Shown: positions 1 through 64,000 of the stretch, one piece after another
How the letters are laid out: each line of letters starts with the position of its first letter
Position numbering within the stretch: position 1 is the first letter of the stretch
Sequence record: PQ341120.1
Direction: 5' to 3' (one strand)
Length of the DNA stretch: 64,000 nucleotides
DNA from: Escherichia phage EAWsc9
Program-made: the position numbers and the translations under genes
The notes under the pieces: generated by a model
Database searches by the model: none
Seen by the model: only the letters and a program-made list of their open reading frames with translations
What the model was told of the DNA's origin: nothing

Positions 1-123
1 GCTGGTGGCGGTGCTTACGGACGAAGCGTTACATACGGCTCACAAGGCGGAGCCGGGCGCGCGGTATTCGGAAGTTCTCCTTCATGGGGTGCGACAGGCA
101 CTATCTACGGCTCATGGTTATAG
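1..123 (+). CDS. Tail-fibre adhesin gp38-like protein, C-terminal 40 codons (5' end outside window)
   Basis: Frame open from position 1 to TAG 121-123; Gly-rich tail AGGGAYGRSVTYGSQGGAGRAVFGSSPSWGATGTIYGSWL; sits directly upstream of holin t as gene 38 does in T-even phages. Confidence 0.4.
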   Translation, partial: AGGGAYGRSVTYGSQGGAGRAVFGSSPSWGATGTIYGSWL

Positions 124-134
124 TACATAAGCGC

Positions 135-142
135 TATAAATA
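135..142 (+). promoter_or_regulatory. T4-type late promoter TATAAATA for t
   Basis: Exact TATAAATA ~19 nt upstream of SD AAAGGAGAAAAG and ATG at 161. Confidence 0.55.
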
Positions 143-160
143 TCTTTAAAGGAGAAAAGT

Positions 161-814
161 ATGGAACCAAAAGTAGGAATATCAATACCCGACCTACTTT
201 TTGGACTTCTTGATAGAATTTTTAAAGATAATGCGACCGGGAAAGTTGTTTTTTCCCGGGTACTAGTTATTGTTCTATTATTTTTAATGGCGGTAATCTG
301 GTATAAAGGTGATGCACTTTTAGATGCGTACAGGGATGCTTCATATGCCTCATACACTGAAATGATAAGGCAAGACCAGGATAACAGATTTAAAATTGCA
401 GCTATCGAGCAAATCCAGATAGTCCACTCGTCAAGTGGGGCAGACTTTACAGCAATATATTCTTTTAGACCAACTAACCTTAACTACTTTGTGGATATGG
501 TGGGTTACGAGGGGATATTGCCTGATACAGTCGACGAAAAAAATTTAGGTGGGTTTCCAATAGATAAGACTTCAGCGGAATATTTGGCGGGGGTTAATGG
601 TAATTATTTTGAATCCAGTGTGGAATCTGTATTCTTACCAACAAAGAAAAAAAGCAGCTTCACATATATGTTCAGCTGCCCATTCTTTAATTTGGAAAAC
701 GTTTATGCAGGCACAGTCTCACTGTACTGGTATAAGCAAAAACCCGACCTTGGTTTTGATAGGCTTTCTTCTATGTGTGGACAAGCAGGTCGTACGCTCG
801 GGCGTACACGTTAG
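161..814 (+). CDS. t: Holin T (lysis protein t)
   Basis: 217 aa; N-terminus DLLFGLLDRIFKDNATGKV, single TM, C-terminal LPTKK...YMFSCPFFNLENVYAGT closely matches my recollection of T4 holin; strong SD. Confidence 0.93.
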   Translation: MEPKVGISIPDLLFGLLDRIFKDNATGKVVFSRVLVIVLLFLMAVIWYKGDALLDAYRDASYASYTEMIRQDQDNRFKIAAIEQIQIVHSSSGADFTAIYSFRPTNLNYFVDMVGYEGILPDTVDEKNLGGFPIDKTSAEYLAGVNGNYFESSVESVFLPTKKKSSFTYMFSCPFFNLENVYAGTVSLYWYKQKPDLGFDRLSSMCGQAGRTLGRTR

Positions 815-1086
815 AATCCGGAGGTATACATCATAAGATAACGGTGTATATCTTCGAATCCTTCGTTAAATTGTTCAATGATTTGTTCAATTTCATCTTC
901 AGATAAACTTTTAAACAATTTGTTAAACGATACATTGTTTAACTCATTCCCATTCTCATTTCTCAATCCCAACTCATTCAAAAACGCGATAAACACATCG
1001 CGCTTCATCGTAATATCTTCCCGGTCGGTTTTAATCAAAATTGAAGTTATAGTAACAATTTCAGAAACGATTTCAAATTTAGTCAT
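811..1086 (-). CDS. asiA: Anti-sigma70 factor AsiA
   Basis: 91 aa; ITSILIK...REDI...FIAFLNELG...EQFNEGFEDIHRYLMMYT parallels T4 AsiA; convergent with t, stops overlap. Confidence 0.88.
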   Translation of the reverse strand: MTKFEIVSEIVTITSILIKTDREDITMKRDVFIAFLNELGLRNENGNELNNVSFNKLFKSLSEDEIEQIIEQFNEGFEDIHRYLMMYTSGF

Positions 1087-1135
1087 TTTAATTTACTCAA
1101 GTATTCAATAAGACATTCAATTATTCAGTAAGGGT

Positions 1136-1164
1136 ATTATACTATTATTCCTCTGGGTTGTACA
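1136..1164 (-). promoter_or_regulatory. Early sigma70-type promoter (TGTACA-17-TATAAT) upstream of asiA
   Basis: Minus strand reads GTGTACAA, 17-nt spacer, TATAAT. Confidence 0.45.
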
Positions 1165-1309
1165 CATGATTTTCCATCTGTACAACATATTCCTGATACA
1201 TCTGTTCAACTGGTTCCTGGAACTTAAAATCAGCTCCAAGGAATTCCTCAAAGCAAGCCTGCTCGTGCGTACGTTGACCGGTGATGGTGTTCTCTAAGTT
1301 ATGACTCAT
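1145..1309 (-). CDS. Small hypothetical ORF (54 aa)
   Basis: ATG..TAA frame, ATGA overlap with upstream ORF; 3' end overlaps asiA promoter; weak. Confidence 0.2.
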   Translation of the reverse strand: MSHNLENTITGQRTHEQACFEEFLGADFKFQEPVEQMYQEYVVQMENHVYNPEE

Positions 1310-1398
1310 AATGATTCCCTTTGTGCTTCTGCTTACGTTTGGACTGCATTTTGGTTTTCTTCTTGTCCTTATGGACAGACGCCTTATTGAAATCGTGC

Positions 1399-1677
1399 TT
1401 AGCTACCAGATTGTTCATGCAATTTCCTTAATTGATATTCAAGAGAACTGATAATTTCTTTATTAGTTGCAATATACATATCACGTAGGAAGGGTTTCAG
1501 ACCTTCTCTAACTCTATACGTGTTATCACTAATATCCTTTATATATTCATGGTCTAAAGCATCCCAAGCCGGCTGGTTAACATAAGTTCCCCAGTTGTCT
1601 TCCATCATAGTGTTCAGACGTTTGATATGATTGATATGGGTTTCGATTGCATCAATCTGGAGTTGTTTAAGGTTCAT
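1399..1677 (-). CDS. Hypothetical protein (92 aa), arn-region position
   Basis: ORF with start overlapping stop of upstream gene; size and position compatible with T4 arn but sequence not recognised. Confidence 0.5.
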   Translation of the reverse strand: MNLKQLQIDAIETHINHIKRLNTMMEDNWGTYVNQPAWDALDHEYIKDISDNTYRVREGLKPFLRDMYIATNKEIISSLEYQLRKLHEQSGS

Positions 1678-2288
1678 TAATAAAGGTCCTCTGAATAAAG
1701 TTCTTTTTCACTACCGCCACGTTCAATACGCACTTGATTTGCATAAGTCGCAATAATCATTGCTTCTTCGCGGGTCCAGTAATTGCTGTACTGGTCAATG
1801 AATCCTTGATTATCACCACAAACATGGTCTGACACAAGTTTATCACTTACTTGGTCAAGCACTTCTGCCATATCCTTGGAATAATGTCTGGCACCAGGAA
1901 TAACCAGAGTCCCACCATCTTTTAACTTAAATCGGTTGGCGGCACATACAATCCGTCGCTGATATTTTTCATTGTTATTCCAATGCGCAATCTGCCAACA
2001 GATTTCCGGGACTTCTTCCAGAATATCTTTTTCATCGCATGTGTATCCATGTGCTTTAAATTTTTCAGCGAGGCTTTTGGGGGTTTCACGCGATTCTGGT
2101 GCTGGTAACATTTCTAAACGAGTGATAAACGGATTCATTTCACAATTACCTTCTTCATTATATTCGGTGTAATCACCGTATGCATGTAATTTAGCAGCGA
2201 GACTTTCAGGAGTCTCCCGAGAAAGAGCTTTATCTAACAAGGCCATACGGTCTTTAAAGGATAATGCTTTACCTTTTAATGGATTCAT
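1677..2288 (-). CDS. Hypothetical protein (203 aa) with internal N-terminal repeat
   Basis: SD AAGGTGA; duplicated segment [16 protein letters not shown] / [16 protein letters not shown]. Confidence 0.65.
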
Positions 2289-2623
2289 TTGAAAATCACC
2301 TTATAACCGTTATCTTTAGCGAATTCTTGAATTTTAGCGGCGGTTTCAATTAAATCACCTTTATAATAGGATGATAATTTAATATCAACTGTTTTGCCTT
2401 CGCCATACGAAGTTATATTCACTTTTTCCGTAAAAATAAGCTCAAGAAATCGCAATAGCTGCATACCAAATTCAAGAGTAACATTATCAATCTGGAGGTT
2501 AAGTTGATAAGTTTTCTTAATACCATTCACCAGGGCACAGCGCTCATCCCAAGCGTTACGTTGTTCTTCAATCAATTTAAGGGAATGACCTTCGCCATCC
2601 CAATTTAGTTCCATAGGAATCAT
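2285..2623 (-). CDS. Hypothetical protein (112 aa)
   Basis: ATG at 2623 (track start is TTG); ATGA-type coupling to neighbours. Confidence 0.6.
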
Positions 2624-2952
2624 TTGAACCAACCTTTAACACGTTGCCACAGACTTTTCTGTTGAGCTTTATTAACACCAATTGAGCGAATAACTGGTTG
2701 TGATTCCAGGTATTCTTTATAGTCAGCTTTATAGACTTCATATGCTGCTGGAACAAAGGCACCAATCGCCGCCATGAAGTTCTTGCGAGCACCAAATGGA
2801 GCTACTGCATCATCCTGGCGATGGATAAGATACTGACCAGCTTTGACCTTGACAATAGTCCCAAGGTAAGCGCCATGATACCAAACATCCCAACCCTCTT
2901 GAGTAGGTTCTGCACAAGCACGCAGTTCATTAACAATATTCAGCTTATTCAT
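2620..2952 (-). CDS. Hypothetical protein (110 aa)
   Basis: SD GAGGAAA before ATG. Confidence 0.6.
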   Translation of the reverse strand: MNKLNIVNELRACAEPTQEGWDVWYHGAYLGTIVKVKAGQYLIHRQDDAVAPFGARKNFMAAIGAFVPAAYEVYKADYKEYLESQPVIRSIGVNKAQQKSLWQRVKGWFK

Positions 2953-2959
2953 AATTTCC

Positions 2960-3568
2960 TCACTTTAAGATGTTAATAACATGTTGAATGTTTTCAGTTG
3001 ACATATGATTGTCAATGTAGGTATTCAATCCACCTACTTTAACGCTAAATCCCACGTCTGTAAACTGTTTTACTATCTTTTGTTCAGTATTATACGCATG
3101 CACACGAATCTGACCATCACGACGGACATCAATCTGTTTTAATGTCTTGACTCGCTTGAACTTCACAATCAGATTACTGCGGTCTTCTGAAATGCTCTTA
3201 AAGTCAATACCAATAGACAACAATTGCTCTTTGATATATTCTGCAGTCGCTTCCATTTCATCAGTCACACCGCGTTTTGTTCTTGTCTTCTTCACTTCCA
3301 GAAGGTCAGGATTATTTTCATTCGCCCACAGTTCAGCTGCATCCAGAATAAGGTCAACACCTTTTTCTGTAACCATCAAACCATCACCAGAAGCTTCAAC
3401 ATAGTTGTTATTCAACAATGTCTGCACGCTATCAATTGACGTGTTCTGCTGGCCTAAAACAACCTCAGGACGCACGAAGTTGTTTTTGTATACAAACACC
3501 AGAGCATTAACATCAGTCTCATGTAGAGCGTTCTGGGAGCATTTAACGATATAATTTAGCTTGTTCAT
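2960..3568 (-). CDS. motA: Middle-transcription activator MotA
   Basis: 202 aa; SGDGLMVTEKGVDLI and C-terminal FTDVGFSVK region match my recollection of T4 MotA; position adjacent to 52. Confidence 0.6.
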   Translation of the reverse strand: MNKLNYIVKCSQNALHETDVNALVFVYKNNFVRPEVVLGQQNTSIDSVQTLLNNNYVEASGDGLMVTEKGVDLILDAAELWANENNPDLLEVKKTRTKRGVTDEMEATAEYIKEQLLSIGIDFKSISEDRSNLIVKFKRVKTLKQIDVRRDGQIRVHAYNTEQKIVKQFTDVGFSVKVGGLNTYIDNHMSTENIQHVINILK

Positions 3569-3570
3569 AA

Positions 3571-3786
3571 TTATCCCTTAATAGATTTCATGTAATTTGA
3601 TGCATATGATTGTACCACAGTACGTTTCATATGGGAAGTAGAAACAATAACATCAATCGCTTGTTTACGTTCTTCTTTAGAATTCGCCAGTTTGAACATA
3701 TCAAAGTAGTAATAGCAAGCTTCTTTGTTAGATTTGAATTTAGCGTTAATGTATTCTTGACCTTCATTCTGTTGTGCAGTAAACAT
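3571..3786 (-). CDS. Hypothetical protein (71 aa), 52.1-position
   Basis: ATG at 3786 with SD GGAGAATAAA; conserved leader upstream. Confidence 0.55.
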   Translation of the reverse strand: MFTAQQNEGQEYINAKFKSNKEACYYYFDMFKLANSKEERKQAIDVIVSTSHMKRTVVQSYASNYMKSIKG

Positions 3787-3835
3787 TTTATTCTCCAAAG
3801 TTTTTGTGATTCATTGTGTAACTCAGTATGGAATC

Positions 3836-3864
3836 ATTATGCATCAGGTCAAGGGTCATGTACA
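3836..3864 (-). promoter_or_regulatory. Early promoter cassette (TGTACA-17-CATAAT + conserved leader)
   Basis: Member of repeated family with leader CCATACTGAGTTAC. Confidence 0.45.
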
Positions 3865-3879
3865 CTACTTTTTTAAATA

Positions 3880-3912
3880 TTTTAAAATAAAAAAGGACCC
3901 CGACGGGGTCCT
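3880..3912 (-). terminator. Hairpin + U-run terminator between 52 and downstream promoter
   Basis: AGGACCCC-GAC-GGGGTCCT stem flanked by A/T runs. Confidence 0.5.
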
Positions 3913-4005
3913 AGTTTTTATCTATCTTATTACCAATAAACATACCAACAATCACACCTGCGATTGCCGCGAAAATACAAAGCAATGCAAACTCAACTCC
4001 AAAAC

Positions 4006-5385
4006 TCATAGAGCCTCCAAATCATTAAGGTATTCAGTTTTAACGTCAGTTGTCTTCCAGTACTCATGCTCAGCTTTCTTAGCCTTAGCTTCGTCCGCAA
4101 GCTTCTTAGCTTCATCAGAGGTCATATGGTAGATGTTCATTGCCACTAACTTCTCTGCATAATCGCCATATATTTCACTTGCCTGGAGCTCCTCAATCAA
4201 CTTCTTACGAGGTTTCCCCTGGATAACAACCTTACCATCAATCACTTCTTTAATAAAGAAGACTTTCGCGCGGGCCAGTTTAAATGCCGCTTCAGTTTCT
4301 TTAATCTTACTGTCAATTCGCACTTGGACATAAGTCTTACGAACATCAACGAAATCGCGAATCAGGTCAAGCGTGTTGGTGTATTCAGCCAGTTTACCTT
4401 TGTGATTAAGCACAGTTAAGTTCTGGGAGAGCTTCTCAATCAGACCAAAGTCTTTCATGATTTTCTCATGATTCTCTTCTTCAGTGCCATCCAACTTGTA
4501 TTCTTTGCGGAATTTAATCTTAAACCCAAAACCATGCTCGCCACAGTTATCTTTCCAGGTGATAAAACCTTTCTCTTCCAGTGGGTCCAGGATTTTACTT
4601 GTATATTTTTCCAGGTTCCATTGGACCGGGATTTCAGTAATTTCCATTTGAGTCCGGGAAGTCATTTTGTACGTGCCATGAAGTTCATACTTACCAGGCT
4701 CTTCCAGCTCAACAACTTTACCACGGAATTCTGGATATTTTACTTTCGGAGCAACCGGCTCACGACCTTCCACGATAGCTTTAACAGCTTCCTTGACGTC
4801 CTGGAACGAATGAGGAAGGATATCAGTAGCAAAGCCAACAGCAATCCCAGAAGTGGCGTTAAGTAATACAGTAGGAATAACAGGAAGATAAAAAGCAGGA
4901 GGCTTATGTTCTTCATCAGGATGGACCGGAGCATATTCTGTATCCTTAAACAAGTTGTAAAAGTTCTTTGAAACCCTTGCGAATACATAACGAGCTGATG
5001 ATGCTTCTGGCACCATTCTGGAACCAAAGTTGCCTTGCCCATCAAACATGGGGTATTCATTTTTATATGTTGCGACCAAACCAGAAGTTGCTTCTTCCGC
5101 TGATGCTTCGCCATGGTGATAACCATAATCAGCTACACCCCCTGCGATGGATGCAACCTTATGGAATTTATTTTTATCACCACGTGCCAGGTCTAATGCT
5201 CTCGCCATAACAAATCTGTGAACTGGTTTAAAACCATCAATCATGTTTGGGATGGCACGACCTTCCACAGTGTAGATAGCGTATGACAATGCTTCCACAT
5301 CAATAATGTCTTTTAGACTGCGTGGGTTAAGGGTCCCCATGGAATCACTGAACTGTTTGGACATCATACTTAAAACGTCAGACAT
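4006..5385 (-). CDS. 52: DNA topoisomerase II medium subunit gp52 (GyrA-like)
   Basis: 459 aa; AIPNMIDGFKPVHRFV...GNFGSRMVPEASSARY...YLPVIPTVLLN typical of GyrA/gp52 catalytic region; SD AAGGTGA. Confidence 0.93.
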   Translation of the reverse strand: MSDVLSMMSKQFSDSMGTLNPRSLKDIIDVEALSYAIYTVEGRAIPNMIDGFKPVHRFVMARALDLARGDKNKFHKVASIAGGVADYGYHHGEASAEEATSGLVATYKNEYPMFDGQGNFGSRMVPEASSARYVFARVSKNFYNLFKDTEYAPVHPDEEHKPPAFYLPVIPTVLLNATSGIAVGFATDILPHSFQDVKEAVKAIVEGREPVAPKVKYPEFRGKVVELEEPGKYELHGTYKMTSRTQMEITEIPVQWNLEKYTSKILDPLEEKGFITWKDNCGEHGFGFKIKFRKEYKLDGTEEENHEKIMKDFGLIEKLSQNLTVLNHKGKLAEYTNTLDLIRDFVDVRKTYVQVRIDSKIKETEAAFKLARAKVFFIKEVIDGKVVIQGKPRKKLIEELQASEIYGDYAEKLVAMNIYHMTSDEAKKLADEAKAKKAEHEYWKTTDVKTEYLNDLEAL

Positions 5386-5393
5386 ATATCACC

Positions 5394-5534
5394 TTACCAA
5401 ATTAACGAATGTACTGCCATTATAACATCAGAAATAAAAAGCACAACCTGCACTAATGCAAATACAACTCCATAATACAGCGCTACCAATAAGGCAGCAA
5501 GGGCTAACGAGTAGCCCAAGATTTTCTTAATCAT
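5394..5534 (-). CDS. Small hydrophobic protein (46 aa), ac/stp region
   Basis: MIKKILGYSLALAALLVALYYGVVFALV...; stop directly before SD of gene 52. Confidence 0.4.
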   Translation of the reverse strand: MIKKILGYSLALAALLVALYYGVVFALVQVVLFISDVIMAVHSLIW

Positions 5535-5538
5535 TTTT
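5493..5538. repeat. Repeat A copy 1 (46 nt, contains GGGCTA/TAGCCC hairpin)
   Basis: Identical to 5748..5793. Confidence 0.7.
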
Positions 5539-5679
5539 ATCCAATAATTTAAATAGTGTTAAAGTCGCTAATACACCTTGAGCTGTTGACTGCAGAAATA
5601 CTGAAGTTTCTCCAGTTATTAATGTTCCAACAAATAAAAATGACCAACAGAAAAAAGCTACGCCATGAACAAATTTCAT
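5527..5679 (-). CDS. Small hydrophobic protein (50 aa)
   Basis: MKFVHGVAFFCWSFLFVGTLITG...; SD GAGGAAAAT; ATGA overlap with next ORF. Confidence 0.4.
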   Translation of the reverse strand: MKFVHGVAFFCWSFLFVGTLITGETSVFLQSTAQGVLATLTLFKLLDKND

Positions 5680-5736
5680 ATTTTCCTCAAGGGCGTCCAA
5701 AGACGCCAGTTAATTTCAGATTATGACGATACCATT
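5676..5736. repeat. Repeat B copy 1 (61 nt, GGCGTC/GACGCC hairpin + SD + ATG)
   Basis: 60/61 identity to 5941..6001. Confidence 0.7.
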
Positions 5737-5789
5737 ACAGCGCTACAGGCAGCAAGGGCTAACGAGTAGCCCAAGATTTTCTTAATCAT
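5721..5789 (-). CDS. 22-aa peptide with lipobox-like LAAC (MIKKILGYSLALAACSAVMVSS)
   Basis: Shares first 14 codons with ORF 5394..5534; ATGA overlap with upstream ORF. Confidence 0.2.
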   Translation of the reverse strand: MIKKILGYSLALAACSAVMVSS

Positions 5790-5793
5790 TTTT
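5748..5793. repeat. Repeat A copy 2
   Basis: Identical to 5493..5538. Confidence 0.7.
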
Positions 5794-5944
5794 TCACGTA
5801 CCGTGCCAGACTTACAATTCCAGAAATAACCCATGCAATAAACATCGCGCCCATGAAAAATGTGCTTGGAGTCCAGACTCCCAAAAAGAAGCAGACTGAA
5901 CAAACCACGGCAATAATAAGTTCAATAAAAGCCAGAATAATCAT
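5786..5944 (-). CDS. Small hydrophobic protein (52 aa)
   Basis: MIILAFIELIIAVVCSVCFFLGVW...; SD GAGGAAAAT; replaces track ORF 5721..5903 in another frame. Confidence 0.4.
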   Translation of the reverse strand: MIILAFIELIIAVVCSVCFFLGVWTPSTFFMGAMFIAWVISGIVSLARYVKK

Positions 5945-6001
5945 ATTTTCCTCAAGGGCGTCCAAAGACGCCAGTTAATTTCAGATTATGACGATGCCAT
6001 T
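5941..6001. repeat. Repeat B copy 2
   Basis: 60/61 identity to 5676..5736. Confidence 0.7.
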
Positions 6002-6033
6002 GCATCACGTGTTCATTATGGAAATTACTCATA

Positions 6034-6480
6034 TTAATAGCTCTGCAGAATGAATTTAAAGTTATCAGCAAGCATGCGATTCATTTCTGAAAGGGTCTGG
6101 CAATCAGAACTATGCGAGCGAGTGAACGCCATTGCAATTTGACCTTTACCATAACCAGTTGTCAGAGGTTTCATTTTAGAAACTGGGACAAACAGGACTT
6201 CATAGATAACCCCATTGTTCGCCATTGTGCGAGACAGTTGAGAACGTTGTTTGCGGATGTGACTTAATACAGTGTCAAACCCTTGTTGTGAACGTTGGTT
6301 ACCAACATAAAAACGTGCAGCAACAATACGTGATTCGCCTTCACCTTTAACCACGAAATAAAAACCTGGTTGAGTGATAGCTTCTTTAGTCGGACGCCCG
6401 AGATAATTACCATTATGGATGTAAGCAACAGTGGTAGCGCCAGCATTCAGTACGTCACGACGGGTCATGTAAGTAGACAT
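6034..6480 (-). CDS. ndd: Nucleoid disruption protein Ndd
   Basis: 148 aa; PGFYFVVKG...[14 protein letters not shown]...[11 protein letters not shown]...[12 protein letters not shown] matches my recollection of T4 Ndd; position between 52 and denB. Confidence 0.65.
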
Positions 6481-6524
6481 ATTAATTTCCTCAGTAAGTT
6501 AAAGTTTTGTGCTCCAGTGGGGTC

Positions 6525-6553
6525 ATTATACTCTGACCCCAAGAGTTTGTACA
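6525..6553 (-). promoter_or_regulatory. Early promoter stem-loop cassette upstream of ndd
   Basis: TGTACA-17-TATAAT with GGGGTCA/TGACCCC inverted repeat around the -10; 44-nt block identical to 17730..17773. Confidence 0.5.
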
Positions 6554-6901
6554 CTATTTTTGAAGTTGTTCTAAAATAAATCCGCTCGTATAAAAGGAAG
6601 CATTATACACCTTATTCAGCGGGGTCAAAGCGCGCTTATAGGTATTACGCAATTCTTTGATAACATTTTCATAACTCACGTAGTAAGCACTATGGTAGTA
6701 ACCTGGCTCCATACTCATACGAAATTTAATGAACCGATAAAAGCCTGTTTCCGGGTCTTGGACGAAAACGAAATCAGCACTCGTCATAACTTTTGGATGT
6801 ACGTCAGGAATCATACTTTGATTGAATGCCTCCGACGCCTCCTGAAGGCTAATCTGTTTAAAGAACATAACTTTAGCATTACCAAAAAATACTTTAGACA
6901 T
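6554..6901 (-). CDS. Hypothetical protein (115 aa)
   Basis: ORF with SD-like GGGGAAAA. Confidence 0.55.
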   Translation of the reverse strand: MSKVFFGNAKVMFFKQISLQEASEAFNQSMIPDVHPKVMTSADFVFVQDPETGFYRFIKFRMSMEPGYYHSAYYVSYENVIKELRNTYKRALTPLNKVYNASFYTSGFILEQLQK

Positions 6902-6928
6902 AATATTTTCCCCAGTAAGTAAACCTTT

Positions 6929-7075
6929 TTAAAGAACTTCTTCAATCTGAATGTACTTGCTGTAACCTTCCTCAATGAGGATATCCCGCGCACAATTTGC
7001 GCTAATATACGCATTAAAACTAAGAGTTTTAATCACTTTACCATGAAGCTTTACTTTATAAATTCTATTGTCCAT
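6929..7075 (-). CDS. Hypothetical protein (48 aa)
   Basis: SD GAGGAAAAT before ATG. Confidence 0.35.
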   Translation of the reverse strand: MDNRIYKVKLHGKVIKTLSFNAYISANCARDILIEEGYSKYIQIEEVL

Positions 7076-7090
7076 AATATTTTCCTCAGT

Positions 7091-7336
7091 TTATTCAGGG
7101 TCTACCGCGCCATCCCACAAGTCAACTTCTTCTGATGATTCCATCAGTTCATCAACCGTGAAGCACTCAGTATTATTTTCAATTGCAAAACGCTTCTGAT
7201 AAAAAGGATAATCCAAACAGTTTTCAGTGCGCACAGGGCGCTCGCTGTTATCCATTAAAGGCGAAATGCGAATCAGTTGTTGACCATTACCCAGGACAAA
7301 TTTTTCACCAACTGCAATGTCTTTAAAAAGTTTCAT
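7091..7336 (-). CDS. Hypothetical protein (81 aa)
   Basis: ORF, SD GGAGC. Confidence 0.55.
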   Translation of the reverse strand: MKLFKDIAVGEKFVLGNGQQLIRISPLMDNSERPVRTENCLDYPFYQKRFAIENNTECFTVDELMESSEEVDLWDGAVDPE

Positions 7337-7539
7337 TGCTTAGCTCCATTCCAAATTACATCAACAACAGACTTCAAACCATTATCCTGGATTTGTGTGA
7401 ACACTTCAGCAGCAATCCAGAGCTGGAAACCAATCATTGCAATGGCACCAATGAAAATCAGGATAATCATCGCCACAATAAACTTGAACATAAAGTCAAA
7501 GCGACGATTGGATTTCTGAAATTGTGAATTGTAATTCAT
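7333..7539 (-). CDS. Small membrane protein (68 aa)
   Basis: Internal ATG with SD GAGGA; hydrophobic core. Confidence 0.45.
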   Translation of the reverse strand: MNYNSQFQKSNRRFDFMFKFIVAMIILIFIGAIAMIGFQLWIAAEVFTQIQDNGLKSVVDVIWNGAKQ

Positions 7540-7549
7540 AATATTATCC

Positions 7550-7666
7550 TCAAAAGAAATAGTTAAAGTAAACACGTACATGGTCAATCATAAAAACAAT
7601 TGGGAAAATGCTCAGGACAACAAACAGTACAAACATGTTCCAAATGGCTTTAAGTAACTTTTTCAT
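7550..7666 (-). CDS. Small membrane peptide (38 aa)
   Basis: MKKLLKAIWNMFVLFVVLSIFPIVF...; downstream of promoter cassette. Confidence 0.3.
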   Translation of the reverse strand: MKKLLKAIWNMFVLFVVLSIFPIVFMIDHVRVYFNYFF

Positions 7667-7692
7667 AATCATCTCCAGTAGTTGATAGGTTC

Positions 7693-7720
7693 ATTATACT
7701 ACAACCACTGGAGATGTACA
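7693..7720 (-). promoter_or_regulatory. Early promoter (TGTACA-16-TATAAT)
   Basis: -35/-10 pattern on minus strand followed by conserved leader. Confidence 0.45.
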
Positions 7721-7811
7721 CTCTTTTACGCAAGTTTCATTAATAATAAACTAAAACAAACGCAAATTACTGGGATACACAACATCCAGATAAGACACCA
7801 GGTTTTGCTGC

Positions 7812-8078
7812 TCAAAATATCACCTCTTTGATTTCAATCAGACCCCTGTGCAATGCGGTGCGAAGGTCATAAAGAATATCTATGCCATCAACATTATCCA
7901 GTTTTCCATCAATAAGCTTTTTTAAATCTTCCTTTGATGCAACCAGCGGGCGAAGAAATTTACATTCAGAAAGAGACAATTCTGTAGTAACATCATCGCC
8001 ATCGCCTGACGCATCATACATAGCGGCAACAACCATACCTGTAACTTTGTGCTTGGCGTAATATAATTTGATATCCAT
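7812..8078 (-). CDS. Hypothetical protein (88 aa)
   Basis: ATG at 8078 with SD GAGGAAAA. Confidence 0.5.
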   Translation of the reverse strand: MDIKLYYAKHKVTGMVVAAMYDASGDGDDVTTELSLSECKFLRPLVASKEDLKKLIDGKLDNVDGIDILYDLRTALHRGLIEIKEVIF

Positions 8079-8088
8079 TCTGTTTTCC

Positions 8089-8244
8089 TCACGCATAACG
8101 ATTGTATGTATTTTTACGACAAGCGTAAAATTGACGCTCAGTAACTGCAAAACTTTTTCCGCGCTGTTGCATTAATTTAAAAAATTCAGTGATATCGCCA
8201 TTAACTTCAAGATATAAAGTCATTGCATATTGAGCAGGTTTCAT
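8089..8244 (-). CDS. Hypothetical protein (51 aa)
   Basis: ATG at 8244 with SD GGAGAATAAA, downstream of promoter cassette. Confidence 0.4.
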   Translation of the reverse strand: MKPAQYAMTLYLEVNGDITEFFKLMQQRGKSFAVTERQFYACRKNTYNRYA

Positions 8245-8283
8245 TTTATTCTCCAGGTTTGTTTGGTAACTCAGTATGGAATC

Positions 8284-8312
8284 ATTATACATAGACTCCA
8301 TACTGATGTACA
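8284..8312 (-). promoter_or_regulatory. Early promoter cassette (TGTACA-17-TATAAT + CCATACTGAGTTACC leader)
   Basis: Repeated family member. Confidence 0.5.
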
Positions 8313-8323
8313 CTACTTTTTAA

Positions 8324-8599
8324 TTAATTGTGCATTTGTTCTTTAACTTCTTTATATGCGCCAACTGCATTCACGACCCCAGTAAAATCTGCAGTCCCAC
8401 GATAGAGATAGAAAGCGATTTCAGTCAGGTGGTAGACTTCAAATTCTGAAAGATAAATGATAACGTCATAATAGGCAACTTGCCCCTGGACTTCGTTGAA
8501 TACTACATCAAAAATTTCATGGGTTGGAAAATTGATGTTGTTGTTTTTGAGTGCTTGAATAAGAATTTGTTTGATGTTATTAGTAGTAACGTGTTCCAT
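8324..8599 (-). CDS. Hypothetical protein (91 aa)
   Basis: ATG at 8599 with SD GAGGA. Confidence 0.5.
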   Translation of the reverse strand: MEHVTTNNIKQILIQALKNNNINFPTHEIFDVVFNEVQGQVAYYDVIIYLSEFEVYHLTEIAFYLYRGTADFTGVVNAVGAYKEVKEQMHN

Positions 8600-8646
8600 G
8601 ATAATGTCCTCATTTGTTGGTGTGAGGACATTATTACATGGTTGGT

Positions 8647-9240
8647 TCAGCTTGTAAACCGGTGATAGGGAAATTTTTCTTCTGAACAAGAACGGAGGTA
8701 CCAGCCATCCCCTTGTGACTTCTGCACAAGACCAGACTCAGGAACGAAAGCGCCAGGTCCAGCAAGGAATTTTGGTTTAAATCTATAACCTTTGATAGTC
8801 TCTTTTACATTAAACATAATCATAAGGTCAGCAAGCTTGTGCTGCATAAAAGGACCAAGATTGACCCCGTAACCATGCGGATAATCACCATGGCTGCCAG
8901 TGTGCACGGATATCCATTTGGAGTCAGACTGATGAGTTTTGACTTCGATTCTTACCCCTTCTTTCGAAACTACATCAAATGCAAAGGAATAAGGATTATC
9001 GTAATCTTCATCGCCACCACATAAAAAACCGGAGGTCCATTTAGCAATAGCTTGTTCAGCCATTGTAGCCACCATACATCTTTGCATGACTTGCTCACGG
9101 TCCTGGCCAGGGTCTTTACGCAATGAATACCTGGCAGTGTCTACAATCTTTTGCAGGGATTCGGGGGTTAAGTCTTCTTTTGTATAAAGAAAGGAGGGCA
9201 TCTTTTTCAGATGCTCCCATGTTTTACTCTTCTGAATCAT
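8647..9240 (-). CDS. denB: Endonuclease IV (DenB)-position protein
   Basis: 197 aa ORF between ndd and rIIB where T4 carries denB (185 aa); sequence itself not verified. Confidence 0.45.
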   Translation of the reverse strand: MIQKSKTWEHLKKMPSFLYTKEDLTPESLQKIVDTARYSLRKDPGQDREQVMQRCMVATMAEQAIAKWTSGFLCGGDEDYDNPYSFAFDVVSKEGVRIEVKTHQSDSKWISVHTGSHGDYPHGYGVNLGPFMQHKLADLMIMFNVKETIKGYRFKPKFLAGPGAFVPESGLVQKSQGDGWYLRSCSEEKFPYHRFTS

Positions 9241-9244
9241 AATG

Positions 9245-9565
9245 TCATCCTTTAAAATACATATCGGATTTTTCGATAATATCTAAAGAATTTTGCTCAG
9301 CTTGCTCTTGATAATCGCTGCCAATATAAACTTTGTCCACATGAACGACGCCATAATAAATTCTGGCACTTTCGGCTAGTGTAGAATGGTCCAGACTACG
9401 AAGTTCTTCTTTCGTTGCAAGAATGATGTCCCTCGCATATAACCGCCCAGTTGACTTTGTAGAAGCATAATGACAATCCACACAATAAACAATATCCGCA
9501 ACATGATTACCATGCAACCGGATTTCGTTAATAGATTCATCGCCAACGTTCATATAGTTAATCAT
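9245..9565 (-). CDS. Hypothetical protein (106 aa)
   Basis: ORF with SD GGTGA. Confidence 0.5.
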   Translation of the reverse strand: MINYMNVGDESINEIRLHGNHVADIVYCVDCHYASTKSTGRLYARDIILATKEELRSLDHSTLAESARIYYGVVHVDKVYIGSDYQEQAEQNSLDIIEKSDMYFKG

Positions 9566-9568
9566 AAT

Positions 9569-9766
9569 TTATTCACCAAAATAAGAGATACGGATTGCCA
9601 GTACATGAGCATATGCGCCCATCGCATCCAGTTGGGCAATCAAAAGACCTTGTTGACGGATATCAAGAGTTTCAAAAACTCCACCCTTAATAAACTCTTC
9701 AAGAGCATTAATTTTCAAAACCAGCTGGTCATATTCTTCAACTACACGTGCTTGGAAACCTAACAT
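9569..9766 (-). CDS. Hypothetical protein (65 aa)
   Basis: ORF with SD GAGG, follows hairpin. Confidence 0.45.
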   Translation of the reverse strand: MLGFQARVVEEYDQLVLKINALEEFIKGGVFETLDIRQQGLLIAQLDAMGAYAHVLAIRISYFGE

Positions 9767-9778
9767 AAAGCCTCATTA

Positions 9779-9792
9779 GGGGCCGAAGCCCC
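9779..9792 (-). promoter_or_regulatory. UUCG-tetraloop hairpin (GGGGC-UUCG-GCCCC on transcript) downstream of rIIB
   Basis: Perfect 5-bp GC stem with CGAA/UUCG loop. Confidence 0.5.
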
Positions 9793-9799
9793 GATTAAT

Positions 9800-10771
9800 T
9801 TAGAATTGTTCAGTTACATCATCAAGAACCAGGTAACCACAAACCCTCATCTTACTATCCCCATAATCCACCGGGATACTTACAACATCGCGCGGGTGAA
9901 CTTTACAGGATACGATGCGCCCATCACCATGACCAAAACCACTTCCGATATAACCTTTAGAGCAAACGTGCAACCCAGTTGAACAGGTTTGTTCGTCATT
10001 GTCATTCACACGAGAGCGCGGCATTTTAACATATTGGCCAGGGCTGTTGTCGAATGTATTTGAGTGACAATCTTTGTATGTTGCACGAACCATTTTCCAT
10101 GCGATGAAATGACCGTCTTCGGTGATTTCGATATCGTTAGCAACCAGGAAGTCAAACAAACGCTGTACTGCTTTTTCACTCGGGTTCTCAAGGAGATTCT
10201 CAAGGAATGGCAGATAGAATTCAAAGTCTTCACCATTTTGCATTGAATCAATGATACGAGTAACCAGGCCGGAGCGCAGTTCAATTCCCTGATAGAACAG
10301 ACTACCACCTTCAATACGCACATCACCTTTCACATATTTTTGCACCGCAGCTTTGATTGAGATAAACTCGATAGCATCGTCAAAACGAGATTCTTTGAGT
10401 GCCTGAATAATATCATTAAAGTGTTTATGGTCTTTTGTTGCGTTCCAGACTGTACGGCCTTCAGTGATGGAAACGAATTTGCTTGATGCGTTCCATACGA
10501 TTTCTGGGCGGCTTCCGCCGATTGTATCAGTAACCGGGACTTCAACCGTTACTGTCACCGGAGCATTAATCGCCACACCAACGGCTGCTTTCAGTGATGC
10601 AGAAATGGTTTTAGCTAATTTTGATTCTTTATCATTTTTCAAAACGCGGCGAATGGTGTCAACGGACACAGCAAAATATTCTGCCAATTCAGGCTGGGTA
10701 TAATTGCCCGTTGAATACATCTGGACCACATCAGCTTGTTCGGCTTTAGACATACATTTGATATTAAACAT
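9800..10771 (-). CDS. rIIB: rIIB protein
   Basis: 323 aa directly downstream of rIIA, size and position as T4 rIIB (312 aa). Confidence 0.8.
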   Translation of the reverse strand: MFNIKCMSKAEQADVVQMYSTGNYTQPELAEYFAVSVDTIRRVLKNDKESKLAKTISASLKAAVGVAINAPVTVTVEVPVTDTIGGSRPEIVWNASSKFVSITEGRTVWNATKDHKHFNDIIQALKESRFDDAIEFISIKAAVQKYVKGDVRIEGGSLFYQGIELRSGLVTRIIDSMQNGEDFEFYLPFLENLLENPSEKAVQRLFDFLVANDIEITEDGHFIAWKMVRATYKDCHSNTFDNSPGQYVKMPRSRVNDNDEQTCSTGLHVCSKGYIGSGFGHGDGRIVSCKVHPRDVVSIPVDYGDSKMRVCGYLVLDDVTEQF

Positions 10772-10772
10772 A

Positions 10773-13007
10773 TTATTCCTTATTGGCCGCTTCCACGGCC
10801 TTCATGATTTGAGCAACGTTCTGTACTTGTTCAGTTGACATGGCGTTACGGTTATATAAAAAGTGTGAAACAATCGGGTGATTCTTTTCAAATTCAAAAA
10901 CCATTTTATCGCTTGTTACCGAAGCGTTTTTGGTCAGGTCGTCATAAATCTTATTACAAAGGACCAGAGTTTCCTGCATGGTCTTATCAACTGTTCCACT
11001 GTTATATGCGTTATAAGCAAAGAACTTATTGAACTGCATTAATTCGGCATAGTCAGTATTCACATCTTTCTGAACATCTTTTGCATAAAAATACTTGAAC
11101 ATAAAATTCAGTTCTGCATATTCAGACAGGATAGGAATATAATAACGCGAACGGCTTGAAGCGGCAATGTACTGGTCCGCATCAACCGCATCAATCAATT
11201 CCACATAACGATTGACTGCAGCTTCAATCAGACAATCACACTGCGCCAGCTTGGTAATCTTTTTCTGAAGCTGTGGACGAATAACACAGAATTCATTGAT
11301 TTCCAACAGGTTTGCCAGTTTACACAATGTCTGGGTCCCGAAGGTCGTGGTGCCATATTCTTGATTCAACGGGGAAATGCTACTGCGGTTAATGAATACA
11401 GCATAACCATCGATTTCCTCTGCATCAGCTGCACATGTAAATTCTTCAACAGACTGCCATTTGCCATTAGTTTTAGTCCAACGAATCAATGATGGAGTCT
11501 TTGACTTAACGCGCGCTTTCGGGTCAGCAACCGGAATCCAGTCTTTTACAAGGGCGGTCAGTTCAGACGTACGATAGATATTAACTGTATCGCCTTTAAA
11601 TCGTTCTTGAAGTTGAACCATCAGACGTGTTTGAATTTCGCTGGTTGGGTCAACGAACAATAGACTACTACCTTGTACAGTCGGGACTTTACCAGATGCT
11701 TTGAGCTTTTTGGCTTTCGCGCTGGTGTCATACAGCATTGAACTGATGCCCCGAATCATCGCAATTCGCCCTTTAGCATCGTCAATAACAATGTTCAAGG
11801 TATTATTCTGAATACCAAACATGCTCGTCAGGCTTGCAGTATTCGTGTTCGAGCTTGAGTTACGCAGACGTTTCAGACGGGTAGTGCTATAGATATCATA
11901 GACAACCCCGGCATTAATAAGGTCTTTGTCCAGCTCGAACATTTCATACATCTGGTTAAAGGTCAATTGCGATTTCGTAAATTTCGTTTCAGCATTACGA
12001 GCTTTCAGAAAATTACGAGCTTCATAACTCAGACTCTGTAATTCGCGATACGTGTGGCGGATACATTCTGATTCCTGCCATTTCTTACAATCATCTTCCA
12101 TGACTTTCTTATCAAGGGATTCAATACGTTCAACGATATTTGCGACCGTACGTTTATCCAGTGATAATGCTTCGCGAGAAGGTGCAATATCCAACGAACC
12201 CATCGGGAACTTAATAAAGACAACATCATTTTTGGCAGTCATCCAGGTTTTCTTTGTATAACCGTCAGCAATTGGATAAACAATTCCACCGTAAATTGCA
12301 TAAAGACCATAACGTTCTGGGCTGCTATAATCAATACGCTCTGGAGCATAATAATCATCAAATTCCGGGAAATAATTAATTTCGCCTACGCCTTGTACTT
12401 CAGCCAGTCCAGCAAATGGACGCATGATATATGCAATCTCGTGGCGGAACTTACCAAAATCATTACTATCAACCGGGACAACAACTTCAATCCCTGTGCG
12501 GTCGCCAGGTTTCATTGGTTCGCTAAAGGTTGGCTTAATCTGTGGACCATCACCATCCATATAAGCGACATAACCATTAACTTGACCATCATGATACGAA
12601 ATCAGGCTAAACGTCTCTGTATAACTGAACGGAGATTTAGAGCCCAAACCAAAGCCGCCAATAAAATCATTAGATTCAGCCTTGGATGATGCAAAGAAAC
12701 TGTTATACAGACCTGGAGTGTTTTCATCACCACGAATCTGGAAATCACTCATACCTGGACCAAAGTCACGACACACAAAACGTGGGTCCAGTTCACCAGG
12801 AGCCTGAACAATGAATTTATCCTGACAGCCATTGAGCATATGAGCATCAATCATATTGGTAATCAGCTCACGAACAACCGCGCGCACCTTATTTGTATAA
12901 AGGTCACTGGTCAGAATCTTAAACACCTTTGGAGATGCCTGGATTGTGAATGCTGATGCCTTGGCACCATTACCAAGGATTGTTTCCTTTTCAGTTTCTA
13001 AAATCAT
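10773..13007 (-). CDS. rIIA: rIIA protein (GHKL ATPase-like N-terminus)
   Basis: 744 aa; N-terminal ELITNMIDA...DFGPGM...GGFGLGSKS motifs of GHKL fold; between rIIB and topoisomerase 39 as in T4. Confidence 0.85.
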   Translation of the reverse strand: MILETEKETILGNGAKASAFTIQASPKVFKILTSDLYTNKVRAVVRELITNMIDAHMLNGCQDKFIVQAPGELDPRFVCRDFGPGMSDFQIRGDENTPGLYNSFFASSKAESNDFIGGFGLGSKSPFSYTETFSLISYHDGQVNGYVAYMDGDGPQIKPTFSEPMKPGDRTGIEVVVPVDSNDFGKFRHEIAYIMRPFAGLAEVQGVGEINYFPEFDDYYAPERIDYSSPERYGLYAIYGGIVYPIADGYTKKTWMTAKNDVVFIKFPMGSLDIAPSREALSLDKRTVANIVERIESLDKKVMEDDCKKWQESECIRHTYRELQSLSYEARNFLKARNAETKFTKSQLTFNQMYEMFELDKDLINAGVVYDIYSTTRLKRLRNSSSNTNTASLTSMFGIQNNTLNIVIDDAKGRIAMIRGISSMLYDTSAKAKKLKASGKVPTVQGSSLLFVDPTSEIQTRLMVQLQERFKGDTVNIYRTSELTALVKDWIPVADPKARVKSKTPSLIRWTKTNGKWQSVEEFTCAADAEEIDGYAVFINRSSISPLNQEYGTTTFGTQTLCKLANLLEINEFCVIRPQLQKKITKLAQCDCLIEAAVNRYVELIDAVDADQYIAASSRSRYYIPILSEYAELNFMFKYFYAKDVQKDVNTDYAELMQFNKFFAYNAYNSGTVDKTMQETLVLCNKIYDDLTKNASVTSDKMVFEFEKNHPIVSHFLYNRNAMSTEQVQNVAQIMKAVEAANKE

Positions 13008-13014
13008 GTTTTTC

Positions 13015-13218
13015 TCACTTTATGTTACGTTTGATTAATTCTGCAACTTCAAGAAGTTCATCCTTTGTTGCGGTGTCTGAAGCTATTTTAATACGGATTT
13101 CTTTGAAGCGTTCTTTAAACTCTTCAGCTTCTCTTATATCAAAAAATCGTTGGATAACACGGTATTCTTTATGGACAGCTTTATCAAACAGTTCCATATT
13201 AACTTTGAAGTTTGTCAT
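13015..13218 (-). CDS. Hypothetical protein (67 aa), rIIA.1 position
   Basis: ATG at 13218 with SD AGGAGA. Confidence 0.45.
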   Translation of the reverse strand: MTNFKVNMELFDKAVHKEYRVIQRFFDIREAEEFKERFKEIRIKIASDTATKDELLEVAELIKRNIK

Positions 13219-13483
13219 TTCCAATCTCCTGCAATATTTTTCTCATACTACGCATGGTAGCTTTATGTTCTTGGCCATGGTATATCAATGCAAGGAGTGC
13301 TTCAATTCGCTCCTCAGGGACCTTCTGGCCAGCCTTAATGCTCATGGCTGCTGTTCTTACAGCCAACAAGTAACTTCGCTTCCTGTCGCTATCTGGGAGC
13401 TCCTGTACCTTCCTCAGGCCTGCTTCCATAATACACCGGGCGACATTTTGCAGATTAACTAAACTTCCGTCAGACATAATCAT
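13199..13483 (-). CDS. Hypothetical protein (94 aa)
   Basis: SD GAGGTGA before ATG. Confidence 0.5.
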   Translation of the reverse strand: MIMSDGSLVNLQNVARCIMEAGLRKVQELPDSDRKRSYLLAVRTAAMSIKAGQKVPEERIEALLALIYHGQEHKATMRSMRKILQEIGNDKLQS

Positions 13484-13529
13484 ATTTTCACCTCAAGGAT
13501 ATCCTAACGCACTTTTTACAGCTTGTACA

Positions 13530-13557
13530 TAATAAAAAAAAAGGACCCGAAGGTCCT
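13530..13557 (-). terminator. UUCG-hairpin terminator (AGGACC-UUCG-GGUCCU + U9)
   Basis: Stem-loop followed by 9-nt U-run on minus transcript. Confidence 0.6.
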
Positions 13558-13562
13558 TTTGG

Positions 13563-13715
13563 CTACTCAACTTTATAGACTTGCCCATATGCGGTATAGT
13601 ATTCGCCATCCCAAGTCTCGCACATAATGGTGACAAAGGATGCAAACAGAGGTTTAGTATCGGCCCACAGATAACCGTATTCGCCATTTGACAACGTAAC
13701 CCACCACTTTTTCAT
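13563..13715 (-). CDS. Hypothetical protein (50 aa)
   Basis: MKKWWVTLSNGEYGYLW...; SD AGGAGA; replaces track ORF 13493..13687 in another frame. Confidence 0.4.
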   Translation of the reverse strand: MKKWWVTLSNGEYGYLWADTKPLFASFVTIMCETWDGEYYTAYGQVYKVE

Positions 13716-13757
13716 GGACTTCTCCTATAAGACGGGAGAATATTCTCCCACATCTAT

Positions 13758-15590
13758 TTATAGTGTCGCATTCATCCAATCTTTACGCTGCTGGGAATCT
13801 TTACCGAAGAGCATTTCGAACAGTTCTTTCCAGTTGTCGGGCAATTGAACAACTTCGAATACTGGTTCGAGCAATACGCGTTTGTACTCAGCATCTTCCA
13901 GAGAACCAAGTCCCTTTATATATCTGATAGTATGCTTCGGAAGTTTATCCTTAGCTTCTTCATAATCAGGAAGAGAATAAAACCATTCTTGTTTATCTTT
14001 GAGCTGCGCAATAATAACAGGAGTTTTCACAAAGCGAATTCGTCCTTCATGGAACAGCTCTGGCCAGTTACTGAAAAACGCCAATAACGATGGATAGATA
14101 CTACCGACGCCATCCACATCCGCATCTGTCATGATAGCAATGTTTCGGTAATTCATATTCTCGGCCGGTTGTCCAATCGTTAACCCAGTAATTGCACACA
14201 CATCAAAGGCTTCGGCGTTCTTCATAACATCAACAGCTTTCAGGCCCCATGTGTTTTTAAACTTACCACGTAACGGATAAGCACCTTGCAATTCACGGTC
14301 GCGAACCTTGATAAATGGCCCGGTTGCAGAATCACCTTCGGTCAGGAATAGAGTCGTTTCCAGCTTATCATTGCCCCATTCGTTGGCCTTGATATGCTTT
14401 TGCACCTTGGCCTTTGAAGCTTTCTTATTCGCCTTGGTCTCTGCTGCTTTCTCTGCAGCCAATTTACGGGCTAATGCAGCTTCAACAATCGGCATAATCA
14501 GCGGTTCATTTTTCAGAATAGCTTGCGCGATTTTCTTGGCATCAATCTTAATGTGATTTCGAATTTCACCAGCCGGAGAAGTCAATCGCTCCTTAGTCTG
14601 GGAATCAAATCGCATGTTGCTCATATCGCGAATGAACATAAGCATGGTGAGGCATTCCTTAACTCGTGCCTTTGTCACCTCAATGCCTTTATATTTGCGT
14701 TTAATGGCTGGCTGAAGATGTTCACAGATATCATCCATAACACATTCAACGTGGTGTCCACCATTCTTTGTATGAATGTTGTTGACATAAGTCAACTGGC
14801 GGAAACCATCCGGGCTAGTCGTAAAGGCCATCGATACTGTATCAGTTTCCTGGATAACAACTTCGGTTCCGAATTGCTTGGCGAACTTCTTGAAATTGCC
14901 ATCAACCTTTTTACCATTAAAGGTAAACTGAATATCTGGATAAACAACCGCAAGAGTCTGCAGACGGTCCAATGTAATATCCAGATAAATCTGGGACAGG
15001 CTATTTTCTTCAAAGTGACTGAAGTCCGGAACAAAAATAACAGTTGTACCTTTACCCTTAGATTTCTTGGTAGACCAACCTTTGTTTTCCATACCATTGG
15101 AGCAGTTAACGGTGATTTCATTTGCGCCGTCGGCGGTAATCCCGGTGAACAATACAGAGAAAATATTGGTCAGAGAAGACCCGACGCCATTCATCCCACC
15201 AGTTTTACGTTCAGCATCATCACCGAAGTTACCACCTGCTTTTGGAATAGTCCATGCTGCAACCGGGCCAGGGATTTGTTCACCGTTTTGGTCTGTAACC
15301 ATTGCTTGTGGAATACCACGGCCATTATCGGAAACCGAAATCTGATTATCTTTAATTTGGACATCAATTTTATTGGCAAATTTAAAACTGGTGCGAATTG
15401 CTTCATCAACAGAGTTATCGATAATTTCATCAATCAGTTTTACAATACCAGGAACATAGCTTACGGACTTATATTCACCAAACAAGAATCGCTCATGCGC
15501 TTCATTTGAACTGGAACCAATATACATCCCGGAACGTTTTTTGATATGCTCGACGTCCGAGAGTACTTTAATTTCATTATTAATCATCAT
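13758..15590 (-). CDS. 39: DNA topoisomerase II large subunit, fused gp39+gp60 (GyrB-like)
   Basis: 610 aa; GHKL ATPase motifs, TOPRIM-like region; length equals T4 gp39+gp60 combined, so the gene is unsplit here. Confidence 0.93.
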   Translation of the reverse strand: MMINNEIKVLSDVEHIKKRSGMYIGSSSNEAHERFLFGEYKSVSYVPGIVKLIDEIIDNSVDEAIRTSFKFANKIDVQIKDNQISVSDNGRGIPQAMVTDQNGEQIPGPVAAWTIPKAGGNFGDDAERKTGGMNGVGSSLTNIFSVLFTGITADGANEITVNCSNGMENKGWSTKKSKGKGTTVIFVPDFSHFEENSLSQIYLDITLDRLQTLAVVYPDIQFTFNGKKVDGNFKKFAKQFGTEVVIQETDTVSMAFTTSPDGFRQLTYVNNIHTKNGGHHVECVMDDICEHLQPAIKRKYKGIEVTKARVKECLTMLMFIRDMSNMRFDSQTKERLTSPAGEIRNHIKIDAKKIAQAILKNEPLIMPIVEAALARKLAAEKAAETKANKKASKAKVQKHIKANEWGNDKLETTLFLTEGDSATGPFIKVRDRELQGAYPLRGKFKNTWGLKAVDVMKNAEAFDVCAITGLTIGQPAENMNYRNIAIMTDADVDGVGSIYPSLLAFFSNWPELFHEGRIRFVKTPVIIAQLKDKQEWFYSLPDYEEAKDKLPKHTIRYIKGLGSLEDAEYKRVLLEPVFEVVQLPDNWKELFEMLFGKDSQQRKDWMNATL

Positions 15591-15612
15591 CTTTCCTCTT
15601 GTGTATGGAGGT

Positions 15613-15637
15613 ATTATAAGTCACATATTTTAAAGCA
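15613..15637 (-). promoter_or_regulatory. MotA-box middle promoter upstream of gene 39
   Basis: Minus strand TGCTTTA, 12 nt, TATAAT. Confidence 0.5.
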
Positions 15638-15640
15638 AAA

Positions 15641-15655
15641 AGGCCCGAAGGCCTT
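15641..15655 (-). terminator. UUCG-hairpin (AGGCC-UUCG-GGCCU) with U-run
   Basis: Stem-loop followed by UUUUUGCUUU on minus transcript. Confidence 0.5.
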
Positions 15656-16057
15656 TTATTTGAATCGAAGCTGCTCTAACATTTTAATAGCTTGTAGGCG
15701 CCCGGCTTCAGTTTTAACCGTAATAATAACATCGCCACCGGTAACAACGATATCCTCTTTTGATTCCTGTTCGGTTATTTCAGAATCACATTCCTTTGGG
15801 GTTTCTTCAAAATATTTAAATTCATCACCAAAAATAAGACCGGTTCCATTACGACTATGGAAAGAAAATCCAGTTCCATCGATAGTACTAAATTCCGTCA
15901 CAACATTTGCTTCCATCTTGGTGACTGAAAACTCTTTGGTAGTAATCAAATCAATGATAGAGGTTCCTTGCTGGTTCAAAATGCAACCGGGCATACCGAC
16001 ATGTTTAAGGAAGCCATCTAAATCTTTAATGCAATAACTCTTTCCAATTTTAAACAT
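15656..16057 (-). CDS. Hypothetical protein (133 aa)
   Basis: ATG at 16057 with SD GAGGA. Confidence 0.5.
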   Translation of the reverse strand: MFKIGKSYCIKDLDGFLKHVGMPGCILNQQGTSIIDLITTKEFSVTKMEANVVTEFSTIDGTGFSFHSRNGTGLIFGDEFKYFEETPKECDSEITEQESKEDIVVTGGDVIITVKTEAGRLQAIKMLEQLRFK

Positions 16058-16064
16058 AATATCC

Positions 16065-16325
16065 TCATTCAAATCGGATGGTTGAATTCTTGAACAACAA
16101 ACCAGAACAAACAGTTCCTTCAACTTTCTTACCAGTTGGACCCACGGCCGTAAAGCCTGTGTGTTGGAAATCATCTTTACCACAAGAGAACCAATTATAT
16201 CCGGTGATTTGGATTTGCTCATAGCCGTTTGCATCTAATACACGAATGGCGTTATCTGCATCAGTACAACCAGCTAATGAAACCGCCAGCACCAGCGCTG
16301 CAATAGAACGATTAATGTATTTCAT
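16065..16325 (-). CDS. Putative lipoprotein (86 aa)
   Basis: Signal peptide MKYINRSIAALVLAVSLAGC with lipobox LAGC. Confidence 0.55.
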   Translation of the reverse strand: MKYINRSIAALVLAVSLAGCTDADNAIRVLDANGYEQIQITGYNWFSCGKDDFQHTGFTAVGPTGKKVEGTVCSGLLFKNSTIRFE

Positions 16326-16331
16326 AATTTC

Positions 16332-16508
16332 TCACTTAGTCAGCAGGTCGTAAAAACCGCCATTAACATGTTTAGGGGCCGAGACTAACCGAACAGCCAG
16401 CCGATGGCAATCAGGACAAACATCATTATCTCTTTCAGAGATTTTCTTGATTTTTTCGTATTCTTTCGCGCAGTCATTGGATTGACATTTGTAATCATAA
16501 AGTGGCAT
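16332..16508 (-). CDS. FmdB-family-like zinc-ribbon protein (58 aa)
   Basis: MPLYDYKCQSNDC...CPDCH: MPxYxYxC...CxxC pattern of FmdB zinc ribbons; below track size cutoff. Confidence 0.45.
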   Translation of the reverse strand: MPLYDYKCQSNDCAKEYEKIKKISERDNDVCPDCHRLAVRLVSAPKHVNGGFYDLLTK

Positions 16509-16509
16509 G

Positions 16510-16881
16510 TTATTCCTTAAAGTGTGCTTTCAACATCTGGTAAACGGTCCAGGCTTCGGAGTTATTAGTGATGGTGATTTTAGTCAAAGGGAATTCGCTT
16601 GGCTCAGATGGAGCTGCGTCTTCGCATTCATCTTCAGTATCGTCATCTTTTTCTTCTTCAAAGAAACGGAATTCGTCTTCCTTTATGAATAGGCTCACAA
16701 ATTCACCAGTTGATAATTCCATTTTATACACATCACCATCTTCAATTCTGACTGGTCTAAATCCCTCGCCATTGATTATAGCATTGGCTATATTATCATT
16801 ATCTGTGCATAACAAACGGAATCTGCTTTCAGCAACATTATCTTTAAAATAATACCACTTATCAGTTTCAAATTTAGACAT
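16510..16881 (-). CDS. Hypothetical acidic protein (123 aa)
   Basis: ATG at 16881 with SD AAGGAGA. Confidence 0.5.
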   Translation of the reverse strand: MSKFETDKWYYFKDNVAESRFRLLCTDNDNIANAIINGEGFRPVRIEDGDVYKMELSTGEFVSLFIKEDEFRFFEEEKDDDTEDECEDAAPSEPSEFPLTKITITNNSEAWTVYQMLKAHFKE

Positions 16882-17098
16882 TATAAATCTCCTTCCAAAA
16901 ATCTGTACCATCTTCTGATTCTTCGCGGAACAGCGCATAGCTAGGAAGTTCTGCGTCTTTGTCTGTATACACATAAATGATATCAGTGGTGCAAAGAAAT
17001 TCATTGATGTTTTTCTTCACAATCACTTTATCACTTTCGGCAGTGTCCCAAAACTCTTCAGCGGTCAGGGAAGTGGTCACACAATCTTCATTAAACAT
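16874..17098 (-). CDS. Hypothetical protein (74 aa)
   Basis: SD GAGGAGA before ATG. Confidence 0.5.
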   Translation of the reverse strand: MFNEDCVTTSLTAEEFWDTAESDKVIVKKNINEFLCTTDIIYVYTDKDAELPSYALFREESEDGTDFWKEIYNV

Positions 17099-17144
17099 AA
17101 TATTCTCCTCATTGATAGGGCAAAAACCCTATCATTTTTATAAT

Positions 17145-17699
17145 TTAGGCAAAATGAATATCAGCATACTCAACGATAAAGCTCTCAGGAACAACCTTAA
17201 AGGTTCCAAGGAACACGATATTATACAGTTTGACCCCTTCTTCAACCCACTGGTCTGTGATGTAACCAGACATGCTAGTGGTTTCATAAGTCGGACCATA
17301 CATGCAATTGTATTCAAACGGTTTAGGTGAAACAAAAAAGACACCTTTGCCCAATTTCCATTTAAAATCAACCCCAACATGAGACTGGTCAATGGTTTCA
17401 ACGTCTTGAGCAATTACGCCACGAATATCATTACTTTCGCACACATATCCATCATGGGATTCAACTTCTTCAGACACAGGAGCGATATATCCAGTAAATT
17501 CGGTTGATTCTAGGAATTTAGGATGCACATAAGCCAATTGAGTTTCAGTCTGACCATTTTTAGGAATGATACGCACTTTAACTTCTTTAATTCCACCTAC
17601 TAAATTAGTGCGAAGACCCACAACCTCAACAAAACGACCAGCAGCTTTAGAACGAGATTCTTTAGAAACACGTACAATATCACCAGCTTCAACTTTCAT
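17145..17699 (-). CDS. Hypothetical protein (184 aa), paralog family with 17779..18534
   Basis: C-terminal GYITDQWVEEGVKLYNIVFLGTFKVVPESFIVEY shared with the next gene. Confidence 0.65.
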   Translation of the reverse strand: MKVEAGDIVRVSKESRSKAAGRFVEVVGLRTNLVGGIKEVKVRIIPKNGQTETQLAYVHPKFLESTEFTGYIAPVSEEVESHDGYVCESNDIRGVIAQDVETIDQSHVGVDFKWKLGKGVFFVSPKPFEYNCMYGPTYETTSMSGYITDQWVEEGVKLYNIVFLGTFKVVPESFIVEYADIHFA

Positions 17700-17741
17700 A
17701 ATTTTCTCTCTTGGTTAATAAGTTTATTCTCCAGTGGGGTC

Positions 17742-17770
17742 ATTATACTCTGACCCCAAGAGTTTGTACA
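17742..17770 (-). promoter_or_regulatory. Early promoter stem-loop cassette
   Basis: 44-nt block identical to ndd promoter region. Confidence 0.5.
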
Positions 17771-17778
17771 CTTTAAAT

Positions 17779-18534
17779 TTAATTAAAAATTTCAACAACC
17801 ATGGAACGTGGTACAACAGTAAATTCACCAGCGTGGACAACGTTCAGGAGTTCAACACCATCTTCAATCCACTGGTCTGTTACCCAACCACAAATGGAAC
17901 TGTTAAATGGGCGTTTGATTTGAACTGGTTTGCATAACAAGTCAATAGGGTCACCCAGTTCGCTAACTTCTTCCAGAAGTACAGATTCACGCGGATAAAG
18001 GATAGCTTCAAGATTGTCACCTGATTCATTGACTGCAGTAAATTCAAAGATGCTTTGGTGATTGTGGTACTTAACTGTTTTAACGGTAAATGGAGCAAAT
18101 CCAAAAATACCTTTCAGTACCCGCCAACCAGCATGCATTGCGACAGTCTTTCCAAACTGACTGGCATCTTCAATAAGCTGATAGGTTTTACCAACTTTGA
18201 TAGGAATTTCTTCAACTTCTTTGAAGAGTACAATCTCAGCTTCATAAATCATAATTTTTTCTACTTCATTAGTATCAAGGCGACGTGCATGCAGAATATA
18301 TGCGTTATCAAACCAGTTACTTTTTACAAAAGTTTCAACAATAAATTCGCCTTTACCCAAAGCATCAACCAGAGTATTATACCCTAAAACCATAGCTGCG
18401 TTTTGAACAATAGGTTCAATCAGTTGATAAGTTTTGTTAATTTCAATAGTCATATTTTGTTTCTCAAGTTTTAATGGTTTAATTGGACACACGTAAGTGC
18501 TTACAACATCAAAGTCAATAAATTCTGGTTTCAT
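17779..18534 (-). CDS. Hypothetical protein (251 aa), paralog of 17145..17699 with internal repeat
   Basis: C-terminal CGWVTDQWIEDGVELLNVVHAGEFTVVPRSMVVEI; KTYQLIE motif occurs twice. Confidence 0.65.
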   Translation of the reverse strand: MKPEFIDFDVVSTYVCPIKPLKLEKQNMTIEINKTYQLIEPIVQNAAMVLGYNTLVDALGKGEFIVETFVKSNWFDNAYILHARRLDTNEVEKIMIYEAEIVLFKEVEEIPIKVGKTYQLIEDASQFGKTVAMHAGWRVLKGIFGFAPFTVKTVKYHNHQSIFEFTAVNESGDNLEAILYPRESVLLEEVSELGDPIDLLCKPVQIKRPFNSSICGWVTDQWIEDGVELLNVVHAGEFTVVPRSMVVEIFN

Positions 18535-18791
18535 TATGCAACCTTATTGAACATCGCCAGTTGATTAGGTTGTACAACCATAATTTCACGACGGCCTTTT
18601 GCGTTTGACACGTTCAAGTAGATGCCTTTGTTCATGTCTGTTTCTTTATCATATACCGCAATTTTATTGACAGTAAAGATTTTACCACGAATATTTGTAA
18701 ATGCACATTCAAACGCTTCAGTCAGACCTGCTTCAGCAGCTTGAAGAGCAGACATTTCATATTGTTGGCCAATTTCAAAAGAAGTAATCAT
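18534..18791 (-). CDS. Hypothetical protein (85 aa)
   Basis: ATG at 18791 with SD GAGGA partly inside a leader hairpin. Confidence 0.5.
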   Translation of the reverse strand: MITSFEIGQQYEMSALQAAEAGLTEAFECAFTNIRGKIFTVNKIAVYDKETDMNKGIYLNVSNAKGRREIMVVQPNQLAMFNKVA

Positions 18792-18821
18792 TTTGTTATC
18801 CTCATCAGTAGTTGATGAGAT

Positions 18822-18851
18822 GATTATGTCTCTTTCCATTGGCCTTGTACA
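18822..18851 (-). promoter_or_regulatory. Early promoter (TGTACA-18-CATAAT)
   Basis: -35/-10 pattern, conserved CATCAACTACTG leader. Confidence 0.4.
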
Positions 18852-18858
18852 CTACTTT

Positions 18859-19542
18859 TTATCGTTTTTTCGGTAAAGATAACGGGTCTGCATCTTCTTC
18901 GGAAGGAACTTCATCCAAACCAAGAGCATAGCGCTGGGCATACTTAAGCATCAAAATATCTTTCGCGCAGTCATGCACCGAATCATGCGCCACAAATCCA
19001 TCTAAAGTCCCCTTTGGTAATGGAGTTTCACACATCTTACGGACGAGTGATAGGGCTTCGATTGCTGTCCTGATATCTCGCTGGTTCCAGAATACAACCG
19101 GCTCCAGGCCATAGGTATTCAATTCACGCTCGGGAATACCCTCATTGCGCTGTAGGTCACGGATAAGGTCAACAAACAACGGGAAGTCAAAAGACATTCC
19201 ACGACACCACATAAGGCTTTCGTATTTGTTAATTCCATTACCATTCAGATAATCAATTGCCTGTTGGATACCGGTCAGAGTATCAACATCTTGCGCAGAA
19301 GGAGCCAAGTTAACACGGGCTTCTGCTGATTGCTTTTTCCACCAACCCATGGTTGTTGTATCGAACAGACGCTTACCTTTTTGGTATTCAAGGCTAAACT
19401 TGATACGTTTGCCGCGATTAACCAGGGTTTCGAATGATTCCACAATAGCAGGGTCAGATTCGAATGTAATCAGAGCCAGGTCAATAACGGCTCCCTTCGA
19501 GCCGTTTCCCAGAGTTTCAAAGTCAATAATAGCATCAATCAT
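18859..19542 (-). CDS. dexA: Exonuclease A (DexA)
   Basis: 227 aa; IIDFETLG...WCRGMSFDFP...FWNQRDIRT...PLPKGTLDGFVAHDSVHDCAKDI matches T4 DexA (DEDD-type). Confidence 0.88.
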   Translation of the reverse strand: MIDAIIDFETLGNGSKGAVIDLALITFESDPAIVESFETLVNRGKRIKFSLEYQKGKRLFDTTTMGWWKKQSAEARVNLAPSAQDVDTLTGIQQAIDYLNGNGINKYESLMWCRGMSFDFPLFVDLIRDLQRNEGIPERELNTYGLEPVVFWNQRDIRTAIEALSLVRKMCETPLPKGTLDGFVAHDSVHDCAKDILMLKYAQRYALGLDEVPSEEDADPLSLPKKR

Positions 19543-19774
19543 CGCACATCTCTTTTAATTTCTGAATTTCACCAGCAACATAGTCGGAGATAAAAATCCC
19601 TGGCTCTTCATTGTTAAAATATTCAATCGCGGCCATACGTTTCCGAATAAGATTCAGTTCCAGCAAAACGTAATTACCCTGCACGACGATAGTCGGATTA
19701 TCTTCGAAAAATTCAACCGCGTCCTGAATACCATAGATAAGATTATCTAAATCTTCTTTATGTACTTTATACAT
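19535..19774 (-). CDS. Hypothetical protein (79 aa)
   Basis: ATG overlapping dda stop. Confidence 0.45.
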   Translation of the reverse strand: MYKVHKEDLDNLIYGIQDAVEFFEDNPTIVVQGNYVLLELNLIRKRMAAIEYFNNEEPGIFISDYVAGEIQKLKEMCDD

Positions 19775-21095
19775 AATATGCGTCGTACCTCGCTCGTGTG
19801 ATTCCAACATAAGCCAACTGGCTCGCTAATGAAGCTTCGGCCATATGGATGCATGGAGTATAGATGAATGCTTTGTCCACTGAAACGCCTTGGGCCTTGT
19901 GGATTGTACTGACCGGAAGAGCACGGACTTTCAAGAAGGTCCTGCGCGCTTTCCAGAAGTCTTTCCACTCTGGACGTTTACCAGCGGCTTTCATCTGTTT
20001 GTATGTGTCAGCAACTTTCGCCAGATATGCCTGGAATTTTGGTTGCTGGTCTTCTGGTAAAACTTTGATGCGGTCAACCTGATATTCTTCATCTTCATCA
20101 ATTGACTCAACTTCCAGGTCCCAGTAATTAATCACTAACTGGTGCGATTCGCCTTTACAACGGAGAATGGTGGAAGTGTATTTGCAATCCTTGATGCGAA
20201 CCAACTGACCATTATTAAAAATGGTTTCGCTGAATTTCTTACCTTCAAATTCCAGCTCTTTCATGTGCGGCTCTTGCATAACCAGGACTTCATACGGTAA
20301 AAATGCTTTATCCGTTTCATAGAGCTTGCGACGAATAATATTGTTCAGTTTTTCAACTGATTTATTCGTGTATGCATACATCCTGTTTTCCATCAACATA
20401 TCAGCATCTTTTACAATACTGAAATAGTTTACCATGAAATCCTTTAAAGCGGTTTGTGAGGTGAAACCTTGCACGCCATGGCCTTCATACATACAGTCGC
20501 GAAACCAACCCCCATTACGAATTTCTGTCGCCACTTCAATGATAGGAGCATTACTTCGCATGACCTCAGTCAGATGAATCTGTTTGAACTTAGGATGCGT
20601 AAAGAATGGGCTTATCTTTTGCTGTGTGCTTCCCGGGTCAACTGGCTGCAGCTGGTGCATATCACCAATTCCAAGAATAGTGCACCATTCAGGAACAGAG
20701 TTAAGAATAATCTTAAACAGAGACCCGTCATACATACTTGCTTCATCACAAACCAGAACATTGCATTTTGACATGTCAGGCATTTCGCGCTGTTCAAAAA
20801 CGTTTTGGTCTTCATATGTCGTTGGGTTAATCTTCAAGATACTATGGATTGTATTCGCTGTTTGACCAGACAATTTAGATAAAACTTTTTTCGCCTGGTG
20901 AGTTGGTGCAGCAAGCACAATTCCCATAACTCCATTACGCACTAAGTGGTCAATGACAAATTTTGTCAGAGTGGTCTTACCTGTGCCAGCTGGACCATTC
21001 AGAGTGATACATTCCCCTGAACGTCGCTGAATAGCTTCAGTAATATAATCAAAAGCTTCTTTTTGTCCTGTGTTCAAGTCTTCAAATTTAATCAT
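19767..21095 (-). CDS. dda: DNA helicase Dda (SF1)
   Basis: 442 aa; Walker A GPAGTGKTT, motifs CDEASM, VMRSN, LAYVGITRAR; close to T4 Dda. Confidence 0.95.
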   Translation of the reverse strand: MIKFEDLNTGQKEAFDYITEAIQRRSGECITLNGPAGTGKTTLTKFVIDHLVRNGVMGIVLAAPTHQAKKVLSKLSGQTANTIHSILKINPTTYEDQNVFEQREMPDMSKCNVLVCDEASMYDGSLFKIILNSVPEWCTILGIGDMHQLQPVDPGSTQQKISPFFTHPKFKQIHLTEVMRSNAPIIEVATEIRNGGWFRDCMYEGHGVQGFTSQTALKDFMVNYFSIVKDADMLMENRMYAYTNKSVEKLNNIIRRKLYETDKAFLPYEVLVMQEPHMKELEFEGKKFSETIFNNGQLVRIKDCKYTSTILRCKGESHQLVINYWDLEVESIDEDEEYQVDRIKVLPEDQQPKFQAYLAKVADTYKQMKAAGKRPEWKDFWKARRTFLKVRALPVSTIHKAQGVSVDKAFIYTPCIHMAEASLASQLAYVGITRARYDAYYV

Positions 21096-21388
21096 GCCAA
21101 TTTTACTCGCTTAACATATAAAGTATCTAAAATTAATTTCAATTCTCGTGCGTGTTCTTCAGTAGGAAAAACAGTTTTTGTTTCCCACTTATCAAACCAC
21201 CATTTTCTAGGTGTGCATACTGTTTCAATACGTCCCATGCGTAAATAGCGGCTTGTAGTATATGAATAGTTGGCAAGTTCATATTCTGCGCCCACTTTTG
21301 TGGTGTATAAGGTAACCTTTCCATCATACTCCAATGGGTGTTCAAAACCATCTTTATCTTTGTGGACCAGCACATATGCGTAGTACAT
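21092..21388 (-). CDS. Hypothetical protein (98 aa)
   Basis: ATG at 21388 (track start is GTG); SD GAGG. Confidence 0.5.
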   Translation of the reverse strand: MYYAYVLVHKDKDGFEHPLEYDGKVTLYTTKVGAEYELANYSYTTSRYLRMGRIETVCTPRKWWFDKWETKTVFPTEEHARELKLILDTLYVKRVKLA

Positions 21389-21392
21389 CACA

Positions 21393-22136
21393 TTAACCTC
21401 TAATCAGTTTAAAAATTGACGCGTTCAAAGGCAGACCACGTTTCAGTTTAAGGCGGTCAATGAATGACAACTTATCTAAACGCTCCAGACCTTGAATAAT
21501 TTTATCATACATATCGTAACGCGTTTCAGCGTCAGATGATTTCATTTTCAGACGCCAGTCAGGACCACCCATAACCATTTTCAACCCACGTTGACTAGTT
21601 CCGATGGAAGCCATTTGTCCATGGATACGAGCCTTGACTGCAATCACAGAAGGGGTGGTATCTTTAGCGCCACTTTTATAAAGCTCTTTTAAATGTTTTT
21701 GACGCTTCTTGATTCCACGTTCGGTATCTTTAATATTTTTAACAATTTTGCGAATTTTATAATAGTCAGCGGGAGTTACTTTAAAACTATTGGGCATCTT
21801 AGAACCGCCATTAATACGCACCGCCAAACGAGTCTGTGCACGTTTAAGTTCATCAAGAGATAAATCAGCACGTAAACCGTTGTACTTAGTTTTGACAGGG
21901 ATAACATTGCCTTCAATATAACCTATATCATTGTTAAAGCGTTCAAAGGAAACTTTATCTTGAGTTGAATTTTCATCAAAACGTTCACCAGAATACGCAC
22001 AGAATTCTTGTTTCAAAAGATTGGCGATATACTTACTGGACAGATTGAAATCCTTGTTACGACGTTTTGCAGACGTTTTGGTATGCTCGCGACGTTTGTA
22101 AACTTTTAATTCAAACTCTTCTTTTGACATATTCAT
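21393..22136 (-). CDS. Srd-position protein (247 aa)
   Basis: Basic protein between dda and modA where T4 encodes Srd (~250 aa); identity not verified. Confidence 0.4.
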   Translation of the reverse strand: MNMSKEEFELKVYKRREHTKTSAKRRNKDFNLSSKYIANLLKQEFCAYSGERFDENSTQDKVSFERFNNDIGYIEGNVIPVKTKYNGLRADLSLDELKRAQTRLAVRINGGSKMPNSFKVTPADYYKIRKIVKNIKDTERGIKKRQKHLKELYKSGAKDTTPSVIAVKARIHGQMASIGTSQRGLKMVMGGPDWRLKMKSSDAETRYDMYDKIIQGLERLDKLSFIDRLKLKRGLPLNASIFKLIRG

Positions 22137-22183
22137 GATATTTTTCTCATCTTACGGACGATTTGGTAACTCAGTATGAAATT

Positions 22184-22211
22184 ATTATACACTGTTCATC
22201 TTTCATGTACA
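22184..22211 (-). promoter_or_regulatory. Early promoter cassette (TGTACA-16-TATAAT + CCATACTGAGTTACC leader)
   Basis: Repeated family member. Confidence 0.5.
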
Positions 22212-22271
22212 CTACTTTTTCACCTTTAACGCTTTTATTTTTATTGTGTATAATGGTTCTAAGGTCTTTGG

Positions 22272-22886
22272 TTAGTTCAAAACAGTTAAATGCCAAACAG
22301 TATACAGGTTATTCAATGGGTGTGTTTCAATTAAGTCTACGCGAAGCGTAGTCCCAGCGGGAAACATAAACTCATCCTCATCATTAACCAGGTGTAAGTT
22401 TGACTTCCTGGTTGCTTCTGGATATGCACCATTGAACTCTTCAGGAGGAGCACCACAAATCATTTTGAAGATTGCTTCCTGATAGTTATACGCATATGGT
22501 GCATTGTTTATACAGAAAATGTTCCTTGTGCCATAGAAACTGTATGATGCGAAATTTCTTGCAACTTGCCAGTCCCTGGAAAAACTCATTACACGATTGA
22601 ATTCAATTGTTGCACCAACATATCTTAAATCTTCCAGGTATTCCATGGTTTTCTTTGATATACCACGGAACAATGCTGCCGGCGGTGCAGTATTCAGATT
22701 GTTGCGGATAATCCTGGACAAGTCTTCTTGAATCAGGTCAGGTTTATTTTCCATACACTGCCAGAGTACTGATTGCTCATTATCTGTGTAAAGAGCATCA
22801 ATCTCCGCTTGACATTGGTTACGAAAAGACTCACTAGAAGCGGCAGTGTCAATAATTCCATTCAAAACGTCATCAGTGTACAGCAT
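22272..22886 (-). CDS. modA: ADP-ribosyltransferase ModA-like
   Basis: 204 aa; R (LFRGI), STS-type (VMSFS) and ExE-type (EDEFMFP) motifs of R-S-E ARTs; tandem with modB downstream of dda as in T4. Confidence 0.7.
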   Translation of the reverse strand: MLYTDDVLNGIIDTAASSESFRNQCQAEIDALYTDNEQSVLWQCMENKPDLIQEDLSRIIRNNLNTAPPAALFRGISKKTMEYLEDLRYVGATIEFNRVMSFSRDWQVARNFASYSFYGTRNIFCINNAPYAYNYQEAIFKMICGAPPEEFNGAYPEATRKSNLHLVNDEDEFMFPAGTTLRVDLIETHPLNNLYTVWHLTVLN

Positions 22887-22930
22887 TTTATTATCCTCAT
22901 CAGTAGTTGATAGGAACATCTTAACGTGTC

Positions 22931-23491
22931 TTATTGCTCTTGTACACAGTCAAGAACATAATAATCATCAATAAATCCAGCATCAACTACCACGAATTTC
23001 TGGTCAACTGGAACAAACCATTCAAGCTCAGAATCAATCATGTCCATGTATTCTTCGCGCCTTAATGTAGCTGCCCGGGCGGAACCAGAAGCTGTATTGA
23101 AGAATTCCAGTGGAACGTCAAGCGCAATTTTGCGCATCGCATCATGGTAGCAAAAAGCTTTGGTCTGATTCAATCTGACGATAGTCCTAGTCACATATTC
23201 CATTGCAGCAAAATCCCTGGCAATACCATAGTCTTCTGTAAAGGAGGTTACCCGTCCAAATTCAAAAGGTTGCATTGATTCTTTTGCTTCATCTAATAAA
23301 TCAATCTCTTGCTGGGTTACTCCGCGCCACAAGACTGTATCGGGTATAGACAACCTTGACTTGATGATTGAGTTGACATTTGAATGCAAGGTCTTATCAA
23401 CCTTTGATGTACGGCATTCAAATAATGAAGCTATCTCCATTTCACTAAATTTTAACTGGTTGGGTTCGGTATCAGATTTGATGATGTTCAT
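22931..23491 (-). CDS. modB: ADP-ribosyltransferase ModB-like
   Basis: 186 aa; LWRGV, VTSFT, SELEWFVP motifs. Confidence 0.7.
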   Translation of the reverse strand: MNIIKSDTEPNQLKFSEMEIASLFECRTSKVDKTLHSNVNSIIKSRLSIPDTVLWRGVTQQEIDLLDEAKESMQPFEFGRVTSFTEDYGIARDFAAMEYVTRTIVRLNQTKAFCYHDAMRKIALDVPLEFFNTASGSARAATLRREEYMDMIDSELEWFVPVDQKFVVVDAGFIDDYYVLDCVQEQ

Positions 23492-23547
23492 AATGGCCTC
23501 TCTGTTGTAAGAAAGGTCATTATGTCATTAGGAGGGGAGTAAGTAAA

Positions 23548-23796
23548 CTACTTAAATACTCCAAGTGGGACGCCAAAGACTGCAATGTCTACGGCCATGC
23601 CAATCGGAGATTGATATGATGGGGATTGATATGATGAGTAAGAACTTTTCGATTCTGTTGGGCGTTCGACTTTAATTGTCTCGGATTTAGTCTTAAGCCT
23701 TTGTAAACGATTATTTTTTTGTTGCTCGATTTCCTTATGAGCATGTTTACGGTCGATATCCAGCGCCGATGTGGGAATATTTGTTAACCAGTTCAT
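23548..23796 (-). CDS. Hypothetical protein (82 aa) with Ser/Tyr-rich repeat
   Basis: SYSSYQSPSYQSP encoded by tandem 13-nt repeat. Confidence 0.45.
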   Translation of the reverse strand: MNWLTNIPTSALDIDRKHAHKEIEQQKNNRLQRLKTKSETIKVERPTESKSSYSSYQSPSYQSPIGMAVDIAVFGVPLGVFK

Positions 23797-23972
23797 TGTT
23801 TCACCCATGGTGCCCATGGAGGTGGGTCGTCGTAATATGAGGCCAGGTCGCGTAGAACTTCCAAGGGGAGGCTAAAACCGTGCTTCTGTATAATCGCATC
23901 AAGTTCGTCAACTAGGTCCACACGGGCTTCCGTAGGAGCTTTAGGCTCTTCAAAAAGTTCAAATAAATCCAT
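23793..23972 (-). CDS. Hypothetical acidic protein (59 aa)
   Basis: TAATG/ATGA coupling at both ends. Confidence 0.4.
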   Translation of the reverse strand: MDLFELFEEPKAPTEARVDLVDELDAIIQKHGFSLPLEVLRDLASYYDDPPPWAPWVKQ

Positions 23973-24454
23973 TAGTATCCACCGATAGGGCCGTAACCAT
24001 ACATACGAGCGCGCATCTTAGTATCGTGCAGAGCTTCTTCTGTTAAAGTAAAGCGCAGACCAATATCAAAGTGTTTCCAAATCTGACGTTCGACTTCAGC
24101 AAGGTCGTCGGTGGTGGAAATCAGATATGTGCGACCTTGAAGACGTTCAGTGGCCATTTTATCTCTATCTTTATAGAAAATGGTATCTTCGCCATAAAGG
24201 TCTGGGTGACGATAGCCTTTGATGTGCAGAGCTTCGGAAACAGTAAACGGGCACCCTTCGGCAACATTAACGTTTTTTCTATGAAATACCTTCAGCATAA
24301 CGTTTTCTGGCATCGTCAGGTTCATTAATTTTGTTTCCAATGCAGTGACCGAATCCATGCCATTGTAAACCATGATAAGGCATGCGGTAGCATCGTAAGG
24401 TCGTGTTTGACCTGCCGAATCACGGACATAGAATTCTAATTCATATACTTTCAT
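23972..24454 (-). CDS. Hypothetical protein (160 aa), mrh-region position
   Basis: SD GAGGAAA. Confidence 0.55.
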
Positions 24455-24596
24455 AATGTTTTCCTCTTACCAACTAATGGACCATCAGGAACTTTATTTT
24501 CCTTGATGTACTTTTCGTTTTCTTCCATCATTTTACTGCCAATTTTCAAAAGCAAATCCAGTGCTTCTTTTGCTCGGCGTTCAGCATCTTCTTGTG

Positions 24597-24791
24597 TCAT
24601 GATTTATCTCCGTAGATATCACGCATCAGTTTAAGCGCTGCTCGTTCGGTCTTCTTTTCCTGCATGGCTTTAAGCCCGTTAACGGCCCATTCTTCAGCTT
24701 CACGTTGCATTTCTTCCTCGGCTTTGGCCACCCAGGAATCATCAATCCCTGGAGTAACCAACCAATCTTTAAGCCAACTTGTAATTCTCAT
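24597..24791 (-). CDS. Hypothetical protein (64 aa)
   Basis: ORF adjacent to stop of upstream gene. Confidence 0.4.
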
Positions 24792-25133
24792 TTAATCACA
24801 CGAGCTGGAAGACGAATCACAGCTTCCCGAATCATAGGAGGAATAAGACGAATCACCGGTCCACGAACTAACTGCGGCAGCGGTGACCACAATCGAAGTA
24901 GTATCGATACTACTTTGCGCTTGGACTCTTTGTTCTTGCAGTCGAGTTAAACGTTTTTGTAAGTCTTCTTCTGACATTGTAGAATATAGGTCTTTTGATT
25001 TCGATTTGACCACTTCTTCCATCATGCCGTCACCCATGTAAGTATATTCTCTTAGCTTAACATCCGGCAGGCTAACTGGAACCACGCCCTCGTTTGGTTT
25101 AGTCTTGAATAAATTCTTGAGCCAACTAATCAT
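24792..25133 (-). CDS. Hypothetical protein (113 aa) with Ser-rich C-terminal tail
   Basis: Tail SSWTGDSSYSSYDSGSCDSSSSSCD. Confidence 0.45.
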   Translation of the reverse strand: MISWLKNLFKTKPNEGVVPVSLPDVKLREYTYMGDGMMEEVVKSKSKDLYSTMSEEDLQKRLTRLQEQRVQAQSSIDTTSIVVTAAAVSSWTGDSSYSSYDSGSCDSSSSSCD

Positions 25134-25327
25134 AGGAAACCTCGTTTAAATTCAACTTGACCATCATCATAACGGATTTCAATATTGAATTCTAAAGAGT
25201 CATCGTCATGCATCATGAATGAATGTACGATAACTTCATCAAACACACCCAGACCATACTTAAAATGGACATCATGCGCAATAATTTCATCTAAAGCTTT
25301 GTTTGGTTTAATCCAACGGTTTAACAT
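25130..25327 (-). CDS. Hypothetical protein (65 aa)
   Basis: SD GAGGAGA. Confidence 0.5.
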   Translation of the reverse strand: MLNRWIKPNKALDEIIAHDVHFKYGLGVFDEVIVHSFMMHDDDSLEFNIEIRYDDGQVEFKRGFL

Positions 25328-25352
25328 AGTATTCTCCTCTGTAATTGAAATA

Positions 25353-25376
25353 ATTATACCGCTTCTATTAAAAGCA
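25353..25376 (-). promoter_or_regulatory. MotA-box-like middle promoter
   Basis: Minus strand TGCTTTT, ~11 nt, TATAAT. Confidence 0.4.
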
Positions 25377-25398
25377 AAAAGGGACTCCGAAGAGTCCC
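25371..25398 (-). terminator. UUCG-hairpin terminator after soc (GGGACUC-UUCG-GAGUCCC + U-run)
   Basis: 7-bp stem, UUCG loop, UUUUUGCUUUU. Confidence 0.6.
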
Positions 25399-25403
25399 TA
25401 TAA

Positions 25404-25637
25404 TTAAACTACTGGGGTAGGCGTAAACATCGCCGCGTTCTTAGTTCGCCAATCAGCTGCACTAGACGCTACGGTGACATAAGCGGCCTTTTCGGAAGGA
25501 AAAGTCTGATAGTGTGCATTCGCAATACGATGCTCATTTGAATAGATTTCAAACGGAACAGATACTTCAACACCTTTAACTTCTTTACCTTCACCAGCTG
25601 GATGCGTAAAGGTTTTGATATTAACGAAACCACCCAT
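25404..25637 (-). CDS. soc: Small outer capsid protein Soc
   Basis: 77 aa; GFVNIKTF...HYQTFPSEKAAY matches T4 Soc. Confidence 0.85.
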   Translation of the reverse strand: MGGFVNIKTFTHPAGEGKEVKGVEVSVPFEIYSNEHRIANAHYQTFPSEKAAYVTVASSAADWRTKNAAMFTPTPVV

Positions 25638-25678
25638 AATTAACTCCTTTGTTGTTTAATTACGGGTGTATTTATAAC

Positions 25679-26197
25679 TTAATAACCCCGGTCCTGACGA
25701 GCGAAGTTTTCAGCATTTTTCAGGTAATACAGTTTAAAGATTTCTTCTGCTGACAGACCAAGACCATGGAACATGTTCAGAACAAAGTGCAGGATGTCAA
25801 TCATCTCAAATTTAATTTCGAGCTGGTCTTCAGGAGACAACTCATCAATACGACGATTACGGAATTCAGCATGTTGGGCTTTCCACGGTTTCCAACAACT
25901 TGAGGCTGCTTTCTCGCCATTAGACATACCCCCGAGAGAAGTCAGAAGTTCACGGAATTCATCATCGACATAATCTTTCTGGTTGCGAAGCCATGCAACA
26001 ACATCACCTGCAGTAGCCAATTCATCTGGATGTGAGTTATATTCAGGTTTTTCGGTAGCCAGACGAACTTGCAATGATTTCTGCATATCAAGCATAATCT
26101 GCAGCGGGTCAATACCTTTTGTAATTGCATTGTCATAAGCCAGAGCAGCTTTATCAACGCCAGCAATCAGTTGTGAACATTCATTAAAATGAGCCAT
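25679..26197 (-). CDS. 56: dCTP pyrophosphatase gp56 (MazG-like)
   Basis: MAHFNEC start with SD AAGGAAAA; EDQLEIKFEMIDILHFVLNMFHGLGLSAEEIFKLYYLKNAENFARQDRGY matches T4 gp56. Confidence 0.85.
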   Translation of the reverse strand: MAHFNECSQLIAGVDKAALAYDNAITKGIDPLQIMLDMQKSLQVRLATEKPEYNSHPDELATAGDVVAWLRNQKDYVDDEFRELLTSLGGMSNGEKAASSCWKPWKAQHAEFRNRRIDELSPEDQLEIKFEMIDILHFVLNMFHGLGLSAEEIFKLYYLKNAENFARQDRGY

Positions 26198-26282
26198 TAT
26201 ATTTTTCCTTATCAATTCATGTTATTTTGTATGTTAATTATATCATATTGGTTTGAAGCATAAATACACGGAAGGAGGATAT

Positions 26283-26480
26283 ATGCTCAAACTATCTAGT
26301 CTAATTCAAGCCATCAAAGGCAGTCGTAAGCGAACGATTCTGGTCCTTTCGATACTCTGTTTAGTTCTACTCTGGAACTTCGTTGTTGCCCCTGTTGCAT
26401 TGACACATGGTGTTATATTACCAGTCATTGCACTCGAATCAGTTGTAGATATTTTACTGGCATTAATCGGCCTTATATAG
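26283..26480 (+). CDS. Small membrane protein (65 aa), plus strand
   Basis: Strong SD GGAAGGAGGA; two hydrophobic segments; near-consensus late box CATAAATA upstream; hairpin downstream. Confidence 0.45.
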   Translation: MLKLSSLIQAIKGSRKRTILVLSILCLVLLWNFVVAPVALTHGVILPVIALESVVDILLALIGLI

Positions 26481-26506
26481 ATGGAATAATATTCACATTA
26501 TTCCAT
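26481..26506. terminator. Perfect 10-bp AT-rich hairpin (ATGGAATAAT-loop-ATTATTCCAT)
   Basis: Inverted repeat directly after plus-strand ORF stop, between convergent 56 and plus ORF. Confidence 0.4.
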
Positions 26507-26598
26507 CGGATTTGGAAATTAACCAGTAAAAAAGACAAGAAACATCATGGGCTTTTTAGCTCTTGATGTTTTTCTGCGGAACTTACCGGAATTCCTTC

Positions 26599-27627
26599 CT
26601 AAACTTTTGCGTACTTCGAAAGTCGCATTCTCGCCATCAACCCTTGAGCAACGTTATCGGCCATATATGATTCGATTTGTTCAGGGGTTGCGCCCTCCGA
26701 TTTAACCATCTCATTTATGTCTTTCGTATGCCATGGTGCATTGTCCCAGAACATAACGGCTTCACCCGCTTCAACGAGCTTCTTCATACGTTTAATCGTA
26801 TCCGGATGTCTTGGCTCGTTGTCCATTACCCATACTCGGGTTTCAGCATAAGGAACGGCTTCCAATGCTAATGTTCCACCGGTTATCGCAATGCTGTTAG
26901 GGATAAACAAACTATCAATCGGACCTTCCATTACCCACACGCGCTTGCGCTCATCAATCTTGTCTACGCCATAGACTTTGGAAGCTTCTGGGTGAGCTTT
27001 GATTGTGATATATTTTTGTGGTGCATCTTTGCGAAGAGCTCGTCCTTGGAAAGATTCGATTTCTTTTTTGCCGTTGAAGATAGGAATAACCAAGCGTGGT
27101 TCATTCGTTTCATTCTTATACGTCCCAGGATTAACGGAGTTAACTAATGCAGGCCATTTGTTTGTAAACCATAACCGGTTCCAAACATTGCTCGGAATAC
27201 ACCGACTTTTTACATACTTAACTATCGGATGCTCTTCTGGTAAAGTATCGATTCTTTCGCAAAAAGCAAGCTCTTCAATAACCGGAGTTTTTTCTGGTTC
27301 TTTCGGAGCTTCTGCAACTTCATTACGTTGTCGACCGAAAGCATTCTCCTTATACTTCTCAACCATATATTCCCGGTGCAAATCCGGCTCAAACTCTTTT
27401 ATGTATTTGCTTATATGCGTGGAGTAGTCACAGTTAAAACATTTCACGTAAACCGCACCATCAGACGGATTGGTATACGCCCAGAATCGGGCCTTGTGTG
27501 AATCTTTCTGGGAGTCACCACAAACCTTGCAACGACAGTTTGCCTTAAATGTGCTCCCGGTGACTTCTCTATAACGTGGTTGATACGATAAAGCTCTAAC
27601 TGCAAATTCTCTATCAATATATGACAT
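26599..27627 (-). CDS. 61: DNA primase gp61
   Basis: 342 aa; zinc ribbon CRCKVCGDS...CFNCDYS and Toprim-like core; T4 gp61 is 342 aa. Confidence 0.9.
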   Translation of the reverse strand: MSYIDREFAVRALSYQPRYREVTGSTFKANCRCKVCGDSQKDSHKARFWAYTNPSDGAVYVKCFNCDYSTHISKYIKEFEPDLHREYMVEKYKENAFGRQRNEVAEAPKEPEKTPVIEELAFCERIDTLPEEHPIVKYVKSRCIPSNVWNRLWFTNKWPALVNSVNPGTYKNETNEPRLVIPIFNGKKEIESFQGRALRKDAPQKYITIKAHPEASKVYGVDKIDERKRVWVMEGPIDSLFIPNSIAITGGTLALEAVPYAETRVWVMDNEPRHPDTIKRMKKLVEAGEAVMFWDNAPWHTKDINEMVKSEGATPEQIESYMADNVAQGLMARMRLSKYAKV

Positions 27628-27641
27628 AGTTTCCTCATTTC

Positions 27642-27661
27642 AATGGCCCCGAAGGACCATT
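27642..27661 (-). promoter_or_regulatory. UUCG-type hairpin in gene 61 leader, with TATAAT immediately upstream on transcript
   Basis: AATGG(C)CC-CGAA-GGACCATT with one mismatch. Confidence 0.4.
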
Positions 27662-27827
27662 ATACTGTAGGTTTATCGTCTTTATTCTTACGCTTTTTTG
27701 ATGGGATTTGTTCAGGGCCTTTATTGACAACTGCCCCGGAAGTGGTACCTGTTGCGATATTAGTTGGGTTTCCACCTGCATCACCGGCAACCATATCTTC
27801 ATTGATAAAATCTTTGAATGTTTTCAT
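27660..27827 (-). CDS. Hypothetical protein (55 aa), 61.1-position
   Basis: SD AAGGGGGTG; MKTFKDFINEDMVAGDAGGNPTN...; below track cutoff. Confidence 0.45.
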   Translation of the reverse strand: MKTFKDFINEDMVAGDAGGNPTNIATGTTSGAVVNKGPEQIPSKKRKNKDDKPTV

Positions 27828-27846
27828 AACACCCCCTTTCCGCTAT

Positions 27847-28038
27847 TTATACAACGAAGATAGCTTTATCGCCATTTGCATCAGTCACTTCATAGGTGTC
27901 TTCATGATACAACGGAATAATCCAGGTAACACCATCATCAGCGATAACATGGATTGCTTCTTGGTCTTGCGACACGATTTCATATTCTTCAAAAATCTGG
28001 AAGACCGAAATCTTAGAGCCCGTACACATTGCAGTCAT
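27847..28038 (-). CDS. Hypothetical protein (63 aa)
   Basis: ORF in 61.x island. Confidence 0.45.
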   Translation of the reverse strand: MTAMCTGSKISVFQIFEEYEIVSQDQEAIHVIADDGVTWIIPLYHEDTYEVTDANGDKAIFVV

Positions 28039-28039
28039 A

Positions 28040-28408
28040 TTAACCTCGCTTCATGAAAGCATTAAAAATCTGGTCATCAATATCAGTAGGCGGTTCTTGA
28101 GATTTAACCCAGCCAGCATCCAGAATGTCATTTGCTTCAGTAGATAGCATGACCCCAATTTCAGGATTTCCGGTTATCCACGCTGCACAATCGCGTACAT
28201 TCTTTTTATCAAATGGATAGCCACGAGTATCTTCATAAGGCCCATTCATTACCATAAATGAGCGAGCCTTTATGATAACGCCATCTTTAACAATAATATA
28301 ACCAATCGCCTGATTATAACGAGGCTCGCGGAATTCATAATGAGCATTACCATCATTATTTTTAACTAATTCAAAATTCAGATAAGACAAATCGCTTTGA
28401 ATATACAT
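28040..28408 (-). CDS. Hypothetical protein (122 aa) sharing C-terminal tail with next gene
   Basis: Ends DDQIFNAFMKRG; 3' ~45 nt near-identical to 28410..28455. Confidence 0.55.
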   Translation of the reverse strand: MYIQSDLSYLNFELVKNNDGNAHYEFREPRYNQAIGYIIVKDGVIIKARSFMVMNGPYEDTRGYPFDKKNVRDCAAWITGNPEIGVMLSTEANDILDAGWVKSQEPPTDIDDQIFNAFMKRG

Positions 28409-28409
28409 A

Positions 28410-28847
28410 TTAATCTCGCTTCATAAAGGCATTAAAAATTTGGTCGTCAACTGAATATACAGGGGTTTCTAGAAGTTTCAAAAGACTGTTTTTAATGTAC
28501 TTACCCGGGATACCCATATTAACAATACTGTCATTCAATTCATTGTTAGGATTGATGTCTTTAAATTCAAACCCATCAAACTCAACCTTGTCAGGAATAC
28601 CATCAGCGAAAAAATAAACCAATTGGTGCATTGTATTGCGCGAAAATAATTTAGACTTGACTGCAATAAGTTCTTGCCAATGGTTTAATTCTTTGTTAAT
28701 AAGCTTATGAGCAAACGTAATTCTATCATCACTATCAACAAGAAAATAACCCAGGTATTGAATTTCGTCGCTCCAAAACACCCGGTATGCCTGTGCATTT
28801 GGATTTTTACAGCGAAGTTTTTTGATAACTAAATTTCTGTTAATCAT
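28410..28847 (-). CDS. Hypothetical protein (145 aa) sharing C-terminal tail with previous gene
   Basis: ATG at 28847 with SD AGGTGA; ends DDQIFNAFMKRD. Confidence 0.55.
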   Translation of the reverse strand: MINRNLVIKKLRCKNPNAQAYRVFWSDEIQYLGYFLVDSDDRITFAHKLINKELNHWQELIAVKSKLFSRNTMHQLVYFFADGIPDKVEFDGFEFKDINPNNELNDSIVNMGIPGKYIKNSLLKLLETPVYSVDDQIFNAFMKRD

Positions 28848-28848
28848 T

Positions 28849-29142
28849 TTATTCACCTGTAACCCATTGAACAATTTTGCTATTGTCAAATGAAGCATCG
28901 CAATACAGAACATAGTTATACTGCATAACGTCACCAGAAGTCAATTTGTCAGATACTTCTTTAACCATATCAGGGCGGTCACGTTTAGTTATGTTCATAA
29001 TATCAGCATAAATCTGATGTTCAACATCAGTCTGGTCAGCAGTCATAGACCACTCACAAAGGTCTTTATCAAGTCCAGCAGTAACTGGAGCTGTACCACA
29101 TGATGCTACGGTAAGAATTGCTGCAATTAATAACTTTTTCAT
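28849..29142 (-). CDS. sp: Spackle (Sp) periplasmic superinfection-exclusion protein
   Basis: 97 aa; signal peptide then DKDLCEWSMTADQT...DIMNITKRDRP...MQYNYVLYCD matches my recollection of T4 Sp (97 aa). Confidence 0.75.
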   Translation of the reverse strand: MKKLLIAAILTVASCGTAPVTAGLDKDLCEWSMTADQTDVEHQIYADIMNITKRDRPDMVKEVSDKLTSGDVMQYNYVLYCDASFDNSKIVQWVTGE

Positions 29143-29180
29143 TTCAATCTCCTCAGTAGTTGATAGGGATAATATACTGC

Positions 29181-29209
29181 ATTATCCCTTTGATGTACAC
29201 TTATTTTTC
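29181..29209 (-). promoter_or_regulatory. Early promoter (TGTACA-17-GATAAT) upstream of sp
   Basis: Followed by CTATCAACTACTGAGGAG leader. Confidence 0.4.
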
Positions 29210-29542
29210 ACCTTCAACTGAAAAACCGGTCAAGTTGTAATATTCAGCACGTGCAATATGAAGAGCTGCTTCAATATCAGTAAGGCAGATTTCTTCATTT
29301 AACAGTTGCGCTTCAACGGTCAAAATCAGATTACGCAATGCGGTACCCTTACGCATGTCTACTTTATGAATTAGCTTGTCATCAACAAAAGCTTCAACCA
29401 GCGCATTATAGTTATCAGCAGTCTTCTGGACATACCAGTGAATACCTGCGGGGTGGAACATGCTAGAACGTTCAAAAGATGGTACACCAACAGCACTCAC
29501 TTTGATTGTTACTTTTACGCGGTCTTCTGGATTAAAAGCCAT
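29201..29542 (-). CDS. Hypothetical protein (113 aa), Dmd paralog (61.4 position)
   Basis: YNALVEAFVDDKLIHKVDMR parallels Dmd NNALVKAFVNDNKVFEYDYR. Confidence 0.55.
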   Translation of the reverse strand: MAFNPEDRVKVTIKVSAVGVPSFERSSMFHPAGIHWYVQKTADNYNALVEAFVDDKLIHKVDMRKGTALRNLILTVEAQLLNEEICLTDIEAALHIARAEYYNLTGFSVEGEK

Positions 29543-29755
29543 TTAGATTTCCTCAGATAAGTGGATACGATAATCATATTCAAAAACTTTATTGTCATTA
29601 ACAAAGGCTTTCACCAGCGCATTATTCACTTCTGCATACTGCACTGTAACCCATTCAATCATATTTTGGTCACTAACATCTAGTGCAGTTTCTTTGGTAA
29701 ACATATTACCATTTTCAAACCAACCAATAAACACTACTTTCTCTAATTTATGCAT
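29543..29755 (-). CDS. dmd: Dmd-like antitoxin (inhibitor of RnlA/LsoA)
   Basis: 70 aa; KVVFIGWFENGNMFTKE...VQYAEVNNALVKAFVNDNKV resembles T4 Dmd (61.5); located between 41 and 61. Confidence 0.6.
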   Translation of the reverse strand: MHKLEKVVFIGWFENGNMFTKETALDVSDQNMIEWVTVQYAEVNNALVKAFVNDNKVFEYDYRIHLSEEI

Positions 29756-30073
29756 TTAGATTTCCTCACAGAAGGCCCATTCGGCGTGATAAACTGTTGC
29801 GCCTTTAGTATCATTTAAACAAACCACGTCAACAGGTGCAATCACACGATAAAGACGGGGTTCTCCTCCATATGAGCGAGCTGCTCTTCCTGCATAGATA
29901 CGGGCCAAACCAATATCTTCAGTAAAAAACACACGCCCTAAATTTTTCTTGCGCCCAACTTCTGACAGAACACCAGTTGCATCAGGAGGGCAAAGCATAT
30001 TTTGGATTCCAGCATTAGAGCTTGAGCCATGATAATAAACTTTGTATTCCGCCTTGCAATCAATAGTTTTCAT
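29756..30073 (-). CDS. Hypothetical protein (105 aa) with YHGSS motif
   Basis: Own promoter and leader; first gene after the 41 terminator; not recognised as a T4 gene. Confidence 0.55.
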   Translation of the reverse strand: MKTIDCKAEYKVYYHGSSSNAGIQNMLCPPDATGVLSEVGRKKNLGRVFFTEDIGLARIYAGRAARSYGGEPRLYRVIAPVDVVCLNDTKGATVYHAEWAFCEEI

Positions 30074-30092
30074 TTTATTCTCCAGTAGTTGA

Positions 30093-30120
30093 TAGGGTCA
30101 TTATAACATAAGAAAAAGGG
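30093..30120 (-). promoter_or_regulatory. Early promoter (-10 TATAAT) with -35 inside terminator loop
   Basis: TATAAT followed by CCCTATCAACTACTGGAGAA leader. Confidence 0.4.
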
Positions 30121-30130
30121 GCTGTAAGCC
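30105..30130. terminator. Hairpin terminator after gene 41 (AGGGGC-loop-GCCCCT, A/T runs both sides)
   Basis: 6-bp GC stem flanked by AAAAA and TTTT. Confidence 0.55.
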
Positions 30131-30144
30131 CCTTTTAAAATATT

Positions 30145-31584
30145 TTAAAATTTCATTTGAGCAGCAAGGTCGTCCAGGTCGCTCCTGTTGACCCTGGTTT
30201 GTCGATTCATTTCAGCCTGGCGATTCATCTCACCGGTGGCTTCTTTAACCGTAGGGCCTTGTTTAGGAGCCGAATCATCATCAACCTCATACCAGCGCTG
30301 ATTACCTTTCTTAACACCCATCTTGAATTTATTATAGTAGTTTTTATCGCCGTAACGAGACTTAAGCTGTTTGATTAACTGCAGTCCCATTTGAGCGAAT
30401 TCTTCGGTCTCAACAACACCTAACATAAAGTCAGCTGTGTGAGCAATACCAAAGGATTCTGCAATGTCAGCCATATCAATCTCAGCTGCAACGTTCGCGC
30501 CTCTGGTCGTCTGTGCTGCAGTCCACAGGACCACATTTTTCTCGACTGCCAGCCCACGAAGTTCTTCTGCAACCATCTTAATCAGACCGTAACTGTTTTC
30601 GGTAAACGTTTTCAGTCTTGAGCTTGCACAGATTGCCAGGTAGTCAACAATAATCACATCCGGTACAAACCCTTGCTTCAGTTTGTATTCGTTCAGTAAT
30701 GCACGGAAAGTATCCGCATGAGCACCACCAGTTGGATATTGTTTTATCTTCAGAGTCCCAAGAGTCCCAGAAGCACGCCATTTTTCCATCTTAGCTTTAT
30801 ATTCTGCCCATGATATATGACCTTCATCAATATCATCCAGAGACACATCCAGCAAGTTGGCATCAATACGTTTGGCACATACTTCTTCGGCCATTTCCAT
30901 GCTTATATAAAGAACGTTATGACCAGTCTGAAGATAGTCAGCCGCTAACGAACAAAGTCCAAGGGATTTCCCGACGTTGGTCCCGGCCAGTAAAACGTTC
31001 TCTGTGCCGTACTCAACTCCACCTTTCGTAATTTTATTCAGGATGTTAATGCGGAACGGAACTTTCTTCGATTTGTTCAGATAAGTCTGGAATCGAGCCT
31101 CGTAATCGTTTAACCAGTCATGGCCAAGGGCAGAATCAAAACAGATGGACAATGCATCACGCATAATGTCAGGGATAGCACCGATATCCGGGATTCGTTT
31201 ATCACGCTTATCTTTCGGAAGTTCAGCATTACTCTGGATTTCGATAATCCTGGATGTGGCATTGAACATCGCAGACTTCTGTACATACTTCTCGGTTTCT
31301 CTGACCAACCATTCCTGGTCTTCTGGAGTATCGGCCAGGACTCCTAAGAGTTTCTTTGTGCCTTCATATTCGACCTCAGAAAGGTCAGAACTGTCGAGCG
31401 CAATATCAAGTGCAGTTTTAGTTGGTACCGCTTGATATTCTTTTACATGTTCGTTAATCGTATTAAAAAGGGTCTTCGCTGGACCCTTTTCAAAATATGT
31501 GCTATTCAGATATGGCCAGACTTTAACAAAATATTCCTTGTTAAAGAGTAGCTGGGATAAAATAGTTTCTACCACTTCCACCAC
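30145..31584 (-). CDS. 41: Replicative DNA helicase gp41 (DnaB-like)
   Basis: 479 aa; Walker A GTNVGKS, YISMEMAEEVCAKRIDAN, VDYL...; very close to T4 gp41. Confidence 0.95.
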   Translation of the reverse strand: MVEVVETILSQLLFNKEYFVKVWPYLNSTYFEKGPAKTLFNTINEHVKEYQAVPTKTALDIALDSSDLSEVEYEGTKKLLGVLADTPEDQEWLVRETEKYVQKSAMFNATSRIIEIQSNAELPKDKRDKRIPDIGAIPDIMRDALSICFDSALGHDWLNDYEARFQTYLNKSKKVPFRINILNKITKGGVEYGTENVLLAGTNVGKSLGLCSLAADYLQTGHNVLYISMEMAEEVCAKRIDANLLDVSLDDIDEGHISWAEYKAKMEKWRASGTLGTLKIKQYPTGGAHADTFRALLNEYKLKQGFVPDVIIVDYLAICASSRLKTFTENSYGLIKMVAEELRGLAVEKNVVLWTAAQTTRGANVAAEIDMADIAESFGIAHTADFMLGVVETEEFAQMGLQLIKQLKSRYGDKNYYNKFKMGVKKGNQRWYEVDDDSAPKQGPTVKEATGEMNRQAEMNRQTRVNRSDLDDLAAQMKF

Positions 31585-31913
31585 CTCTTTTTCATTTTAA
31601 TCTTATCAATTTCATCTTGTATTTGCATTGTAACACACTTTTCTACATGCACTGCAAGCTCCGCTTTGCGGTCTTCAGAAGGGGTGCCGAAATCAACTGA
31701 AACTTTTCCAGATGGTTCAATTTTAATTCCGGTTACGTACACGATGTGATTGGACCCATCGGGGAGTGATAACAGAATTTCCTGCCGTACAGTTCCCATG
31801 GATTGCCGGATAATCTCCAAACTTTTTTCGTAGTAAGGCACAGAAGGAGCCTTAGCTCCCTCCGCATCTTTCTCGAAATTATCTAAATCAGATAAATCGA
31901 TATCATTCATCAA
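31569..31913 (-). CDS. 40: gp40-position protein (114 aa)
   Basis: ORF between uvsX and 41 as gene 40 in T4; sequence not independently recognised. Confidence 0.5.
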   Translation of the reverse strand: MMNDIDLSDLDNFEKDAEGAKAPSVPYYEKSLEIIRQSMGTVRQEILLSLPDGSNHIVYVTGIKIEPSGKVSVDFGTPSEDRKAELAVHVEKCVTMQIQDEIDKIKMKKRWWKW

Positions 31914-33081
31914 GGTCTTCCATCATATCTAAATCGTTTTCGATATCTGCTGCAGATGGTTTTGCCTTACCTTCAGGAGCAGAGTATTTTTCAACCTTGG
32001 AGGCAATAAGCGCATCAACTTCGGCATCAACAACAGCATTGCTATCAATTGCACCCAGCTGGTAATGACGTTTGATTGCGTCACGGAAAGGTTCGTGCTT
32101 GAACAACGGACCCCAGAATTCGGTACAGTTAGTATCTTTTGCACGCCATGATTTTTCTTCGCGGACCATTTCACCGGTCTCAACATCAAGATATTCACGG
32201 TTATACCAACCAACTTTCGGTTTCACCACAAATCCGATTTCCATTGCCATATCAAGCAGGCCAGAATACGGGTCAATACCCCCATCGAATTTTACATCAA
32301 TGAAGAATTTACTTTTCTCTTTGACCATACGAGATTTTTCGGCGTTCAGAACAAATTGGAAACCTTCAAGTTCTTTACCAGTTTCTTTAATCTGACGTTT
32401 ACCGATAATGAATACGGTGTCCGCAGAATACATAACACCTGTACCACCGGTCATAACGGTTTTGCTGTACATCTCAATCGTCTCAATTGTATGGTTAACC
32501 GCGACACAAGGGATATCCTTGATACTAAAATATGGTGTAACAATACGGAATAGAGATTTCAGGGATTTAGCACGAGTCATATCGCCAACGACTTTTTCGT
32601 TCATCGCATCTTCTGTTTCTTTTTTAGACGCCATGTTACCGATTGAGTCAATAAAGATAATGACTTTTTCACCACGCTCAATTGCTTCAAGCTGGTTAAC
32701 CATATCAACTTTCAATTGTTCAACCGACTGGATTGGTGTGTGAATAACACGTTCCGGGTCAACTTTCATTGCACGAAGATAGGCTTCTGTGATACCAAAT
32801 TCTGAATCATAGAACAAACAGATTGCGTCGGGGTATTTGTTCATATATGCAGAGACCATCGTTAAACCCATATTGGATTTAAAGTGTTTTGACGGACCAG
32901 CAAAAATAGTCAAACCTGACTGCATACCACCATCTAGTGCACCGCTGATTGCAATGTTCAGCATCGGGATTTTTGTACGAACTACATCTTTATCATTAAA
33001 AAACTTGGACTTAGTAAGAGTCGCAGTCATTTTGGATGTAGAAGCTTTAATCAAACGGGATTTCAAATCTGCAATAGACAT
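31903..33081 (-). CDS. uvsX: Recombinase UvsX (RecA-like)
   Basis: 392 aa; Walker A GPSKHFKSN, RecA-fold core; T4 UvsX is 391 aa. Confidence 0.93.
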   Translation of the reverse strand: MSIADLKSRLIKASTSKMTATLTKSKFFNDKDVVRTKIPMLNIAISGALDGGMQSGLTIFAGPSKHFKSNMGLTMVSAYMNKYPDAICLFYDSEFGITEAYLRAMKVDPERVIHTPIQSVEQLKVDMVNQLEAIERGEKVIIFIDSIGNMASKKETEDAMNEKVVGDMTRAKSLKSLFRIVTPYFSIKDIPCVAVNHTIETIEMYSKTVMTGGTGVMYSADTVFIIGKRQIKETGKELEGFQFVLNAEKSRMVKEKSKFFIDVKFDGGIDPYSGLLDMAMEIGFVVKPKVGWYNREYLDVETGEMVREEKSWRAKDTNCTEFWGPLFKHEPFRDAIKRHYQLGAIDSNAVVDAEVDALIASKVEKYSAPEGKAKPSAADIENDLDMMEDLDE

Positions 33082-33134
33082 TCATTTTTTCCATAGGCAC
33101 CATTATATTTTTCTCACAGGTTTAAGATAGGATA

Positions 33135-33159
33135 ATTATATCACTGTATTTTTAGAGCA
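33135..33159 (-). promoter_or_regulatory. MotA-box-like middle promoter upstream of uvsX
   Basis: Minus strand TGCTCTA, 12 nt, TATAAT. Confidence 0.4.
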
Positions 33160-33166
33160 ATTAATG

Positions 33167-33670
33167 TTAGTTAATACCTTGGCGTGCTTTCTCTTTAGCT
33201 ACACATTTATTAATATAGCTCAGACGGTTTTGAGCAGAACGCTGATACATATCGCGATACTCATTAGCTTTTGGAGAACCCGTCTCTGCTGCCTGATAAG
33301 CTTCCGCGCGCATGATGTTTATCTGCATATTGATGTATGACATGCAGACCTGTGAAATCTGGTTAACAGTATCCAGGTCATTTTGGCGCTTGGTTTCTGC
33401 TTCCAGTTTAGCAATGATTTCGTCATGCTTCGCAGCTTGTTCGCGTTTGTACTCAATTTCACGTTGAGCATATTTCGCGCAGTTATTTCCACATTGATTG
33501 TTGTCGCGTTTGTAGATAAGTCCAGTACCACCTTTGAAATCAAAGGAACCATTATGCACCTGACGGTCTGCAGCAATTCGCGCTTTACCAATCTCACTGG
33601 CATTAACTACATCACCCTGATAAGCACAACCAGATAGCAGCATAACAGCTGCGATAGCTAACTTTTTCAT
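33167..33670 (-). CDS. Putative lipoprotein (167 aa)
   Basis: MKKLAIAAVMLLSGC lipobox; occupies the interval where T4 has beta-gt/42. Confidence 0.55.
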   Translation of the reverse strand: MKKLAIAAVMLLSGCAYQGDVVNASEIGKARIAADRQVHNGSFDFKGGTGLIYKRDNNQCGNNCAKYAQREIEYKREQAAKHDEIIAKLEAETKRQNDLDTVNQISQVCMSYINMQINIMRAEAYQAAETGSPKANEYRDMYQRSAQNRLSYINKCVAKEKARQGIN

Positions 33671-33680
33671 TGTATTTTCC

Positions 33681-33824
33681 TCAATTAAAACATTCATAGC
33701 GGGCTTGGAGCCCCAAAAATACCCAACCCAAAATTAAAGTTGGAATCATATGCGGAGTCATTATTGCCCAATAGATTGACATACTAAAAAATGCAATCAG
33801 TACAATAATTGTAATTATCTTCAT
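33681..33824 (-). CDS. Small membrane protein (47 aa)
   Basis: MKIITIIVLIAFFSMSIYWAIM...; ATGA overlap with upstream gene. Confidence 0.35.
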   Translation of the reverse strand: MKIITIIVLIAFFSMSIYWAIMTPHMIPTLILGWVFLGLQARYECFN

Positions 33825-34063
33825 TTGGTTTCCTTGATGATAATTACATGTGCATTTGATTTACGCTCAGCAACGAGTGCCCAGATAAATGCAATAAACC
33901 ATCCGACCATTGTCCAACCTAACAGGAGGTTAACAAAGAAGATTCCGCAATTACTTTTGGTTCCTCGCAGTAGCGCGATAATCCACGGCAGAAAATATGC
34001 CAGTGCAGCCAGGAAGAAAGAACCAGCACCAAGAACAACAGTACCTGCAATTAATGTTTCCAT
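33821..34063 (-). CDS. Two-TM membrane protein (80 aa), Imm-position
   Basis: Two hydrophobic helices; immediately downstream of gene 43 where T4 has imm. Confidence 0.45.
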   Translation of the reverse strand: METLIAGTVVLGAGSFFLAALAYFLPWIIALLRGTKSNCGIFFVNLLLGWTMVGWFIAFIWALVAERKSNAHVIIIKETK

Positions 34064-34132
34064 TTTAATATCCTTAAGTTATTCATCAGTTGATGGAGTA
34101 ATCATACGGCAATCCTTTGCCGTTGTAAACAC

Positions 34133-36847
34133 TTAAAAATCAAACATATCAAAAAGAGATGCTTTTTTCTCGTAATCAACCTTAGCTGCTTCAGAGAACC
34201 CTGTTAACGGTTTGACAAAAGTCTTCTGGAACAGTGTGTTGTAGTCCATCCACTGCAGAACCTGGTCACGGATTTCAATCGGGAGTTCAATCCCTGATGG
34301 CCATGCAATCACGGTTTCGCCAAACGGGTTACCAACTTTAAGAGGAAGCACATACACCTTTTCCCCTTCCATGATTTGTGGAACAGTCTTCAGACCTTTA
34401 GTTGCACGCATATATGCAAGCACACCTTTGATATGAGCCGGGCACTTAAATCCAGGGAAACCACCCTCATTATATTTCTGAATGTTGTTAACCGATGATA
34501 CACCTGCGATGGTCATGTAGTTAAGCTCATTAAATTCCTTATTGAATTCCTTGAAGTATGTCTGCAGAGATTCTTCACCTTCTTGCAGCATGCGACGGAT
34601 ACATTCTTTCAGAGCTTTCTGGCATGCTTTTGGTGTACTCGACTTTTGAGTTTCCAGACCCATGATTTTCAGTTTCGGAACAGCATATCGTGTGCCTTCC
34701 ATATCGTACACGTTCAGAGCATAACGCTTCTTCGCCGTCCAGAATCCACCAACACCTTTAGAACCCAGCGGAGGGCATGCAATCGCTTCACGGTCCATAA
34801 ACATAAGGTGCTGTTTGTTGTTCATGTATTCAGCCAGCTCACGGAAAGCTTTATCGATTGCCGGTTCCAGACGGTCTTTCGCAAACTTGTCCATGAAGTC
34901 AACCAGGTGGTTTGTATCGCGGAATTTAGATTCACCACCAACCTTTTTAATCAGGTTATCGCACTGAATATAAATGGAGTCAGTATCGCCATAGAATACA
35001 TATGTTTCACCACTTGTACCACAAACACTATCAAAATATTCGTTAACTTTACGCTCAATCCACTGCAATGCAAGTTGTCCGAAAGATGTAATCGCGGTTG
35101 CATTTCGCAGGTCAAAGTAACGGAACCAGATATTACCCAGAGCGCCATAACAACTGTTGATAAGCAGTTTACGGTTAATCTGTGCGGTCATACCTGCAAC
35201 TTCTTCCATCTGCGCTTTGTACAACATACCATTCAGAACTGTTTGATTCAGACCGTGCAAGGTTGTTTTCATATTGTCATCGAAGTCATAACGATAATCA
35301 ACTTCAGGCTCGGTTGTACCAGCTCCTGGATTACGCAGAGCTTCCTTAATCAGTTCACCATTACGTTGAGCCGCAAGCATATAACCTTTGTGCTCTTTAC
35401 GCTGATTAAACACCTTGGTGACTTCTGTCGGAATAATACCTGCAACATCTTTAAAATACATCATGCCATTTGGAGCACAACTAAATGTATCGGATGGACG
35501 GTCAGCGGTTCCTGCGATGTATTCGTACATTGGCGCTGGTGCAAATGAGCCGGCAATCGTTTCTGGACTGATGTTAATCTGTCGGATGATGCTCGGATAC
35601 AGAGATGTTAAGTCACAGCTCATAACGTATTTGTATGCGTTTGGAATCGGTTCCTTAACAAATGCACCAGGGAACGATTGGCGAACATGCGATTTGGTTT
35701 CCGGAATGACTTTGTTTTGAGTCTTCAGGCTGTTAAAGATAATCGCATCCCAAGTTTTGATTGGGCTGAATACAGACTGAATCTGCATTTTTGCGTAATA
35801 ACCCATTGACTGACTAAGGTTAATAAACTGACGCTTACGGTCAATCTGTACAACACGATAAACATCGATGATGTTATAAGAAATATACCGTTGGTGATTT
35901 GATTCACGCAGTTTAGAAATCGGACCATCATACGGGAGTTTACCAACACCTAGCTCAGATTCTGCAACATAATCCAACGAATAAGATGGTTGGTTTGTGA
36001 AGCTGAACTTTTTGTACAGGTCCAGATAATCCAGAACAGAGATACCCAGAATCTGAATGATTTCTTGTTCTTCACCGAAGCCGTTGTTAATGACCTTAAC
36101 TTTTGTACGACGATGTGGGCTCAAACGTTTTGCCGTAGCTTCACCAAATACATTTTTAAGGCGGTTGTAGATATATGGAATATCAAACTTCTCGATGTTC
36201 CAACCAGTTAACATAACCGGAGTTTTCTCGTTCCAGAATACCAAATACTGCTGGAGCATTTCTTCTTCTGAATCGAAAGCCATATAAACAATTTTTTCCA
36301 GGATTTCTTCAGGGACTTCATCGCCGCCATCTTCTTGCAGCTTAGCAGCAATATCGATAGACCATTGCTCCACAGTGGCGTATGGTGAGCTCAAAAGGTC
36401 AAAGACATAGAATTTATCGTCTATCGAATCATAGTGCGTCAGGGCATCAATAGGGTGACGTGCTTCAGACGGCTCAGGGAACCCATCAGGAGATGTCACC
36501 TCGATATCGAAGTTAGCCACACGGATTTTACTTGAATCGTATTTGATTTCGTGCGGGTAACGGTCGGACAAGTATGCGAGTTTAAAGTCATCCATACCCA
36601 TAGCTTCGAGACCCATGTCATTCATTCGCTTCATCCACTGGGATGCATCACGCATGGAATCGAATTCTTTTTTCACACAACCTTTATTATAGATGTCTGT
36701 ATATTTTGCAGCCTGGTCTTCGCGGGCATGCATAAACAGGCATGGAGCATAGGGGATTTCACGAACACGTTCATGACCGTTCTTGTCAATGTATCGTTCG
36801 AGCAGATTGTCACCGATTTGTTCGATAGTTAAATAAAATTCTTGCAT
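34133..36847 (-). CDS. 43: DNA polymerase gp43 (family B)
   Basis: 904 aa; exo motifs FDIE, YSLDYV; pol motifs SLYPSII, YGDTDS; T4 gp43 is 898 aa. Confidence 0.97.
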   Translation of the reverse strand: MQEFYLTIEQIGDNLLERYIDKNGHERVREIPYAPCLFMHAREDQAAKYTDIYNKGCVKKEFDSMRDASQWMKRMNDMGLEAMGMDDFKLAYLSDRYPHEIKYDSSKIRVANFDIEVTSPDGFPEPSEARHPIDALTHYDSIDDKFYVFDLLSSPYATVEQWSIDIAAKLQEDGGDEVPEEILEKIVYMAFDSEEEMLQQYLVFWNEKTPVMLTGWNIEKFDIPYIYNRLKNVFGEATAKRLSPHRRTKVKVINNGFGEEQEIIQILGISVLDYLDLYKKFSFTNQPSYSLDYVAESELGVGKLPYDGPISKLRESNHQRYISYNIIDVYRVVQIDRKRQFINLSQSMGYYAKMQIQSVFSPIKTWDAIIFNSLKTQNKVIPETKSHVRQSFPGAFVKEPIPNAYKYVMSCDLTSLYPSIIRQINISPETIAGSFAPAPMYEYIAGTADRPSDTFSCAPNGMMYFKDVAGIIPTEVTKVFNQRKEHKGYMLAAQRNGELIKEALRNPGAGTTEPEVDYRYDFDDNMKTTLHGLNQTVLNGMLYKAQMEEVAGMTAQINRKLLINSCYGALGNIWFRYFDLRNATAITSFGQLALQWIERKVNEYFDSVCGTSGETYVFYGDTDSIYIQCDNLIKKVGGESKFRDTNHLVDFMDKFAKDRLEPAIDKAFRELAEYMNNKQHLMFMDREAIACPPLGSKGVGGFWTAKKRYALNVYDMEGTRYAVPKLKIMGLETQKSSTPKACQKALKECIRRMLQEGEESLQTYFKEFNKEFNELNYMTIAGVSSVNNIQKYNEGGFPGFKCPAHIKGVLAYMRATKGLKTVPQIMEGEKVYVLPLKVGNPFGETVIAWPSGIELPIEIRDQVLQWMDYNTLFQKTFVKPLTGFSEAAKVDYEKKASLFDMFDF

Positions 36848-36908
36848 TTGGTTTCCTTTATAGTCGAGTGATTGACTTTTGTTTTATGACTTGATGCTAT
36901 TATACTAC

Positions 36909-36928
36909 AAAAGGGACCGAAGTCCCTT
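36909..36928 (-). promoter_or_regulatory. UUCG hairpin (AAAGGGAC-UUCG-GUCCCUUU) followed by TATAAT upstream of gene 43
   Basis: 8-bp stem with UUCG loop; -10 hexamer directly downstream on transcript. Confidence 0.5.
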
Positions 36929-36932
36929 TGCT

Positions 36933-37148
36933 TTAAATTTCTATTGTACGTCGTTCGATGGTTGGATTACCCTTTTCATCTTTAGTTCTAACCATAGCCT
37001 GGAAGGCTCTCTGTCCAGGATGTAATAATTTATTGAGTTCCTTTTGAAATTCTATTTGAAGTTCTTCGGAAAGGTCAAAAATGGTTTGAGTTGGGGAAAG
37101 TCCATATATTTCTTTAAGGCGTTCACATGTTTCAATTTCATGCTTCAT
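36933..37148 (-). CDS. Hypothetical protein (71 aa) between regA and 43
   Basis: ATG 2 nt after regA stop; weak SD. Confidence 0.4.
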   Translation of the reverse strand: MKHEIETCERLKEIYGLSPTQTIFDLSEELQIEFQKELNKLLHPGQRAFQAMVRTKDEKGNPTIERRTIEI

Positions 37149-37149
37149 A

Positions 37150-37518
37150 TCAATTACCAATTGTATATTTGGCTACAAGCTTCCAGTCGTCTTTTTGTTT
37201 AAAGGAGATAACACGGAAGTTGTTTGTTACTGCGAACAATTCATTACGCTCTTCTTCTTTGATAGTGATTAAGCCCCAGTCTTCGAGCAGTTGAGTGATG
37301 GAATCACGGCGCTGATAGTCTTCACCATCAATATCCACCTGGCGACCATCCATACGCAGCATTTCTTTGAAGTGAACAATATAATAACGGCCTTGCTTTT
37401 GGAGGATGTGACAGCTCTGGTAAAGTACACGGTCTTTATTATTTGCGATGCCCATACGGGTCAGAGTTTCTTTAACTTTCAGGAAGTCTTCAGGTTGCTT
37501 TAATGTAATTTCAATCAT
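37150..37518 (-). CDS. regA: Translational repressor RegA
   Basis: 122 aa, same length and position as T4 RegA. Confidence 0.85.
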   Translation of the reverse strand: MIEITLKQPEDFLKVKETLTRMGIANNKDRVLYQSCHILQKQGRYYIVHFKEMLRMDGRQVDIDGEDYQRRDSITQLLEDWGLITIKEEERNELFAVTNNFRVISFKQKDDWKLVAKYTIGN

Positions 37519-37519
37519 T

Positions 37520-38098
37520 TTACCATTCCAATATTTGTTTTTTAATTTCTTTTTGTTCTTTCACATTACTGGTAACGGTCTTTAAGAATTCATCCGTCAC
37601 CAGACCTTTTGTCTTTTTCAAAACATCTTTAAGACTACCTTTGGCTTTCAATGTTTCCATATACATCAAAGCATCATCTGCATTAATTGTATAATATTTC
37701 ATTAAAAGCTTTAACACAAGCTGGACGCTGACTACATCCGGCTCAGCCTTAGCCCATTTGCCATAACGCTTACCTTGCGGAACTGCATGCAGCAAATAAT
37801 TATAATGCTGTTGGTCTGTTAACCCGGAACCGATTAAGTTCATCACGTTCACCTGCATAATGCAATCGACATGTTGGCTCAATGCGTTTTCCAACCAGAA
37901 TTTATTGTAGTTTTCCGATTGAATCAGGTTCCGTGGTTTTTTACTAACGGTTATGTCATTAAGAATCGCGAACAATTCATTTTCTGCTTTCTCTTTGTAT
38001 GAATCGGACAATTCCTGAATTTTGTTAAAGTCGCGTGATTTCCACGCAACCTCATGTTCGTTTAATTGAACGTCATCATCAAAGAGACTTACAGCCAT
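37520..38098 (-). CDS. 62: Clamp loader small subunit gp62
   Basis: 192 aa between regA and 44. Confidence 0.8.
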   Translation of the reverse strand: MAVSLFDDDVQLNEHEVAWKSRDFNKIQELSDSYKEKAENELFAILNDITVSKKPRNLIQSENYNKFWLENALSQHVDCIMQVNVMNLIGSGLTDQQHYNYLLHAVPQGKRYGKWAKAEPDVVSVQLVLKLLMKYYTINADDALMYMETLKAKGSLKDVLKKTKGLVTDEFLKTVTSNVKEQKEIKKQILEW

Positions 38099-39048
38099 TT
38101 CATTTCCCCAGCCAGTTGAGCAAACAGATAAGTCAAGTGAACTTCGGTATTGGCTGCAATGCCATGGTACTGATTATTCTCACCCACAATCTCATACATA
38201 CGGATGATGCTTGCACCAGTCAGTTTGCCATACATTTCATCAGCCAGCTTTGCAATGAAGCTTGAATAATCATTTGCATGCTTAGGAGCCAGCCCACGGA
38301 GAACTTTAAAGTTACGGTCCTTAAGGGCATCAATCACATCATCAATTGGTGTGCGATTGTTTGTCACGATGCTCAGAATACCGGAATCGATAACACCTTT
38401 TGCAGAGTAACGGTCAAGCTCATTAATTGTCTTACGCAGGTCCGGGAAGTTATGCTTAACCAGAGCAGCAACAACTTTCAGGTCTTCGATTTCAACGCCT
38501 TCGTTTTTACATATCGCGACTGCACGATGAATCATCTCTTTCATCATAGTAGTCTGGTCAGCTGGAGTTGCTTCACCAAACTTAATTACGCGGCAACGAG
38601 ACTGCAACGGAGTGATGATACCATCGATATTGTTCGCGGTCATAATGATTGAACAGTTGCTCGAATAAGCTTCCATAAAGCTACGAAGGTGTCGTTGCGA
38701 TTCAGCCAGACCCGCACGGTCAAACTCATCGATAACGATTACCTTACGGCGTCCTTCGATTGATTTAGATGATGCAAAGCGAGTCAATTCATTACGCACA
38801 AAGTCAATTCGACAATCGGAGCCGTTAACAAACAGCATATCAGAATTCGTATCCGCACACATAGCTTTTGCAACTGTTGTCTTACCAGTACCAGGGGAAG
38901 AACTGACCAGAATCAAGTTAGGAATCAAACCTTTTTTAACAATCGCCTCTAATGTTTCTTTATCATGTGCCGGGAGAATACACTCTGATAATGTACCTGG
39001 GCGGTATTTTTGTTCCCACATGAATTCTTTGTCATTAACCGTTAACAT
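38089..39048 (-). CDS. 44: Clamp loader large subunit gp44 (AAA+)
   Basis: 319 aa; Walker A SPGTGKTT, Walker B VIVIDEFD, SRC motif; T4 gp44 is 319 aa. Confidence 0.95.
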   Translation of the reverse strand: MLTVNDKEFMWEQKYRPGTLSECILPAHDKETLEAIVKKGLIPNLILVSSSPGTGKTTVAKAMCADTNSDMLFVNGSDCRIDFVRNELTRFASSKSIEGRRKVIVIDEFDRAGLAESQRHLRSFMEAYSSNCSIIMTANNIDGIITPLQSRCRVIKFGEATPADQTTMMKEMIHRAVAICKNEGVEIEDLKVVAALVKHNFPDLRKTINELDRYSAKGVIDSGILSIVTNNRTPIDDVIDALKDRNFKVLRGLAPKHANDYSSFIAKLADEMYGKLTGASIIRMYEIVGENNQYHGIAANTEVHLTYLFAQLAGEMKWL

Positions 39049-39083
39049 ATATTTTCCTCATATTAGTTTCTACTTTGTACTCC

Positions 39084-39101
39084 ATGGGGCCGAAGCCCCA
39101 T
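39084..39101 (-). promoter_or_regulatory. UUCG hairpin (AUGGGGC-UUCG-GCCCCAU) between 45 and 44
   Basis: 7-bp stem with CGAA/UUCG loop. Confidence 0.5.
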
Positions 39102-39104
39102 TTA

Positions 39105-39800
39105 TTAATCTTGGAATTCGTGGCTAGAGCCTTGTTCCATTGCAATCACATAGCTTGCTTGTGTGCCTTCAAACTTCGTAGCAAATTTATCATCTTTCGC
39201 CCAAAGCATAACACGGTAATCAGCCGGAATCATTTTCATGTTCAGTTTGTTAATGATAAATTTAAACGCTGCATCGCCTTCGTAATCGCCACACACCAGG
39301 GAATACAATGGACGCGCTAACTCTTTATCTTCGAGCTGATTATAACCATGGATAACAATCTTACCGTCTTTGTTGGTGATTGCAAAAGTATCCAGAGACA
39401 AACCACCAGCCACACGCAGAAGCTGTTGCAGGTCACTACCTTTCAGGTCGAAAATAACCTTAGCTACCGGGAAAGGAATCTTCTTAGCAGGGAACACGAT
39501 AGTGCTCGGGTCTGCAGCAGGCCAGTGAATCGTTGAACGTTGGTCTTTGATAATGATGTTTGATGCATCTTCAGCCAGAGATACTTCAGCTTGGTCAGTT
39601 ACCAGGCCCAGGATACTTAAGAAGCCGTTTAGGTCATAAATTGCAGCTTCAAAGTCAATTGTATCATTGATTTCGGCTTCGCCATATGACGCTCCAGTTA
39701 CGGAACGAGTCAGGATGGTATTACCTGGCTTAAGCATAATGCCAGAGTAAATGGAAGTGAAGTTTTTCAGAACTGCGATAGTGTCTTTAGAGAATTTCAT
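39105..39800 (-). CDS. 45: Sliding clamp gp45
   Basis: 231 aa, position and size as T4 gp45 (228 aa). Confidence 0.9.
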   Translation of the reverse strand: MKFSKDTIAVLKNFTSIYSGIMLKPGNTILTRSVTGASYGEAEINDTIDFEAAIYDLNGFLSILGLVTDQAEVSLAEDASNIIIKDQRSTIHWPAADPSTIVFPAKKIPFPVAKVIFDLKGSDLQQLLRVAGGLSLDTFAITNKDGKIVIHGYNQLEDKELARPLYSLVCGDYEGDAAFKFIINKLNMKMIPADYRVMLWAKDDKFATKFEGTQASYVIAMEQGSSHEFQD

Positions 39801-39827
39801 TTAATTACCTTTTATTCAAATCAAAAA

Positions 39828-40259
39828 TTAAGCAACAACTGCCATTTGTTTGCGGATAGCTTCCGGAAGAGATTCAATATACTCTGGAAGTTGTGCAGCA
39901 ATAATAGAACCAGCTTGCACCAGATGGTCATCAGAGTTAACGCAATAATCATCTTCAAGACGTTCGGAACCGTCACGGTCGATAACCAGTTTAGCACCAG
40001 CAGCCAGTGAATCGTTATAGTGATTACGCATCAGTTCAATCCACTTATCAGATACATCAGTATCAATCACACCATACAGCATAAATTTAATTTCTTGCGG
40101 CAGAGACTGCAGACGGGTAGCAGATGCTTCATCACAGGCCAGAACCCAGGATTTACGAACACGGTTTTGGTTATGCGGGTTAGCGTCGGTGCGGATGGTT
40201 TTAACTTGGATATCTTTAGCAGTTACGTTGTTCATAATATTCTCTCTATTCATTATCAA
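39828..40259 (-). CDS. RpbA-position protein (143 aa)
   Basis: Between 46 and 45 where T4 has rpbA; identity not verified. Confidence 0.4.
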   Translation of the reverse strand: MIMNRENIMNNVTAKDIQVKTIRTDANPHNQNRVRKSWVLACDEASATRLQSLPQEIKFMLYGVIDTDVSDKWIELMRNHYNDSLAAGAKLVIDRDGSERLEDDYCVNSDDHLVQAGSIIAAQLPEYIESLPEAIRKQMAVVA

Positions 40260-40451
40260 TTAATCAAAGTATTCATATGCGAACCAGGCATTGTGTCTGT
40301 TCGCGATTATTTTAACATATTCTTCACCGAAAGCGTTTTGCAAGTCACGTTCAGTGACAAGGTGTTCATCTTTCGAAAAGGTATTAACTAACACATACCG
40401 TTTAATTTCAGGGACAGCCAATAAATGCTGCCCGGTTAAGAAGTCAGCCAT
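40260..40451 (-). CDS. Hypothetical protein (63 aa)
   Basis: ORF coupled to next gene. Confidence 0.45.
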   Translation of the reverse strand: MADFLTGQHLLAVPEIKRYVLVNTFSKDEHLVTERDLQNAFGEEYVKIIANRHNAWFAYEYFD

Positions 40452-40486
40452 AATAGCCTCTATTATAACATCCTTGTTTTAAAACA

Positions 40487-42169
40487 TTATTCCATAACAG
40501 TGAATCGACCAACTTTTTTCATCTGGAGATGTTGTCCGTATGCTTCCGGGTCATGGTCTCGGTGACTGATGATAAAGATGTTGGTGTCTTCCAATTTGTT
40601 CAGGATGGTAGCAATTGCTTTAACACCCTCTACATCTGTGGCCGAGTCAAAAACTTCATCCAGAATCAATGTGTTAATATTAACACCAGATACTTTCGCA
40701 GCAATATCGCGCCATGTAAACAGCAATGCAATATCTATACGAGCTTTTTCGCCCTGGCTAAATGATGCATAACTAAAGTCTTCACGTCCACGAGATTTAA
40801 TCGTTTCGTTGAACTCTTCATCTAACGTAAAGCTATAATCAGCTTCCATAACTTTAAGATAAGCATTTATCTGCTTATTAAAGATAGGAATATATTTCTT
40901 AATAATCGCGCCCTTGATACCAGAATCTTTCAACATATCCGTTAGGATACCACGTTGATATTTTTCCATCACAAGGTCGGATTTTTGTTTGACTATTTTA
41001 TCAAGCTGGTCTTGAAGCATTTTAATGTCTGCTGCATGGTCAATAAATTCCGACTTAGCTTGCTCGATTAATGCTTTAACCTTTTTAGCTTTTTCGACAG
41101 TCTGGACTAAGGTTTGTTTCTTAGTTTGAATGTCTTGAGCTATTGTACGCTGGTTTTGTCTTGCCTTGGTATACGCATCAAATTGCTCTTGAACAGCATT
41201 CTGGCGAGCTTTATGCTTATCAGCTGATGCATTACATTCTTCAATCTTTGACTCAATCCTGGCGACAATAGGGTCTCCTGGATGTAACTGACTGGCACAA
41301 GTCTGACAACAACCGCCCTTCTCGTACAGACCAACAACCTTTCGGTAATCGTCAATCTTCGATTTAATCAGGAATGATTCCTGCTTTAACTTTGTGAGTT
41401 CGTGCTCGGGGTCTTCTCCCAAAATTATCTCGGTCAGTCTTGTTGTTGCTTCTTCGATAGTTGCCTTGATTCCACGTGCTTCTGTAGCAAGTTCATCATA
41501 CATCGTTTGCAGTCGCAACAGATTATCACCTGACAATTTTCTTTGACGGTCTTCGTTGTCCTGATAGATTTTAATCTGTTGAACGATACCATCATGCTGC
41601 ACATCCATTACCTGGATTTGGCTATTGACTTCGCGGATAAGAGATTTGTTCAGCTTATCCATATCGGCCAGTACAGAAACCTCTAAAAGGTCTTCGACAA
41701 GCTTTCTTCTGGCAGGAGTGGATAGGCCCATAAAAGGGGTATATCCAGCTGTGCCGAGTACGACAATTTGTTTGAAACTGGCGTATGACATTCCGATAAG
41801 CTGTTCAAATTCCGCTTGGAAGTCTTTACTGCTGGCAGATTCATCAAGACGTTTACCGCCACAAGAGATTTCAAAAACATTGGGTTTTTGCCCGCGTTTG
41901 ATATAGTATTCTTTTCCATCATATTCCATCCACAATTCAACGAGCATATCTTTTTTGTTGCTCGAGTTAATCAACTGGCCTTTCTTTACATCACGGAAAG
42001 GCTTACCGAACATAGCAAAGGTAACCGCTTCAAGGAACGTAGATTTACCCGCGCCATTCTTGCCGGTGACCAGAGTTTTCTGGACTTTATCCAGTTCAAC
42101 AGTAATCGGTTTAGCACCAACCGACATAATATTTTTATAGATAACTTTCTTAAGCTTAAACGTTTTCAT
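40487..42169 (-). CDS. 46: Recombination endonuclease subunit gp46 (Rad50/SbcC-like)
   Basis: 560 aa; Walker A GKNGAGKST, long coiled coil with CxxC hook-like CCQTC, signature SQGEKARIDIAL, Walker B LILDEVFD. Confidence 0.95.
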   Translation of the reverse strand: MKTFKLKKVIYKNIMSVGAKPITVELDKVQKTLVTGKNGAGKSTFLEAVTFAMFGKPFRDVKKGQLINSSNKKDMLVELWMEYDGKEYYIKRGQKPNVFEISCGGKRLDESASSKDFQAEFEQLIGMSYASFKQIVVLGTAGYTPFMGLSTPARRKLVEDLLEVSVLADMDKLNKSLIREVNSQIQVMDVQHDGIVQQIKIYQDNEDRQRKLSGDNLLRLQTMYDELATEARGIKATIEEATTRLTEIILGEDPEHELTKLKQESFLIKSKIDDYRKVVGLYEKGGCCQTCASQLHPGDPIVARIESKIEECNASADKHKARQNAVQEQFDAYTKARQNQRTIAQDIQTKKQTLVQTVEKAKKVKALIEQAKSEFIDHAADIKMLQDQLDKIVKQKSDLVMEKYQRGILTDMLKDSGIKGAIIKKYIPIFNKQINAYLKVMEADYSFTLDEEFNETIKSRGREDFSYASFSQGEKARIDIALLFTWRDIAAKVSGVNINTLILDEVFDSATDVEGVKAIATILNKLEDTNIFIISHRDHDPEAYGQHLQMKKVGRFTVME

Positions 42170-42390
42170 GTATTGTTCTCACGAATTGTTTGTTCAGCAT
42201 ATTCTAGCATTTCTTCGGAAGAAGCAAACACGTCGTCAAGTTCCATGGCCCATGAAACACCTTCAGAATATTCAGAAGTGACATACATAGTTCCGGTATA
42301 CCAAGAACCATCCACGTCCCATTCTACATTACCGAACCAGCCATCGCCAATATGAAAATCATGTTTATACATTTTCATCATTATAAGCAT
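42166..42390 (-). CDS. Hypothetical protein (74 aa)
   Basis: ORF between 47 and 46. Confidence 0.5.
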   Translation of the reverse strand: MLIMMKMYKHDFHIGDGWFGNVEWDVDGSWYTGTMYVTSEYSEGVSWAMELDDVFASSEEMLEYAEQTIRENNT

Positions 42391-42628
42391 CCTTGATGCA
42401 TGATTCAGCCATATGAATTAATGTTTCTGGAGTATCATCTACCATTACATTAAAGCTAAATTCCACAGCCCAATCGGTGACTACATAGACTTTGATAAGT
42501 TGACCGGTTTCCCGGTCAGTGATAGCTTCAAACCAATACTTAATAGTATTCGGTTGATTATCGTCGTCAACAACATCACATTCGCGGATATGCTCAAGTC
42601 CCGCTTCATTAAAATCATAAAGTCTCAC
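42365..42628 (-). CDS. Hypothetical protein (87 aa)
   Basis: ORF between 47 and 46. Confidence 0.5.
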   Translation of the reverse strand: MRLYDFNEAGLEHIRECDVVDDDNQPNTIKYWFEAITDRETGQLIKVYVVTDWAVEFSFNVMVDDTPETLIHMAESCIKDAYNDENV

Positions 42629-43644
42629 GGTTGCACCTCAAGATATAATTTGTTGGCCAATGCTTTAAGAGCTTTTGATTCTTTCTCATTGGTGTCAGGT
42701 AATGCATCAATATATTCTGCCATCATATCAGTTAAGCGTTTTATGTCTAACTCTTCTTCGGAGTCAGTCGTATCAACACTGTTATCAACCTTATTGACAA
42801 CACGCAATTCATGTACACGCTTTTCTAATTCAGATTCGAACTTGGTCAGGTCTTTATCGACTTTTTCTACAATAACACGGACTGATAAGTCTTTGAAGTC
42901 GTCGTAGTTAATAGTTTCGTTTGGATAAAAAATCTTCCGATGCCAGGTGGTTTCATTCGGAATAAATTTCATCTCTTCGGTTTCTGTATCAAATTCCCAG
43001 AATCCGCGCGGGTCATTCTCATCACCTGCTGTTAATGTCCATGGTGTCCCTATGTACTTAACGTTCGCAGCTTCCGAAATGGTATGGAAGTGCCCAGACC
43101 AAACTTGCTTGTACTTCTTAAGGAAATCGGGCTCAAGTCCGTGGGATTTCAATCCTTTATAGAAATAAAACCCGGTTAATTCCCAGTGACCGATGCAATA
43201 TTCGGCACCAGAAGTTTTGATGTGTTGATGAATGTCAGTCGCGTTCTCGTCACACATCCATGGAATCATATCAATCTGACAACCGTCAAAATCAACAGTC
43301 GTTGGCTTGTCGTAGATTTTAACATGGTCATACTTATTCAGGAGTTCAGTGATAGCATTAGGATGAATCTTATTCTTCAGATTCATGTCATGGTTCCCGA
43401 CTATCGTGTGCATAGTAATTCCTGCTTCACGAAGGAGTTCCATAATCTCGCGGCTGAATTCCATTGTCTTATGCGTTACGGCCTTACGGACGTCAAAAAT
43501 ATCACCATATTGAATCCAGACTTTAATTCCATTCGCTTTGGAATATGCAATCGCCTGTAAAATACCATCACGTTGAATGTTTTGAGCCCATGGGTCGTCA
43601 GCTTTGACACCTAAGTGCCAATCACCTAAATTTAAAATTTTCAT
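42625..43644 (-). CDS. 47: Recombination endonuclease subunit gp47 (Mre11/SbcD-like)
   Basis: Start MKILNLGDWHLG (339 aa); phosphoesterase motifs GDxHD-type, GNHD. Confidence 0.9.
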   Translation of the reverse strand: MKILNLGDWHLGVKADDPWAQNIQRDGILQAIAYSKANGIKVWIQYGDIFDVRKAVTHKTMEFSREIMELLREAGITMHTIVGNHDMNLKNKIHPNAITELLNKYDHVKIYDKPTTVDFDGCQIDMIPWMCDENATDIHQHIKTSGAEYCIGHWELTGFYFYKGLKSHGLEPDFLKKYKQVWSGHFHTISEAANVKYIGTPWTLTAGDENDPRGFWEFDTETEEMKFIPNETTWHRKIFYPNETINYDDFKDLSVRVIVEKVDKDLTKFESELEKRVHELRVVNKVDNSVDTTDSEEELDIKRLTDMMAEYIDALPDTNEKESKALKALANKLYLEVQP

Positions 43645-43784
43645 AAGCCAAGCGCCGTTATCGCAATGCAAAATAAAATTATTGAAATGAACCCGTCAGG
43701 AGTAGAAAAGAATCCTATCCAACAAGCTCGTGTGAATGTGTAGAATGCCATGAATAACACGACATATCCTAAAAATAATACCAT
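43641..43784 (-). CDS. Small membrane protein (47 aa)
   Basis: ATGA overlap with gene 47 start; SD GAGGAGA. Confidence 0.35.
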   Translation of the reverse strand: MVLFLGYVVLFMAFYTFTRACWIGFFSTPDGFISIILFCIAITALGL

Positions 43785-43804
43785 ATACTCTCCTCAGTTG
43801 GTTC

Positions 43805-43829
43805 ATTTTATCATCCCGAATATAAAGCA
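43805..43829 (-). promoter_or_regulatory. MotA-box middle promoter (TGCTTTA-12-TAAAAT)
   Basis: Minus-strand match to MotA box plus -10-like hexamer. Confidence 0.4.
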
Positions 43830-44170
43830 AAAAAGGAAGCACTAGGCTTCCTTTCCAATTAATACACCATACAGAGGTTCATGAGAAGACCTGAACTTGA
43901 TAGGCTTATAGGTAATAGTACCTTCATTTTCTGCTTTAATACGAGCGGCTTCAAATTGAAGTATCATCTCGTTTTTGTCAGATTTAATCTTATCAAAATC
44001 CGTCGAATTCGTCATTCATATGACCTCTTAAAAATCAGGATGTTCGTCTTGAAATATATTACCCAATCGTTTTAATTCGTCGGAAGTAAGAATATCTACA
44101 TCATCAATAGTCATAATACACCTCTTAAACTTTTTCGTATTCGTCTTTCATTAGCCACCTGTCCATGTTA

Positions 44171-44371
44171 TCATCGCTGCCACCACTTCTTAAGTTGATG
44201 TGAATCTACCCAAACCTTGGCTACAGGCTCAATCCGAAAAATTTCATCGGAATACTGCCCAACCATTTTATATTCGGTTTCAGTCTGCTTGATACAGATA
44301 TTACCATATGAGCGAAGTCTGAAAGCGGCTCCGACAAGAAGCCGTTTAAAAGGTTTATTTACTAATGCCAT
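44171..44371 (-). CDS. Hypothetical protein (66 aa)
   Basis: ORF. Confidence 0.4.
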   Translation of the reverse strand: MALVNKPFKRLLVGAAFRLRSYGNICIKQTETEYKMVGQYSDEIFRIEPVAKVWVDSHQLKKWWQR

Positions 44372-44666
44372 TTACGATTTCCCAAATTTGTTTGCGAGTA
44401 GTTTCCCACATCAACTTAATCAGGTCTTCCGTAACTGGTTGGCGGTAAATTCCACGCAGTTTAACTAAAGCATATTTGTATGCTTCAAAATTGTTTTCCA
44501 GCACTGCCCCTTGAGCATGCTTATTCAGTCGTGCAATTTCACGAGCATTCTTTTTCAGAATCTTTGCCGCTTGACTCTGTGCTTCGAGTGCGTTCGCTTC
44601 TTCGAGACGTTCCTGTGCTTCTTCAATCTGCTTATCGGTCAGTTGAGAAATATCTGGAGCTTGCAT
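44355..44666 (-). CDS. Hypothetical coiled-coil protein (103 aa)
   Basis: ORF. Confidence 0.5.
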   Translation of the reverse strand: MQAPDISQLTDKQIEEAQERLEEANALEAQSQAAKILKKNAREIARLNKHAQGAVLENNFEAYKYALVKLRGIYRQPVTEDLIKLMWETTRKQIWEIVNGISK

Positions 44667-44667
44667 A

Positions 44668-44901
44668 TTAATCCTTGGGAGTTAACTCAATTGTAAAATA
44701 TAGATTAGCATTATCCACATGATAACGGTAATCAACGTTATTATCCGGCGAAGTAAATTCCAGATTCCGGACGTTTAAAGGGTCGATATCAATTGGAAGA
44801 CCTTTTATGTCTCGCAGATAAAGTTTAATGAAATATGGGAGCGCAGTAAAGTCTTCCTCGATTTTATCTAAAAAATCGGTAATATCAAATTGATGTTCCA
44901 T
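44668..44901 (-). CDS. Hypothetical protein (77 aa)
   Basis: ATG at 44901; upstream part of track ORF starts with GTG. Confidence 0.45.
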
Positions 44902-45442
44902 ATAAAAAATCCAAATCACCTTCTTTATCTTTGGCGCTCTTATCAGACCCTGGCGCTTTAACTAAAGAGGATTCGTACTGTGTCATTTTGTCATAGATGT
45001 CCTGGATAAATGTTTCATCAGCCAGAGCCACCATATCGTCGTCTCGTGAATCATACACGTTATGAACGAAGTAGCTATATTTCTTTGCCATTTCTTTACG
45101 TTCTTTTTTGATACGCTGAACGAAAGCATTGAAGCAAGCCATTGTTATGTAAGCATGTGGATTATCGTATTTTGTTTCGTCGAAGTTATGAAGACCTTTT
45201 ATTGCGGCCTCAATTCCGTCTGCAATCATTTCTTGCTTCCAGGATTGGGTATATCCGGAGAAGTTGAAACGTTTGCTAAGACCTTCGGCTATAAGCATAA
45301 TTGCCAGACCAATAACATCGTTCTGGCGAATAATTTTATTCGGGTCGGTGTTCGCATTCAGCTTCTGTTTCCACTCCGAAATAGCTTTCAGAAGCTCTTT
45401 ATTATTTACATAGTTATTCTTGGTTAATTTAATTTCGTTCAT
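44885..45442 (-). CDS. 55: Late sigma factor gp55
   Basis: 185 aa; NYVNNKELL...[35 protein letters not shown]...[12 protein letters not shown] matches T4 gp55 (185 aa). Confidence 0.92.
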
Positions 45443-45465
45443 ATCGCCTCGCTTAGTATATGAAT

Positions 45466-45490
45466 ATTATATCATCCTTAATACAAAGCA
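45466..45490 (-). promoter_or_regulatory. MotA-box-like middle promoter upstream of 55
   Basis: Minus strand TGCTTTG, 12 nt, TATAAT. Confidence 0.4.
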
Positions 45491-45757
45491 TTAGCGAAGT
45501 AAACAGTAAGCCTGAAAGACCTTCTCCATAATTGCCTTAAATTCATGAATGTCAATATAAGGAATAACCTCGGCATCACTAATGAATTCCATCAGGCGGT
45601 CATGTTCGTTGCGGTATTGCCCTTCATTCAGCATACTGATATGGGACTCCCAAGAGCCATACCCTTCTGCGTGCGGGAAGAATGTTATTTTCATAAATTC
45701 ATCCACCCAAAACGTTCCCAGGTCCTGGACGGATATCATTGTATGATTGATGTGCAT
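45491..45757 (-). CDS. Hypothetical protein (88 aa)
   Basis: ORF. Confidence 0.5.
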   Translation of the reverse strand: MHINHTMISVQDLGTFWVDEFMKITFFPHAEGYGSWESHISMLNEGQYRNEHDRLMEFISDAEVIPYIDIHEFKAIMEKVFQAYCLLR

Positions 45758-46023
45758 CAGTACACCATCTGAGCAGCTTCTAAAACATCGTCAAGCTTAT
45801 CAAACTGGTCAACATAATCAATCCCACCTACTTCATCTTTGGCATACAACCAATACTGATGGAATTCATATTCAATAATAAAGTGGTCACCTTCAATCTG
45901 GAGAACACCAACATCATTAAATTGAACTGCATAACCCGCCAGACGTACATCATTCAGGAGTTCTTCTTTCATAGTAATCATTTCCAGGTTTTTCTCATAA
46001 TGAGAGAGTTTAATTTTAATCAT
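45757..46023 (-). CDS. Hypothetical protein (88 aa)
   Basis: ORF. Confidence 0.5.
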   Translation of the reverse strand: MIKIKLSHYEKNLEMITMKEELLNDVRLAGYAVQFNDVGVLQIEGDHFIIEYEFHQYWLYAKDEVGGIDYVDQFDKLDDVLEAAQMVY

Positions 46024-46264
46024 TTAAGTAGTCCAGGAATTCGTCTAATGTCATGCCTTCCGCCCAAGCTATTTTAGGGTCAGGCATTTTCATATAAGTG
46101 GTCTTAGAGCTTATAGGAAGTATCCTGAAATCATAATGACTTCCACGTAGCCTCTTAGCCTCTTTTATAATAGTTTCACTATTAACCATCATAGATGTAC
46201 GTTGGAAACCAGATAAAGCTTTAAGGACGATTATGACTGATACACCTTCTGGTAAATTATTCAT
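46016..46264 (-). CDS. Hypothetical protein (82 aa)
   Basis: ORF. Confidence 0.5.
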   Translation of the reverse strand: MNNLPEGVSVIIVLKALSGFQRTSMMVNSETIIKEAKRLRGSHYDFRILPISSKTTYMKMPDPKIAWAEGMTLDEFLDYLND

Positions 46265-46587
46265 TTCGCACCCTTAACAATTTTCAGGTCAACAAAACCT
46301 TTCTTGCGCTGGGACTTCATACGCTTGATAGCTTTATCAGAAACTTCTTTGTTTTCGCGCAGAAGCGGCAGACCAAACGCTACTACATCAAATTCGTTCA
46401 GGATATACTGGACAAGGCTTTCACGAATACGCGCTTTACCCATTGTCTGACCTTCTGCAATAATCAGTTTCTGTACATCGCCTTCCCACTGGTCCAGAAT
46501 CTCAGGGGTAACAAAACCAGATTTCATCAGAGTGTTAACTTTAGCAAATGCGAAATTAGCGATGATGTTAGTGATAGATGCAGTCAT
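46261..46587 (-). CDS. Hypothetical protein (108 aa)
   Basis: SD GAGGAA; promoter-like stem-loop upstream. Confidence 0.5.
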   Translation of the reverse strand: MTASITNIIANFAFAKVNTLMKSGFVTPEILDQWEGDVQKLIIAEGQTMGKARIRESLVQYILNEFDVVAFGLPLLRENKEVSDKAIKRMKSQRKKGFVDLKIVKGAK

Positions 46588-46659
46588 GATATATTCCTCA
46601 GTCTCATTAAATTAAAATTTTATTATCCTGGGGCCATTATACCATGACCCCGTTGATTT

Positions 46660-46857
46660 TTATTGCGCTTTAGCCGCTTTCCAGCCTTCATACATCATTG
46701 CGGCTGATATCAATATTGCTCCTGAGCAACTTGAATATTTGTGATTCCAAAACCAGTTCAGAAAAACTTCGTCATCAATACCTTGAGCTATCATATTTTC
46801 AAAGAACTGACGACGAGATTCAGCAATTCGCTGTGATAATTTAGATTCAGGATTCAT
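46660..46857 (-). CDS. Hypothetical protein (65 aa)
   Basis: ORF. Confidence 0.45.
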   Translation of the reverse strand: MNPESKLSQRIAESRRQFFENMIAQGIDDEVFLNWFWNHKYSSCSGAILISAAMMYEGWKAAKAQ

Positions 46858-46989
46858 TTAAATTTTCCAGTTACCGTTTTCATCAATAAATTTAATCCAG
46901 TCATTTACTGACCACTTAGTTGTATCGCCTTTTGGAGCAGAATTTAAAGCGTATAATCCTTGTTTAAAAAGCATTCGTTTGATATTCAT
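46858..46989 (-). CDS. Hypothetical protein (43 aa)
   Basis: Internal ATG with SD GAGGA; track ORF upstream part overlaps neighbour. Confidence 0.35.
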   Translation of the reverse strand: MNIKRMLFKQGLYALNSAPKGDTTKWSVNDWIKFIDENGNWKI

Positions 46990-46996
46990 GTTTTCC

Positions 46997-47290
46997 TCAG
47001 CTGTAACGATAGCACTCGTTTGATTTACGTTTTGCAACAAGATGAGAAGTATTATAATCCAAATCATCCTCAACGTATACATCTTTTTTCAACTGACGAA
47101 CTTCTTTACGAAGCTGGCGATTCATTTCATTCTTAACTTCAGAATCAACACCACGCATACGCTTCCATTTGTCTGAACGGAAGATATTTTCTTCAACTTG
47201 TTCCTGACTTACACCATCAGGTGCCTGACGGCGTCCTGAATAATAAAAATCTTTTACAGACAATTCTTTGCGACGAATAGTTTTACCCAT
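46997..47290 (-). CDS. Hypothetical basic protein (97 aa)
   Basis: ORF. Confidence 0.5.
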   Translation of the reverse strand: MGKTIRRKELSVKDFYYSGRRQAPDGVSQEQVEENIFRSDKWKRMRGVDSEVKNEMNRQLRKEVRQLKKDVYVEDDLDYNTSHLVAKRKSNECYRYS

Positions 47291-47292
47291 AG

Positions 47293-47547
47293 TTACCTCA
47301 GCAGTTTGTATCCAATAAGATTTTTAATGTACTGGATATCTTTGACATCCAAATCCAACTTAAGGTCTTTCAGACGGTCACCCAGGGTCAAAAAGGTTAC
47401 ATGTTTCCAATTCTTCACTGGGCAACAATAAGTCTTAGAACCATTTGCAATTTCAATATTCTTATCAGTGACGGTGATAAAAATCAGGCGCTCATCATCA
47501 AGATTAAGGGTGGCGACATTTTTCATTGAATGTAATTTCAGGCTCAT
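47293..47547 (-). CDS. Hypothetical protein (84 aa)
   Basis: ORF. Confidence 0.5.
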   Translation of the reverse strand: MSLKLHSMKNVATLNLDDERLIFITVTDKNIEIANGSKTYCCPVKNWKHVTFLTLGDRLKDLKLDLDVKDIQYIKNLIGYKLLR

Positions 47548-47720
47548 AATTTAATTTCCTTAGCTACTGAACAAAATACACCACGGTCACAAATCATTTT
47601 AATATTAAGGTCAATTATGGTATACCACACATCCAGACTAGATATTTCAGTTACTAGAACAGCTTTGCCGTTGATTGAATAATACTGGTTGACTTTAATT
47701 TCTTTATCTTGGATAGTCAT
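47544..47720 (-). CDS. Hypothetical protein (58 aa)
   Basis: SD GAGGAAAA; ATGA overlap with downstream gene. Confidence 0.4.
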   Translation of the reverse strand: MTIQDKEIKVNQYYSINGKAVLVTEISSLDVWYTIIDLNIKMICDRGVFCSVAKEIKL

Positions 47721-47786
47721 TATGTTTTCCTCATCATTAGTTGATGGGATAATGATACACCGTTCAAAGGGGCTTGTACACCCCTT

Positions 47787-48104
47787 TTAATCTTCAATTA
47801 AGTCCTGGTCATACCCCAGGGATATCAGTTTTGTTTTAAAGGCAGGAATATTGGTCATTTTTTCATCATTGACAAAAATCACCGGGTAACGAATGTTAAG
47901 GGTAGGATATCCAGCACGCTTAGCCAGAGACACGATTAAAGGCCTGTCATAAGCGATTTCAGAGCCTTGTTTGTTAAGGACTGAATAGAATGTATAAGGA
48001 AGGTTTAAGGAGCCCAGAAGGCTCCTGACGTGCATACAACCAGGGCATCGACCGACTTCTTCGGGGATACCATAGATTTCAATCTTAGTCGAGTTTTGGC
48101 CCAC
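47787..48104 (-). CDS. nrdH: Glutaredoxin-like redoxin (NrdH position)
   Basis: 105 aa; CPGC redox motif in thioredoxin-fold context; upstream of nrdG/nrdD. Confidence 0.6.
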   Translation of the reverse strand: MGQNSTKIEIYGIPEEVGRCPGCMHVRSLLGSLNLPYTFYSVLNKQGSEIAYDRPLIVSLAKRAGYPTLNIRYPVIFVNDEKMTNIPAFKTKLISLGYDQDLIED

Positions 48105-48384
48105 AGGAAATCACTCCTTGGTAGTTCCAGGTTTTAATAACTTCTTCATCGCTGGTGGTTGCATACGGGACATAAACCTGAATAAGGAAACCTGTGTCAT
48201 CGAAAGAGAAATAAACCGTCGGTTTGATTCCATGAATCTCAGATAGAGCATAGATATCTTTAAGGTCTTCTTCTTTATCAGCAAAGAATTTCGGGTCCAG
48301 GTCACAGTCGTGGAAGTACCATTCATCACCGAACTTGTCCCACGCGGTCCAATTAGTAGCTACATATTCTTCAAAACGTTTCAT
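48085..48384 (-). CDS. Hypothetical protein (99 aa)
   Basis: ORF. Confidence 0.5.
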   Translation of the reverse strand: MKRFEEYVATNWTAWDKFGDEWYFHDCDLDPKFFADKEEDLKDIYALSEIHGIKPTVYFSFDDTGFLIQVYVPYATTSDEEVIKTWNYQGVISCGPKLD

Positions 48385-48596
48385 TCTTTCACCTTCATCA
48401 TTTTAGTAATAACACTATGGACAGCCTGGATTCGTTTGTCGAACTCAGACCCTTCGAGGCCCTTTTCAGTACTCAGGGCACCAATCATCACAAACAGCAA
48501 TCCAAATGGGATAACCAGGATTAAAAGGCACACAATAAACAGGACAAATGTAATATTGGCCAGGATATCAGAAACAGCATTACGAAATTTATTCAT
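48381..48596 (-). CDS. Small membrane protein (71 aa)
   Basis: ATG at 48596 with SD AAGGGTAA; hydrophobic core. Confidence 0.45.
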   Translation of the reverse strand: MNKFRNAVSDILANITFVLFIVCLLILVIPFGLLFVMIGALSTEKGLEGSEFDKRIQAVHSVITKMMKVKE

Positions 48597-48710
48597 ATTT
48601 ACCCTTAATTGATTAACCAAGCATTGATAAGCACTAAACTATACTGCGAATAAAATTCTGGACCAAAATGAAAAATCATATCATTTATAGTATCCATAAT
48701 ATAATTAAAT

Positions 48711-49181
48711 TTAATCATGTTTCCACACCCCATCGGTATTTGACCAAAGTCGCTGATTATCTGACCCTCGCCACAGTTTTTTGGTCGGAAGATTTTTCTC
48801 ATACTTCCCATCAATAATAACATCAACATATTTAAGCATTTCTAGTTGTTTAATATCTTCAAACTTATATCCTGTCCACATCCAAATGCTTTTATTTGGA
48901 TAAAGATTTTTAACAGTTTGAACCACAGAGTGAATAACATCTCGGTTATCAGGATAGAGAGGGTCTCCTCCAGTTATAGTTAATCCTTCTATATAATCAT
49001 TATTCAAACATTCAATTAATTGTTCTAGTGTTTCACCAGTGAATGGAACCCCATTTCTAGCATTCCATGTTGATTTATTATAACACCCTTCGCATTTATG
49101 CAAACAACCTGTGACGAAAAGAACGACCCTGCATCCAGGGCCATTAATAAAATCACAAGGATAAATTCTATCATAATTCAT
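48711..49181 (-). CDS. nrdG: Anaerobic ribonucleotide reductase activating protein NrdG (radical SAM)
   Basis: 156 aa; CxxxCxxC-type cluster region GCLHKCEGCYN. Confidence 0.9.
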   Translation of the reverse strand: MNYDRIYPCDFINGPGCRVVLFVTGCLHKCEGCYNKSTWNARNGVPFTGETLEQLIECLNNDYIEGLTITGGDPLYPDNRDVIHSVVQTVKNLYPNKSIWMWTGYKFEDIKQLEMLKYVDVIIDGKYEKNLPTKKLWRGSDNQRLWSNTDGVWKHD

Positions 49182-50995
49182 TGGTGTTTAACCCTATGCA
49201 TGATTTCTTTATTTTTGCCGAGATTAAATCCGCGCTCGTTCGGATTTCCCAAATAACCACAAGTTCTTCTTATTGTGTTCATCTTTTTAGGGTCAGTTTC
49301 TCCACAAATAGAACAAACAAATCCGTTTTCAGTAGGAGTCATTTCATGGGTACTTCCACACGTAAAACATTTATCTACTGGCATGTTAACACCAAAATAA
49401 TCTAAATGTTGCGCAGCATAATCCCATACAGCCTCAAGACCTTTTAAGTTATTTTTCATATCAGGAAGTTCAACATAAGAAATGTGACCACCTGTCGCAA
49501 TGAAATGATATGGAGCTTCGCGGGAAATCTTTTCAAACGGGGTGATATTTTCTTCTACTGAAACATGGAAACTATTAGTGTACCAGCCTTTATCAGTAAC
49601 ATCCTTTACACTTCCATATTTTTCAGTATCAAGTTTACAGAAGCGATAACAAAGGTTTTCAGCAGGTGTAGAATACAAGCTAAAAGCAAAACCGGTTCTT
49701 TCAGTCCACTGCTTAAGACGAGCATTCATTTTAGTCAAAATTTCCTGTCCAATATCACGACCGACAAGAATATTCAATTCGTGAATACCAATGTATCCCA
49801 AAGACACTGAACTTCTACCGTTTTTAAATAACTCAATTATATCATCATCAGGTTTAAGACGAACCCCGAATGCACCTTCTTGGTAAAGAATAGGAGCAAC
49901 AGTCGCTTTAACTCCTTTTAAGGAATTAATTCTACACATCAAAGCTTCAAAACACAAATCCATTCGCTCATTGAACAATTCGATAAATTTCTGTTCATTG
50001 AACTGTGTTCCAATATAAGAATCTAACGCAATGCGAGGAAGATTCAGTGTTACAACGCCAAGATTATTACGTCCATCAAGAATTTCATTGCCAGTCGAAT
50101 CTTTCCATAAGCTCAAGAAACTACGGCAACCCATTGGAGAAACAGGAATAGATGAACCAGTGATAGCTTTATTATTCTTAACTGAAATAATATCAGGATA
50201 CATCCTTTTGCTTGCACACTCTAGAGCAAGCTGCTTAATATCATAGTTCGGGTCGTCTTTATAAAGATTAACACCTTCTTCAACGAACATAACAAGTTTA
50301 GGGAAAATAGGAGTTATCCCATCACGGCCAAGACCTTTGATACGATTTTTCAGAATTGCTTTCTGAATCATTCGTTCAGTCCAGTCAGTTCCCGTACCAA
50401 ATGTAATGGTTACAAAAGGCGTTTGTCCGTTTGAACTAAAGAGAGTATTTACTTCATATTCATAAGCTTGGAATGCATCGTATACGTCTTTTTCTGTTTT
50501 AGATTGGGCGTAATTCAATGCATCAGTGATTTGCCATTTTTCTGCATCTTCAATATGTTTTGCGTATGTACGTTTAACATAAGGAGAAAATACTTTGTCT
50601 ACATTAGCAAAAGTCGTTCCACCATATTGGTGAGAAGCAACCTGTGCAGTAATTTGTGCCATAATTGCAGTAGCAACACCAATTGATTTAGGAGTTTCAA
50701 TCTGTGCGTTACCAAGCTTAAATCCGTTCTCAAGCATTCCTTTTAAATCTACTAAACAGCAATTAGTAAATGGAAGAGCAGGGGAATAATCAATATCATG
50801 GAAATGAATAATTCCACTTTCATGTGCTTTCATAATAAAAGACGCAACCATATTTTTGGCAATGTGTTTAGATACAATACCAGCCATAAGGTCCCGTTGA
50901 GTTGGAAAAACACGAGAATCTTTATTAGCATTCTCGTTTAAAAGGTCTTTATTAGTTTTATGAATCAATCCTTCAATTTCGTTTTCAATTGTCAT
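49178..50995 (-). CDS. nrdD: Anaerobic ribonucleoside-triphosphate reductase NrdD
   Basis: 605 aa continuous ORF; C-terminal Zn ribbon CxxC...CxxC and glycyl-radical region TCGYLG; no intron interruption. Confidence 0.95.
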   Translation of the reverse strand: MTIENEIEGLIHKTNKDLLNENANKDSRVFPTQRDLMAGIVSKHIAKNMVASFIMKAHESGIIHFHDIDYSPALPFTNCCLVDLKGMLENGFKLGNAQIETPKSIGVATAIMAQITAQVASHQYGGTTFANVDKVFSPYVKRTYAKHIEDAEKWQITDALNYAQSKTEKDVYDAFQAYEYEVNTLFSSNGQTPFVTITFGTGTDWTERMIQKAILKNRIKGLGRDGITPIFPKLVMFVEEGVNLYKDDPNYDIKQLALECASKRMYPDIISVKNNKAITGSSIPVSPMGCRSFLSLWKDSTGNEILDGRNNLGVVTLNLPRIALDSYIGTQFNEQKFIELFNERMDLCFEALMCRINSLKGVKATVAPILYQEGAFGVRLKPDDDIIELFKNGRSSVSLGYIGIHELNILVGRDIGQEILTKMNARLKQWTERTGFAFSLYSTPAENLCYRFCKLDTEKYGSVKDVTDKGWYTNSFHVSVEENITPFEKISREAPYHFIATGGHISYVELPDMKNNLKGLEAVWDYAAQHLDYFGVNMPVDKCFTCGSTHEMTPTENGFVCSICGETDPKKMNTIRRTCGYLGNPNERGFNLGKNKEIMHRVKHQ

Positions 50996-51465
50996 TTTAA
51001 ACTCTTTCTAAGCTGCTTCTTAAATGAAGCCATTAATTGTGTTTTGGTGTCAGATTCATTATAAGTCATACCATTCAAAAGCATTTCCCGAATCATTTCT
51101 TCTTTCCCCAGACGACCGAACTCTTTGGCTTTGTCTGTTACAAAATTGGGGTGAATATTGTTTTCGGTATAATCAGATTTCAGATAGACAAGCAAACTCT
51201 CTAACCATTCCAGGTAGTCAACATCGCGACTTTTCAGACCCGAACGGCTGAACTTATGCTTCATTTGTCCTTCTGTCCCATTGCACAGATTGCATAGTAA
51301 CCCGCGAACCTTACCAGCTTTTGGCCCGTTCAATTCGTGGTCATGGTCAAGATGGTTGGCCTGAACATCGGAGTCCAAATCACGGTGGCAAATTGGACAC
51401 TTACCAGCTTGTGCATCATAAAGTTTTTGTTTTTCTTCTTTGTATAATTTGCCAGTCAACAACAT
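50992..51465 (-). CDS. 49: Endonuclease VII gp49 (Holliday junction resolvase)
   Basis: 157 aa; MLLTGKLYKEEKQK...CPICHR...HLDHDHELNGPKAGKVRGLLCNLCN near-identical pattern to T4 gp49. Confidence 0.93.
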   Translation of the reverse strand: MLLTGKLYKEEKQKLYDAQAGKCPICHRDLDSDVQANHLDHDHELNGPKAGKVRGLLCNLCNGTEGQMKHKFSRSGLKSRDVDYLEWLESLLVYLKSDYTENNIHPNFVTDKAKEFGRLGKEEMIREMLLNGMTYNESDTKTQLMASFKKQLRKSLK

Positions 51466-51500
51466 AATAAACCCTTACCATTATTAGATAAGGGTATTTA

Positions 51501-51677
51501 TTAAATCTTATAAAACGCGCGGTGTAACCGTTTAAATTGACGAATCATCTTTTTAGTAGGACGAGTATACAATCCCACACAGGTGGCCATAAACTGGTCG
51601 GTAGGACTTCCTTTAATAAGAAGTTTCCAGACCTTGTCACCATTTAACTTTTCAGTATAGACTAATGCAGTTTTCAT
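51501..51677 (-). CDS. Hypothetical protein (58 aa)
   Basis: TAATG coupling with upstream gene. Confidence 0.4.
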   Translation of the reverse strand: MKTALVYTEKLNGDKVWKLLIKGSPTDQFMATCVGLYTRPTKKMIRQFKRLHRAFYKI

Positions 51678-51949
51678 TAAACAATCCTAAAACAAGGATA
51701 ATGACATTCAACGTTACCATTATCAATTATCATATACTCAGTGATACAGGTCCATGACCCTTCAATTTCTATGGTATCAAAAAGGTATTCATCTGTTTCA
51801 ACAACGTCCCAAACATTACATTCAACATCAGGGTCAAAACGTTGTCTTAACGCATGGATAACATCACCATTTTTAAATCCTGCGTCTTGAAGCTCTTTCA
51901 TAAAACCTGATTGAGCAGCCGCATGAATATTAACAATTTCTAAAAACAT
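51677..51949 (-). CDS. Hypothetical protein (90 aa)
   Basis: ORF. Confidence 0.5.
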   Translation of the reverse strand: MFLEIVNIHAAAQSGFMKELQDAGFKNGDVIHALRQRFDPDVECNVWDVVETDEYLFDTIEIEGSWTCITEYMIIDNGNVECHYPCFRIV

Positions 51950-52122
51950 TAAAAGGCCTCATCAGCAAAGCGAAGTTGAGCTTCAAGCCAATGGATATAA
52001 TCCGCCGCGGCAAAAATTAAAGCAGATTCTTCATCAGGTAACTTACGGGAATCCGACAGTTCATAAAGTGATTTTTCAATCAGGCGGCCTTTATGACGGC
52101 CAATTTCAATTTTGGTACTCAT
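51949..52122 (-). CDS. Hypothetical protein (57 aa)
   Basis: SD GGAG; TAATG coupling. Confidence 0.4.
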   Translation of the reverse strand: MSTKIEIGRHKGRLIEKSLYELSDSRKLPDEESALIFAAADYIHWLEAQLRFADEAF

Positions 52123-52239
52123 ATCCAAACTCCATATCGATTAAATCATTGTTTGAAGGTTCATTATAATCTATTTCGGAATCGTTGTAAACAGGTTCCT
52201 CTGGCTCGACGGTTTCCCATCGAGCGGTATACCATGGTT

Positions 52240-52560
52240 TTATAGCGTAATCCATTCTCTGATAGTTTGGGTTACGACACGTTCTTGGAGCTTAACCAGT
52301 TCAACAGTCGGGACCATATGGTCCCAGTCGGTATGATAAGAACCGGTACGAGTTTCGTTTACAGCCACATGCACATTATGTTTTTTGCTGAAATAAATTG
52401 CCTGGCGATATTGGTATTTGCCGGTTTGTGTCCATTCGCCTAATTCAACCGGAACCAGGTAGTCCGAAAATTCAAACTCGTATGATTCAGTAAACGCATC
52501 ATGGTCTTCAATGATTTCGCTTAAAACAGCATCAACATCTAATTCATTTTCAATAGTCAT
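52240..52560 (-). CDS. Hypothetical acidic protein (106 aa)
   Basis: ORF. Confidence 0.5.
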   Translation of the reverse strand: MTIENELDVDAVLSEIIEDHDAFTESYEFEFSDYLVPVELGEWTQTGKYQYRQAIYFSKKHNVHVAVNETRTGSYHTDWDHMVPTVELVKLQERVVTQTIREWITL

Positions 52561-52865
52561 TGGTCACTCCAATAGCTTGATACTTCAAAATCAGGCTCGC
52601 CGTCGTCCCAGTACCAGGGACCCACCGGATGCCAATCGCCATGCTTATCTTCTTCATATTCTATAGATTCAAGCCCAACGTATTGCCATTGGACTTCATA
52701 AGCAGTGCCGCCGATTACAACAGTGTTCTCACCATACGGGTTAGCCACAGCAAAGTCAATACCTTCTTCCTTTGCCAGGGCGACCATGTATTCGTATAGT
52801 TTATATTCCAGGTCGTCTTCGTTGCCATCACCCAGATAAATTGTTTGTCCGTCTAATTCACTCAT
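52557..52865 (-). CDS. Hypothetical acidic protein (102 aa)
   Basis: ORF. Confidence 0.5.
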   Translation of the reverse strand: MSELDGQTIYLGDGNEDDLEYKLYEYMVALAKEEGIDFAVANPYGENTVVIGGTAYEVQWQYVGLESIEYEEDKHGDWHPVGPWYWDDGEPDFEVSSYWSDQ

Positions 52866-53050
52866 AATTCCACCATAAATTCAAATAACTGGTCGCGTAC
52901 ACAAGTATCAGTCCAACCCCATTCGTTGGCTTCTTCTTTTAACCAATCCGGGAGATTTGCCAATACGGTTTCTTTACTAGGCGCAGGAGTATCAAACTCT
53001 CTTGCAAACTCTCTTGCGCAGGTTTTATAGGCCATATCAAATTCGGTCAT
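52862..53050 (-). CDS. Hypothetical acidic protein (62 aa)
   Basis: ORF. Confidence 0.45.
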   Translation of the reverse strand: MTEFDMAYKTCAREFAREFDTPAPSKETVLANLPDWLKEEANEWGWTDTCVRDQLFEFMVEL

Positions 53051-53214
53051 TTAAAGTTCCAGAATGAAGCACCAACCAGAAATAAAGGCCAACAAATCAT
53101 AGACGTCAGCCACCAACAAAAGTCACCTGCACCGAAATCATCTAATTTAGCTAGGGTCTTAGCATAACCAATACCGATGATAAGATACAAAATACCCAAC
53201 AATAATTCAATCAT
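53047..53214 (-). CDS. Small membrane protein (55 aa)
   Basis: ATGA overlaps with nrdC stop and with next gene start. Confidence 0.4.
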   Translation of the reverse strand: MIELLLGILYLIIGIGYAKTLAKLDDFGAGDFCWWLTSMICWPLFLVGASFWNFK

Positions 53215-53474
53215 TTAAAATATTCTCGCAGTTCAGTGAATCCGCCAATATGACTTCCGTCAGGAGCAAATACTTGCGGCATGGTCAAACCAATTTGAGA
53301 TTCGCGACCAAGTGCAGCCAGGAGTTGGGCAATCTTCTCATCATCAAACACACCTTTTTCTGGCATAACGTTGATGAACTCGTAAGGTTGTTTTTTAACA
53401 TCCAAAAAACGTTTTGCATTATCGCAGAATACACAGCGATGAATAGATGAATCATAACCATATACTTTAAACAT
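53211..53474 (-). CDS. nrdC: Thioredoxin/glutaredoxin NrdC
   Basis: 87 aa; MFKVYGYD...CVFCDNAK...GLTMPQVFAPDGSHIGGF matches T4 NrdC (87 aa). Confidence 0.9.
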   Translation of the reverse strand: MFKVYGYDSSIHRCVFCDNAKRFLDVKKQPYEFINVMPEKGVFDDEKIAQLLAALGRESQIGLTMPQVFAPDGSHIGGFTELREYFK

Positions 53475-53475
53475 A

Positions 53476-53733
53476 TTATTCCTTAATTCCTAATACTTGT
53501 TTGAAGGTCTCAGTATAATCGGGGTATTGACCGGTTTGTTCTTTATGTTTGACCATAATACCATAAACTTCTGAACGCATATTATTATATGAACGAGTTA
53601 AAGCAGATTTCAATACTGAATAACTATCCGGAAGTTTACCGTGTTCTTTATAATAGGCCAGAGTTAATTCACGGACCGCCTTATCAGCAGTCTCAAGATA
53701 TTCTTTACGCTTTGCCATTTTCGTCTCGCTCAA
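53476..53733 (-). CDS. Hypothetical protein (85 aa)
   Basis: ORF. Confidence 0.5.
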
Positions 53734-54049
53734 ATTTGTGTTTACAATGTCTGCATTTGTAACGAAGAGTACTAGTCTGCCAATGGACTAACTGGACCTG
53801 TTCAGTTCCGCATTCTGGACAGTTTGGAACACGTTTAGAAGCACGTTCACGCCGACGAACCATAGCCATTACCATATCCCAATCAGGAACCTGACTATAA
53901 TCATCACAGCCATGAATCTTTCCTAACTGCACAAGGTCAGCACCCTCAGCGTTTTCAATAAATTTTAAAAGACCTTTATTAACCCCCGCAGCGGGGGTCC
54001 ATTCTGGAAATGCAGTTTCTGCAATATCTTCAGCTAAACGTTGTTTCAT
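53705..54049 (-). CDS. Zinc-ribbon-containing hypothetical protein (114 aa)
   Basis: CPECG...CRHCKH. Confidence 0.5.
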
Positions 54050-55035
54050 TTCAGCAGCTCCAGAGCCTGTTCCAGTTTATCCAGACGATTAGTTGATTCT
54101 TCCCAAAGTCGCTTGGCTTTGGTATAGTCTTCAGTTGCCTTTTTATTAACAGCAAGAGCTTTATTATACGCCATTTCCAGAGCAACAATTTCAGGCGCTT
54201 TTTGTTCCACTGGCTCATTATTCAGATTATCAATCAGGTCTTCAAGGGTGGTTTCTTGCGGAGCATTCATAATTTCCTCACTTTTCTTTTTATAAATTTC
54301 TGCATCAGTTGGTTGTTTTGCGCATTTAACTTCGCGTAATGTCACCACAATTTTCCAACCTTTCCAACCATGAGTACTGGTGATAGGGTCTACTTTAATT
54401 TTTTCAACAGTACGCATATAATTAAGGGCACACTGCATCTGTGAAGTAAGCGTACTCGCAGCATCAAAATACTTTTTGACATTTTCTGGAGTAGCCACTG
54501 GCGTAAAGAATCCATACTTAGCTGTAATAATTACCTGGTTTTCACCAGACTCTTTAACCTTGACCATGTGCTCAGCCAAATGGGAGATAGTGCGATAATC
54601 GCCACCCATCAGCTTTGTTGCTGATTTGATGATAGACATTTTGTTATCTCTGAATTCACGAGCCCAGCAATTTGCGAATTCAGAAACAGTATAGCCTTGA
54701 TTATCAAGGTAGTATTTTTCAACATCACCAAACCAATGATATCCAATTGTACCTTTACCACGTCTGGATTCAACACCAAACTTATTAAGAAGGTCTTTAT
54801 TAACTAGGTATGCCAGGACTCGGGAACCTTTAAAAGTTTTCTTGATATCATCTTTACCGGCACGACTCGCAATAGTCGCAATGTCTTTCTTGAAGCGACC
54901 GGATGCAACAATCGTCGAGTCAATCTGATTTAACCAGTAATTGATAATTAAAAGGATAGCCGATTCACCTATTAATGGTTTTACTTTTGCATCGATAGTG
55001 GTGTTAAAGGCCTGGATATATTCGTTACGCGTCAT
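54046..55035 (-). CDS. Paralog family member 1 (329 aa) with C-terminal coiled coil
   Basis: RVLAYLVNKDLLNKFG motif shared with next two large genes; heptad-like C-terminus ...[13 protein letters not shown]. Confidence 0.6.
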   Translation of the reverse strand: MTRNEYIQAFNTTIDAKVKPLIGESAILLIINYWLNQIDSTIVASGRFKKDIATIASRAGKDDIKKTFKGSRVLAYLVNKDLLNKFGVESRRGKGTIGYHWFGDVEKYYLDNQGYTVSEFANCWAREFRDNKMSIIKSATKLMGGDYRTISHLAEHMVKVKESGENQVIITAKYGFFTPVATPENVKKYFDAASTLTSQMQCALNYMRTVEKIKVDPITSTHGWKGWKIVVTLREVKCAKQPTDAEIYKKKSEEIMNAPQETTLEDLIDNLNNEPVEQKAPEIVALEMAYNKALAVNKKATEDYTKAKRLWEESTNRLDKLEQALELLK

Positions 55036-55093
55036 AGTGTTCTCCTCATAAAGTAGGAATTCATTATACTCCCTCCATCCTTGGAAGTAAACA

Positions 55094-55969
55094 TTATTTT
55101 AATGCTAAAATCGCCGCCTGCAATTTATTGCGTTGTTTTTCCATGTTCTTGATGCGATTCAGAACATCCTGGATACCCTTTTTCTCATCTTCAATCAGAC
55201 CGTTTAAGCGGTTGACTGATTCCTGGATAGCATCAGCATGATAGCTCTCAATAGGCTTCATTGGTGGGTTAAAGATTTCAAGAGAGCTGTTTGGCTGGAT
55301 TTTCCATTGATACATATTTTTAACTTCCAGTGGTGAAATTTTAGCCTGGTCGTAAGATTTAAACTGACCTGTAACTGCTGGGTTATATGCTGCAGTAGGG
55401 GTTTCCATTTCTGGTTCCTTTTTCTCTTGATAAGGAGCATAAGACAAAAGATATTCTTTAGTTAATTTAATATCAATGACTATAGTTTTAAGGAATTTTT
55501 CTGTTTGATGGATATAATTTGTATCTTCTTCAAACGTGTATGCTTCAACGGCATGACGCATATAAAACAGAGCAATACCCATAACCTCTTTAAAGGTATC
55601 ACAAAGAGCAACATCACCCTTAGTAGTTGGCTTGAACTTAATCTGCACGCCATCGTTCTTGATATTAATAATCAAGTTATCGGAGTTAAAATTATAGTTC
55701 TTGATGTTAACCGGAGCCTTGCGAATACGAAGCCCTGCAGCCAGGATTTCCTTAATGCTCTTACGAACTGTGGCACCAAACAAAAACGCAGGGCGGCGGC
55801 AGTAATCATTCAGAGAGTTAATTCTTACAATACGTTGTCCATACCCCTGGGTGGCAGAACCTGATTTGATTTTACCAAAGTTAACCAGAGAATTCATCGC
55901 GATAAGACGGGTTGCACGACCTTCACGCTGTTCAAATCGAGAATATTCTTTACGTGTTTTAATTTTCAT
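55094..55969 (-). CDS. Paralog family member 2 (~291 aa) with C-terminal coiled coil
   Basis: RATRLIAMNSLVNFGK motif; start ambiguous (ATG 55969 or 55993); C-terminus ...KLQAAILALK. Confidence 0.55.
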   Translation of the reverse strand: MKIKTRKEYSRFEQREGRATRLIAMNSLVNFGKIKSGSATQGYGQRIVRINSLNDYCRRPAFLFGATVRKSIKEILAAGLRIRKAPVNIKNYNFNSDNLIINIKNDGVQIKFKPTTKGDVALCDTFKEVMGIALFYMRHAVEAYTFEEDTNYIHQTEKFLKTIVIDIKLTKEYLLSYAPYQEKKEPEMETPTAAYNPAVTGQFKSYDQAKISPLEVKNMYQWKIQPNSSLEIFNPPMKPIESYHADAIQESVNRLNGLIEDEKKGIQDVLNRIKNMEKQRNKLQAAILALK

Positions 55970-55970
55970 A

Positions 55971-56186
55971 TCATAATCCAAATAATTTTTCATAGAGTTT
56001 AGCAAAAGGCCAGGTCACACACATTATAACAGCGACTACCCAGAATATAGGCCAGCAAAATGTTGTGAACGCCGCATCATACTCGTCCCCACTTTCGTAG
56101 GGACTATCAAACTTGTGGAGCAACAGGGTAGTAATAAAACCTATCACAAGATAACCAAAAATAATACTGATAATCAAAATGGTCAT
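55971..56186 (-). CDS. Small membrane protein (71 aa)
   Basis: ATG at 56186 with SD AAGGA; two TM segments. Confidence 0.45.
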   Translation of the reverse strand: MTILIISIIFGYLVIGFITTLLLHKFDSPYESGDEYDAAFTTFCWPIFWVVAVIMCVTWPFAKLYEKLFGL

Positions 56187-56187
56187 A

Positions 56188-57033
56188 TTAATCCTTAAGC
56201 AATTCAATAACGTTCATCAGTTTCTGACGTTCGGCTTTCGCTGCATTGTTCAGTCCTGACAGACGGAAAATTTCATCATCTTGTTGCTGGATGGTGATGT
56301 TAAGCTCTTCAATCTGTTTAGTGAAAAGCTCAATTTGCTCTGAATATTTTTCATTGCTTCGCACTGGTACGGGTTCCATTTTAGGAGCTTGTTCTGAATG
56401 TTCTTCAGCCAGGTCTTTAATTTTATAAAGTTTAATACGTTGACCTACTCCAGTTTCAGCATCACCAAAACTAAGAACGCCGTGTTGTTCTAATTCAGAC
56501 AGGGCCAAGCGCAGATGGAACTTCCAGTTGTCATATTGACAACCACTAAAAGTTGAAATGGTATACTCATTTTCATTTCCGGGGTGGTTAACAATATTAA
56601 AGATAATCCAATCACCTGAACCGTTAGTCTTAAATGTCATTTGTTTATCAAGACCTTTTGCAAGACGAGCACCAAGGGCCAGTAGACGACGTTGATTAGT
56701 ATTAAGGTCTTTAACAACTTCGCCAAATGACATCGCCGGGATTAAACGACCATAAAGGTCGTAGCCTTTGTTATAATTTTTAAGAATAATTTTGGCATTA
56801 GCACGAGACAACATACCTGTTTTACGAAGAGTTTTCATGACTCGGTCTTCTAAGGTAAACGAACCTTTAGTCTTGTCAAAGATTTTAGTGAAGTCATCTT
56901 TAACAGTACAAACATTGAACTTGTCCCACATCATATATAGGACCTTTTCAACCACTTCTTTAGTGCTTGGAATACGACCGAATTTAACAACTTTTTTAAC
57001 TTCAGAACGAATTTCATTAATTGCTTGCGACAT
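56188..57033 (-). CDS. Paralog family member 3 (281 aa) with C-terminal coiled coil
   Basis: RANAKIILKNYNKGY motif; C-terminus ...KLMNVIELLKD. Confidence 0.6.
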   Translation of the reverse strand: MSQAINEIRSEVKKVVKFGRIPSTKEVVEKVLYMMWDKFNVCTVKDDFTKIFDKTKGSFTLEDRVMKTLRKTGMLSRANAKIILKNYNKGYDLYGRLIPAMSFGEVVKDLNTNQRRLLALGARLAKGLDKQMTFKTNGSGDWIIFNIVNHPGNENEYTISTFSGCQYDNWKFHLRLALSELEQHGVLSFGDAETGVGQRIKLYKIKDLAEEHSEQAPKMEPVPVRSNEKYSEQIELFTKQIEELNITIQQQDDEIFRLSGLNNAAKAERQKLMNVIELLKD

Positions 57034-57096
57034 AATAATTTCCTCAATAGATTAATCAAAGGTCAGAACCATTATACCATCCTTGGTATAAAGCGT

Positions 57097-57621
57097 TTAT
57101 GCGAGAACCGTCTTTAAACGCTCTTCAAACTTCTGAAGGAGTACCTGGCGCTCTGCTCTTTGTTTGGTATAGGTTTCAATACGCTCTGAAGTGAGATTGT
57201 ATTGTTCATTAACTGATTCCCTCATGAATTCAGGAATCTCTTTACATGCTTTGATTTCATTGAACTTATCAAGCACCGCTTGTTGTTCAGCAATCAGACC
57301 ATCATAATATTGGATATCTGATTTGATGTTTTGTACATCAGATTCAGTAGGCATATTTTTCTTCGCTCTTGTCGCCTGATACTCTGCATTAGTCTCTCTT
57401 GACCAGAACAAAGAGCGATTTTTGTTGGTGTTTTTATACACATCAACAATACCTACTGAATCAACAGTCACAATCCAGTTCCAGGCGTTTTTATAAGTTT
57501 GACCACCTGATACTGTAATCTCACCCGCACAAGCAACATCATTAAAGAACTTGCTTTGTGCTTCTGATTTAAAATTACCATTATTGTAATTAATCAGATT
57601 AAAGATTGATTTGGCTTCCAT
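57097..57621 (-). CDS. Hypothetical protein (174 aa) with C-terminal coiled coil
   Basis: ATG at 57621 after promoter cassette leader. Confidence 0.5.
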   Translation of the reverse strand: MEAKSIFNLINYNNGNFKSEAQSKFFNDVACAGEITVSGGQTYKNAWNWIVTVDSVGIVDVYKNTNKNRSLFWSRETNAEYQATRAKKNMPTESDVQNIKSDIQYYDGLIAEQQAVLDKFNEIKACKEIPEFMRESVNEQYNLTSERIETYTKQRAERQVLLQKFEERLKTVLA

Positions 57622-57657
57622 TTTATTCTCCAGTATTTGGTAACTCAGTATGGGAAC

Positions 57658-57686
57658 ATTATACGCCCATCCCCATACCATGTACA
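57658..57686 (-). promoter_or_regulatory. Early promoter cassette (TGTACA-17-TATAAT + CCATACTGAGTTACC leader)
   Basis: Repeated family member. Confidence 0.5.
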
Positions 57687-57689
57687 CAT

Positions 57690-57992
57690 TTAATTAAAAG
57701 TTCTTTCAGTATTTTCACCACTGAACCAGACGCTCTTAACGGCTTGCTGGGCGCGATGTAGCTGCTCTGCCATATAAACACCAAGGGCCTCAGCCTTACG
57801 TGTCCTGTGGGCTTCTGCGGCGACTATTTGCAACTTATCCATCATGATAAGAGCTTTACATTTCTCCTTCAGAGCATATCGCTTCTTCTCTTCTGGAGTT
57901 TTGACCATTCCTCTTAACTTGTGCATTTTCAACTTAAAATGGTCAGCAGATTTCAGACATGCCTCAATCATGTCAAGTTCATACTTTTTCAT
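57690..57992 (-). CDS. Hypothetical basic helical protein (100 aa)
   Basis: SD GAGGA. Confidence 0.5.
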   Translation of the reverse strand: MKKYELDMIEACLKSADHFKLKMHKLRGMVKTPEEKKRYALKEKCKALIMMDKLQIVAAEAHRTRKAEALGVYMAEQLHRAQQAVKSVWFSGENTERTFN

Positions 57993-57998
57993 AATTCC

Positions 57999-58205
57999 TC
58001 ACTTGCGACGACGTTTTGGTAATGGTTTAGGGAAGAACATTGCTTTACCTGCAGGGGTCAAAGTCACACGCAAAGCATTACCAATACCAAGGGATGCTTT
58101 AACCAGACCTTTGGCTTTTAACTCACCAAATGCTTGACGTTGTTCAGGGTCACGAGTGTTAACCATCAGACCTTTTTCACCAGCAGCTTTGATTAATTCT
58201 AACAT
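57999..58205 (-). CDS. Hypothetical basic protein (68 aa)
   Basis: SD GGAGAATAAA. Confidence 0.5.
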   Translation of the reverse strand: MLELIKAAGEKGLMVNTRDPEQRQAFGELKAKGLVKASLGIGNALRVTLTPAGKAMFFPKPLPKRRRK

Positions 58206-58246
58206 TTTATTCTCCGTTTGTTTATTTGGTAACTCAGTATGAAATC

Positions 58247-58275
58247 ATTATGCATCATGACCATCTGGTTGTACA
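58247..58275 (-). promoter_or_regulatory. Early promoter cassette (TGTACA-17-CATAAT + CCATACTGAGTTACC leader)
   Basis: Repeated family member; abuts start of plus-strand gene. Confidence 0.5.
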
Positions 58276-58322
58276 CATATACTAAATAAAAATACTTAAT
58301 AAAACCATAAAGGAGAAAGTTT

Positions 58323-59069
58323 ATGATTTTATCCGGAAGAACTGTTGATGAACTCAATGAAAAAGTCCAGGCTGCCTTGGCTAATAATTGGTATTTGTTT
58401 GGTTCTACTATGGTGTTGCCGAATACCCCTACAGATAGCAAAGAGCGTTTTTTCCAAACTATGTCCAGCTCGGAAACTCAGATACCGGGCCCGCCTGGGC
58501 CAAAAGGAGACCCGGGTGTACCAGGACCAAAAGGAGACCCAGGCGGGGATGGAAAGTCTTCTTATCAGATATGGCTTGACTTGGGAAATACAGGAACTGT
58601 TGATGATTTTTTAACTGATACAGCAGGAAAGAGGGAAAAATCCGAGGTGTTTTGGAGTGGTATAAACGTTCTATTAACTAATGGTACGACTTCAAACATA
58701 ATTAGTGTTTTAAAGGGGATTCCACCGACTGCAGGGACTCTATCTCCGTTTTTTAGAACCACTGATGATAAGTTGTGGCCATATAACCAAGACAGAAGCC
58801 TAATGTTTAAACTCAACCTTATTGGTAATTTTGCAGGAGCCTCGCAAGCTCGAAGTATAACATTAAATTTCGTTGGAACCAACGGAAACACTTATATACA
58901 GAATCGTCCGGAAAATGCTACAGATATTTTGTCTTTTACAACGTTCTTTAGCATTGATAAAGATGGGGCAATGGCAACCAATGGTACAGCTATAACTGTT
59001 ATGCCAAATGGCGGCAACTTTACAATAACCTCTGCATTGTTAGTAGCCGAACAAACAGTGACTTCATAA
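58323..59069 (+). CDS. Collagen-repeat fibre-like protein (248 aa), plus strand
   Basis: Strong SD AAAGGAGAAAG; Gly-X-Y run GPPGPKGDPGVPGPKGDPGGDG followed by SSYQIWLDLGNTGTVDDFL, the motif that follows collagen repeats in many phage fibre proteins; Asn/Thr-rich C-terminal domain. Confidence 0.65.
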   Translation: MILSGRTVDELNEKVQAALANNWYLFGSTMVLPNTPTDSKERFFQTMSSSETQIPGPPGPKGDPGVPGPKGDPGGDGKSSYQIWLDLGNTGTVDDFLTDTAGKREKSEVFWSGINVLLTNGTTSNIISVLKGIPPTAGTLSPFFRTTDDKLWPYNQDRSLMFKLNLIGNFAGASQARSITLNFVGTNGNTYIQNRPENATDILSFTTFFSIDKDGAMATNGTAITVMPNGGNFTITSALLVAEQTVTS

Positions 59070-59077
59070 ACAAAAAA

Positions 59078-59091
59078 GGGCCATCCGGCCC
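59078..59091 (-). terminator. Hairpin (GGGCC-loop-GGCCC) + U-run terminating the minus-strand NTase operon
   Basis: Stem-loop followed by UUUUUUG on minus transcript; sits between convergent genes. Confidence 0.5.
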
Positions 59092-59280
59092 TTAGATTGC
59101 ACTCCAAAAATTATGGAATCTTATAGTATTGATAGCCCAGTTAACAAACCCGCGAGTTTGTTTGGGAGTTGGTTTGCATATGTACTTATTGTTGATTCGT
59201 CTGCCAGTTTCCCGACAGACTGCTTCGAGATACCAGCGCCGACCTTTATTAGGTCTTCCGTATGATAAGAAGACCTTCAT
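59092..59280 (-). CDS. Small basic Cys-containing protein (62 aa)
   Basis: ATG 8 nt after NTase stop; MKVFLSYGRPNKGRRWYLEAVCRETGRRINNKYICKP. Confidence 0.45.
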   Translation of the reverse strand: MKVFLSYGRPNKGRRWYLEAVCRETGRRINNKYICKPTPKQTRGFVNWAINTIRFHNFWSAI

Positions 59281-59287
59281 TTCTTCA

Positions 59288-60298
59288 TTAACGATAATAG
59301 GAATTGTGGTTGTCAAGATATACCTCTTCAACAAACTTGTCCCAGAACTTCATGTCTACCTTATCAGGCATACCATTCTTAGCAGCCTGGATGGCCAGAA
59401 CTTCAACTAAATCGACAGTATCTTCAAGAAGTTCTTGAACTTCTTTAAATGGCAATTCACCAGCTTTAATCAGCTTAATGATAGAGGCTTCACGCAATGG
59501 GAATACCAAGTCACCCGTTTGGTAGATTTCCATCAATTGATACCCTGCACGATAAGCATGGCTCAGTGCTTTCCAATCAATACCTTCGTTAGCTTCTGCT
59601 TTACGAGCACGTTCACCATATTCGGCGTCGAGTTTATTCAGAGATTGCTTGAGCTCGATTAATGACAGAGTAGTTTGGTATTTACGACCGAGGACAGTAT
59701 AGAACGTTTGAGGACCTGTTTTCTCATGGTTATGAAATACCCATTCGCAGAACTCGTTTTCAGGGAGTCTGTGTTTGATATCTTCTACCTTAGTACGTCG
59801 TTGCTTAGCGGAACCATCTTCTTGATAGTCAACCCATTGTTCAGGAATCTGGTTAACAATTTCCAATACACCACGCAGTGCAGCCAATCGAGAACCTTTA
59901 ACACCATATTTGGAAGCTTGCTTACGGACGTACCCCAAATAGGCTTTCATGTTAGTTGTATAGAACCGTGAACGGTTGTCCTGAATAAACTTCCATACAT
60001 CTGGTAAATCGGATTTGACTATCAGGTCAGCCGGGGTGTGAATCATATCCAGAGCAACGGTTTCGCCATCAGCCGCCAGTTTAAAGAAATATTTCAGACT
60101 ATAAAGTTCATGGTCAACATCATCTTTTGTATTTTTGGTAGCCGTGTTATTCGTGTTCAGGTTGGTATGGTTCATCGCGGTTCCGAGCAGGATATCTCGC
60201 GGATGAGGAACAAAGATTTCTTTAAAATCGACATCAGATTCCGGGGTACTTGTTCCATAAAGATGGCTACCGAAGTAGCCTTTCATAATAGCTTTCAT
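59288..60298 (-). CDS. Putative Pol-beta-superfamily nucleotidyltransferase (336 aa)
   Basis: SD GAGGACAAAGA; N-terminus FGSHLYGTSTPESDVDF fits the hG[GS]-x9-13-[DE]h[DE]h NTase signature; start overlaps upstream stop (ATGA). Confidence 0.6.
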   Translation of the reverse strand: MKAIMKGYFGSHLYGTSTPESDVDFKEIFVPHPRDILLGTAMNHTNLNTNNTATKNTKDDVDHELYSLKYFFKLAADGETVALDMIHTPADLIVKSDLPDVWKFIQDNRSRFYTTNMKAYLGYVRKQASKYGVKGSRLAALRGVLEIVNQIPEQWVDYQEDGSAKQRRTKVEDIKHRLPENEFCEWVFHNHEKTGPQTFYTVLGRKYQTTLSLIELKQSLNKLDAEYGERARKAEANEGIDWKALSHAYRAGYQLMEIYQTGDLVFPLREASIIKLIKAGELPFKEVQELLEDTVDLVEVLAIQAAKNGMPDKVDMKFWDKFVEEVYLDNHNSYYR

Positions 60299-60747
60299 TC
60301 TTTGTCCTCGAAGTGGATTACTGGGCACATCTTAGATTTACGAGCTTTGATATATTGAATGAAAACATTTTCTTTAATTTCCTTTCCTTCACGTTTAGCT
60401 TTAATGCGTTCCCATTCTTTTTCTTCTTTACGTAAATCGTACCAGGCCCATAAATTCATTAGACCATACATTAGACCAAATGCTACCGTCAGAATAAGAG
60501 CCAGTGTAGCTAGTCCTAAAATAAACCCTAAGCCTAAACCGACCGGGGTGCTTAATACAAAGAAATGCTCTAATACACCTGCACCCGCGACAGTTAATCC
60601 AAAAACCATACTACCGATAAAAACGGCACAAACAAAACAAGCCCAAACCATTTTCCAGAAATAAGCACACAAAGAGTGTGGACGAGAATGACGGTCATAA
60701 AAACGGTCGTGGAAACGAGCGTGCCATGAGTTTGTATTGATAATCAT
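60295..60747 (-). CDS. Membrane protein (150 aa), His/Arg-rich N-terminus, ~3 TM helices
   Basis: SD AAGGAAA; hydrophobic segments VWACFVCAVFIGSMVFGLTVAGAGV, FFVLSTPVGLGLGFILGLATLALILTVAFGLMYGL. Confidence 0.6.
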   Translation of the reverse strand: MIINTNSWHARFHDRFYDRHSRPHSLCAYFWKMVWACFVCAVFIGSMVFGLTVAGAGVLEHFFVLSTPVGLGLGFILGLATLALILTVAFGLMYGLMNLWAWYDLRKEEKEWERIKAKREGKEIKENVFIQYIKARKSKMCPVIHFEDKE

Positions 60748-60758
60748 AATAATTTTCC

Positions 60759-61319
60759 TTAAGAGTTCATAGTTGGGATAACAGAGTTCAGATAAGAGAC
60801 TAAAACTTTTAGCTCGTCCTTAGTAAATACCACTTCACTTTCGCCGTCATGTCTTTGGACAATAGATAACAGGTCACGGCCGTTATGTTGATGCACAGTT
60901 AATTCAGTATTATAATCTAGTTCCTCTTCATCGCCTTCAAACGTTTCACTAGAGCGAATCAGTGCATCTTGTCCCGGAACTTTCCATTCAACTTCCGGTT
61001 TACATTCTTCCTGGAAGAGTTTGAAAATACAATCAAAGAATTTATCAGAATCGCTAATGCTCAGGCATTCTATACCATTTTCCAGATTAAACCCATTTTC
61101 ATTTTTATAGATATAAGCGTATAGCTCATCGTTAATATCGACAGGAGCACTATTACGTCCATTGAGATAGTCAGCTCTATCCAAAACCATTAAATCATAA
61201 AGTGGTTTAATATCTTGGATAGTCAGTACGATTTTATCGTCTTCTTGGCAAAGCTCGATTGCGTTATTAACCACTTCAGCAGTCAGTTCGCCAAACAATT
61301 CAGTTGTTTCAATAATCAT
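60759..61319 (-). CDS. Hypothetical strongly acidic protein (186 aa)
   Basis: ORF; high Asp/Glu content. Confidence 0.55.
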   Translation of the reverse strand: MIIETTELFGELTAEVVNNAIELCQEDDKIVLTIQDIKPLYDLMVLDRADYLNGRNSAPVDINDELYAYIYKNENGFNLENGIECLSISDSDKFFDCIFKLFQEECKPEVEWKVPGQDALIRSSETFEGDEEELDYNTELTVHQHNGRDLLSIVQRHDGESEVVFTKDELKVLVSYLNSVIPTMNS

Positions 61320-61329
61320 TTTCTGTTCC

Positions 61330-61545
61330 TCAACGGTTATGTTTTAAAATACTATAAAGCGCTTCTACTTGGCTTGCATCCAGGTAAATAACATCATCAT
61401 CTTGCTCAATGGAAATCCCACCGGTATTACCTTTAACAAAATTACATTCGCATACTTCAACTGGGCGGTATACGTCACCAACTGGATGCTCAGGCTCCAG
61501 AACAATCACACCATTTTCAGAATTACCGCTTGGGTCATATAACAT
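61330..61545 (-). CDS. Hypothetical protein (71 aa)
   Basis: ATG at 61545 with SD GAGGAAAA. Confidence 0.45.
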   Translation of the reverse strand: MLYDPSGNSENGVIVLEPEHPVGDVYRPVEVCECNFVKGNTGGISIEQDDDVIYLDASQVEALYSILKHNR

Positions 61546-61636
61546 TACATTTTCCTCACTAACCACGAAAAGAATAAACCGATTAAAATAGGACCTATAA
61601 TCATTGTTGACCAAGCCCAGGGTTCTAAGTAATAAA

Positions 61637-61894
61637 TCATCTCATGCTCCTGTGCCAACAATTTCTTGGTTCACGTTTAAAAATTTCATCATGCATTGAT
61701 TGACAACCAACACAATATATCACACCTTTAATCGCTTGTCTCCGCGCTTCAGGAATTTTTTCGTCGCAGTCAAAACAGAATTCAGCAGACTCCCTTTCAA
61801 CTGCAACTTGTGCTCGTGCGTGAACGATAGCGGCTTGGACAACCGCTTCCATCTCTAACTGTTCAGCACCATCTTTTGCAAATCCAACAGCCAT
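61637..61894 (-). CDS. TraR/DksA-family C4 zinc-finger protein (85 aa)
   Basis: CFDC-x17-CVGC with IPEARRQA between, the TraR/DksA zinc-finger signature. Confidence 0.6.
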   Translation of the reverse strand: MAVGFAKDGAEQLEMEAVVQAAIVHARAQVAVERESAEFCFDCDEKIPEARRQAIKGVIYCVGCQSMHDEIFKREPRNCWHRSMR

Positions 61895-62076
61895 TATTCT
61901 TTCAACTCATTCAGATAAGCAATTAATTCTTCTTTAGAACTATTCAAATCACGCTTGCACTGTTCTATTCCAGAATATGAATAACCTTCACAATATTCAA
62001 CAGCCAGGTCATTGGATGCATTTTCAATGTGCCAGGCGAGTTTGATAATTTTTTCAATCTGTTCAGTAGTTAACAT
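61894..62076 (-). CDS. Hypothetical protein (60 aa)
   Basis: ORF. Confidence 0.45.
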   Translation of the reverse strand: MLTTEQIEKIIKLAWHIENASNDLAVEYCEGYSYSGIEQCKRDLNSSKEELIAYLNELKE

Positions 62077-62080
62077 AATA

Positions 62081-62311
62081 TCACCAGTATTTTTTGATGG
62101 TAGAAATTAATTCTTGGACTTGAGTAGTCTTCAGCTTACACCCACAACCCTTTAAGGTATCTTTAAGGAGCCATGGTTCCTTGAGCTCATCCTTTTCCAG
62201 GCGAATTCTATATCCGCGGTAATCAGCAAATATGCTTCCGTCATCAAATATCTTAATTTCAAGAATATGATTATTGGTTTCATATTCTTGAAACCATGGT
62301 ATTTGTAAGTT
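62081..62311 (-). pseudogene. Start-less 76-codon open frame continuing in-frame after tandem TAA-TGA
   Basis: No ATG/GTG/TTG in frame; ends 4 nt before next gene's ATG; possible pseudogene or recoding site. Confidence 0.25.
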
Positions 62312-62314
62312 TCA

Positions 62315-62521
62315 TTATTCCACCACATATGATAATGAGAAAATTGCTGATGAAAGATGGGTAGCATCTTCTTCACACAGTTCAAATGGAGCTTTCTGTA
62401 AGAGTTCAACCACTTCTTCATCAGTGGCACTGTCCATAAAGATTGCATAATCATTAAGATAGATAACAACCTCATCACCAGTATTAACTGCATCAATCTT
62501 GATATTTTTAATTCTCATCAT
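62315..62521 (-). CDS. Hypothetical protein (68 aa)
   Basis: SD GAGGAGA; terminated by TAA immediately followed by in-frame TGA. Confidence 0.5.
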   Translation of the reverse strand: MMRIKNIKIDAVNTGDEVVIYLNDYAIFMDSATDEEVVELLQKAPFELCEEDATHLSSAIFSLSYVVE

Positions 62522-62589
62522 GTTCTCCTCAGTAGTTGATGGGATAATAGTACACCCTTTTTATGAGGATGTAAACCCCCTAAATGAAA

Positions 62590-62615
62590 AAAGGTCCACC
62601 CGAAGGCAGACCTTT
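62590..62615 (-). terminator. Hairpin + U-run terminator
   Basis: AAAGGTC...GACCTTT stem around CCGAAGG core, followed by UUUUUUCA on minus transcript. Confidence 0.5.
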
Positions 62616-62619
62616 TGAA

Positions 62620-63003
62620 TTACTCTAGTGTTAACAGATACTTAGTCTGAAAGAAAACTCCAACGATATCGTCCAGAGTCGATTGAATAGCCTTAGGTAC
62701 AACTTTATAGACTCTTTCCGAGCTTTTAATCATTTCATCTAAAAACAAAATTGTATCTTTCGGCAAGTCCGAGGCGGACGGTAATGCAGCTTTGTATTGT
62801 TTCCCGCTGTAACCTAACCATTGCTCACTGAACTGGTCGAGTGGACCTTGGATTTCTGTGAAGTAGAAATCATAAGCTTTATGGCGGGCGTAACTTTTGG
62901 TTTCAAGATGGGCAGATTTAAAATAAGCCAAAGAGACTAACAACCACCCAATATATGAATCCACCTCAGACCCACGACCCGTTACGAAATCATCAAATTT
63001 CAT
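62620..63003 (-). CDS. Hypothetical protein (127 aa)
   Basis: ORF downstream of rI. Confidence 0.5.
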   Translation of the reverse strand: MKFDDFVTGRGSEVDSYIGWLLVSLAYFKSAHLETKSYARHKAYDFYFTEIQGPLDQFSEQWLGYSGKQYKAALPSASDLPKDTILFLDEMIKSSERVYKVVPKAIQSTLDDIVGVFFQTKYLLTLE

Positions 63004-63286
63004 CTTCCAATTTTACCTTCATTAATTTAGCGTATTCGACTGCAGCAGCACGGCCATCAATTTGACATGTGATTTCATTTACACATTGGCTCTTATTGTT
63101 CCATTCAGTTTTAATAAAAGCCCAAAATTGTTCGGACTGCTCGACGCTTGGTTCTTTGAATTGCGAATAGATTTGCATCGCACTATCTGCATACTGGGTA
63201 AATTTACCATCTGTCGCAGAGGACATATTTGGGCCTAAACAGCCCATTAGTAATAGACTTAGAGAAAGTCCTCGAATAAGGTCCAT
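62993..63286 (-). CDS. rI: Lysis inhibition regulator RI (antiholin)
   Basis: ATG at 63286 with SD AAGGAG gives 97 aa; signal peptide then EQFWAFIKTEW...YAKLMKVKLEDE resembles T4 RI. Confidence 0.7.
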   Translation of the reverse strand: MDLIRGLSLSLLLMGCLGPNMSSATDGKFTQYADSAMQIYSQFKEPSVEQSEQFWAFIKTEWNNKSQCVNEITCQIDGRAAAVEYAKLMKVKLEDEI

Positions 63287-63360
63287 AAAGGACTCCTTAT
63301 TGTTGGTCATGATTACGCTTTGCAGCCTTAACATAGCGGAATACTAGTTAGTAACTGTAT

Positions 63361-63636
63361 TTATAATCTTTTAAATTTGAAGCAATACATTGCAAATAAA
63401 TCAGAAAAATGTCTATCAACCCATATTCTTTGCACTGGACTAGTAACAGTCAGCATATAATGTGATTTTTGTAAATTTATTCCATTTTTATTCGGGCATT
63501 CTTTATTAACAGAATGGTACGTGCTTGCTACTATTTCAATTTCCCTTTCATATCTCTCGCTATCTGTTTGTGTGGGAATAAATGCAATTCCAGCAATAAC
63601 AAAAATAGAGATATACGTCCAAACCTTGTATACCAT
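63361..63636 (-). CDS. Hypothetical membrane-anchored protein (91 aa)
   Basis: N-terminal TM; SD GAGGT. Confidence 0.5.
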   Translation of the reverse strand: MVYKVWTYISIFVIAGIAFIPTQTDSERYEREIEIVASTYHSVNKECPNKNGINLQKSHYMLTVTSPVQRIWVDRHFSDLFAMYCFKFKRL

Positions 63637-63643
63637 GCGAACC

Positions 63644-64000
63644 TCAGCTTGTTAATTCGAGCCAATGTTTTCTGCATAAAGATACGTACGATTCATTCCC
63701 ACCGACTAACACTTGCTCGCCGTCCTTTACAGCAGCACCGTCGATTACTCTCGCGGTCATGGTTGCTTTCCGGCCGCAATGACAGACGCCCTTTAATTCA
63801 ACCAGTTTATCCGAAATAGCCAGAAGTCTGGCTGAACCGGGAAATAATTGACCCCGAAAATCTGTTCTTAACCCGTAACACATAACGGGGATATTGTAAT
63901 TATCAACCACTTGAGCTAACTGGTCAATTTGCTCTGGTAACAAAAATTGAGCTTCATCGACCAGGACACAGTGGATATCCTTTTGAGACTCGGCCCATTT
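63644..64000 (-). CDS. tk: Thymidine kinase, C-terminal part (5' end outside window)
   Basis: Frame open to window edge; VDEAQF (Walker B region) and CxxC...C...C zinc-binding tail CHCGRKA...CRKH typical of type II TK. Confidence 0.85.

What the first reader, a model, noticed from the sequence alone, without database searches (positions are those of the whole stretch)
6503..17773. Identical 44-nt promoter stem-loop block at two distant loci
CTCCAGTGGGGTCATTATACTCTGACCCCAAGAGTTTGTACACT occurs identically at about 6503..6556 (upstream of ndd) and about 17730..17773 (upstream of 17145..17699). It contains TGTACA-17-TATAAT on the minus strand with a perfect GGGGTCA/TGACCCC inverted repeat enclosing the -10. 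Perfect identity across 11 kb implies recent copying or strong constraint, and such blocks are plausible substrates for homologous recombination.
Basis: seen in the sequence. Interest (0 to 1): 0.45.

Follow-up and report, generated by a model that had tools for sequence, protein, structure and literature searches.

The report
Duplicated early-promoter hairpin cassette in phage
The two identical 44-base blocks are copies of one early-promoter cassette of a T4-like phage, of a kind already described as a "promoter-early stem-loop", sitting in front of the genes ndd and motB; the repeat is real, but it is a new example of a known element rather than a new kind of thing.

Summary
Confirmed. The 44-nt block occurs exactly twice, at 6512-6555 and 17729-17772, 11,217 nt apart, with 0 matches in 100 shuffles.

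- **Setting.** The window is a Gaprivervirus (VR7/SP18-like T4-type phage). All genes here are on the minus strand. The blocks fill the intergenic gaps upstream of ndd and motB.
- **Anatomy (sense strand).** -35 TGTACA, 17-nt spacer, -10 TATAAT. A 7-8 bp stem (GGGGTCA/TGACCCC) holds TATAA in its 8-nt loop. Three nt later comes GGAG plus an A-rich tail.
- **Homology.** The T4 motB promoter is 83% identical, with compensatory stem changes (GGGACCA/TGGTCCC). Its GGAGUAUAAAA is the published model substrate of the RegB/S1 endoribonuclease.
- **Stem support.** Across 18 cassette variants from three genera the stem pairs in 98.4% of cells. Every transition-type departure is G·U on the sense strand, never A·C, which points to an RNA hairpin in read-through transcripts.
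- **Copying.** The motB copy is polymorphic among relatives while the ndd copy is nearly fixed. A third family member is a ~60-nt indel in some genomes. The identity therefore reflects copying or gene conversion of a mobile cassette, not constraint alone.

This matches the PeSL class (Arbiol 2010; Comeau 2014). Verdict: new member of a known kind, modest interest.

The parts
6512..6555 (-). Copy A of the 44-nt cassette core (-35 through GGAG), in the gap between ORF 6554..6901 and ndd
   Evidence: Exact match; intergenic position
6548..6553 (-). Copy A -35 hexamer TGTACA
   Evidence: 10 of 12 matches to the sigma-70 consensus, 17-nt spacer
6525..6530 (-). Copy A -10 hexamer TATAAT; its first five bases lie in the hairpin loop and its last T is the first base of the right arm
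6534..6540 (-). Copy A left stem arm GGGGTCA, inside the promoter spacer
   Evidence: covariation
6519..6525 (-). Copy A right stem arm TGACCCC; the predicted transcription start is about 6518
   Evidence: the start site is inferred from sigma-70 spacing rules
6505..6515 (-). Copy A RegB/S1-like site GGAGCACAAAA (10 of 11 to GGAGRAYARAA, but with disfavoured C at positions 5 and 7). It is not the Shine-Dalgarno sequence.
   Evidence: consensus and position rules from PMC1702504 and PMC3014915
6034..6480 (-). ndd gene driven by copy A
   Evidence: PF06591, E=1e-68
17729..17772 (-). Copy B of the 44-nt cassette core, in the gap between motB.1 (17779..18534) and motB
   Evidence: Exact match
17765..17770 (-). 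Copy B -35 hexamer TGTACA
17742..17747 (-). Copy B -10 hexamer TATAAT
17751..17757 (-). Copy B left stem arm GGGGTCA
17736..17742 (-). Copy B right stem arm TGACCCC
17722..17732 (-). Copy B RegB/S1-like site GGAGAATAAAC (10 of 11). It is positionally homologous to the T4 motB leader site GGAGUAUAAAA, which RegB cleaves in vivo and in vitro.
   Evidence: PMC1702504 section 14
17145..17699 (-). motB gene driven by copy B
   Evidence: PF17613, E=1e-49
46618..46651 (-). Related module with the same geometry: stem GGGGTCA(T)/(A)TGGCCCC (one U·G pair) around TGGTATAAT, followed after 1 nt by a perfect GGAUAAUAAAA. It has no recognisable -35.
   Evidence: (-15.1 kcal/mol, z -3.4)

Best explanation
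Each block is the core of a composite early-gene regulatory cassette of the PeSL (promoter-early stem-loop) type in a Gaprivervirus, a T4-like phage.

1. **Promoter.** It is a strong sigma-70-type early promoter (TGTACA-17-TATAAT) that fires leftward on the minus strand into ndd (copy A) or motB (copy B). This is inferred from the sequence and from orthology to the T4 motB early promoter.

2. **Hairpin.** The inverted repeat around the -10 is a selected hairpin that folds in sense-strand RNA. The promoter's own transcript should start at about the last base of the right arm, so only transcripts reading through from upstream early promoters (at 7720 and 18851) contain both arms. In those transcripts the hairpin most likely acts as an attenuator and/or as a 3'-end cap for the upstream message. 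That function is inferred.

3. **RegB site.** The GGAG plus A-rich tail, 3 nt after the stem, is a RegB/S1 endoribonuclease site in the leader and is distinct from the Shine-Dalgarno sequence.
   - In the promoter's own transcript it sits at about +4. Cleavage there would strip the 5' triphosphate and hand the mRNA to the PNK and RNase G/E decay pathway.
   - In read-through RNA, cleavage would leave the upstream mRNA ending in the hairpin.
   - Cleavage has been shown for the T4 homologue and is inferred here.

4. **Why the copies are identical.** The cassette was copied between the two intergenic sites by short-patch homologous recombination or gene conversion, most likely from the ndd site into the motB site. 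Function does not require that exact sequence.
For: **Repeat and anatomy:**

**Genes and orientation:**

**Genome identity:** (Gaprivervirus).

**Promoter family:**
- 17 strong minus-strand candidates of the same -35/-10 type lie in the window.
- 5 of them have -10-enclosing stems at p<0.05 against shuffles; others have stems at the -35 or in the spacer.

**Orthology to T4:** the T4 motB-upstream region is 83% identical.

**Stem covariation:**
- 18 distinct cassette variants from Gapriver-, Tequatro- and Dhakavirus pair in 98.4% of cells.
- 4 of 7 pairs carry double-sided changes (22 cells).
- Slid controls pair in 50% of cells or fewer.

**Strand of the structure:** at least 10 independent single-sided departures are G·U on the sense strand and none is A·C.

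**Read-through is possible:** no terminator-like site lies between the upstream promoters and the blocks.

**RegB:**
- The T4 motB leader GGAGUAUAAAA is the minimal RegB/S1 substrate and is cut in vivo (PMC1702504).
- regB is annotated in Gaprivervirus SP18.
- The perfect consensus occurs 9 times in the window, all on the minus strand, against 1.07 expected.
- All three non-Shine-Dalgarno sites are directly preceded by a -10-enclosing hairpin; the background rate is 3%.

**Copying:**
- The ndd copy is near-invariant, while the motB copy has four stem types whose distribution is mosaic relative to the flanks.
- In Dhakavirus the ndd and motB cassettes resemble each other (11 of 16 spacer bases). 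The Gaprivervirus ndd cassette is less similar to the Dhakavirus one (6 of 16), although the flanks are orthologous.
- A third family member is a ~60-nt indel in TH44, TH41 and VR26.

**Class description:** PMC2839356 section 14 and PMC4122927.
Against: - No experiment on this phage supports any step. Promoter activity, start site, RNA folding and RegB cleavage are all inferred.
- The hairpin has no T-run, so it fails the intrinsic-terminator pattern. Its effect on read-through RNA is unknown.
- The ndd copy's RegB-like tail has C at positions 5 and 7, which PMC1702504 reports as rare or absent in cleaved T4 RNAs. That site may be a poor substrate.
- The sequences in the covariation table passed a filter requiring at least 6 of 7 pairs, so the 98.4% is partly by construction. 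All positional orthologues from the three genera did pass the filter; Mosigvirus has a different architecture.
- Ectopic conversion cannot be told apart from allelic recombination between co-infecting phages for the mosaic motB alleles.
- No large-scale mosaic breakpoint maps exactly onto either block.
Confidence: 0.7

Rival explanations
1. The two copies are identical only because every base of the 44-mer is under strong purifying selection, as independent conservation of an optimal promoter, and no copying took place between the sites.
For: The ndd copy is almost invariant across about 30 Gaprivervirus records. The -35, the -10 and the CTCTTGGG segment are shared with T4.
Against: The motB site tolerates four different stem sequences in close relatives, and the third cassette uses GGGAGCA/TGCTCCC. 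Other strong promoters in the window have unrelated spacers. T4 and VR25/VR26 share the TGGTCCC right arm at motB, so the window's motB allele differs from that state at 3 linked positions, and its sequence is exactly that of the ndd copy.
Confidence: 0.1
2. The inverted repeat is a DNA-level signal rather than an RNA hairpin. It would be a palindromic operator for a dimeric regulator, for example one involved in early-promoter shut-off, or a cruciform or hairpin target for a recombination protein.
For: It overlaps the -10, where a bound protein would block RNA polymerase. The mechanism of T4 early-promoter shut-off is unresolved (PMC3014915). Arbiol et al. speculated that GGGG...CCCC stems could be bound by a recombination protein.
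Against: - One genome (TH44) carries three cassettes with different stems: two are perfect stems of different sequence and one has a central U·U mismatch. A sequence-specific protein would not read all of them.
- Departures from pairing are strand-asymmetric, G·U on the sense strand and never A·C. A duplex operator or a two-sided cruciform does not predict this.
- Arms of 7-8 bp with an 8-nt loop are short for cruciform extrusion (established knowledge).
Confidence: 0.1
3. The hairpin's main job is to terminate transcription coming from upstream, so that ndd and motB are insulated transcription units. This is the classical PeSL terminator reading.
For: The stem-loop of one RB49 PeSL cut reporter expression about as much as rrnB T1 (PMC2839356 section 14). 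The hairpin here is stable, with fold energies of -19.8 and -19.3 kcal/mol for the intergenic RNA (z -2.8 and -2.6).
Against: The stem is followed by ACUGGAG(A/C)A... and has no U-run, so it is not picked up by the terminator scan. This reading does not explain why a RegB-type site directly follows the stem at three loci here and at the promoter-less T4 ndd hairpin.
Confidence: 0.15
4. The repeat is a chance match or an assembly artefact.
For: None found.
Against: There were 0 matches in 100 shuffles. Both copies are present at the same two loci in independent genome records.
Confidence: 0.01

Closest known systems
PeSL (promoter-early stem-loop) cassettes of T4-type phages: RB49/phi1 (Arbiol et al. 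2010, PMC2839356); T4/PST and KVP40/nt-1 (Comeau et al. 2014, PMC4122927)
   Same: [quoted passage not shown]
- Strong sigma-70-like -35/-10 with a 17-nt spacer and an AT-rich upstream region.
- G-run/C-run stem-loop; 'overlapping the -10 box' is one of the two commonest published positions.
- Many copies per genome, lying near indels, and proposed as recombination substrates.
   Different: - A different genus (Gaprivervirus), with -35 TGTACA rather than TTGACA (RB49) or TTTACW (T4/PST).
- In T4/PST the published stems sit just upstream of the promoter; here the loop is the -10 itself.
- The stem is followed directly by a RegB-type site, a link not made in those papers.
- No functional or mini-circle data exist for this phage.
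T4 motB early promoter and its leader RegB site (Durand et al. 2006, PMC1702504)
   Same: - Positional orthologue of copy B, 83% identical.
- Same -10-in-loop hairpin with compensated stem.
- GGAG 2-3 nt after the stem, followed by an A-rich tail.
- The T4 site is cut by RegB/S1 in vivo and in vitro.
   Different: - Stem GGGACCA/TGGTCCC rather than GGGGTCA/TGACCCC.
- Tail UAUAAAA rather than AAUAAAC.
- -35 GTTTAC rather than TGTACA.
- In the T4-like loci examined (L021-L026), the gap upstream of ndd holds an unrelated hairpin and no promoter, not a second copy of the cassette.
T4 transcript-origin-dependent hairpins, in which a promoter lies inside a hairpin-coding region (for example gene e; reviewed in PMC3014915 section 29)
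   Same: A promoter is nested in a region encoding an RNA hairpin. Transcripts from upstream therefore fold, and transcripts from the inner promoter do not.
   Different: In those cases a late promoter is involved and the hairpin sequesters the translation-initiation region. Here it is an early promoter, and the Shine-Dalgarno sequence lies 20-30 nt beyond the hairpin and is not sequestered.
Rho-independent (intrinsic) terminators
   Same: A G+C-rich hairpin in an intergenic region.
   Different: There is no U-run after the stem, so the pattern is not met.

Membership tests
PeSL (promoter-early stem-loop) | Sigma-70-like -35 and -10 boxes with a spacer of about 17 nt | tested here: met
   TGTACA-17-TATAAT, 10 of 12 consensus matches, at both copies
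PeSL (promoter-early stem-loop) | A stable stem-loop within or next to the promoter (published positions include overlapping the -10) | tested here: met
   7-8 bp perfect stem with an 8-nt loop holding TATAA. Fold energies -19.8 and -19.3 kcal/mol, z -2.8 and -2.6. Covariation.
PeSL (promoter-early stem-loop) | [quoted passage not shown] | tested here: met
   Copy A lies between 6554..6901 and ndd; copy B lies between motB.1 and motB. AT-rich upstream sequence is visible.
PeSL (promoter-early stem-loop) | Repeated family in the variable early regions, associated with insertions, deletions and replacements | tested here: met
   17 candidates in 64 kb, all on the minus strand. A third cassette is an indel polymorphism. 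A hypervariable ORF lies next to copy A. Breakpoints do not fall exactly on the two blocks.
PeSL (promoter-early stem-loop) | Demonstrated promoter and attenuator activity, and mini-circle formation by recombination between copies | not testable with these tools
   Needs reporter fusions and inverse PCR on infected cells
T4-type early promoter (orthologue of the T4 motB promoter) | Sequence and positional homology to the T4 motB-upstream promoter | tested here: met
   83% identity over 53 nt at the motB.1-motB gap of T4
RegB/S1 cleavage site | GGA(G/U) followed by RAYARAA, unpaired, in an early transcript | tested here: inconclusive
   The motB copy GGAGAATAAAC and the ndd copy GGAGCACAAAA each match 10 of 11 positions. 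The ndd copy has C at positions 5 and 7, disfavoured according to PMC1702504. In the read-through fold GGAG pairs with an upstream CUCU, but that pairing shows no covariation.
RegB/S1 cleavage site | The phage encodes RegB | tested here: met
   regB is annotated in Gaprivervirus SP18 (SP18gp116). By synteny the gene would lie about 2 kb beyond the window's end, so it was not seen in the window itself.
RegB/S1 cleavage site | regB-dependent cleavage between GG and AG | not testable with these tools
   Shown only for the T4 homologue (PMC1702504)
Intrinsic terminator | G+C-rich hairpin followed by a run of T | tested here: not met
   The stem is followed by ACTGGAG..., and neither block is listed by the terminator scan
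Any Rfam RNA family | Match at the gathering threshold | tested here: not met
   0 matches in the whole window

The most novel reading that the evidence does not exclude
The hairpin and the RegB site directly after it form one conserved RNA-processing module, with the promoter nested in its loop, so that the fate of a transcript depends on where it started.

- **Transcripts from the cassette's own promoter** begin at the end of the right arm, cannot fold, and expose GGAG at about +4. RegB then removes the triphosphate end, and PNK plus RNase G/E time the decay of ndd or motB mRNA.
- **Read-through transcripts** fold the hairpin, and RegB cleavage 2-3 nt downstream leaves the upstream message with a hairpin-capped 3' end.

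Supporting observations: the same hairpin-plus-GGAG arrangement survives upstream of ndd in the T4-like loci examined, which have no promoter there, and pairing is maintained specifically on the sense strand.
Probability: 0.3. Interest if true: 0.5.

Novelty: new member of a known kind. Interest (0 to 1): 0.3.

Why it matters
- It extends the PeSL concept to another T4-like genus. It also gives clean comparative evidence that the stem in these cassettes is selected as a sense-strand RNA hairpin: compensatory changes across three genera, with G·U but never A·C intermediates. The original papers did not show this.
- It links the cassette to a well-characterised RegB site, the T4 motB leader. That suggests a concrete, testable role for a hairpin that is not a canonical terminator.
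- It shows short regulatory cassettes being copied and homogenised between distant intergenic sites. This is relevant to how T4-like genomes shuffle small early genes.
- None of this overturns current understanding.

Tried and rejected
1. **First palindrome search.** The initial search used a 9-nt gap and found nothing. The gap is 8 nt, and this was corrected.
2. **Breakpoints at the blocks.** Blast comparison with VR20, VR25, VR26 and seven TH genomes showed alignments running straight through both blocks. Breaks lie at 6914/7073, 7336/7535 and 17407/17457. The sharp identity drop next to copy A starts 45-60 nt upstream, inside ORF 6554..6901. 'Breakpoint at the block' was therefore rejected as stated.
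3. **Intrinsic terminator.** Rejected for lack of a T-run.
4. **Extension of the stem by CUCU:GGAG pairing.** It is predicted in the minimum-energy fold but is not kept in Dhakavirus or in the GGAU cassettes, and it shows no covariation. It is left open.
5. **Rfam scan of the whole window.** Nothing found.
6. **IMG/VR scans.** They returned only three Gaprivervirus genomes, so GenBank records were fetched one by one.
7. **Literature.** The Miller 2003 T4 genome review is not held. A search for T4 start-site or 3'-end maps found nothing usable, as did a search for Gaprivervirus promoter descriptions.
8. **DCP80 record (141 kb).** It was checked as a possible cassette-mediated deletion. It simply holds the ndd region twice and was not pursued.

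Full report
**1. Observation**

The 44-mer occurs exactly twice, at window 6512-6555 and 17729-17772. No further hit appears at up to 3 mismatches, and none appeared in 100 dinucleotide-preserving shuffles. The copies are 11,217 nt apart, and similarity runs to 50 nt at 96% (family D7). Its description of the block is otherwise correct: TGTACA-17-TATAAT on the minus strand, with GGGGTCA/TGACCCC around the -10.

**2. Setting**

The window is from a Gaprivervirus, the VR7/SP18 group of T4-like phages. The flanks are 96-99% identical to pEC-M719-6WT.2, TH40 and vB_YenM_P8. All genes around both blocks are on the minus strand.

- Copy A fills most of the 73-nt gap between ORF 6554..6901 and ndd (6034..6480; Pfam Phage_T4_Ndd, E=1e-68).
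- Copy B fills most of the 79-nt gap between motB.1 (17779..18534) and motB (17145..17699; Pfam motB, E=1e-49).

**3. Anatomy on the sense (minus) strand**

The block reads AG-TGTACA-AACTCTTGGGGTCAGAG-TATAAT-GACCCCACTGGAG.

- The left stem arm GGGGTCA lies in the spacer.
- The 8-nt loop GAGTATAA carries five of the six -10 bases.
- The right arm TGACCCC starts with the last T of TATAAT.
- A flanking T-A pair makes the stem 8 bp.
- Three nucleotides after the stem comes GGAG, where the identity between the copies ends. The tails are AATAAAC (motB) and CACAAAA (ndd).
- The real ribosome-binding sites lie 20-30 nt further on.

By sigma-70 spacing the promoter's own transcript should start at about the last base of the right arm. 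This is an inference. It means the hairpin cannot form in that transcript, only in RNA arriving from upstream promoters. The nearest upstream promoters are at 7720 and 18851, and no terminator-like site lies in between.

**4. The blocks belong to a promoter family**

The window holds 17 strong candidates of the type T(G/T)TACA-16/17-TAnnAT followed by a ribosome-binding site, all on the minus strand.

- Five have -10-enclosing stems that beat shuffles at p<0.05: 6553, 17770, 8312, 7720 and 57686.
- Others have stems around the -35 (30128, 47780) or in the spacer (34129).

This is the published description of PeSLs. They are composite intergenic cassettes made of a strong sigma-70-like early promoter plus a stem-loop, often GGGG...CCCC. 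The two commonest stem positions are between the boxes or overlapping the -10. PeSLs are proposed to attenuate upstream transcription and to serve as recombination linkers (PMC2839356 section 14; PMC4122927).

**5. Comparative evidence for the stem**

The T4 motB-upstream gap is 83% identical to the block. Its stem is GGGACCA/TGGTCCC, which amounts to two compensated pair changes. Other variants found were:

| Site and genomes | Stem |
|---|---|
| motB, Gaprivervirus VR25, VR26, TH41 | GGGGCCA/TGGTCCC |
| motB, TH57 | GGGGTCG/TGACCCC |
| motB, TH44 | GGGTCCA/TGGTCCC (one U·U mismatch) |
| Third cassette, TH44 | GGGAGCA/TGCTCCC |
| Third cassette, VR26, TH41 | GGGAGCA/TGTTCCC |
| motB, Dhakavirus | GAGAGCCA/TGGCTCTC, with variants GAGGGCCA and GAGAGCTA |
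| ndd, Dhakavirus | CGAGAATCA/TGGTTCTCG |

All keep an 8-nt NNNTATAA loop.

On an ungapped alignment of 18 distinct variants, the 7-bp helix pairs in 98.4% of cells. Four pairs show double-sided changes (22 cells). Slid controls pair in 50% of cells or fewer. One caveat applies: the sequences were collected with a filter of at least 6 of 7 pairs. Every positional orthologue from these three genera passed that filter. Mosigvirus (RB69, JK45) has a different layout, with a 5-bp stem in the spacer and GGAG directly 5' of the -10.

Every transition-type departure from Watson-Crick pairing that I found is G·U or U·G on the sense strand, and none is A·C. There are at least 10 such cases, counting the related stems at 7720 and 8312 and the T4-type ndd hairpin. 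Three transversion mismatches also occur. This asymmetry argues for a hairpin in sense-strand RNA. It argues against a duplex protein site or a two-sided cruciform.

**6. The GGAG is a RegB-type site**

In T4 the motB mRNA is efficiently cut by the phage endoribonuclease RegB. The minimal substrate ends with GGAGUAUAAAA (PMC1702504 section 14). That sequence sits 2 nt after the T4 hairpin. The consensus for strong sites is GG*AGRAYARAA (PMC3014915).

- The window's motB copy has GGAGAAUAAAC and the ndd copy has GGAGCACAAAA. Both match 10 of 11 positions. The ndd tail has C at positions 5 and 7, which the paper reports as rare or absent in cleaved RNAs.
- regB is annotated in Gaprivervirus SP18.
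- Perfect consensus sites occur 9 times in the window, all on the minus strand, against 1.07 expected. All lie in leaders downstream of early promoters.
- Of 14 sites with at most one mismatch, the three that are not Shine-Dalgarno sequences (6515, 17732, 46628) are each preceded within 1-2 nt by a -10-enclosing hairpin. The background rate for such a hairpin is 3%.
- The T4-like loci examined have no promoter upstream of ndd, yet still carry a hairpin (GGCCGC-loop-GCGGCC) followed by UUGGAGUAGAAAA.

The published pathway is as follows. RegB leaves a 5'-OH end. T4 PNK phosphorylates it, and RNase G/E then degrade the RNA in the 5'-to-3' direction. The 3' phosphatase activity of PNK exposes upstream fragments to PNPase.

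**7. Copying and recombination**

The ndd copy is essentially fixed across Gapriverviruses, whereas the motB copy has four stem types. These stem types are distributed mosaically with respect to three types of 5' flank. T4 and VR25/VR26 share the TGGTCCC right arm at motB. The window's motB allele differs from that at three linked positions and is exactly the ndd sequence. The simplest account is a short conversion tract of at least 44 nt from the ndd copy into the motB site. Allelic recombination between co-infecting phages then spread it, or its absence.

Dhakavirus shows the same pattern. Its ndd and motB cassettes resemble each other (11 of 16 spacer bases). Its ndd cassette is less similar to the Gaprivervirus ndd cassette (6 of 16), although the flanks are clearly orthologous.

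A third family member is present or absent as a ~60-nt insertion in one intergenic slot. It is present in TH44, TH41 and VR26. The slot is empty in TH54, TH57, VR25 and VR20. In the window, TH40 and pEC-M719 the slot holds a 48-codon ORF flanked by repeats of the translation-initiation motif.

No large mosaic boundary coincides exactly with either block. Next to copy A, identity to most relatives falls from 94-98% in ndd to 30-65% in the centre of ORF 6554..6901. The change happens 45-60 nt upstream of the block, so the block is part of a ~100-nt conserved linker rather than the breakpoint itself.

**8. Mechanism and rivals**

Best-supported reading: a PeSL-type early promoter cassette. It contains a selected sense-RNA hairpin that acts on read-through transcripts (attenuation and/or 3'-end capping) and a leader RegB site. 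The cassette was duplicated or homogenised by short-patch recombination.

- *Shown here:* the repeat, its anatomy, its homology to the T4 motB promoter and RegB site, stem covariation, strand asymmetry, polymorphism, and the indel status of family members.
- *Inferred:* promoter activity, the start site, folding in vivo, RegB cleavage in this phage, the hairpin's effect, and the direction of conversion.

The rivals are less likely: constraint only, a DNA operator or cruciform, a pure terminator, and chance. Reasons are given under each.

**9. Novelty**

Both the element class (PeSL) and the T4 orthologue's promoter and RegB site are in the literature. The new details are:
- the Gaprivervirus instance and its ndd/motB duplication;
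- the cross-genus covariation with sense-strand G·U bias;
- the recurrent hairpin-then-RegB-site arrangement.

These are not a new kind of system. Rfam holds no matching family.

Noticed in passing
window 5492-6004: A tandem duplication of about 255-265 nt lies just downstream of ndd (5492-5538 = 5747-5793 at 100%; 5676-5739 vs 5941-6004 at 97%). The closest relative, pEC-M719-6WT.2, lacks window 5740-5940, so the window carries an extra copy of a small-ORF unit in the region that record annotates as 'acridine resistance'.
   Followed up: partly
window 6915-7100 (ORF 6929..7075, minus strand): A 48-codon ORF is an insertion flanked by direct repeats of the translation-initiation motif (ACTGAGGAAAATATTATG / ACTGGGGAAAATATTATG). 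The same slot is empty in TH54, TH57, VR25 and VR20. It holds a third motB-type promoter cassette in TH44, TH41 and VR26, and the ORF sits elsewhere in VR20, TH22 and TH55.
   Followed up: yes
window 6554-6901 (minus-strand ORF upstream of copy A): The centre of this ORF (about 6850-6600) is only 30-65% identical to most Gapriverviruses, while both ends, the cassette and ndd are 90-100% identical. At least three allelic forms exist. Pfam finds no family.
   Followed up: partly
L021-L026 about 1440-1470 (T4-like contigs, upstream of ndd): The T4-type phages examined have no promoter upstream of ndd. They do have a hairpin GGCCGC-loop-GCGGCC followed by UUGGAGUAGAAAA. The loop is reverse-complemented between contigs (GTATTCAT vs ATGAATAC), which looks like a hairpin-loop inversion.
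   Followed up: no
window 3786, 8244, 18791, 22886, 30073, 43806, 46618, 57621, 58205 (11-mers, minus strand): Nine perfect matches to the RegB/S1 consensus GGAKRAYARAA, all on the minus strand, against 1.07 expected. [quoted passage not shown]
   Followed up: partly
window 18785-18857, 22885-22950, 47730-47784, 62525-62579: Another promoter family (D1) has a conserved leader. At 18801 it forms the hairpin CTCATCA-ACTAC-TGATGAG, downstream of the -10 and so inside the promoter's own transcript, ending on the GAGGA Shine-Dalgarno / GGAUAACAAAA site. The other members keep only part of the stem.
   Followed up: no
window 3818-3873, 8266-8321, 57640-57695, 58229-58284; L035, L036, L047: In the 8312-type family, the segment downstream of the -10 (GATTCCATACTGAGTTAC) is conserved even in copies whose spacer is not complementary to it. 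The hairpin is therefore optional in that family, and the transcribed start region is conserved for some other reason.
   Followed up: no
L028 (RB69) and L033 (JK45), upstream of motB: The RB69 (Mosigvirus) and JK45 motB promoters have a 5-bp stem in the spacer and GGAG directly 5' of the -10 (GGAGTATAAA/T). The sequence homologous to the T4 leader RegB site appears to serve as the -10 region there.
   Followed up: no
PQ671644.1 (Escherichia phage DCP80, 140,978 bp): This unusually short Gaprivervirus record holds the ndd region at two places (about 33.6-34.9 kb and 137.4-137.8 kb). This could be terminal redundancy left in the assembly or a rearrangement.
   Followed up: partly
window 17227-17274 vs 17849-17896: motB and the upstream motB.1 are paralogues: a 48-nt stretch is 77% identical, and the C-terminus of motB.1 hits Pfam motB at E=1e-8. 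Copy B therefore sits between two related genes.
   Followed up: no
window 6548-6577 and 3859-3888 (+ strand): TGTACA is its own reverse complement, so the -35 box also yields weak plus-strand promoter-like matches (TGTACA-18-TAAAAT) pointing away from the genes. These are probably chance matches.
   Followed up: no

Follow-up and report, generated by a model that had tools for sequence, protein, structure and literature searches.

The 64,000-nucleotide window of Escherichia phage EAWsc9 analyzed here (PQ341120.1) corresponds to the early-gene region in a T4-like coliphage belonging to the genus Gaprivervirus, with 95 to 96% identity to phages of that genus (∼95% to VR20) and early-gene synteny as in T4. 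It contains seven copies of a short block, reading CCYATCAACTACTGAGGAG on the minus strand, that lie in front of modA, sp, an ORF preceding dmd, a 55.6-like ORF, an ORF in the motB.2 position, and small ORFs (Table 1). Searching the window with the plus-strand form CTCCTCAGTAGTTGATRGG and allowing up to three mismatches returns these seven matches, all on the plus strand, whereas the average after dinucleotide-preserving shuffling is 0.01 matches, with none of 100 shuffles reaching seven. The repeat had been noted in a preliminary description, whose positions are right to within 7 nt. Two copies (4 and 7) match exactly and the others have one to three mismatches, which are confined to the Shine-Dalgarno (SD) end or to the 3 nt preceding ATCAAC. 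There is also a degenerate eighth copy at the imm promoter; the full leader is kept at this position in VR20 (ATCAACTACTGATGAC) and in T4 imm.1 (ATCAACTACTGATACGG).

Table 1. Promoter cassettes carrying the block in the EAWsc9 window, all on the minus strand; +1 positions are predicted, and the second coordinate of each block is the start of its plus-strand match
Cassette	Extent	Strand	Downstream gene	-35	-10	Block	Predicted +1	SD	ATG	Other elements
1	7664..7720	-	38-aa membrane peptide (phrog_3098)	TGTACA 7720-7715	TATAAT 7698-7693	7689-7671	7686	GGAG	7666
2	18789..18851	-	85-aa ORF, VR20 gp012 homologue, T4 motB.2 position	18851-18846	CATAAT 18828-18823	18819-18801 (CTCATCAACTACTGATGAG)	18816		18791
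3	22884..22946	-	modA (204 aa)	22946-22941, inside modB 3' end	TAAGAT 22923-22918	22914-22896	22911		22886
4	29140..29199	-	sp (spackle, 97 aa)	29199-29194	TATATT 29176-29171	29167-29149 (exact)	29164		29142
5	30071..30136	-	105-aa ORF (phrog_2110), then dmd	CTTACA, in stem-loop loop	TATAAT 30105-30100	30096-30078	30093		30073	terminator-like stem-loop 30136-30114
6	47718..47788	-	58-aa ORF (T4 55.6-like)	within stem-loop	TATCAT 47757-47752	47748-47730	47745	GAGGAA (GGAA)	47720	stem-loop AAAAGGGGTGTACAAGCCCCTTT 47788-47766
7	62516..62612	-	67-aa ORF (phrog_3024)	TTTACA 62575-62570	TACTAT 62552-62547	62543-62525 (exact)	62540		62518 (or 62521)	terminator 62612-62587
Degenerate eighth copy	34082..34129	-	imm	TTTACA at 34129	TATGAT			farther downstream		leader ATCAACTGATGAA 34082-34094

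Promoter geometry and start codons

In each copy the block begins 3 nt past a -10-like hexamer on the minus strand, with 16 to 17 nt between this hexamer and a -35 of TGTACA, TTTACA, or CTTACA (context GTGTACA or GTTTACA), and most copies have AAAA(G) preceding the -35/-10 unit. An ATG lies 3 to 7 nt past the block in every case and opens an ORF of 38 to 204 aa; the SD-to-ATG distance is 6 to 7 nt in six copies, and copy 7 has two tandem ATGs, the SD being 3 nt before the first and 6 nt before the second. The placement of the block between -10 and ATG, as initially described, holds in all seven copies, with fixed spacing on both sides. The proposal that it supplies the SD also holds, as UGAGGAG and the final 7 nt of 16S rRNA form a duplex of -9.2 kcal/mol.

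T4-type early promoters are transcribed immediately after infection by the unmodified host RNA polymerase, with initiation about 7 nt after the -10. All seven cassettes have the hexamers of this class (GTTTAC-like -35, TAnnAT -10, 16- to 18-nt separation, and an upstream A-rich tract), and all of the downstream genes are on the same strand in a region syntenic with the T4 early region. Transcription is predicted to start at the A of ATCAAC, because this is the only purine in the start position expected from the spacing, and the block would thus be the initial transcribed sequence plus the SD. In the T4 GenBank records, promoters are not annotated as features.

Two ORF calls that begin farther upstream, MERD... 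(18839) and MFLST... (22919), had been suspected to be artefacts, and this is what we find: both begin within the promoter spacer or -10 region, upstream of the predicted transcription start. The VR20 annotation uses the downstream ATGs (gp012, 85 aa; ModA, 204 aa), and for five of the seven genes the PHROG profiles align from residue 1 of the protein starting at the downstream ATG (1-37/37, 1-85/85, 1-96/96, 1-105/105, and 1-58/60).

A leader shared among T-even phages

The block is the best-conserved portion of the cassette. Eleven of the 12 positions from +1 to +12 are invariant among the seven copies, exceeding either hexamer, and the -35 to -10 spacers are unrelated. The same leader is present at T4 early promoters, including sp, imm.1, motA, nrdC.10, tRNA.4 (an exact match), ndd.4, ndd.6, cef, and others, and alignment of 34 T4 early promoters on their -10 gives the consensus AaacCT|ATCAAcTAc. 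It is also found in Mosigvirus, Jiaodavirus, and Dhakavirus. For a 37-nt query extending from the -10 to the ATG, 746 of the 975 phage records with a match align over at least 80% of its length. Cassette 4 is orthologous to the sp promoters of T4 and JS98, and across these three genera leader identity is 13 to 15 of 16 positions, compared with 3 to 7 of 17 in the spacer and, relative to T4, 35 to 39 of 60 in the coding sequence. The leader is the predicted family-wide consensus +1 region and not a separate regulatory invention of EAWsc9.

These promoters resemble the T4 early promoters (Pe) of the 'UP/-35/TGn/-10' class in having a GTTTAC-type -35, a 17-nt spacer, TAnnAT, an upstream A-tract, and immediate-early genes downstream, and many T4 Pe share the ATCAACTAC... 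start region. They differ in that the predicted EAWsc9 promoters mostly have GTGTACA at -35 (GTTTAC in T4) and TATAAT at -10 (TACTAT in T4), with a G/A-CCC-rich discriminator. T4 early promoters are described as having 'additional regions of consensus' (Hinton 2010, PMC2988021).

The 3' end of the block overlaps a second type of element. The RegB/S1 consensus is GGAGRAYARAA, with GGAU tolerated when the A-rich tail is strict; the T4 motB.2 GGAU site is reported to be cut by RegB in vivo, and GGAA to be a poor substrate (Durand et al. 2006, PMC1702504). As in these T4 early mRNA sites, an SD of GGAG or GGAU is followed by an A-rich heptamer, and three of the seven copies match the full consensus (GGAGAAUAAAA or GGAUAAUAAAA). 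All seven A-rich positions are matched in copies 2 (GGATAACAAAA, 18801-18791), 3, and 5; copy 5 has GGAGAAUAAAA, the exact consensus (GGAGAATAAAA, 30083-30073), and copy 3 has GGAUAAUAAAA, an 11-mer identical to the cleaved motB.2 site (GGATAATAAAA, 22896-22886). Copies 4 and 7 match at five of seven positions, and two copies are poor matches (copy 1 with three of seven and copy 6 with GGAA). Part of the set thus has the GGA(G/U) and A-rich heptamer of a RegB target, in leaders that are essentially unstructured when transcribed from their own promoters. However, just the last 4 nt of the block are inside the site and the conserved AUCAACUACU lies 5' of it, where, according to published RegB work, no specific information is needed upstream of GGAG. 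The regB gene is annotated in VR20 (gp112, 55077-55535), and it is not seen in the window because the corresponding position is just past the window end.

The cassettes also resemble the PeSLs (promoter-early stem-loops) of T4-like phages, defined in two reports as an AT-rich region, -35 and -10, a stem-loop, SD, and ATG (Arbiol et al. 2010, PMC2839356; Comeau et al. 2014, PMC4122927). The likeness to the elements described there includes the composite repeat itself (AT-rich region, sigma-70-like promoter, SD, and ATG before small early ORFs) and the variable position of the stem-loop, which may surround the -35, fall between the two hexamers, or overlie the -10. A module indel between close relatives, as is associated with PeSLs, adjoins one cassette clearly, at the cassette 5 boundary relative to VR20. 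The EAWsc9 stem-loops lie near or over a promoter element: the -35 is inside terminator-like stem-loops in copies 5 and 6, a terminator is just upstream of copy 7, and copies 1 and 4 have inverted repeats that extend across the -10 (stem GGGATAAT, 29188-29181, with ATTATCCC, 29173-29166, in copy 4); no convincing stem besides the leader itself was found in copies 2 and 3. Each cassette ends on its 3' side with the SD and start codon of the gene that follows, as in the PeSL descriptions, although the text of those descriptions does not mention an invariant 12-nt transcript start or a conserved leader.

We consider it probable that the block represents the first transcribed stretch of the immediate-early promoter cassette that is standard in T-even (Tevenvirinae) phages, that its SD and A-rich spacer double as a RegB/S1 target in several copies, and that the cassette, with its stem-loops, is a PeSL-like exchange patch. 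Host sigma-70 RNA polymerase would bind the A-tract, the GTGTACA/GTTTACA -35, and the TATAAT-like -10, and start at the A of ATCAAC. The resulting 20- to 26-nt mRNA leader would consist of the G-free, unstructured AUCAACUACU followed by a strong SD (UGAGGAG, UGAGGA, or GGAG), and this short, open leader with a strong SD near the AUG would be expected to give fast, strong early-gene expression. Later, RegB/S1 endoribonuclease may inactivate several of these early mRNAs at the SD and A-rich spacer, as the match to the published consensus suggests. The stem-loops around the -35 or -10 could accompany a role of the cassette as a homology patch for PeSL-like module exchange.

Alternative readings of the conserved leader

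A tentative alternative, which we regard as possible though doubtful, is that the cassettes insulate against read-through. The spacer and discriminator are complementary to the leader, such that RNA initiated upstream could form a hairpin with the -10 in its loop; this hairpin might attenuate transcription or hide the leader and SD, which would leave the cassette's own early promoter as the main source of expression, and might conceivably be the function of the PeSL stem-loop, a mirror image of the T4 e/soc/49 logic. The complementarity itself is statistically clear. Cognate spacer/downstream duplexes in T4 average -11.25 kcal/mol, compared with -6.64 for non-cognate pairs (0 of 5000 permutations reach the cognate mean), and those in the window average -8.06 compared with -6.07 (p=0.003). 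Duplexes of -8 kcal/mol or stronger, with the discriminator and leader paired, occur at 19 of 34 T4 promoters and 7 of 19 in the window, and a Mosigvirus SSE1 spacer has a perfect 14-nt inverted leader. In cassette 1, the spacer TCTCCAGTGGTTGTAG (7714-7699) repeats the leader CTATCAACTACTGGAGA (7688-7672) in inverted orientation, and the read-through RNA folds at -25.7 kcal/mol with an SD unpaired probability of 0.00; this probability is also 0.00 in read-through RNA of T4 nrdC.10. In cassette 7, spacer TCCTCA (62569-62564) is complementary to SD TGAGGA (62531-62526). SD unpaired probabilities below 0.1 are seen in 12 of 34 T4 and 5 of 19 window read-through RNAs, but in only one own-promoter transcript each. 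Read-through folds of copies 1 to 7, scored against shuffled upstream sequence, give z values of -4.7, -2.6, -1.7, -1.6, -2.5, -4.4, and -0.6.

The occlusion of the SD is less persuasive. It is no greater with cognate than with foreign early-promoter spacers (0.38 versus 0.34, and 0.35 versus 0.35), a control that is imperfect because foreign spacers share anti-SD-like runs, and among the seven copies it is clear-cut only in copy 1, with the SD staying open in copies 4 and 7. The experimentally established precedents are T4 e, soc, 49, and I-TevI, in which the ribosome binding site is hidden in long transcripts and free in those from a late promoter within the hairpin. EAWsc9 copy 1 and several T4 early promoters likewise lie inside an inverted repeat, and the hairpin would therefore be formed only by upstream-initiated RNA; unlike the precedents, the EAWsc9 promoters are early, the SD effect is not cognate-specific, and it is absent in most of the seven copies.

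It is improbable that the leader lacks a function of its own and is kept because promoter cassettes are copied or homogenized by recombination as mobile PeSL-like repeats. Recombination between such cassettes, with mini-circles as a product, is reported in the PeSL papers (PMC2839356, PMC4122927), the leader-carrying gene sets of T4 and EAWsc9 differ, and an indel relative to VR20 lies at the cassette 5 boundary: a VR20 extra module (terminator, family-A cassette, and gp040) is joined at the AAAAGGG-TACA part of cassette 5, with the breakpoint at 30135/30145. This is the only one of ∼10 window/VR20 breakpoints to coincide with one of the seven cassettes; cassette 7 has its VR20 counterpart at 51642. 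Against this reading, the seven copies have unrelated spacers next to an invariant stretch of 12 nt, so that homogenization would be confined to ∼20 nt, and at the orthologous sp promoters of three genera the leader is kept while the spacers have completely turned over.

Because its conservation is stricter than that of the -35 and -10 hexamers and it survives at orthologous promoters in at least five genera despite turnover of the spacers, the 12-nt transcript start (AUCAACUACUGA) could be a dedicated cis-signal, although we give this little credence: an operator or 5'-RNA tag for shut-off or selective handling of T-even immediate-early transcripts, or a partner of the spacer-leader inverted repeats in making expression promoter-specific.

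The preliminary description had raised self-pairing of the block (CUCAUCA/UGAUGAG), by which an mRNA could sequester its own SD. Such a translational switch is very unlikely. Copy 2 does have a perfect hairpin (7 bp, 5-nt loop), and copies 3 and 6 have imperfect versions, but the TGATGAG arm is present in only these three of seven copies and is missing from the other four, and the 5' arm begins with 3 nt (CTC, CCT, or CCC) that lie upstream of the predicted +1, as in the copy 2 hairpin. The 5' arm varies without compensating 3'-arm changes, and there is thus no covariation. Own-promoter transcripts have folding energies of only 0 to -2.1 kcal/mol, and their SDs are unpaired with a probability that averages ∼0.56 (-1.0 to -2.1 kcal/mol and 0.21 to 0.55 for the three hairpin copies). 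Strong SD occlusion is confined to read-through RNA in which the promoter spacer is also present, and it is clear for copy 1 alone. With weak folds, an arm absent from four of seven copies, no compensatory changes, and no Rfam match, the leader does not qualify as a cis-regulatory RNA hairpin occluding the SD. Complementarity of +1 to +12 to 16S rRNA is no better than that of shuffled sequences.

Recognition of +1 to +12, as a DNA operator or 5'-RNA tag, by a phage or host factor, for example one with a part in T4 early-promoter shut-off, whose mechanism is not understood according to reviews (PMC2988021; PMC3014915), is highly unlikely: it accords with conservation above that of the core hexamers and with a partial dyad (ATCA-N5-TGAT) in the TGAT variants, but no candidate factor is known, the dyad is missing in four of seven copies, many T4 early promoters have no +1 to +12 box, and conservation of +1 to +4 is equally explained by start-site and initial-NTP preference.

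We conclude that Tequatrovirus, Mosigvirus, Dhakavirus, Gaprivervirus, and Jiaodavirus have the T4 early-promoter cassette in common, nearly unchanged and with its first 12 to 16 transcribed bases included. In annotating Gaprivervirus genomes, the block can be used to recognize true early transcription units and their correct start codons, and here it corrects two gene calls that had false N-terminal extensions. It may also flag early genes that are likely under RegB control.

The repeated leader and its genomic setting

The repeat is real and highly non-random. A search of the whole window with CTCCTCAGTAGTTGATRGG, allowing up to three mismatches, gives seven matches, all on the plus strand. 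Across 100 dinucleotide shuffles the mean is 0.01, and seven is never reached; the positions in the preliminary description are correct to within 7 nt. In minus-strand orientation the block reads CCYATCAACTACTGAGGAG, and all seven copies have the same order of A-rich tract, -35 (G-TGTACA, GTTTACA, or GCTTACA), 16- to 17-nt spacer, -10-like hexamer, block, and ATG. The gaps are 3 nt from -10 to block and 3 to 7 nt from block to ATG, and the placement first proposed, between the -10 and the ATG, thus holds throughout. The promoters of copies 4 and 5 are also called by an independent consensus scanner, which places a terminator-like stem-loop around the -35 of copy 5. The A of ATCAAC is the seventh base after the -10 and the sole purine at the expected start position, and we infer that transcription starts (+1) at this A. 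The block would then consist of a 3-nt discriminator and positions +1 to +16 of the transcript, Shine-Dalgarno (SD) sequence included, with a 5' UTR of only 20 to 26 nt. The GenBank and RefSeq records of T4 carry no promoter or start-site features.

Aligned on this +1, the seven copies are invariant at 11 of the 12 positions from +1 to +12 (ATCAACTACTGA), a conservation exceeding that of the -35 and -10, and their spacers have nothing in common. An eighth, degenerate copy lies in the imm promoter. On sequence grounds, the repeat is the leader part of a T-even early-promoter cassette of the promoter-early stem-loop (PeSL) type, with an SD that often matches a site for the phage endoribonuclease RegB acting with S1.

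Positions of the block copies (matches to CTCCTCAGTAGTTGATRGG; leader read on the minus strand), related promoters, and neighboring features
Feature	Position	Strand	SD variant	Read-through fold z-score	Downstream ORF or remark
Copy 1	7671	+	ACTGGAGA	-4.7	38 aa, membrane peptide
Copy 2	18801	+	ACTGATGAGGA	-2.6	85 aa, in T4 motB.2 position
Copy 3	22896	+	ACTGATGAGGA	-1.7	ModA, 204 aa
Copy 4	29149	+	ACTGAGGAG	-1.6	Spackle, 97 aa
Copy 5	30078	+	ACTGGAGA	-2.5	105 aa, ahead of dmd
Copy 6	47730	+	ACTGATGAGGA	-4.4	58 aa, 55.6-like
Copy 7	62525	+	ACTGAGGAG	-0.6	67 aa
Degenerate copy	34094				imm promoter
Terminator-like stem-loop	30136-30114				loop is -35 of copy 5
ORF MERD...	18534-18839
ORF MFLST...	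22272-22919
CCATACTGAGTTACCAAA... family promoter	57686 (-35)	-
CCATACTGAGTTACCAAA... family promoter	22211 (-35)	-
CCATACTGAGTTACCAAA... family promoter	8312 (-35)	-
CCATACTGAGTTACCAAA... family promoter	58275 (-35)	-
CCATACTGAGTTACCAAA... family promoter	3864 (-35)	-
Third-family promoter	17770	-
Third-family promoter	6553	-
Block-like leader promoter	25349	-			MLNRW... ORF
Holin ORF	161-814	+			217 aa
'Tail needle knob' ORF	58323-59069	+			248 aa
VR20 extra module (terminator, promoter, gp040)	VR20 19636-19750 and 19333-19635				not in window

The window covers a classical T4-like early/middle region, and nearly all of its genes are on the minus strand. An 8-kb piece is 95 to 96% identical to Escherichia phages TH57, VR20, UPEC01, and relatives, and VR20 is classified in Straboviridae, Tevenvirinae, genus Gaprivervirus. 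Collinearity with VR20 runs from rIIA through gene 39, motB, dexA, dda, modA/B, soc, 61, sp, dmd, 41, uvsX, imm, 43, regA, 45, 46/47, 55, nrdD, and nrdC to mobD, and the region upstream of rIIA is also within the window. At its left end, a T-type holin ORF (phrog_860, 6e-93) marks the region upstream of rIIB and rIIA. Another ORF, in the early region but on the opposite strand, strongly matches the PHROG 'tail needle knob' (3e-67) and is inside ~1 kb of sequence lacking alignment to VR20 (breakpoints 58276/59288).

One breakpoint of the VR20 alignment, 30135/30145, coincides with the 5' edge of cassette 5. After gene 41, VR20 has an extra module of a terminator, a promoter with the other leader family (CCATACTGAGTTAC), and ORF gp040; the homologue of cassette 5 comes next, and the module junctions have in common ATTTTAAAAAGGG-TACA. 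The module matches, as a single example, the gain or loss of promoter-plus-ORF modules by inter-cassette exchange known for PeSLs, and the other window/VR20 breakpoints are not at the seven copies.

The leader in T4 and other genera

The block is not peculiar to EAWsc9. A 37-nt query from -10 to ATG matches 975 phage records, 746 of them over at least 80% of its length, among T4-like phages of Escherichia, Shigella, Klebsiella, Yersinia, Enterobacter, Salmonella, and Citrobacter, T4 and T2 included. The T4 tRNA.4 promoter sequence is GTTTACATAGGGTTTTAGCTGTGATACTATTACCCTATCAACTACTGAGGAGAATAAAATG, and scanning all of T4 reveals the leader downstream of early promoters of sp, imm.1, motA, nrdC.10, ndd.4, ndd.6, and cef, the 70677 promoter, and others. 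Among 34 T4 early promoters aligned at the -10, the consensus 3' of the -10 is AaacCT|ATCAAcTAc (the bar preceding +1), with A at +1 in 79%, and thus what had been described as a second leader family is, as judged from this alignment, the majority form of T-even early transcript starts. Other genera have the leader as well: it occurs at the copy 5 orthologue of Mosigvirus SSE1, at the tRNA.4 orthologue in Jiaodavirus JIPh_Kp122 (with a 2-nt deletion), and in Dhakavirus JS98-like genomes.

At the orthologous sp promoter, leader identity is 15/16 between the window and T4, 14/16 between the window and JS98, and 13/16 between T4 and JS98, whereas spacer identity is only 3 to 7 of 17; the first 60 coding bases of sp are identical to T4 at 35 to 39 positions. 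Retention of the leader beside a diverged spacer points to the leader itself being constrained and not to whole cassettes having been copied recently. Relatives of Sp in IMG/VR number only seven loci, all Gaprivervirus or Dhakavirus, and wider sampling of sp orthologues was therefore taken from individual GenBank records. An exact 16-mer search of IMG/VR gives 33 matches, many in unrelated contigs and similar in number to that expected by chance from a rough estimate of collection size, and is uninformative beyond T4-like genomes. A literature search for the leader sequence string returned unrelated primer matches only.

Translation starts, predicted RegB sites, and promoter stem-loops

The preliminary description also proposed that several ORFs opening within these leaders are artefacts, and this is borne out. 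The MERD... and MFLST... ORFs open upstream of the inferred +1, in the -10 region or the spacer. The downstream ATGs are the starts annotated in VR20, and in five of the seven genes the shorter protein and its PHROG profile align over the full length. The SD is 6 to 7 nt from the ATG in six copies; copy 7 has two tandem ATGs, 3 and 6 nt downstream of the SD. Duplexes with the 3'-terminal 7 nt of E. coli 16S rRNA are -9.2 (UGAGGAG), -6.1 (UGAGGA), and -6.4 (GGAG) kcal/mol.

RegB with S1 targets single-stranded GGAGRAYARAA (T4 consensus GGAGAAUAAAA), accepts GGAU given a strict A-rich tail, and acts poorly on GGAA; no specific requirement 5' of GGAG was found (Durand et al. 2006, PMC1702504). 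Copy 5 is exactly GGAGAATAAAA, and copy 3 is GGATAATAAAA, its 11-mer identical to T4 motB.2, one of two GGAU sites cut in vivo (PMC1702504). Copy 2 (GGATAACAAAA) agrees at 7/7 tail positions, copies 4 and 7 at 5/7, and copy 1 at 3/7, and copy 6 has GGAA. As VR20 encodes RegB (gp112) at a position just past the window end, it is reasonable to predict RegB control for about half of the copies.

A further proposal, that the leader pairs with itself and hides the SD in its own transcript, is not supported. Own-promoter transcripts folded from +1 to 15 nt past the ATG reach only 0 to -2.1 kcal/mol, and the SD in them is unpaired with a mean probability of ~0.56. The TGATGAG arm is present only in copies 2, 3, and 6, whose 5' arms (CTCATCA, CCTATCA, and CCCATCA) begin 3 nt upstream of the inferred +1 and differ without compensating changes in the 3' arm. 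At gathering thresholds, no Rfam family matches anywhere in the window.

Read-through RNA, which starts upstream and includes the promoter, loses folding stability when its upstream part is shuffled (see the table for z-scores). Stems surround the -35 in copies 5 and 6 and cross the -10 in copy 4 (GGGATAAT/ATTATCCC), and copy 7 has a separate terminator ahead of the cassette. In copy 1, the spacer is a long inverted repeat of the leader (TCTCCAGTGGTTGTAG versus CTATCAACTACTGGAGA; -25.7 kcal/mol, SD fully paired). Inverted leaders also occur in spacers of Mosigvirus SSE1 (perfect over 14 nt) and of T4 (cef, nrdC.10, ndd.4, regB, ipII/denV, and others). Passages of the PeSL papers describe a sigma-70-like early promoter with an AT-rich upstream, a stem-loop between, over, or beside the boxes, and an SD and ATG at the end, with stem-loops shown to terminate or attenuate transcription and to recombine, and place the stems of the PST/T4 pair just upstream of the promoter (PMC2839356, PMC4122927). 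The stem-loops of the window cassettes fit the description in those passages.

Early-promoter spacers are specifically complementary to their own discriminator and leader, and this is highly significant in T4. When each spacer is paired with its own or other promoters' downstream regions, for all predicted early promoters (34 in T4 KJ477684.1, 19 in the window), cognate and non-cognate duplex means are -11.25 versus -6.64 kcal/mol in T4 (none of 5,000 permutations as low) and -8.06 versus -6.07 kcal/mol in the window (p=0.003). The pairing spans the discriminator and the first ~20 transcribed nucleotides, which puts the -10 in a hairpin loop. With the promoter included, SD accessibility falls to 0.38 in T4 (0.68 without it) and to 0.35 in the window (0.58 without it). 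Despite the significant complementarity, however, a foreign spacer lowers SD accessibility equally in both genomes, with no cognate-specific effect; cognate-specific SD occlusion in read-through RNA is thus not supported by this control, and a cognate, SD-directed mechanism cannot be claimed.

Other leaders are also present in the window. Five early-type promoters have a CCATACTGAGTTACCAAA... leader after TATAAT or CATAAT, probably the first family of the preliminary description. In two of them (8312 and 57686), spacer and leader form an inverted repeat (TCAGTATGGA...TCCATACTGA), with cognate duplexes of -20.8 and -16.0 kcal/mol. The two third-family sites are identical in promoter and leader (TGTACAAACTCTTGGGGTCAGAGTATAATGACCCCACTGGAG), and their -10 is flanked by GGGGTC/GACCCC; the T4 counterpart is at 7202 (GGGACC...GGTCCC). 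The promoter at 25349 has a block-like leader, TTCAATTACAGAGGAG, after GGTATAAT, and is preceded by the MotA-box-like TTTGCTTTTA, after a terminator; it resembles a middle promoter more than an early one, and the T4 orthologue (15274) has a GTTTAC early promoter.

Conservation of the first transcribed nucleotides

The near-invariance of +1 to +12 is not accounted for by 16S complementarity, a RegB requirement, or structure. Reviews describe the abrupt shut-off of T4 early promoters as mechanistically not understood (PMC2988021, PMC3014915), and the box is a candidate cis-element in this shut-off, although we consider this improbable. An epsilon-type 16S enhancer is rejected, as the best duplex (-8.3 kcal/mol) is weaker than the shuffled mean (-9.5 kcal/mol); RegB does not require these positions (PMC1702504), and the leader is unstructured in the folds. 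A NAD-cap-favoring start context was considered and dropped, because the -3 to +4 context would not fit. Most economically, +1 to +12 would be a preferred start and initial-transcribed sequence, with an A-U-C start and 10 G-free nucleotides, of very strong promoters, and it may additionally offer an unstructured site at which S1 and the ribosome could land.

Follow-up and report, generated by a model that had tools for sequence, protein, structure and literature searches.

What is encoded between the primase gene 61 and the helicase gene 41 of a T4-like coliphage, and why do two neighbouring genes there end in nearly the same peptide? T4-like phages, whose hyperplastic regions consist mostly of genes without an assigned function, are the main model of phage counter-defence. 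The window analysed here comprises 64,000 nucleotides of Escherichia phage EAWsc9 (PQ341120.1), a Gaprivervirus-type T4-like phage with ~95% identity to VR20 and TH15; all features described below lie on its minus strand. The island is flanked by gene 61 (26599..27627), a 342-aa ORF whose homologues in VR20 and VR7 are annotated as DNA primase/T4 gp61, and by gene 41 (30145..31584), assigned as helicase from the ORF and the annotations in relatives. Eight minus-strand ORFs fill the interval, in the number and at the positions that the first-pass annotation had given, and the gene content from 41 to 61 varies among VR20, VR7, pEC-M719, ESCO10, T4, RB69 and phiD1, which bears out the earlier description of a hyperplastic island. 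A locus search for Spackle relatives returned seven close loci, and a pattern scan of IMG/VR returned 16. Next to gene 61 lie a 55-aa homologue of T4 gp61.1 (27660..27827; phrog_1823, E=1e-32, together with a by-eye alignment to T4 61.1) and a 63-aa protein of the RB69 ORF033c family (27847..28038; phrog_3249, E=1e-33). With a probability of about 0.65, we read the interval as a hyperplastic early-gene island in which two PeSL-type cassettes precede translationally coupled host-conflict genes. Unit 1, from a predicted promoter at 30128..30100, would encode a 105-aa NAD-site-bearing protein of ADP-ribosyltransferase (ART) fold, followed by Dmd and a Dmd-derived 113-aa fusion; unit 2, from a putative promoter at 29199..29171, would encode Spackle, followed by divergent, paralogue-like proteins of 145 and 122 aa. 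The fusion, the two tail-bearing proteins and the mini ART-fold protein are plausible anti-defence candidates, which places four next to Dmd and the AdfA slot, both already proven, and if confirmed they would add new anti-defence families.

The PeSL cassettes of T4-type hyperplastic regions were defined by Arbiol et al. 2010 (PMC2839356). The cassette before the 105-aa gene (30083..30136) contains a GGGG...CCCC stem-loop, AAAAGGGGCTTACAGCCCCTTTT, at 30136..30114, which overlaps the -35 box CTTACA of the predicted sigma-70-type promoter (10/12 matches, with a TG-extended -10 box, TG-TATAAT, ending at 30100). On the 3′ side of the -10 box, at 30097..30083, lies the leader CCCTATCAACTACTG, which occurs five times in the window where 0.08 occurrences would be expected; the earlier proposal that this gene has its own promoter and leader thus agrees with the prediction. 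A promoter-like site, TGTACA-17-TATATT, accompanied by the same conserved leader was found upstream of sp (29154..29199). Judged by its letters, the arrangement qualifies as PeSL: the sigma-70-like promoter overlaps a predicted stable stem-loop, a Shine-Dalgarno sequence and ATG follow, and the cassette recurs in the genome and borders variable ORFs in hyperplastic regions. Unlike the described PeSLs, the island adds a coding repeat, a second kind of homology patch situated within the operon. An Rfam scan of 26500-31600 returned nothing above threshold, and its sub-threshold chance matches fell on the terminator hairpin only.

Spackle is an already known periplasmic protein. Its presence in the interval, noticed at first reading, was confirmed by the product of 28849..29142, which matches Pfam T4_Spackle (PF25676, E=4e-43; phrog_1586) at 146 bits against a cut-off of 27 and over profile positions 1-96/96, that is, at full length. 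Its N-terminus, MKKLLIAAILTVASC, reads by eye like an export signal. One base past the sp stop, at 28847, is the ATG of the 145-aa gene (28410..28847; phrog_8539, E=1e-92 over 1-145/145), which is followed by the 122-aa gene (28040..28408; phrog_4122, E=1e-49). A 174-aa reading of the former from a GTG start (to 28934) was rejected, because the PHROG profile matches 145 aa exactly and the extended frame would overlap sp.

Both of these genes terminate in DDQIFNAFMKR(G/D), as had been reported at first reading together with ~45 nt of near-identical 3′ DNA. The repeat, 28036..28080 against 28406..28450, spans 45 nt with 89% identity, longer than any other direct repeat of the interval; its identity reaches just 4 nt beyond the stop. 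Copy 1 comprises the last 12 codons with an internal GAGG Shine-Dalgarno sequence, then TAA, T and the ATG of the next gene, so that the 63-aa ORF starts after this first junction, and four of the five differences in copy 2 are synonymous. The peptide is the C-terminus of T4 gp61.2/AdfA and of RB69 AdfA and was found in 712 phage records; both genes carry the complete AdfA pattern, IDDQIFNAFM(N/K)R(G/D) followed by stop-N-ATG.

The repeat had been explained as a footprint of recombination at gene ends. In its strongest form, this explanation holds that the tail is the ancestral 3′ end of 61.2, retained for the ribosome-binding site and the coupled start of the next gene, that the peptide is functionless and that the genes are unrelated insertions. 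The layout of the repeat (GAGG, stop, one nucleotide, ATG) is what such a junction would contain, the identical tail junction precedes four different downstream genes, and phiD1 carries a tandem duplication with a tail fragment at the tails. According to a citation in PMC2839356, homology of <50 bp suffices for T4 recombination. In addition, the ends of the 105-aa gene and dmd have a second, shorter junction in common, EEI-stop-ATG, which indicates that gene junctions are reused here without a long functional peptide. The codon changes in the tail speak for the peptide, however. Among 15 distinct DNA versions, all seven nucleotide changes in the nine codons of the DDQIFNAFM core are synonymous and none is a replacement, against a synonymous fraction of 14% expected by chance (P about 9e-7), so that the peptide is under purifying selection. 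The ribosome-binding site overlaps only the last 3-4 tail codons, no conserved RNA structure was predicted in the junction, and 12-13 of the 13 tail residues agree between proteins whose bodies are 39-72% identical. A recombination scar alone was consequently rejected, as the variation is synonymous only, and the wider version with a mere junction footprint between unrelated insertions is unlikely, also in view of the structural similarity of the bodies described below. What stands of the original proposal is that the tail also serves as a junction. In the reading that we prefer, the 45-nt tail with its stop-N-ATG would provide homology enough for T4-type recombination, which would explain the duplication and swapping of cassettes at the tails, and the same coding repeat, if confirmed, would be a concrete case of a functional peptide that doubles as a recombination handle.

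Apart from the tail, the two proteins had been considered unrelated, and the structural comparisons suggest otherwise. The AF2 model of the 122-aa protein, built on eight close sequences with four of the five models poor, has a pLDDT of 73 and consists of a beta-rich body, a flexible linker and a separate C-terminal helix, DDQIFNAFMKRG, whose residues 108-119 are of low confidence. In Foldseek, this medium-confidence model matched the 145-aa protein of VR25 (E 2.8e-4, TM 0.59) and a 212-aa protein (E 8.9e-4, TM 0.54), the latter taken for AdfA solely by its length; overall, the body matches spanned TM 0.54-0.59 and E 1e-4 to 9e-4. With the tails removed, hhalign of the AdfA N-half against the 122-aa body gave P=0.003 (0.61 for the reversed control), and the comparisons among the AdfA, 122-aa and 145-aa bodies were weak (P 0.003-0.07), with one reversed-sequence control at 0.04, so that the case for homology rests mainly on Foldseek. 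The two bodies are thus probably related to each other and distant relatives of AdfA, as far as models can tell. Direct tests against Pfam AdfA (PF23813, a profile of ~211 aa) placed the 122-aa protein at 20.7 bits, below the cut-off of 27, with only residues 109-122 aligned to profile positions 198-211, and gave no match for the 145-aa protein.

The resemblance to AdfA (T4/RB69 gp61.2) extends to the locus, where the two genes occupy the slot of adfA (61.2) in T4 and RB69, downstream of sp, with C-terminal peptide and stop-N-ATG junction both identical to those of adfA. The tail proteins also contain the recurring motif G-[YF]-I-x-V-K-D-x-x-I and, according to the models, probably have the fold in common. 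They differ from AdfA in being 122 and 145 aa long instead of 208-216 aa, in scoring under the Pfam cut-off with only the tail aligning significantly, and in being encoded by two genes rather than one. AdfA binds DarT1 in a two-hybrid assay, and DarT1 binding and neutralisation are known for RB69 AdfA(R164H) (PMC11257639). By extension, the 145-aa and 122-aa proteins would be toxin binders of an AdfA superfamily, with different bodies and a common amphipathic C-terminal peptide, DDQIFNAFM(K/N)R(G/D); the variable body would set the target specificity, and the constant tail would act as a functional docking or effector helix. Diversifying bodies may in this way turn one mechanism against different toxins, DarT-like or other, and a constant tail with a variable body could account for the diversification of AdfA-type inhibitors against variant toxins.

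Dmd (T4 gp61.5) is a direct inhibitor, or antitoxin, of RnlA/LsoA-type toxins. The resemblance to Dmd first noted for the 70-aa product of 29543..29755 survives formal alignment: it scores 75 bits against Pfam PF17587 (cut-off 27) over profile positions 3-59/60, and sequence matches were obtained to the solved RB69 Dmd (5I8J; E=5e-23) and to T4 Dmd (3e-17). It is a clear family member beside the known Dmd structures (5HY3, 5I8J) and differs from them in a C-terminal extension of 7-10 aa that ends in SEEI. The next gene (29201..29542), whose start is coupled to the end of dmd by TAAATG, encodes a 113-aa chimera of a Dmd-like domain (~residues 1-65) and a 48-aa C-terminal module. Consistent with the Dmd-like segment first pointed out here, the ORF matched T4 Dmd at E=4e-8 and the Dmd of the window at 4e-6 in BLASTP, the PHROG Dmd profile gave 9e-6, two Dmd entries were the sole matches in a PDB sequence search, and the ORF has a 34-nt DNA repeat of 88% identity in common with dmd. 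Against PF17587 it reached only 19.1 bits (cut-off 27), over profile positions 29-59; homology of the segment to Dmd is nevertheless supported by these sequence comparisons, with the C-terminal half (NALV-AFV-DD-K) retained and the N-terminal strands resembling Dmd more weakly.

The gene had been taken as a duplicate of an antitoxin-type gene, and of this the relatedness to Dmd stands; a simple duplicate it is not, as the gene is a fusion with a module that exists in phage ESCO10 as a free-standing 50-aa ORF. One may regard such a chimera, which lies under the family cut-off and is present in only 15 of 50,697 phage records (a homologue search returned one cluster), as a recombination by-product in decay, itself without function. 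We doubt this, since two lineages with just 62% identity between them (VR7/VR25 and the source phage) both have an unbroken frame, which indicates that the ORF is kept by selection, and it is tightly coupled to dmd. Rather than a by-product, the fusion would be a protein that neutralises a variant toxin, and it illustrates the remodelling of an antitoxin mimic.

The first gene of unit 1 (29756..30073) encodes a stand-alone 105-aa protein of the RB69 ORF040c family (phrog_2110). Direct sequence searches of Pfam, NCBIfam and the PDB gave no match, and the assignment came from a predicted structure and from a profile for which intermediate sequences were used. The AF2 model (pLDDT 86.8) has the split beta-sheet fold of ARTs, and Foldseek placed Arr and Tpt1 on top. 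Against Pfam Arr-ms (PF12120, cut-off 25 bits) the protein itself gave no match at E<=1, and its remote homologues (E<=1e-25; P0135, P0154 and P0132) scored 27-29 bits, above the cut-off. Arr was also the sole PDB match of the family profile (E 0.0036), in an alignment that pairs H15 with Arr H19 and F49 with Arr Y49 and ends at Arr residue 82/143. Strand 1 carries the H-G-[ST] motif and strand 2 the aromatic residue; H15, G16, F49 and Y60 never vary, nor do R41, N44 and L45 of the highly conserved GRKKNL loop. The YHGSS motif had originally been described as weakly reminiscent of H-Y-E-class ADP-ribosyltransferases; the confident model and the profile links to Arr uphold the ART part of this suggestion and replace the H-Y-E class by the KptA/Arr branch as the closest. 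The protein resembles the NAD-binding lobe of Arr and Tpt1/KptA in its Y-H-G-[ST] on strand 1, its strand-2 aromatic residue and its hydrophobic third position. It differs in having Phe for Tyr/His, a length of only 105 aa, no direct family match and the setting of a phage early gene, and it is without the RNA-binding lobe of Tpt1.

Since Arr is the only sequence-level PDB match of the family profile and a top structural match, an Arr orthologue that inactivates rifamycin and confers antibiotic resistance on the host may come to mind. This is highly improbable: the protein itself has no Arr-ms match, nothing in it aligns with the C-terminal third of Arr, for which reason the resistance role was rejected, and the gene is an early gene of a lytic phage conserved across many host genera. 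A catalytically dead ART fold that serves as a sponge or decoy by binding NAD+ or an immune signal derived from ADP-ribose deserves more weight. The protein is shorter than its best-matched ART-fold chains (Arr 140, AcrF11 137 and Tpt1 179 residues), carries Phe at the position of Arr Tyr49, varies between D and N at position 82 and has Val84 in place of the Glu found in Arr and commonly in the wider family, which leaves its catalysis uncertain. We nonetheless consider this rather unlikely in view of the invariant H-G-[ST] motif, F49 and Y60, the conserved GRKKNL loop and the place of its relatives among enzymatic domains; furthermore, the KptA/Arr (H-H-h) clade itself characteristically lacks a catalytic Glu and is hydrophobic at the third position (PMC9503650). 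As an enzyme, the 105-aa protein would transfer ADP-ribose to a non-protein or other acceptor as an early counter-defence activity; the acceptor may be, for example, an RNA or DNA end or a nucleotide signal. A small ART carried by phages and directed against a defence system is already known in AcrIF11 (PMC11383003), which serves here, in the context of a T4-like coliphage, as a precedent by analogy rather than by sequence.

The more specific combination, in which the tail is a portable docking or effector helix that defines a toxin-neutralising superfamily (AdfA and the 122-aa and 145-aa proteins) and the 105-aa protein is a KptA/Arr-clade ART for early counter-defence with a non-protein acceptor, is put forward tentatively. 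The 105-aa protein may be an ART of this clade not characterised before: a literature search found no paper that gives a function for RB69 ORF040c or phrog_2110, and none that joins "Arr-like" with phage and ADP-ribosyltransferase. This small ART is widespread and unusually conserved (60-99%), with 609 phage records from many host genera, the model phage RB69 among them. The same ART domain was also observed in polyvalent or ejected phage proteins, beside portal, tape-measure-like, 2H, NUDIX and ART-PolyVal domains, and its presence in giant injected polyvalent proteins suggests that the domain acts early in infection.

The interval between the gp41 helicase gene (30145..31584, minus strand) and the gp61 primase gene (26599..27627, minus strand) was confirmed to hold the eight ORFs that the first-pass annotation had listed, with unchanged coordinates, and the minus strand is the coding strand for every gene. 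Across the entire 2.5-kb interval, ~95% identity was found to the Gaprivervirus E. coli myoviruses TH15, TH57, PSD2001 and VR20, and pEC-M719-6WT.2 matched at 98% identity with 86% coverage. The equivalent T4 interval carries dmd, 61.4, sp, 61.2 and 61.1. Gene content was unlike in each relative inspected: VR20 and VR7 have additional 61.4-like genes and a 100-aa ORF adjoining gene 41, the site of the 113-aa ORF of this phage is taken in pEC-M719 by a 61.4-like gene of 79 aa and in ESCO10 by two small ORFs, RB69 has imm and imm.1 inserted, and phiD1 has a tandem duplication; the label of a hyperplastic island, proposed earlier, is therefore justified. Spackle, also named earlier, is present as sp (28849..29142, minus strand; Pfam E=4e-43), and two genes have no assigned function, a 61.1 homologue of 55 aa (27660..27827, minus strand) and a 63-aa member of the RB69 ORF033c family (27847..28038, minus strand). 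With this phage and close relatives already sequenced and the gene kinds known, nothing in the island is categorically new. In the GenBank matches from ESCO10 (OM386655) and UPEC01/UPEC07, product names appear displaced (a gene-41-sized gene is called topoisomerase, Spackle "modifier of transcription", and the homologue of the 105-aa protein "clamp loader subunit"), and these annotations are not to be trusted.

The promoter and leader previously ascribed to the 105-aa gene were both found by sequence, as predictions. Upstream of this gene lies a hairpin, AAAAGGGGCTTACAGCCCCTTTT (30136..30114, minus strand), whose loop holds the -35 box CTTACA, followed 17 bases on by a TG-extended TATAAT ending at 30100 (minus strand) and, between TATAAT and the start codon, by the leader CCCTATCAACTACTGGAGAATAAAATG (30083-30097, minus strand). 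A second promoter-like site with an identical leader precedes sp (29199..29154, minus strand). The 64-kb window has five copies of the leader, (C)CCTATCAACTACTG, versus 0.08 expected, all on the minus strand (7676-7690, 22901-22915, 29154-29168, 30083-30097 and 62530-62544); each copy has a GTGTACA/GTTTACA...TATAAT promoter upstream and GGAG plus ATG downstream, and when aligned, all five show the order promoter, leader, Shine-Dalgarno sequence and ATG. The island cassettes match the promoter/stem-loop (PeSL) cassettes of T4-type hyperplastic regions, whose recombination has been demonstrated experimentally (PMC2839356, PMC4122927). By their sequence, the five leaders appear to mark a PeSL-like family of early-gene cassettes across the window. 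This match and the promoter-leader sites before the 105-aa gene and sp point to an island of two PeSL-headed units, 105-aa/dmd/113-aa and sp/145-aa/122-aa/63-aa/61.1. Consecutive genes within the units are nearly always 0-1 nt apart (TAAATG or stop-N-ATG), except for the 55-aa gene, which starts 19 nt past the 63-aa stop. The Rfam matches STnc50 and STnc290 at 30068-30156 were rejected: at 24-26 bits versus cut-offs of 55-60, and lying on a terminator hairpin, they are most likely due to chance.

Among direct repeats in the interval, the longest is 28036-28080 versus 28406-28450, 45 nt at 89% identity, so the shared 3′ tail reported earlier is real. The 122-aa (28040..28408) and 145-aa (28410..28847) proteins both end in DDQIFNAFMKR(G/D), after which come TAA, a single base and the next gene's ATG, with a GAGG Shine-Dalgarno sequence inside the final tail codons. 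This tail is the C-terminus of T4 gp61.2, IDDQIFNAFMNRG, whose family is named AdfA (anti-DarT factor A) in Pfam; RB69 AdfA ends in the same way, and in T4 and RB69 AdfA occupies the slot downstream of sp, as the tail-bearing genes do here. In a two-hybrid assay, the R164H variant of AdfA bound DarT1, a DNA ADP-ribosyltransferase toxin (PMC11257639). Using tblastn with the T4 tail, 712 phage records were matched, many of them in at least two places. In the collected loci, the tail terminates three protein families (AdfA of 208-216 aa, the 117-122-aa family and the 145-aa family) and is followed by four different genes.

The shared tail had been interpreted as a footprint of recombination at gene ends, and this explanation was weighed against selection on the peptide. 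Fifteen distinct DNA versions of the tail were collected, and their nine-codon core DDQIFNAFM has six variable sites and at least seven changes; all 7 of 7 were third-position and synonymous, versus an expected synonymous share of 14% for random single changes in the core (P ~8.5e-7). Replacements are confined to flanking residues (I/V, K/N, K/R and G/D), and the stop codon varies (TAA, TAG, TGA) at a constant 1-nt spacing to the next ATG. Within each tail family, body identity falls to 39-72% while 12-13 of 13 tail residues are retained, and RNAalifold predicted no conserved pairing at the tail junction. AF2 models the tail of the 122-aa protein as a separate helix (108-119) beyond a low-confidence linker, unpacked from the body. 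Together, these results indicate from sequence that the tail peptide is under purifying selection, and most likely it is functional, as an amphipathic helix at the C-terminus. Recombination at the tails remains part of the picture, and the 45-nt patch is about the length required by T4 recombination (PMC2839356); what does not stand is the footprint as sole explanation, since the tail is the selected AdfA C-terminus. In phiD1, two copies of a 118-aa gene lie downstream of AdfA, separated by a tail-bearing fragment; this arrangement would be either what unequal tail-to-tail exchange is expected to leave or a repeat-caused assembly problem. In this Yersinia phage (positions 2443-3979 of locus L028, NC_027353), the two 118-aa genes are nearly identical, the intervening fragment is 33 aa, and the stretch contains many N bases. 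A shorter junction, EEI-TAA-ATG, is a second case of reused gene-end sequence (29540-29561 versus 29753-29774, 22 nt at 91% identity): in both dmd and the 105-aa gene, the coding sequence closes with ...EEI and its TAA runs straight into the next ATG (GAGGAAATCTAAATG). The window Dmd extends further at its C-terminus than T4 Dmd, and this extension seems to come from the junction. No description of AdfA relatives with constant tails and variable bodies was found in the searchable literature.

Apart from the tail, the 122-aa and 145-aa proteins had been called unrelated. By BLASTP their similarity is indeed restricted to the tail, and the Pfam AdfA alignment covers the last 14 residues only; against this, three lines of evidence suggest probable kinship. 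A hairpin motif, G-[YF]-[IF]-x-V-[KD]-[DNS]-x-x-I, is present in all three tail families and occurs twice in AdfA. With the tails removed, hhalign paired residues 29-73 of the AdfA N-half with residues 29-76 of the 122-aa body (P=0.003; reversed control 0.61), and the remaining pairs gave P values of 0.03-0.07, with one control as low as 0.04. When Foldseek compared the 122-aa AF2 model with predicted viral structures, three notable hits ranked below its own family: a T4-like phage protein of 157 aa (E 1.4e-4), the VR25 member of the 145-aa family (E 2.8e-4, TM 0.59) and a 212-aa protein of the same length as RB69 AdfA (E 8.9e-4, TM 0.54). The identical tail adds to these scores, which come from a model of medium quality (pLDDT 73, 8 close sequences). 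We put the probability that the 122-aa, 145-aa and AdfA bodies are homologous at roughly 0.6; if they are, adfA has been replaced at this locus by two diverged genes of the AdfA superfamily. Some records annotate the 145-aa gene as a 162-167-aa version, and a 174-aa reading from a GTG start (28410-28934, minus strand) would overlap the end of sp; the PHROG profile favours the 145-aa start, one base past the sp stop.

The resemblance of 29543..29755 (minus strand) to Dmd was borne out by a Pfam score of 75 bits versus a cut-off of 27 and by matches to the solved RB69 Dmd (E=5e-23) and T4 Dmd (3e-17). The Dmd-like segment proposed for the adjacent 113-aa ORF (29201..29542, minus strand) survived formal alignment: residues 15-64 matched T4 Dmd (BLASTP E=4e-8) and the adjacent Dmd (4e-6), the PHROG Dmd profile gave E=9e-6, and a search of all PDB sequences returned just two matches, both Dmd entries. 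At 19.1 bits its Pfam Dmd score falls short of the family cut-off, and the ORF is therefore not filed as a family member. The two genes also have in common a 34-nt stretch of 88% DNA identity encoding NALV(E/K)AFV(D/N)D. The last 48 residues match another PHROG as well as a free-standing 50-aa ORF at the equivalent position in ESCO10. The 113-aa gene is therefore chimeric, joining a Dmd-like domain to a small helical module, and so a fusion rather than the simple duplicate of an antitoxin-type gene suggested earlier. It is rare, found in 15 of 50,697 phage records, in two lineages of just 62% mutual identity; the intact frame in both argues that the gene is maintained. We would only infer that the fusion might neutralize a variant toxin. 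The searchable literature yielded no description of a Dmd fusion.

The 105-aa protein (29756..30073, minus strand; phrog_2110) had no direct match in Pfam, NCBIfam or PDB sequences. Its family is tight (115 clusters of 54-98% identity by protein search; 609 phage records), includes RB69 ORF040c and spans phages of Escherichia, Klebsiella, Acinetobacter, Aeromonas, Vibrio and other hosts. A few GenBank records label it "putative ADP-ribosyl transferase"; published work on this family, or on a conserved miniature ADP-ribosyltransferase (ART), was not found in the searchable literature. Using the AF2 model (41-sequence alignment; pLDDT 86.8, pTM 0.78), Foldseek against the PDB ranked Arr first (probability 1.0, TM 0.58) and Tpt1 second, with pertussis toxin, cholera toxin, ParT and PARPs lower. 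Across the whole PDB, the wider-family profile matched nothing but Arr (E 0.0036), in an alignment where H15 corresponds to Arr H19, the invariant F49 to Arr Y49 and V84 to Arr E82. Invariant or nearly so in the family are Y-H15-G16-[ST], P29-P30, E38, R41, N44, F49, T51, D53, Y60 and R63; at position 84 an acid is common in the wider family, and V, T or Q is found in most T4-like members. In the published scheme, KptA and Arr fall within the H-H-h clade, which has a hydrophobic third position and modifies small molecules or phosphate groups (PMC9503650), and the H-F-V pattern fits this clade better than the H-Y-E toxins. From the model, the Arr and Tpt1 matches, the profile link and this pattern, we assign it to the KptA/Arr branch as a stand-alone protein of the ART fold; the earlier suspicion of an ART holds for the superfamily, with this branch closer than the H-Y-E class. 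The protein is likely NAD+-binding, and putative ADP-ribose transfer is plausible but unproven. AcrIF11 is a small mobile-element ART that acts as an anti-defence enzyme (PMC11383003).

An exhaustive profile search with the 105-aa family gave 244 relatives at E<=1e-3, many within proteins of 250-3,900 aa, and the scores of these embedded regions exceed or come close to the Pfam Arr-ms cut-off (P0135, P0154 and P0132, 27-29 bits versus 25). Their partner domains are portal, tape-measure-like, 2H/Acb1-like, NUDIX, ART-PolyVal, GNAT and Toprim, and such architecture is that of injected "polyvalent" phage proteins (PMC5512222). The 2H and NUDIX pairings hint that this type of domain may make an ADP-ribose derivative for further processing. 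In the other-phage fusions P0157, P0159, P0140 and P0138, the partners are a lambda-type portal plus a 2H/Acb1-like phosphoesterase in one protein and ART-PolyVal plus NUDIX in another, and one protein, of 3,924 aa, is tape-measure-like. The neighbours of the 105-aa homologues differ among Aeromonas phage 31, Klebsiella phage KP15 and Acinetobacter phage Lazarus, and the gene therefore behaves as an early-gene cassette of its own, tied to no fixed partner. In Aeromonas phage 31, an annotated "repeatB" element (2441-2496 of locus L031) precedes the ART homologue, so that in this distant T4-like genus the gene travels with a repeated regulatory cassette.
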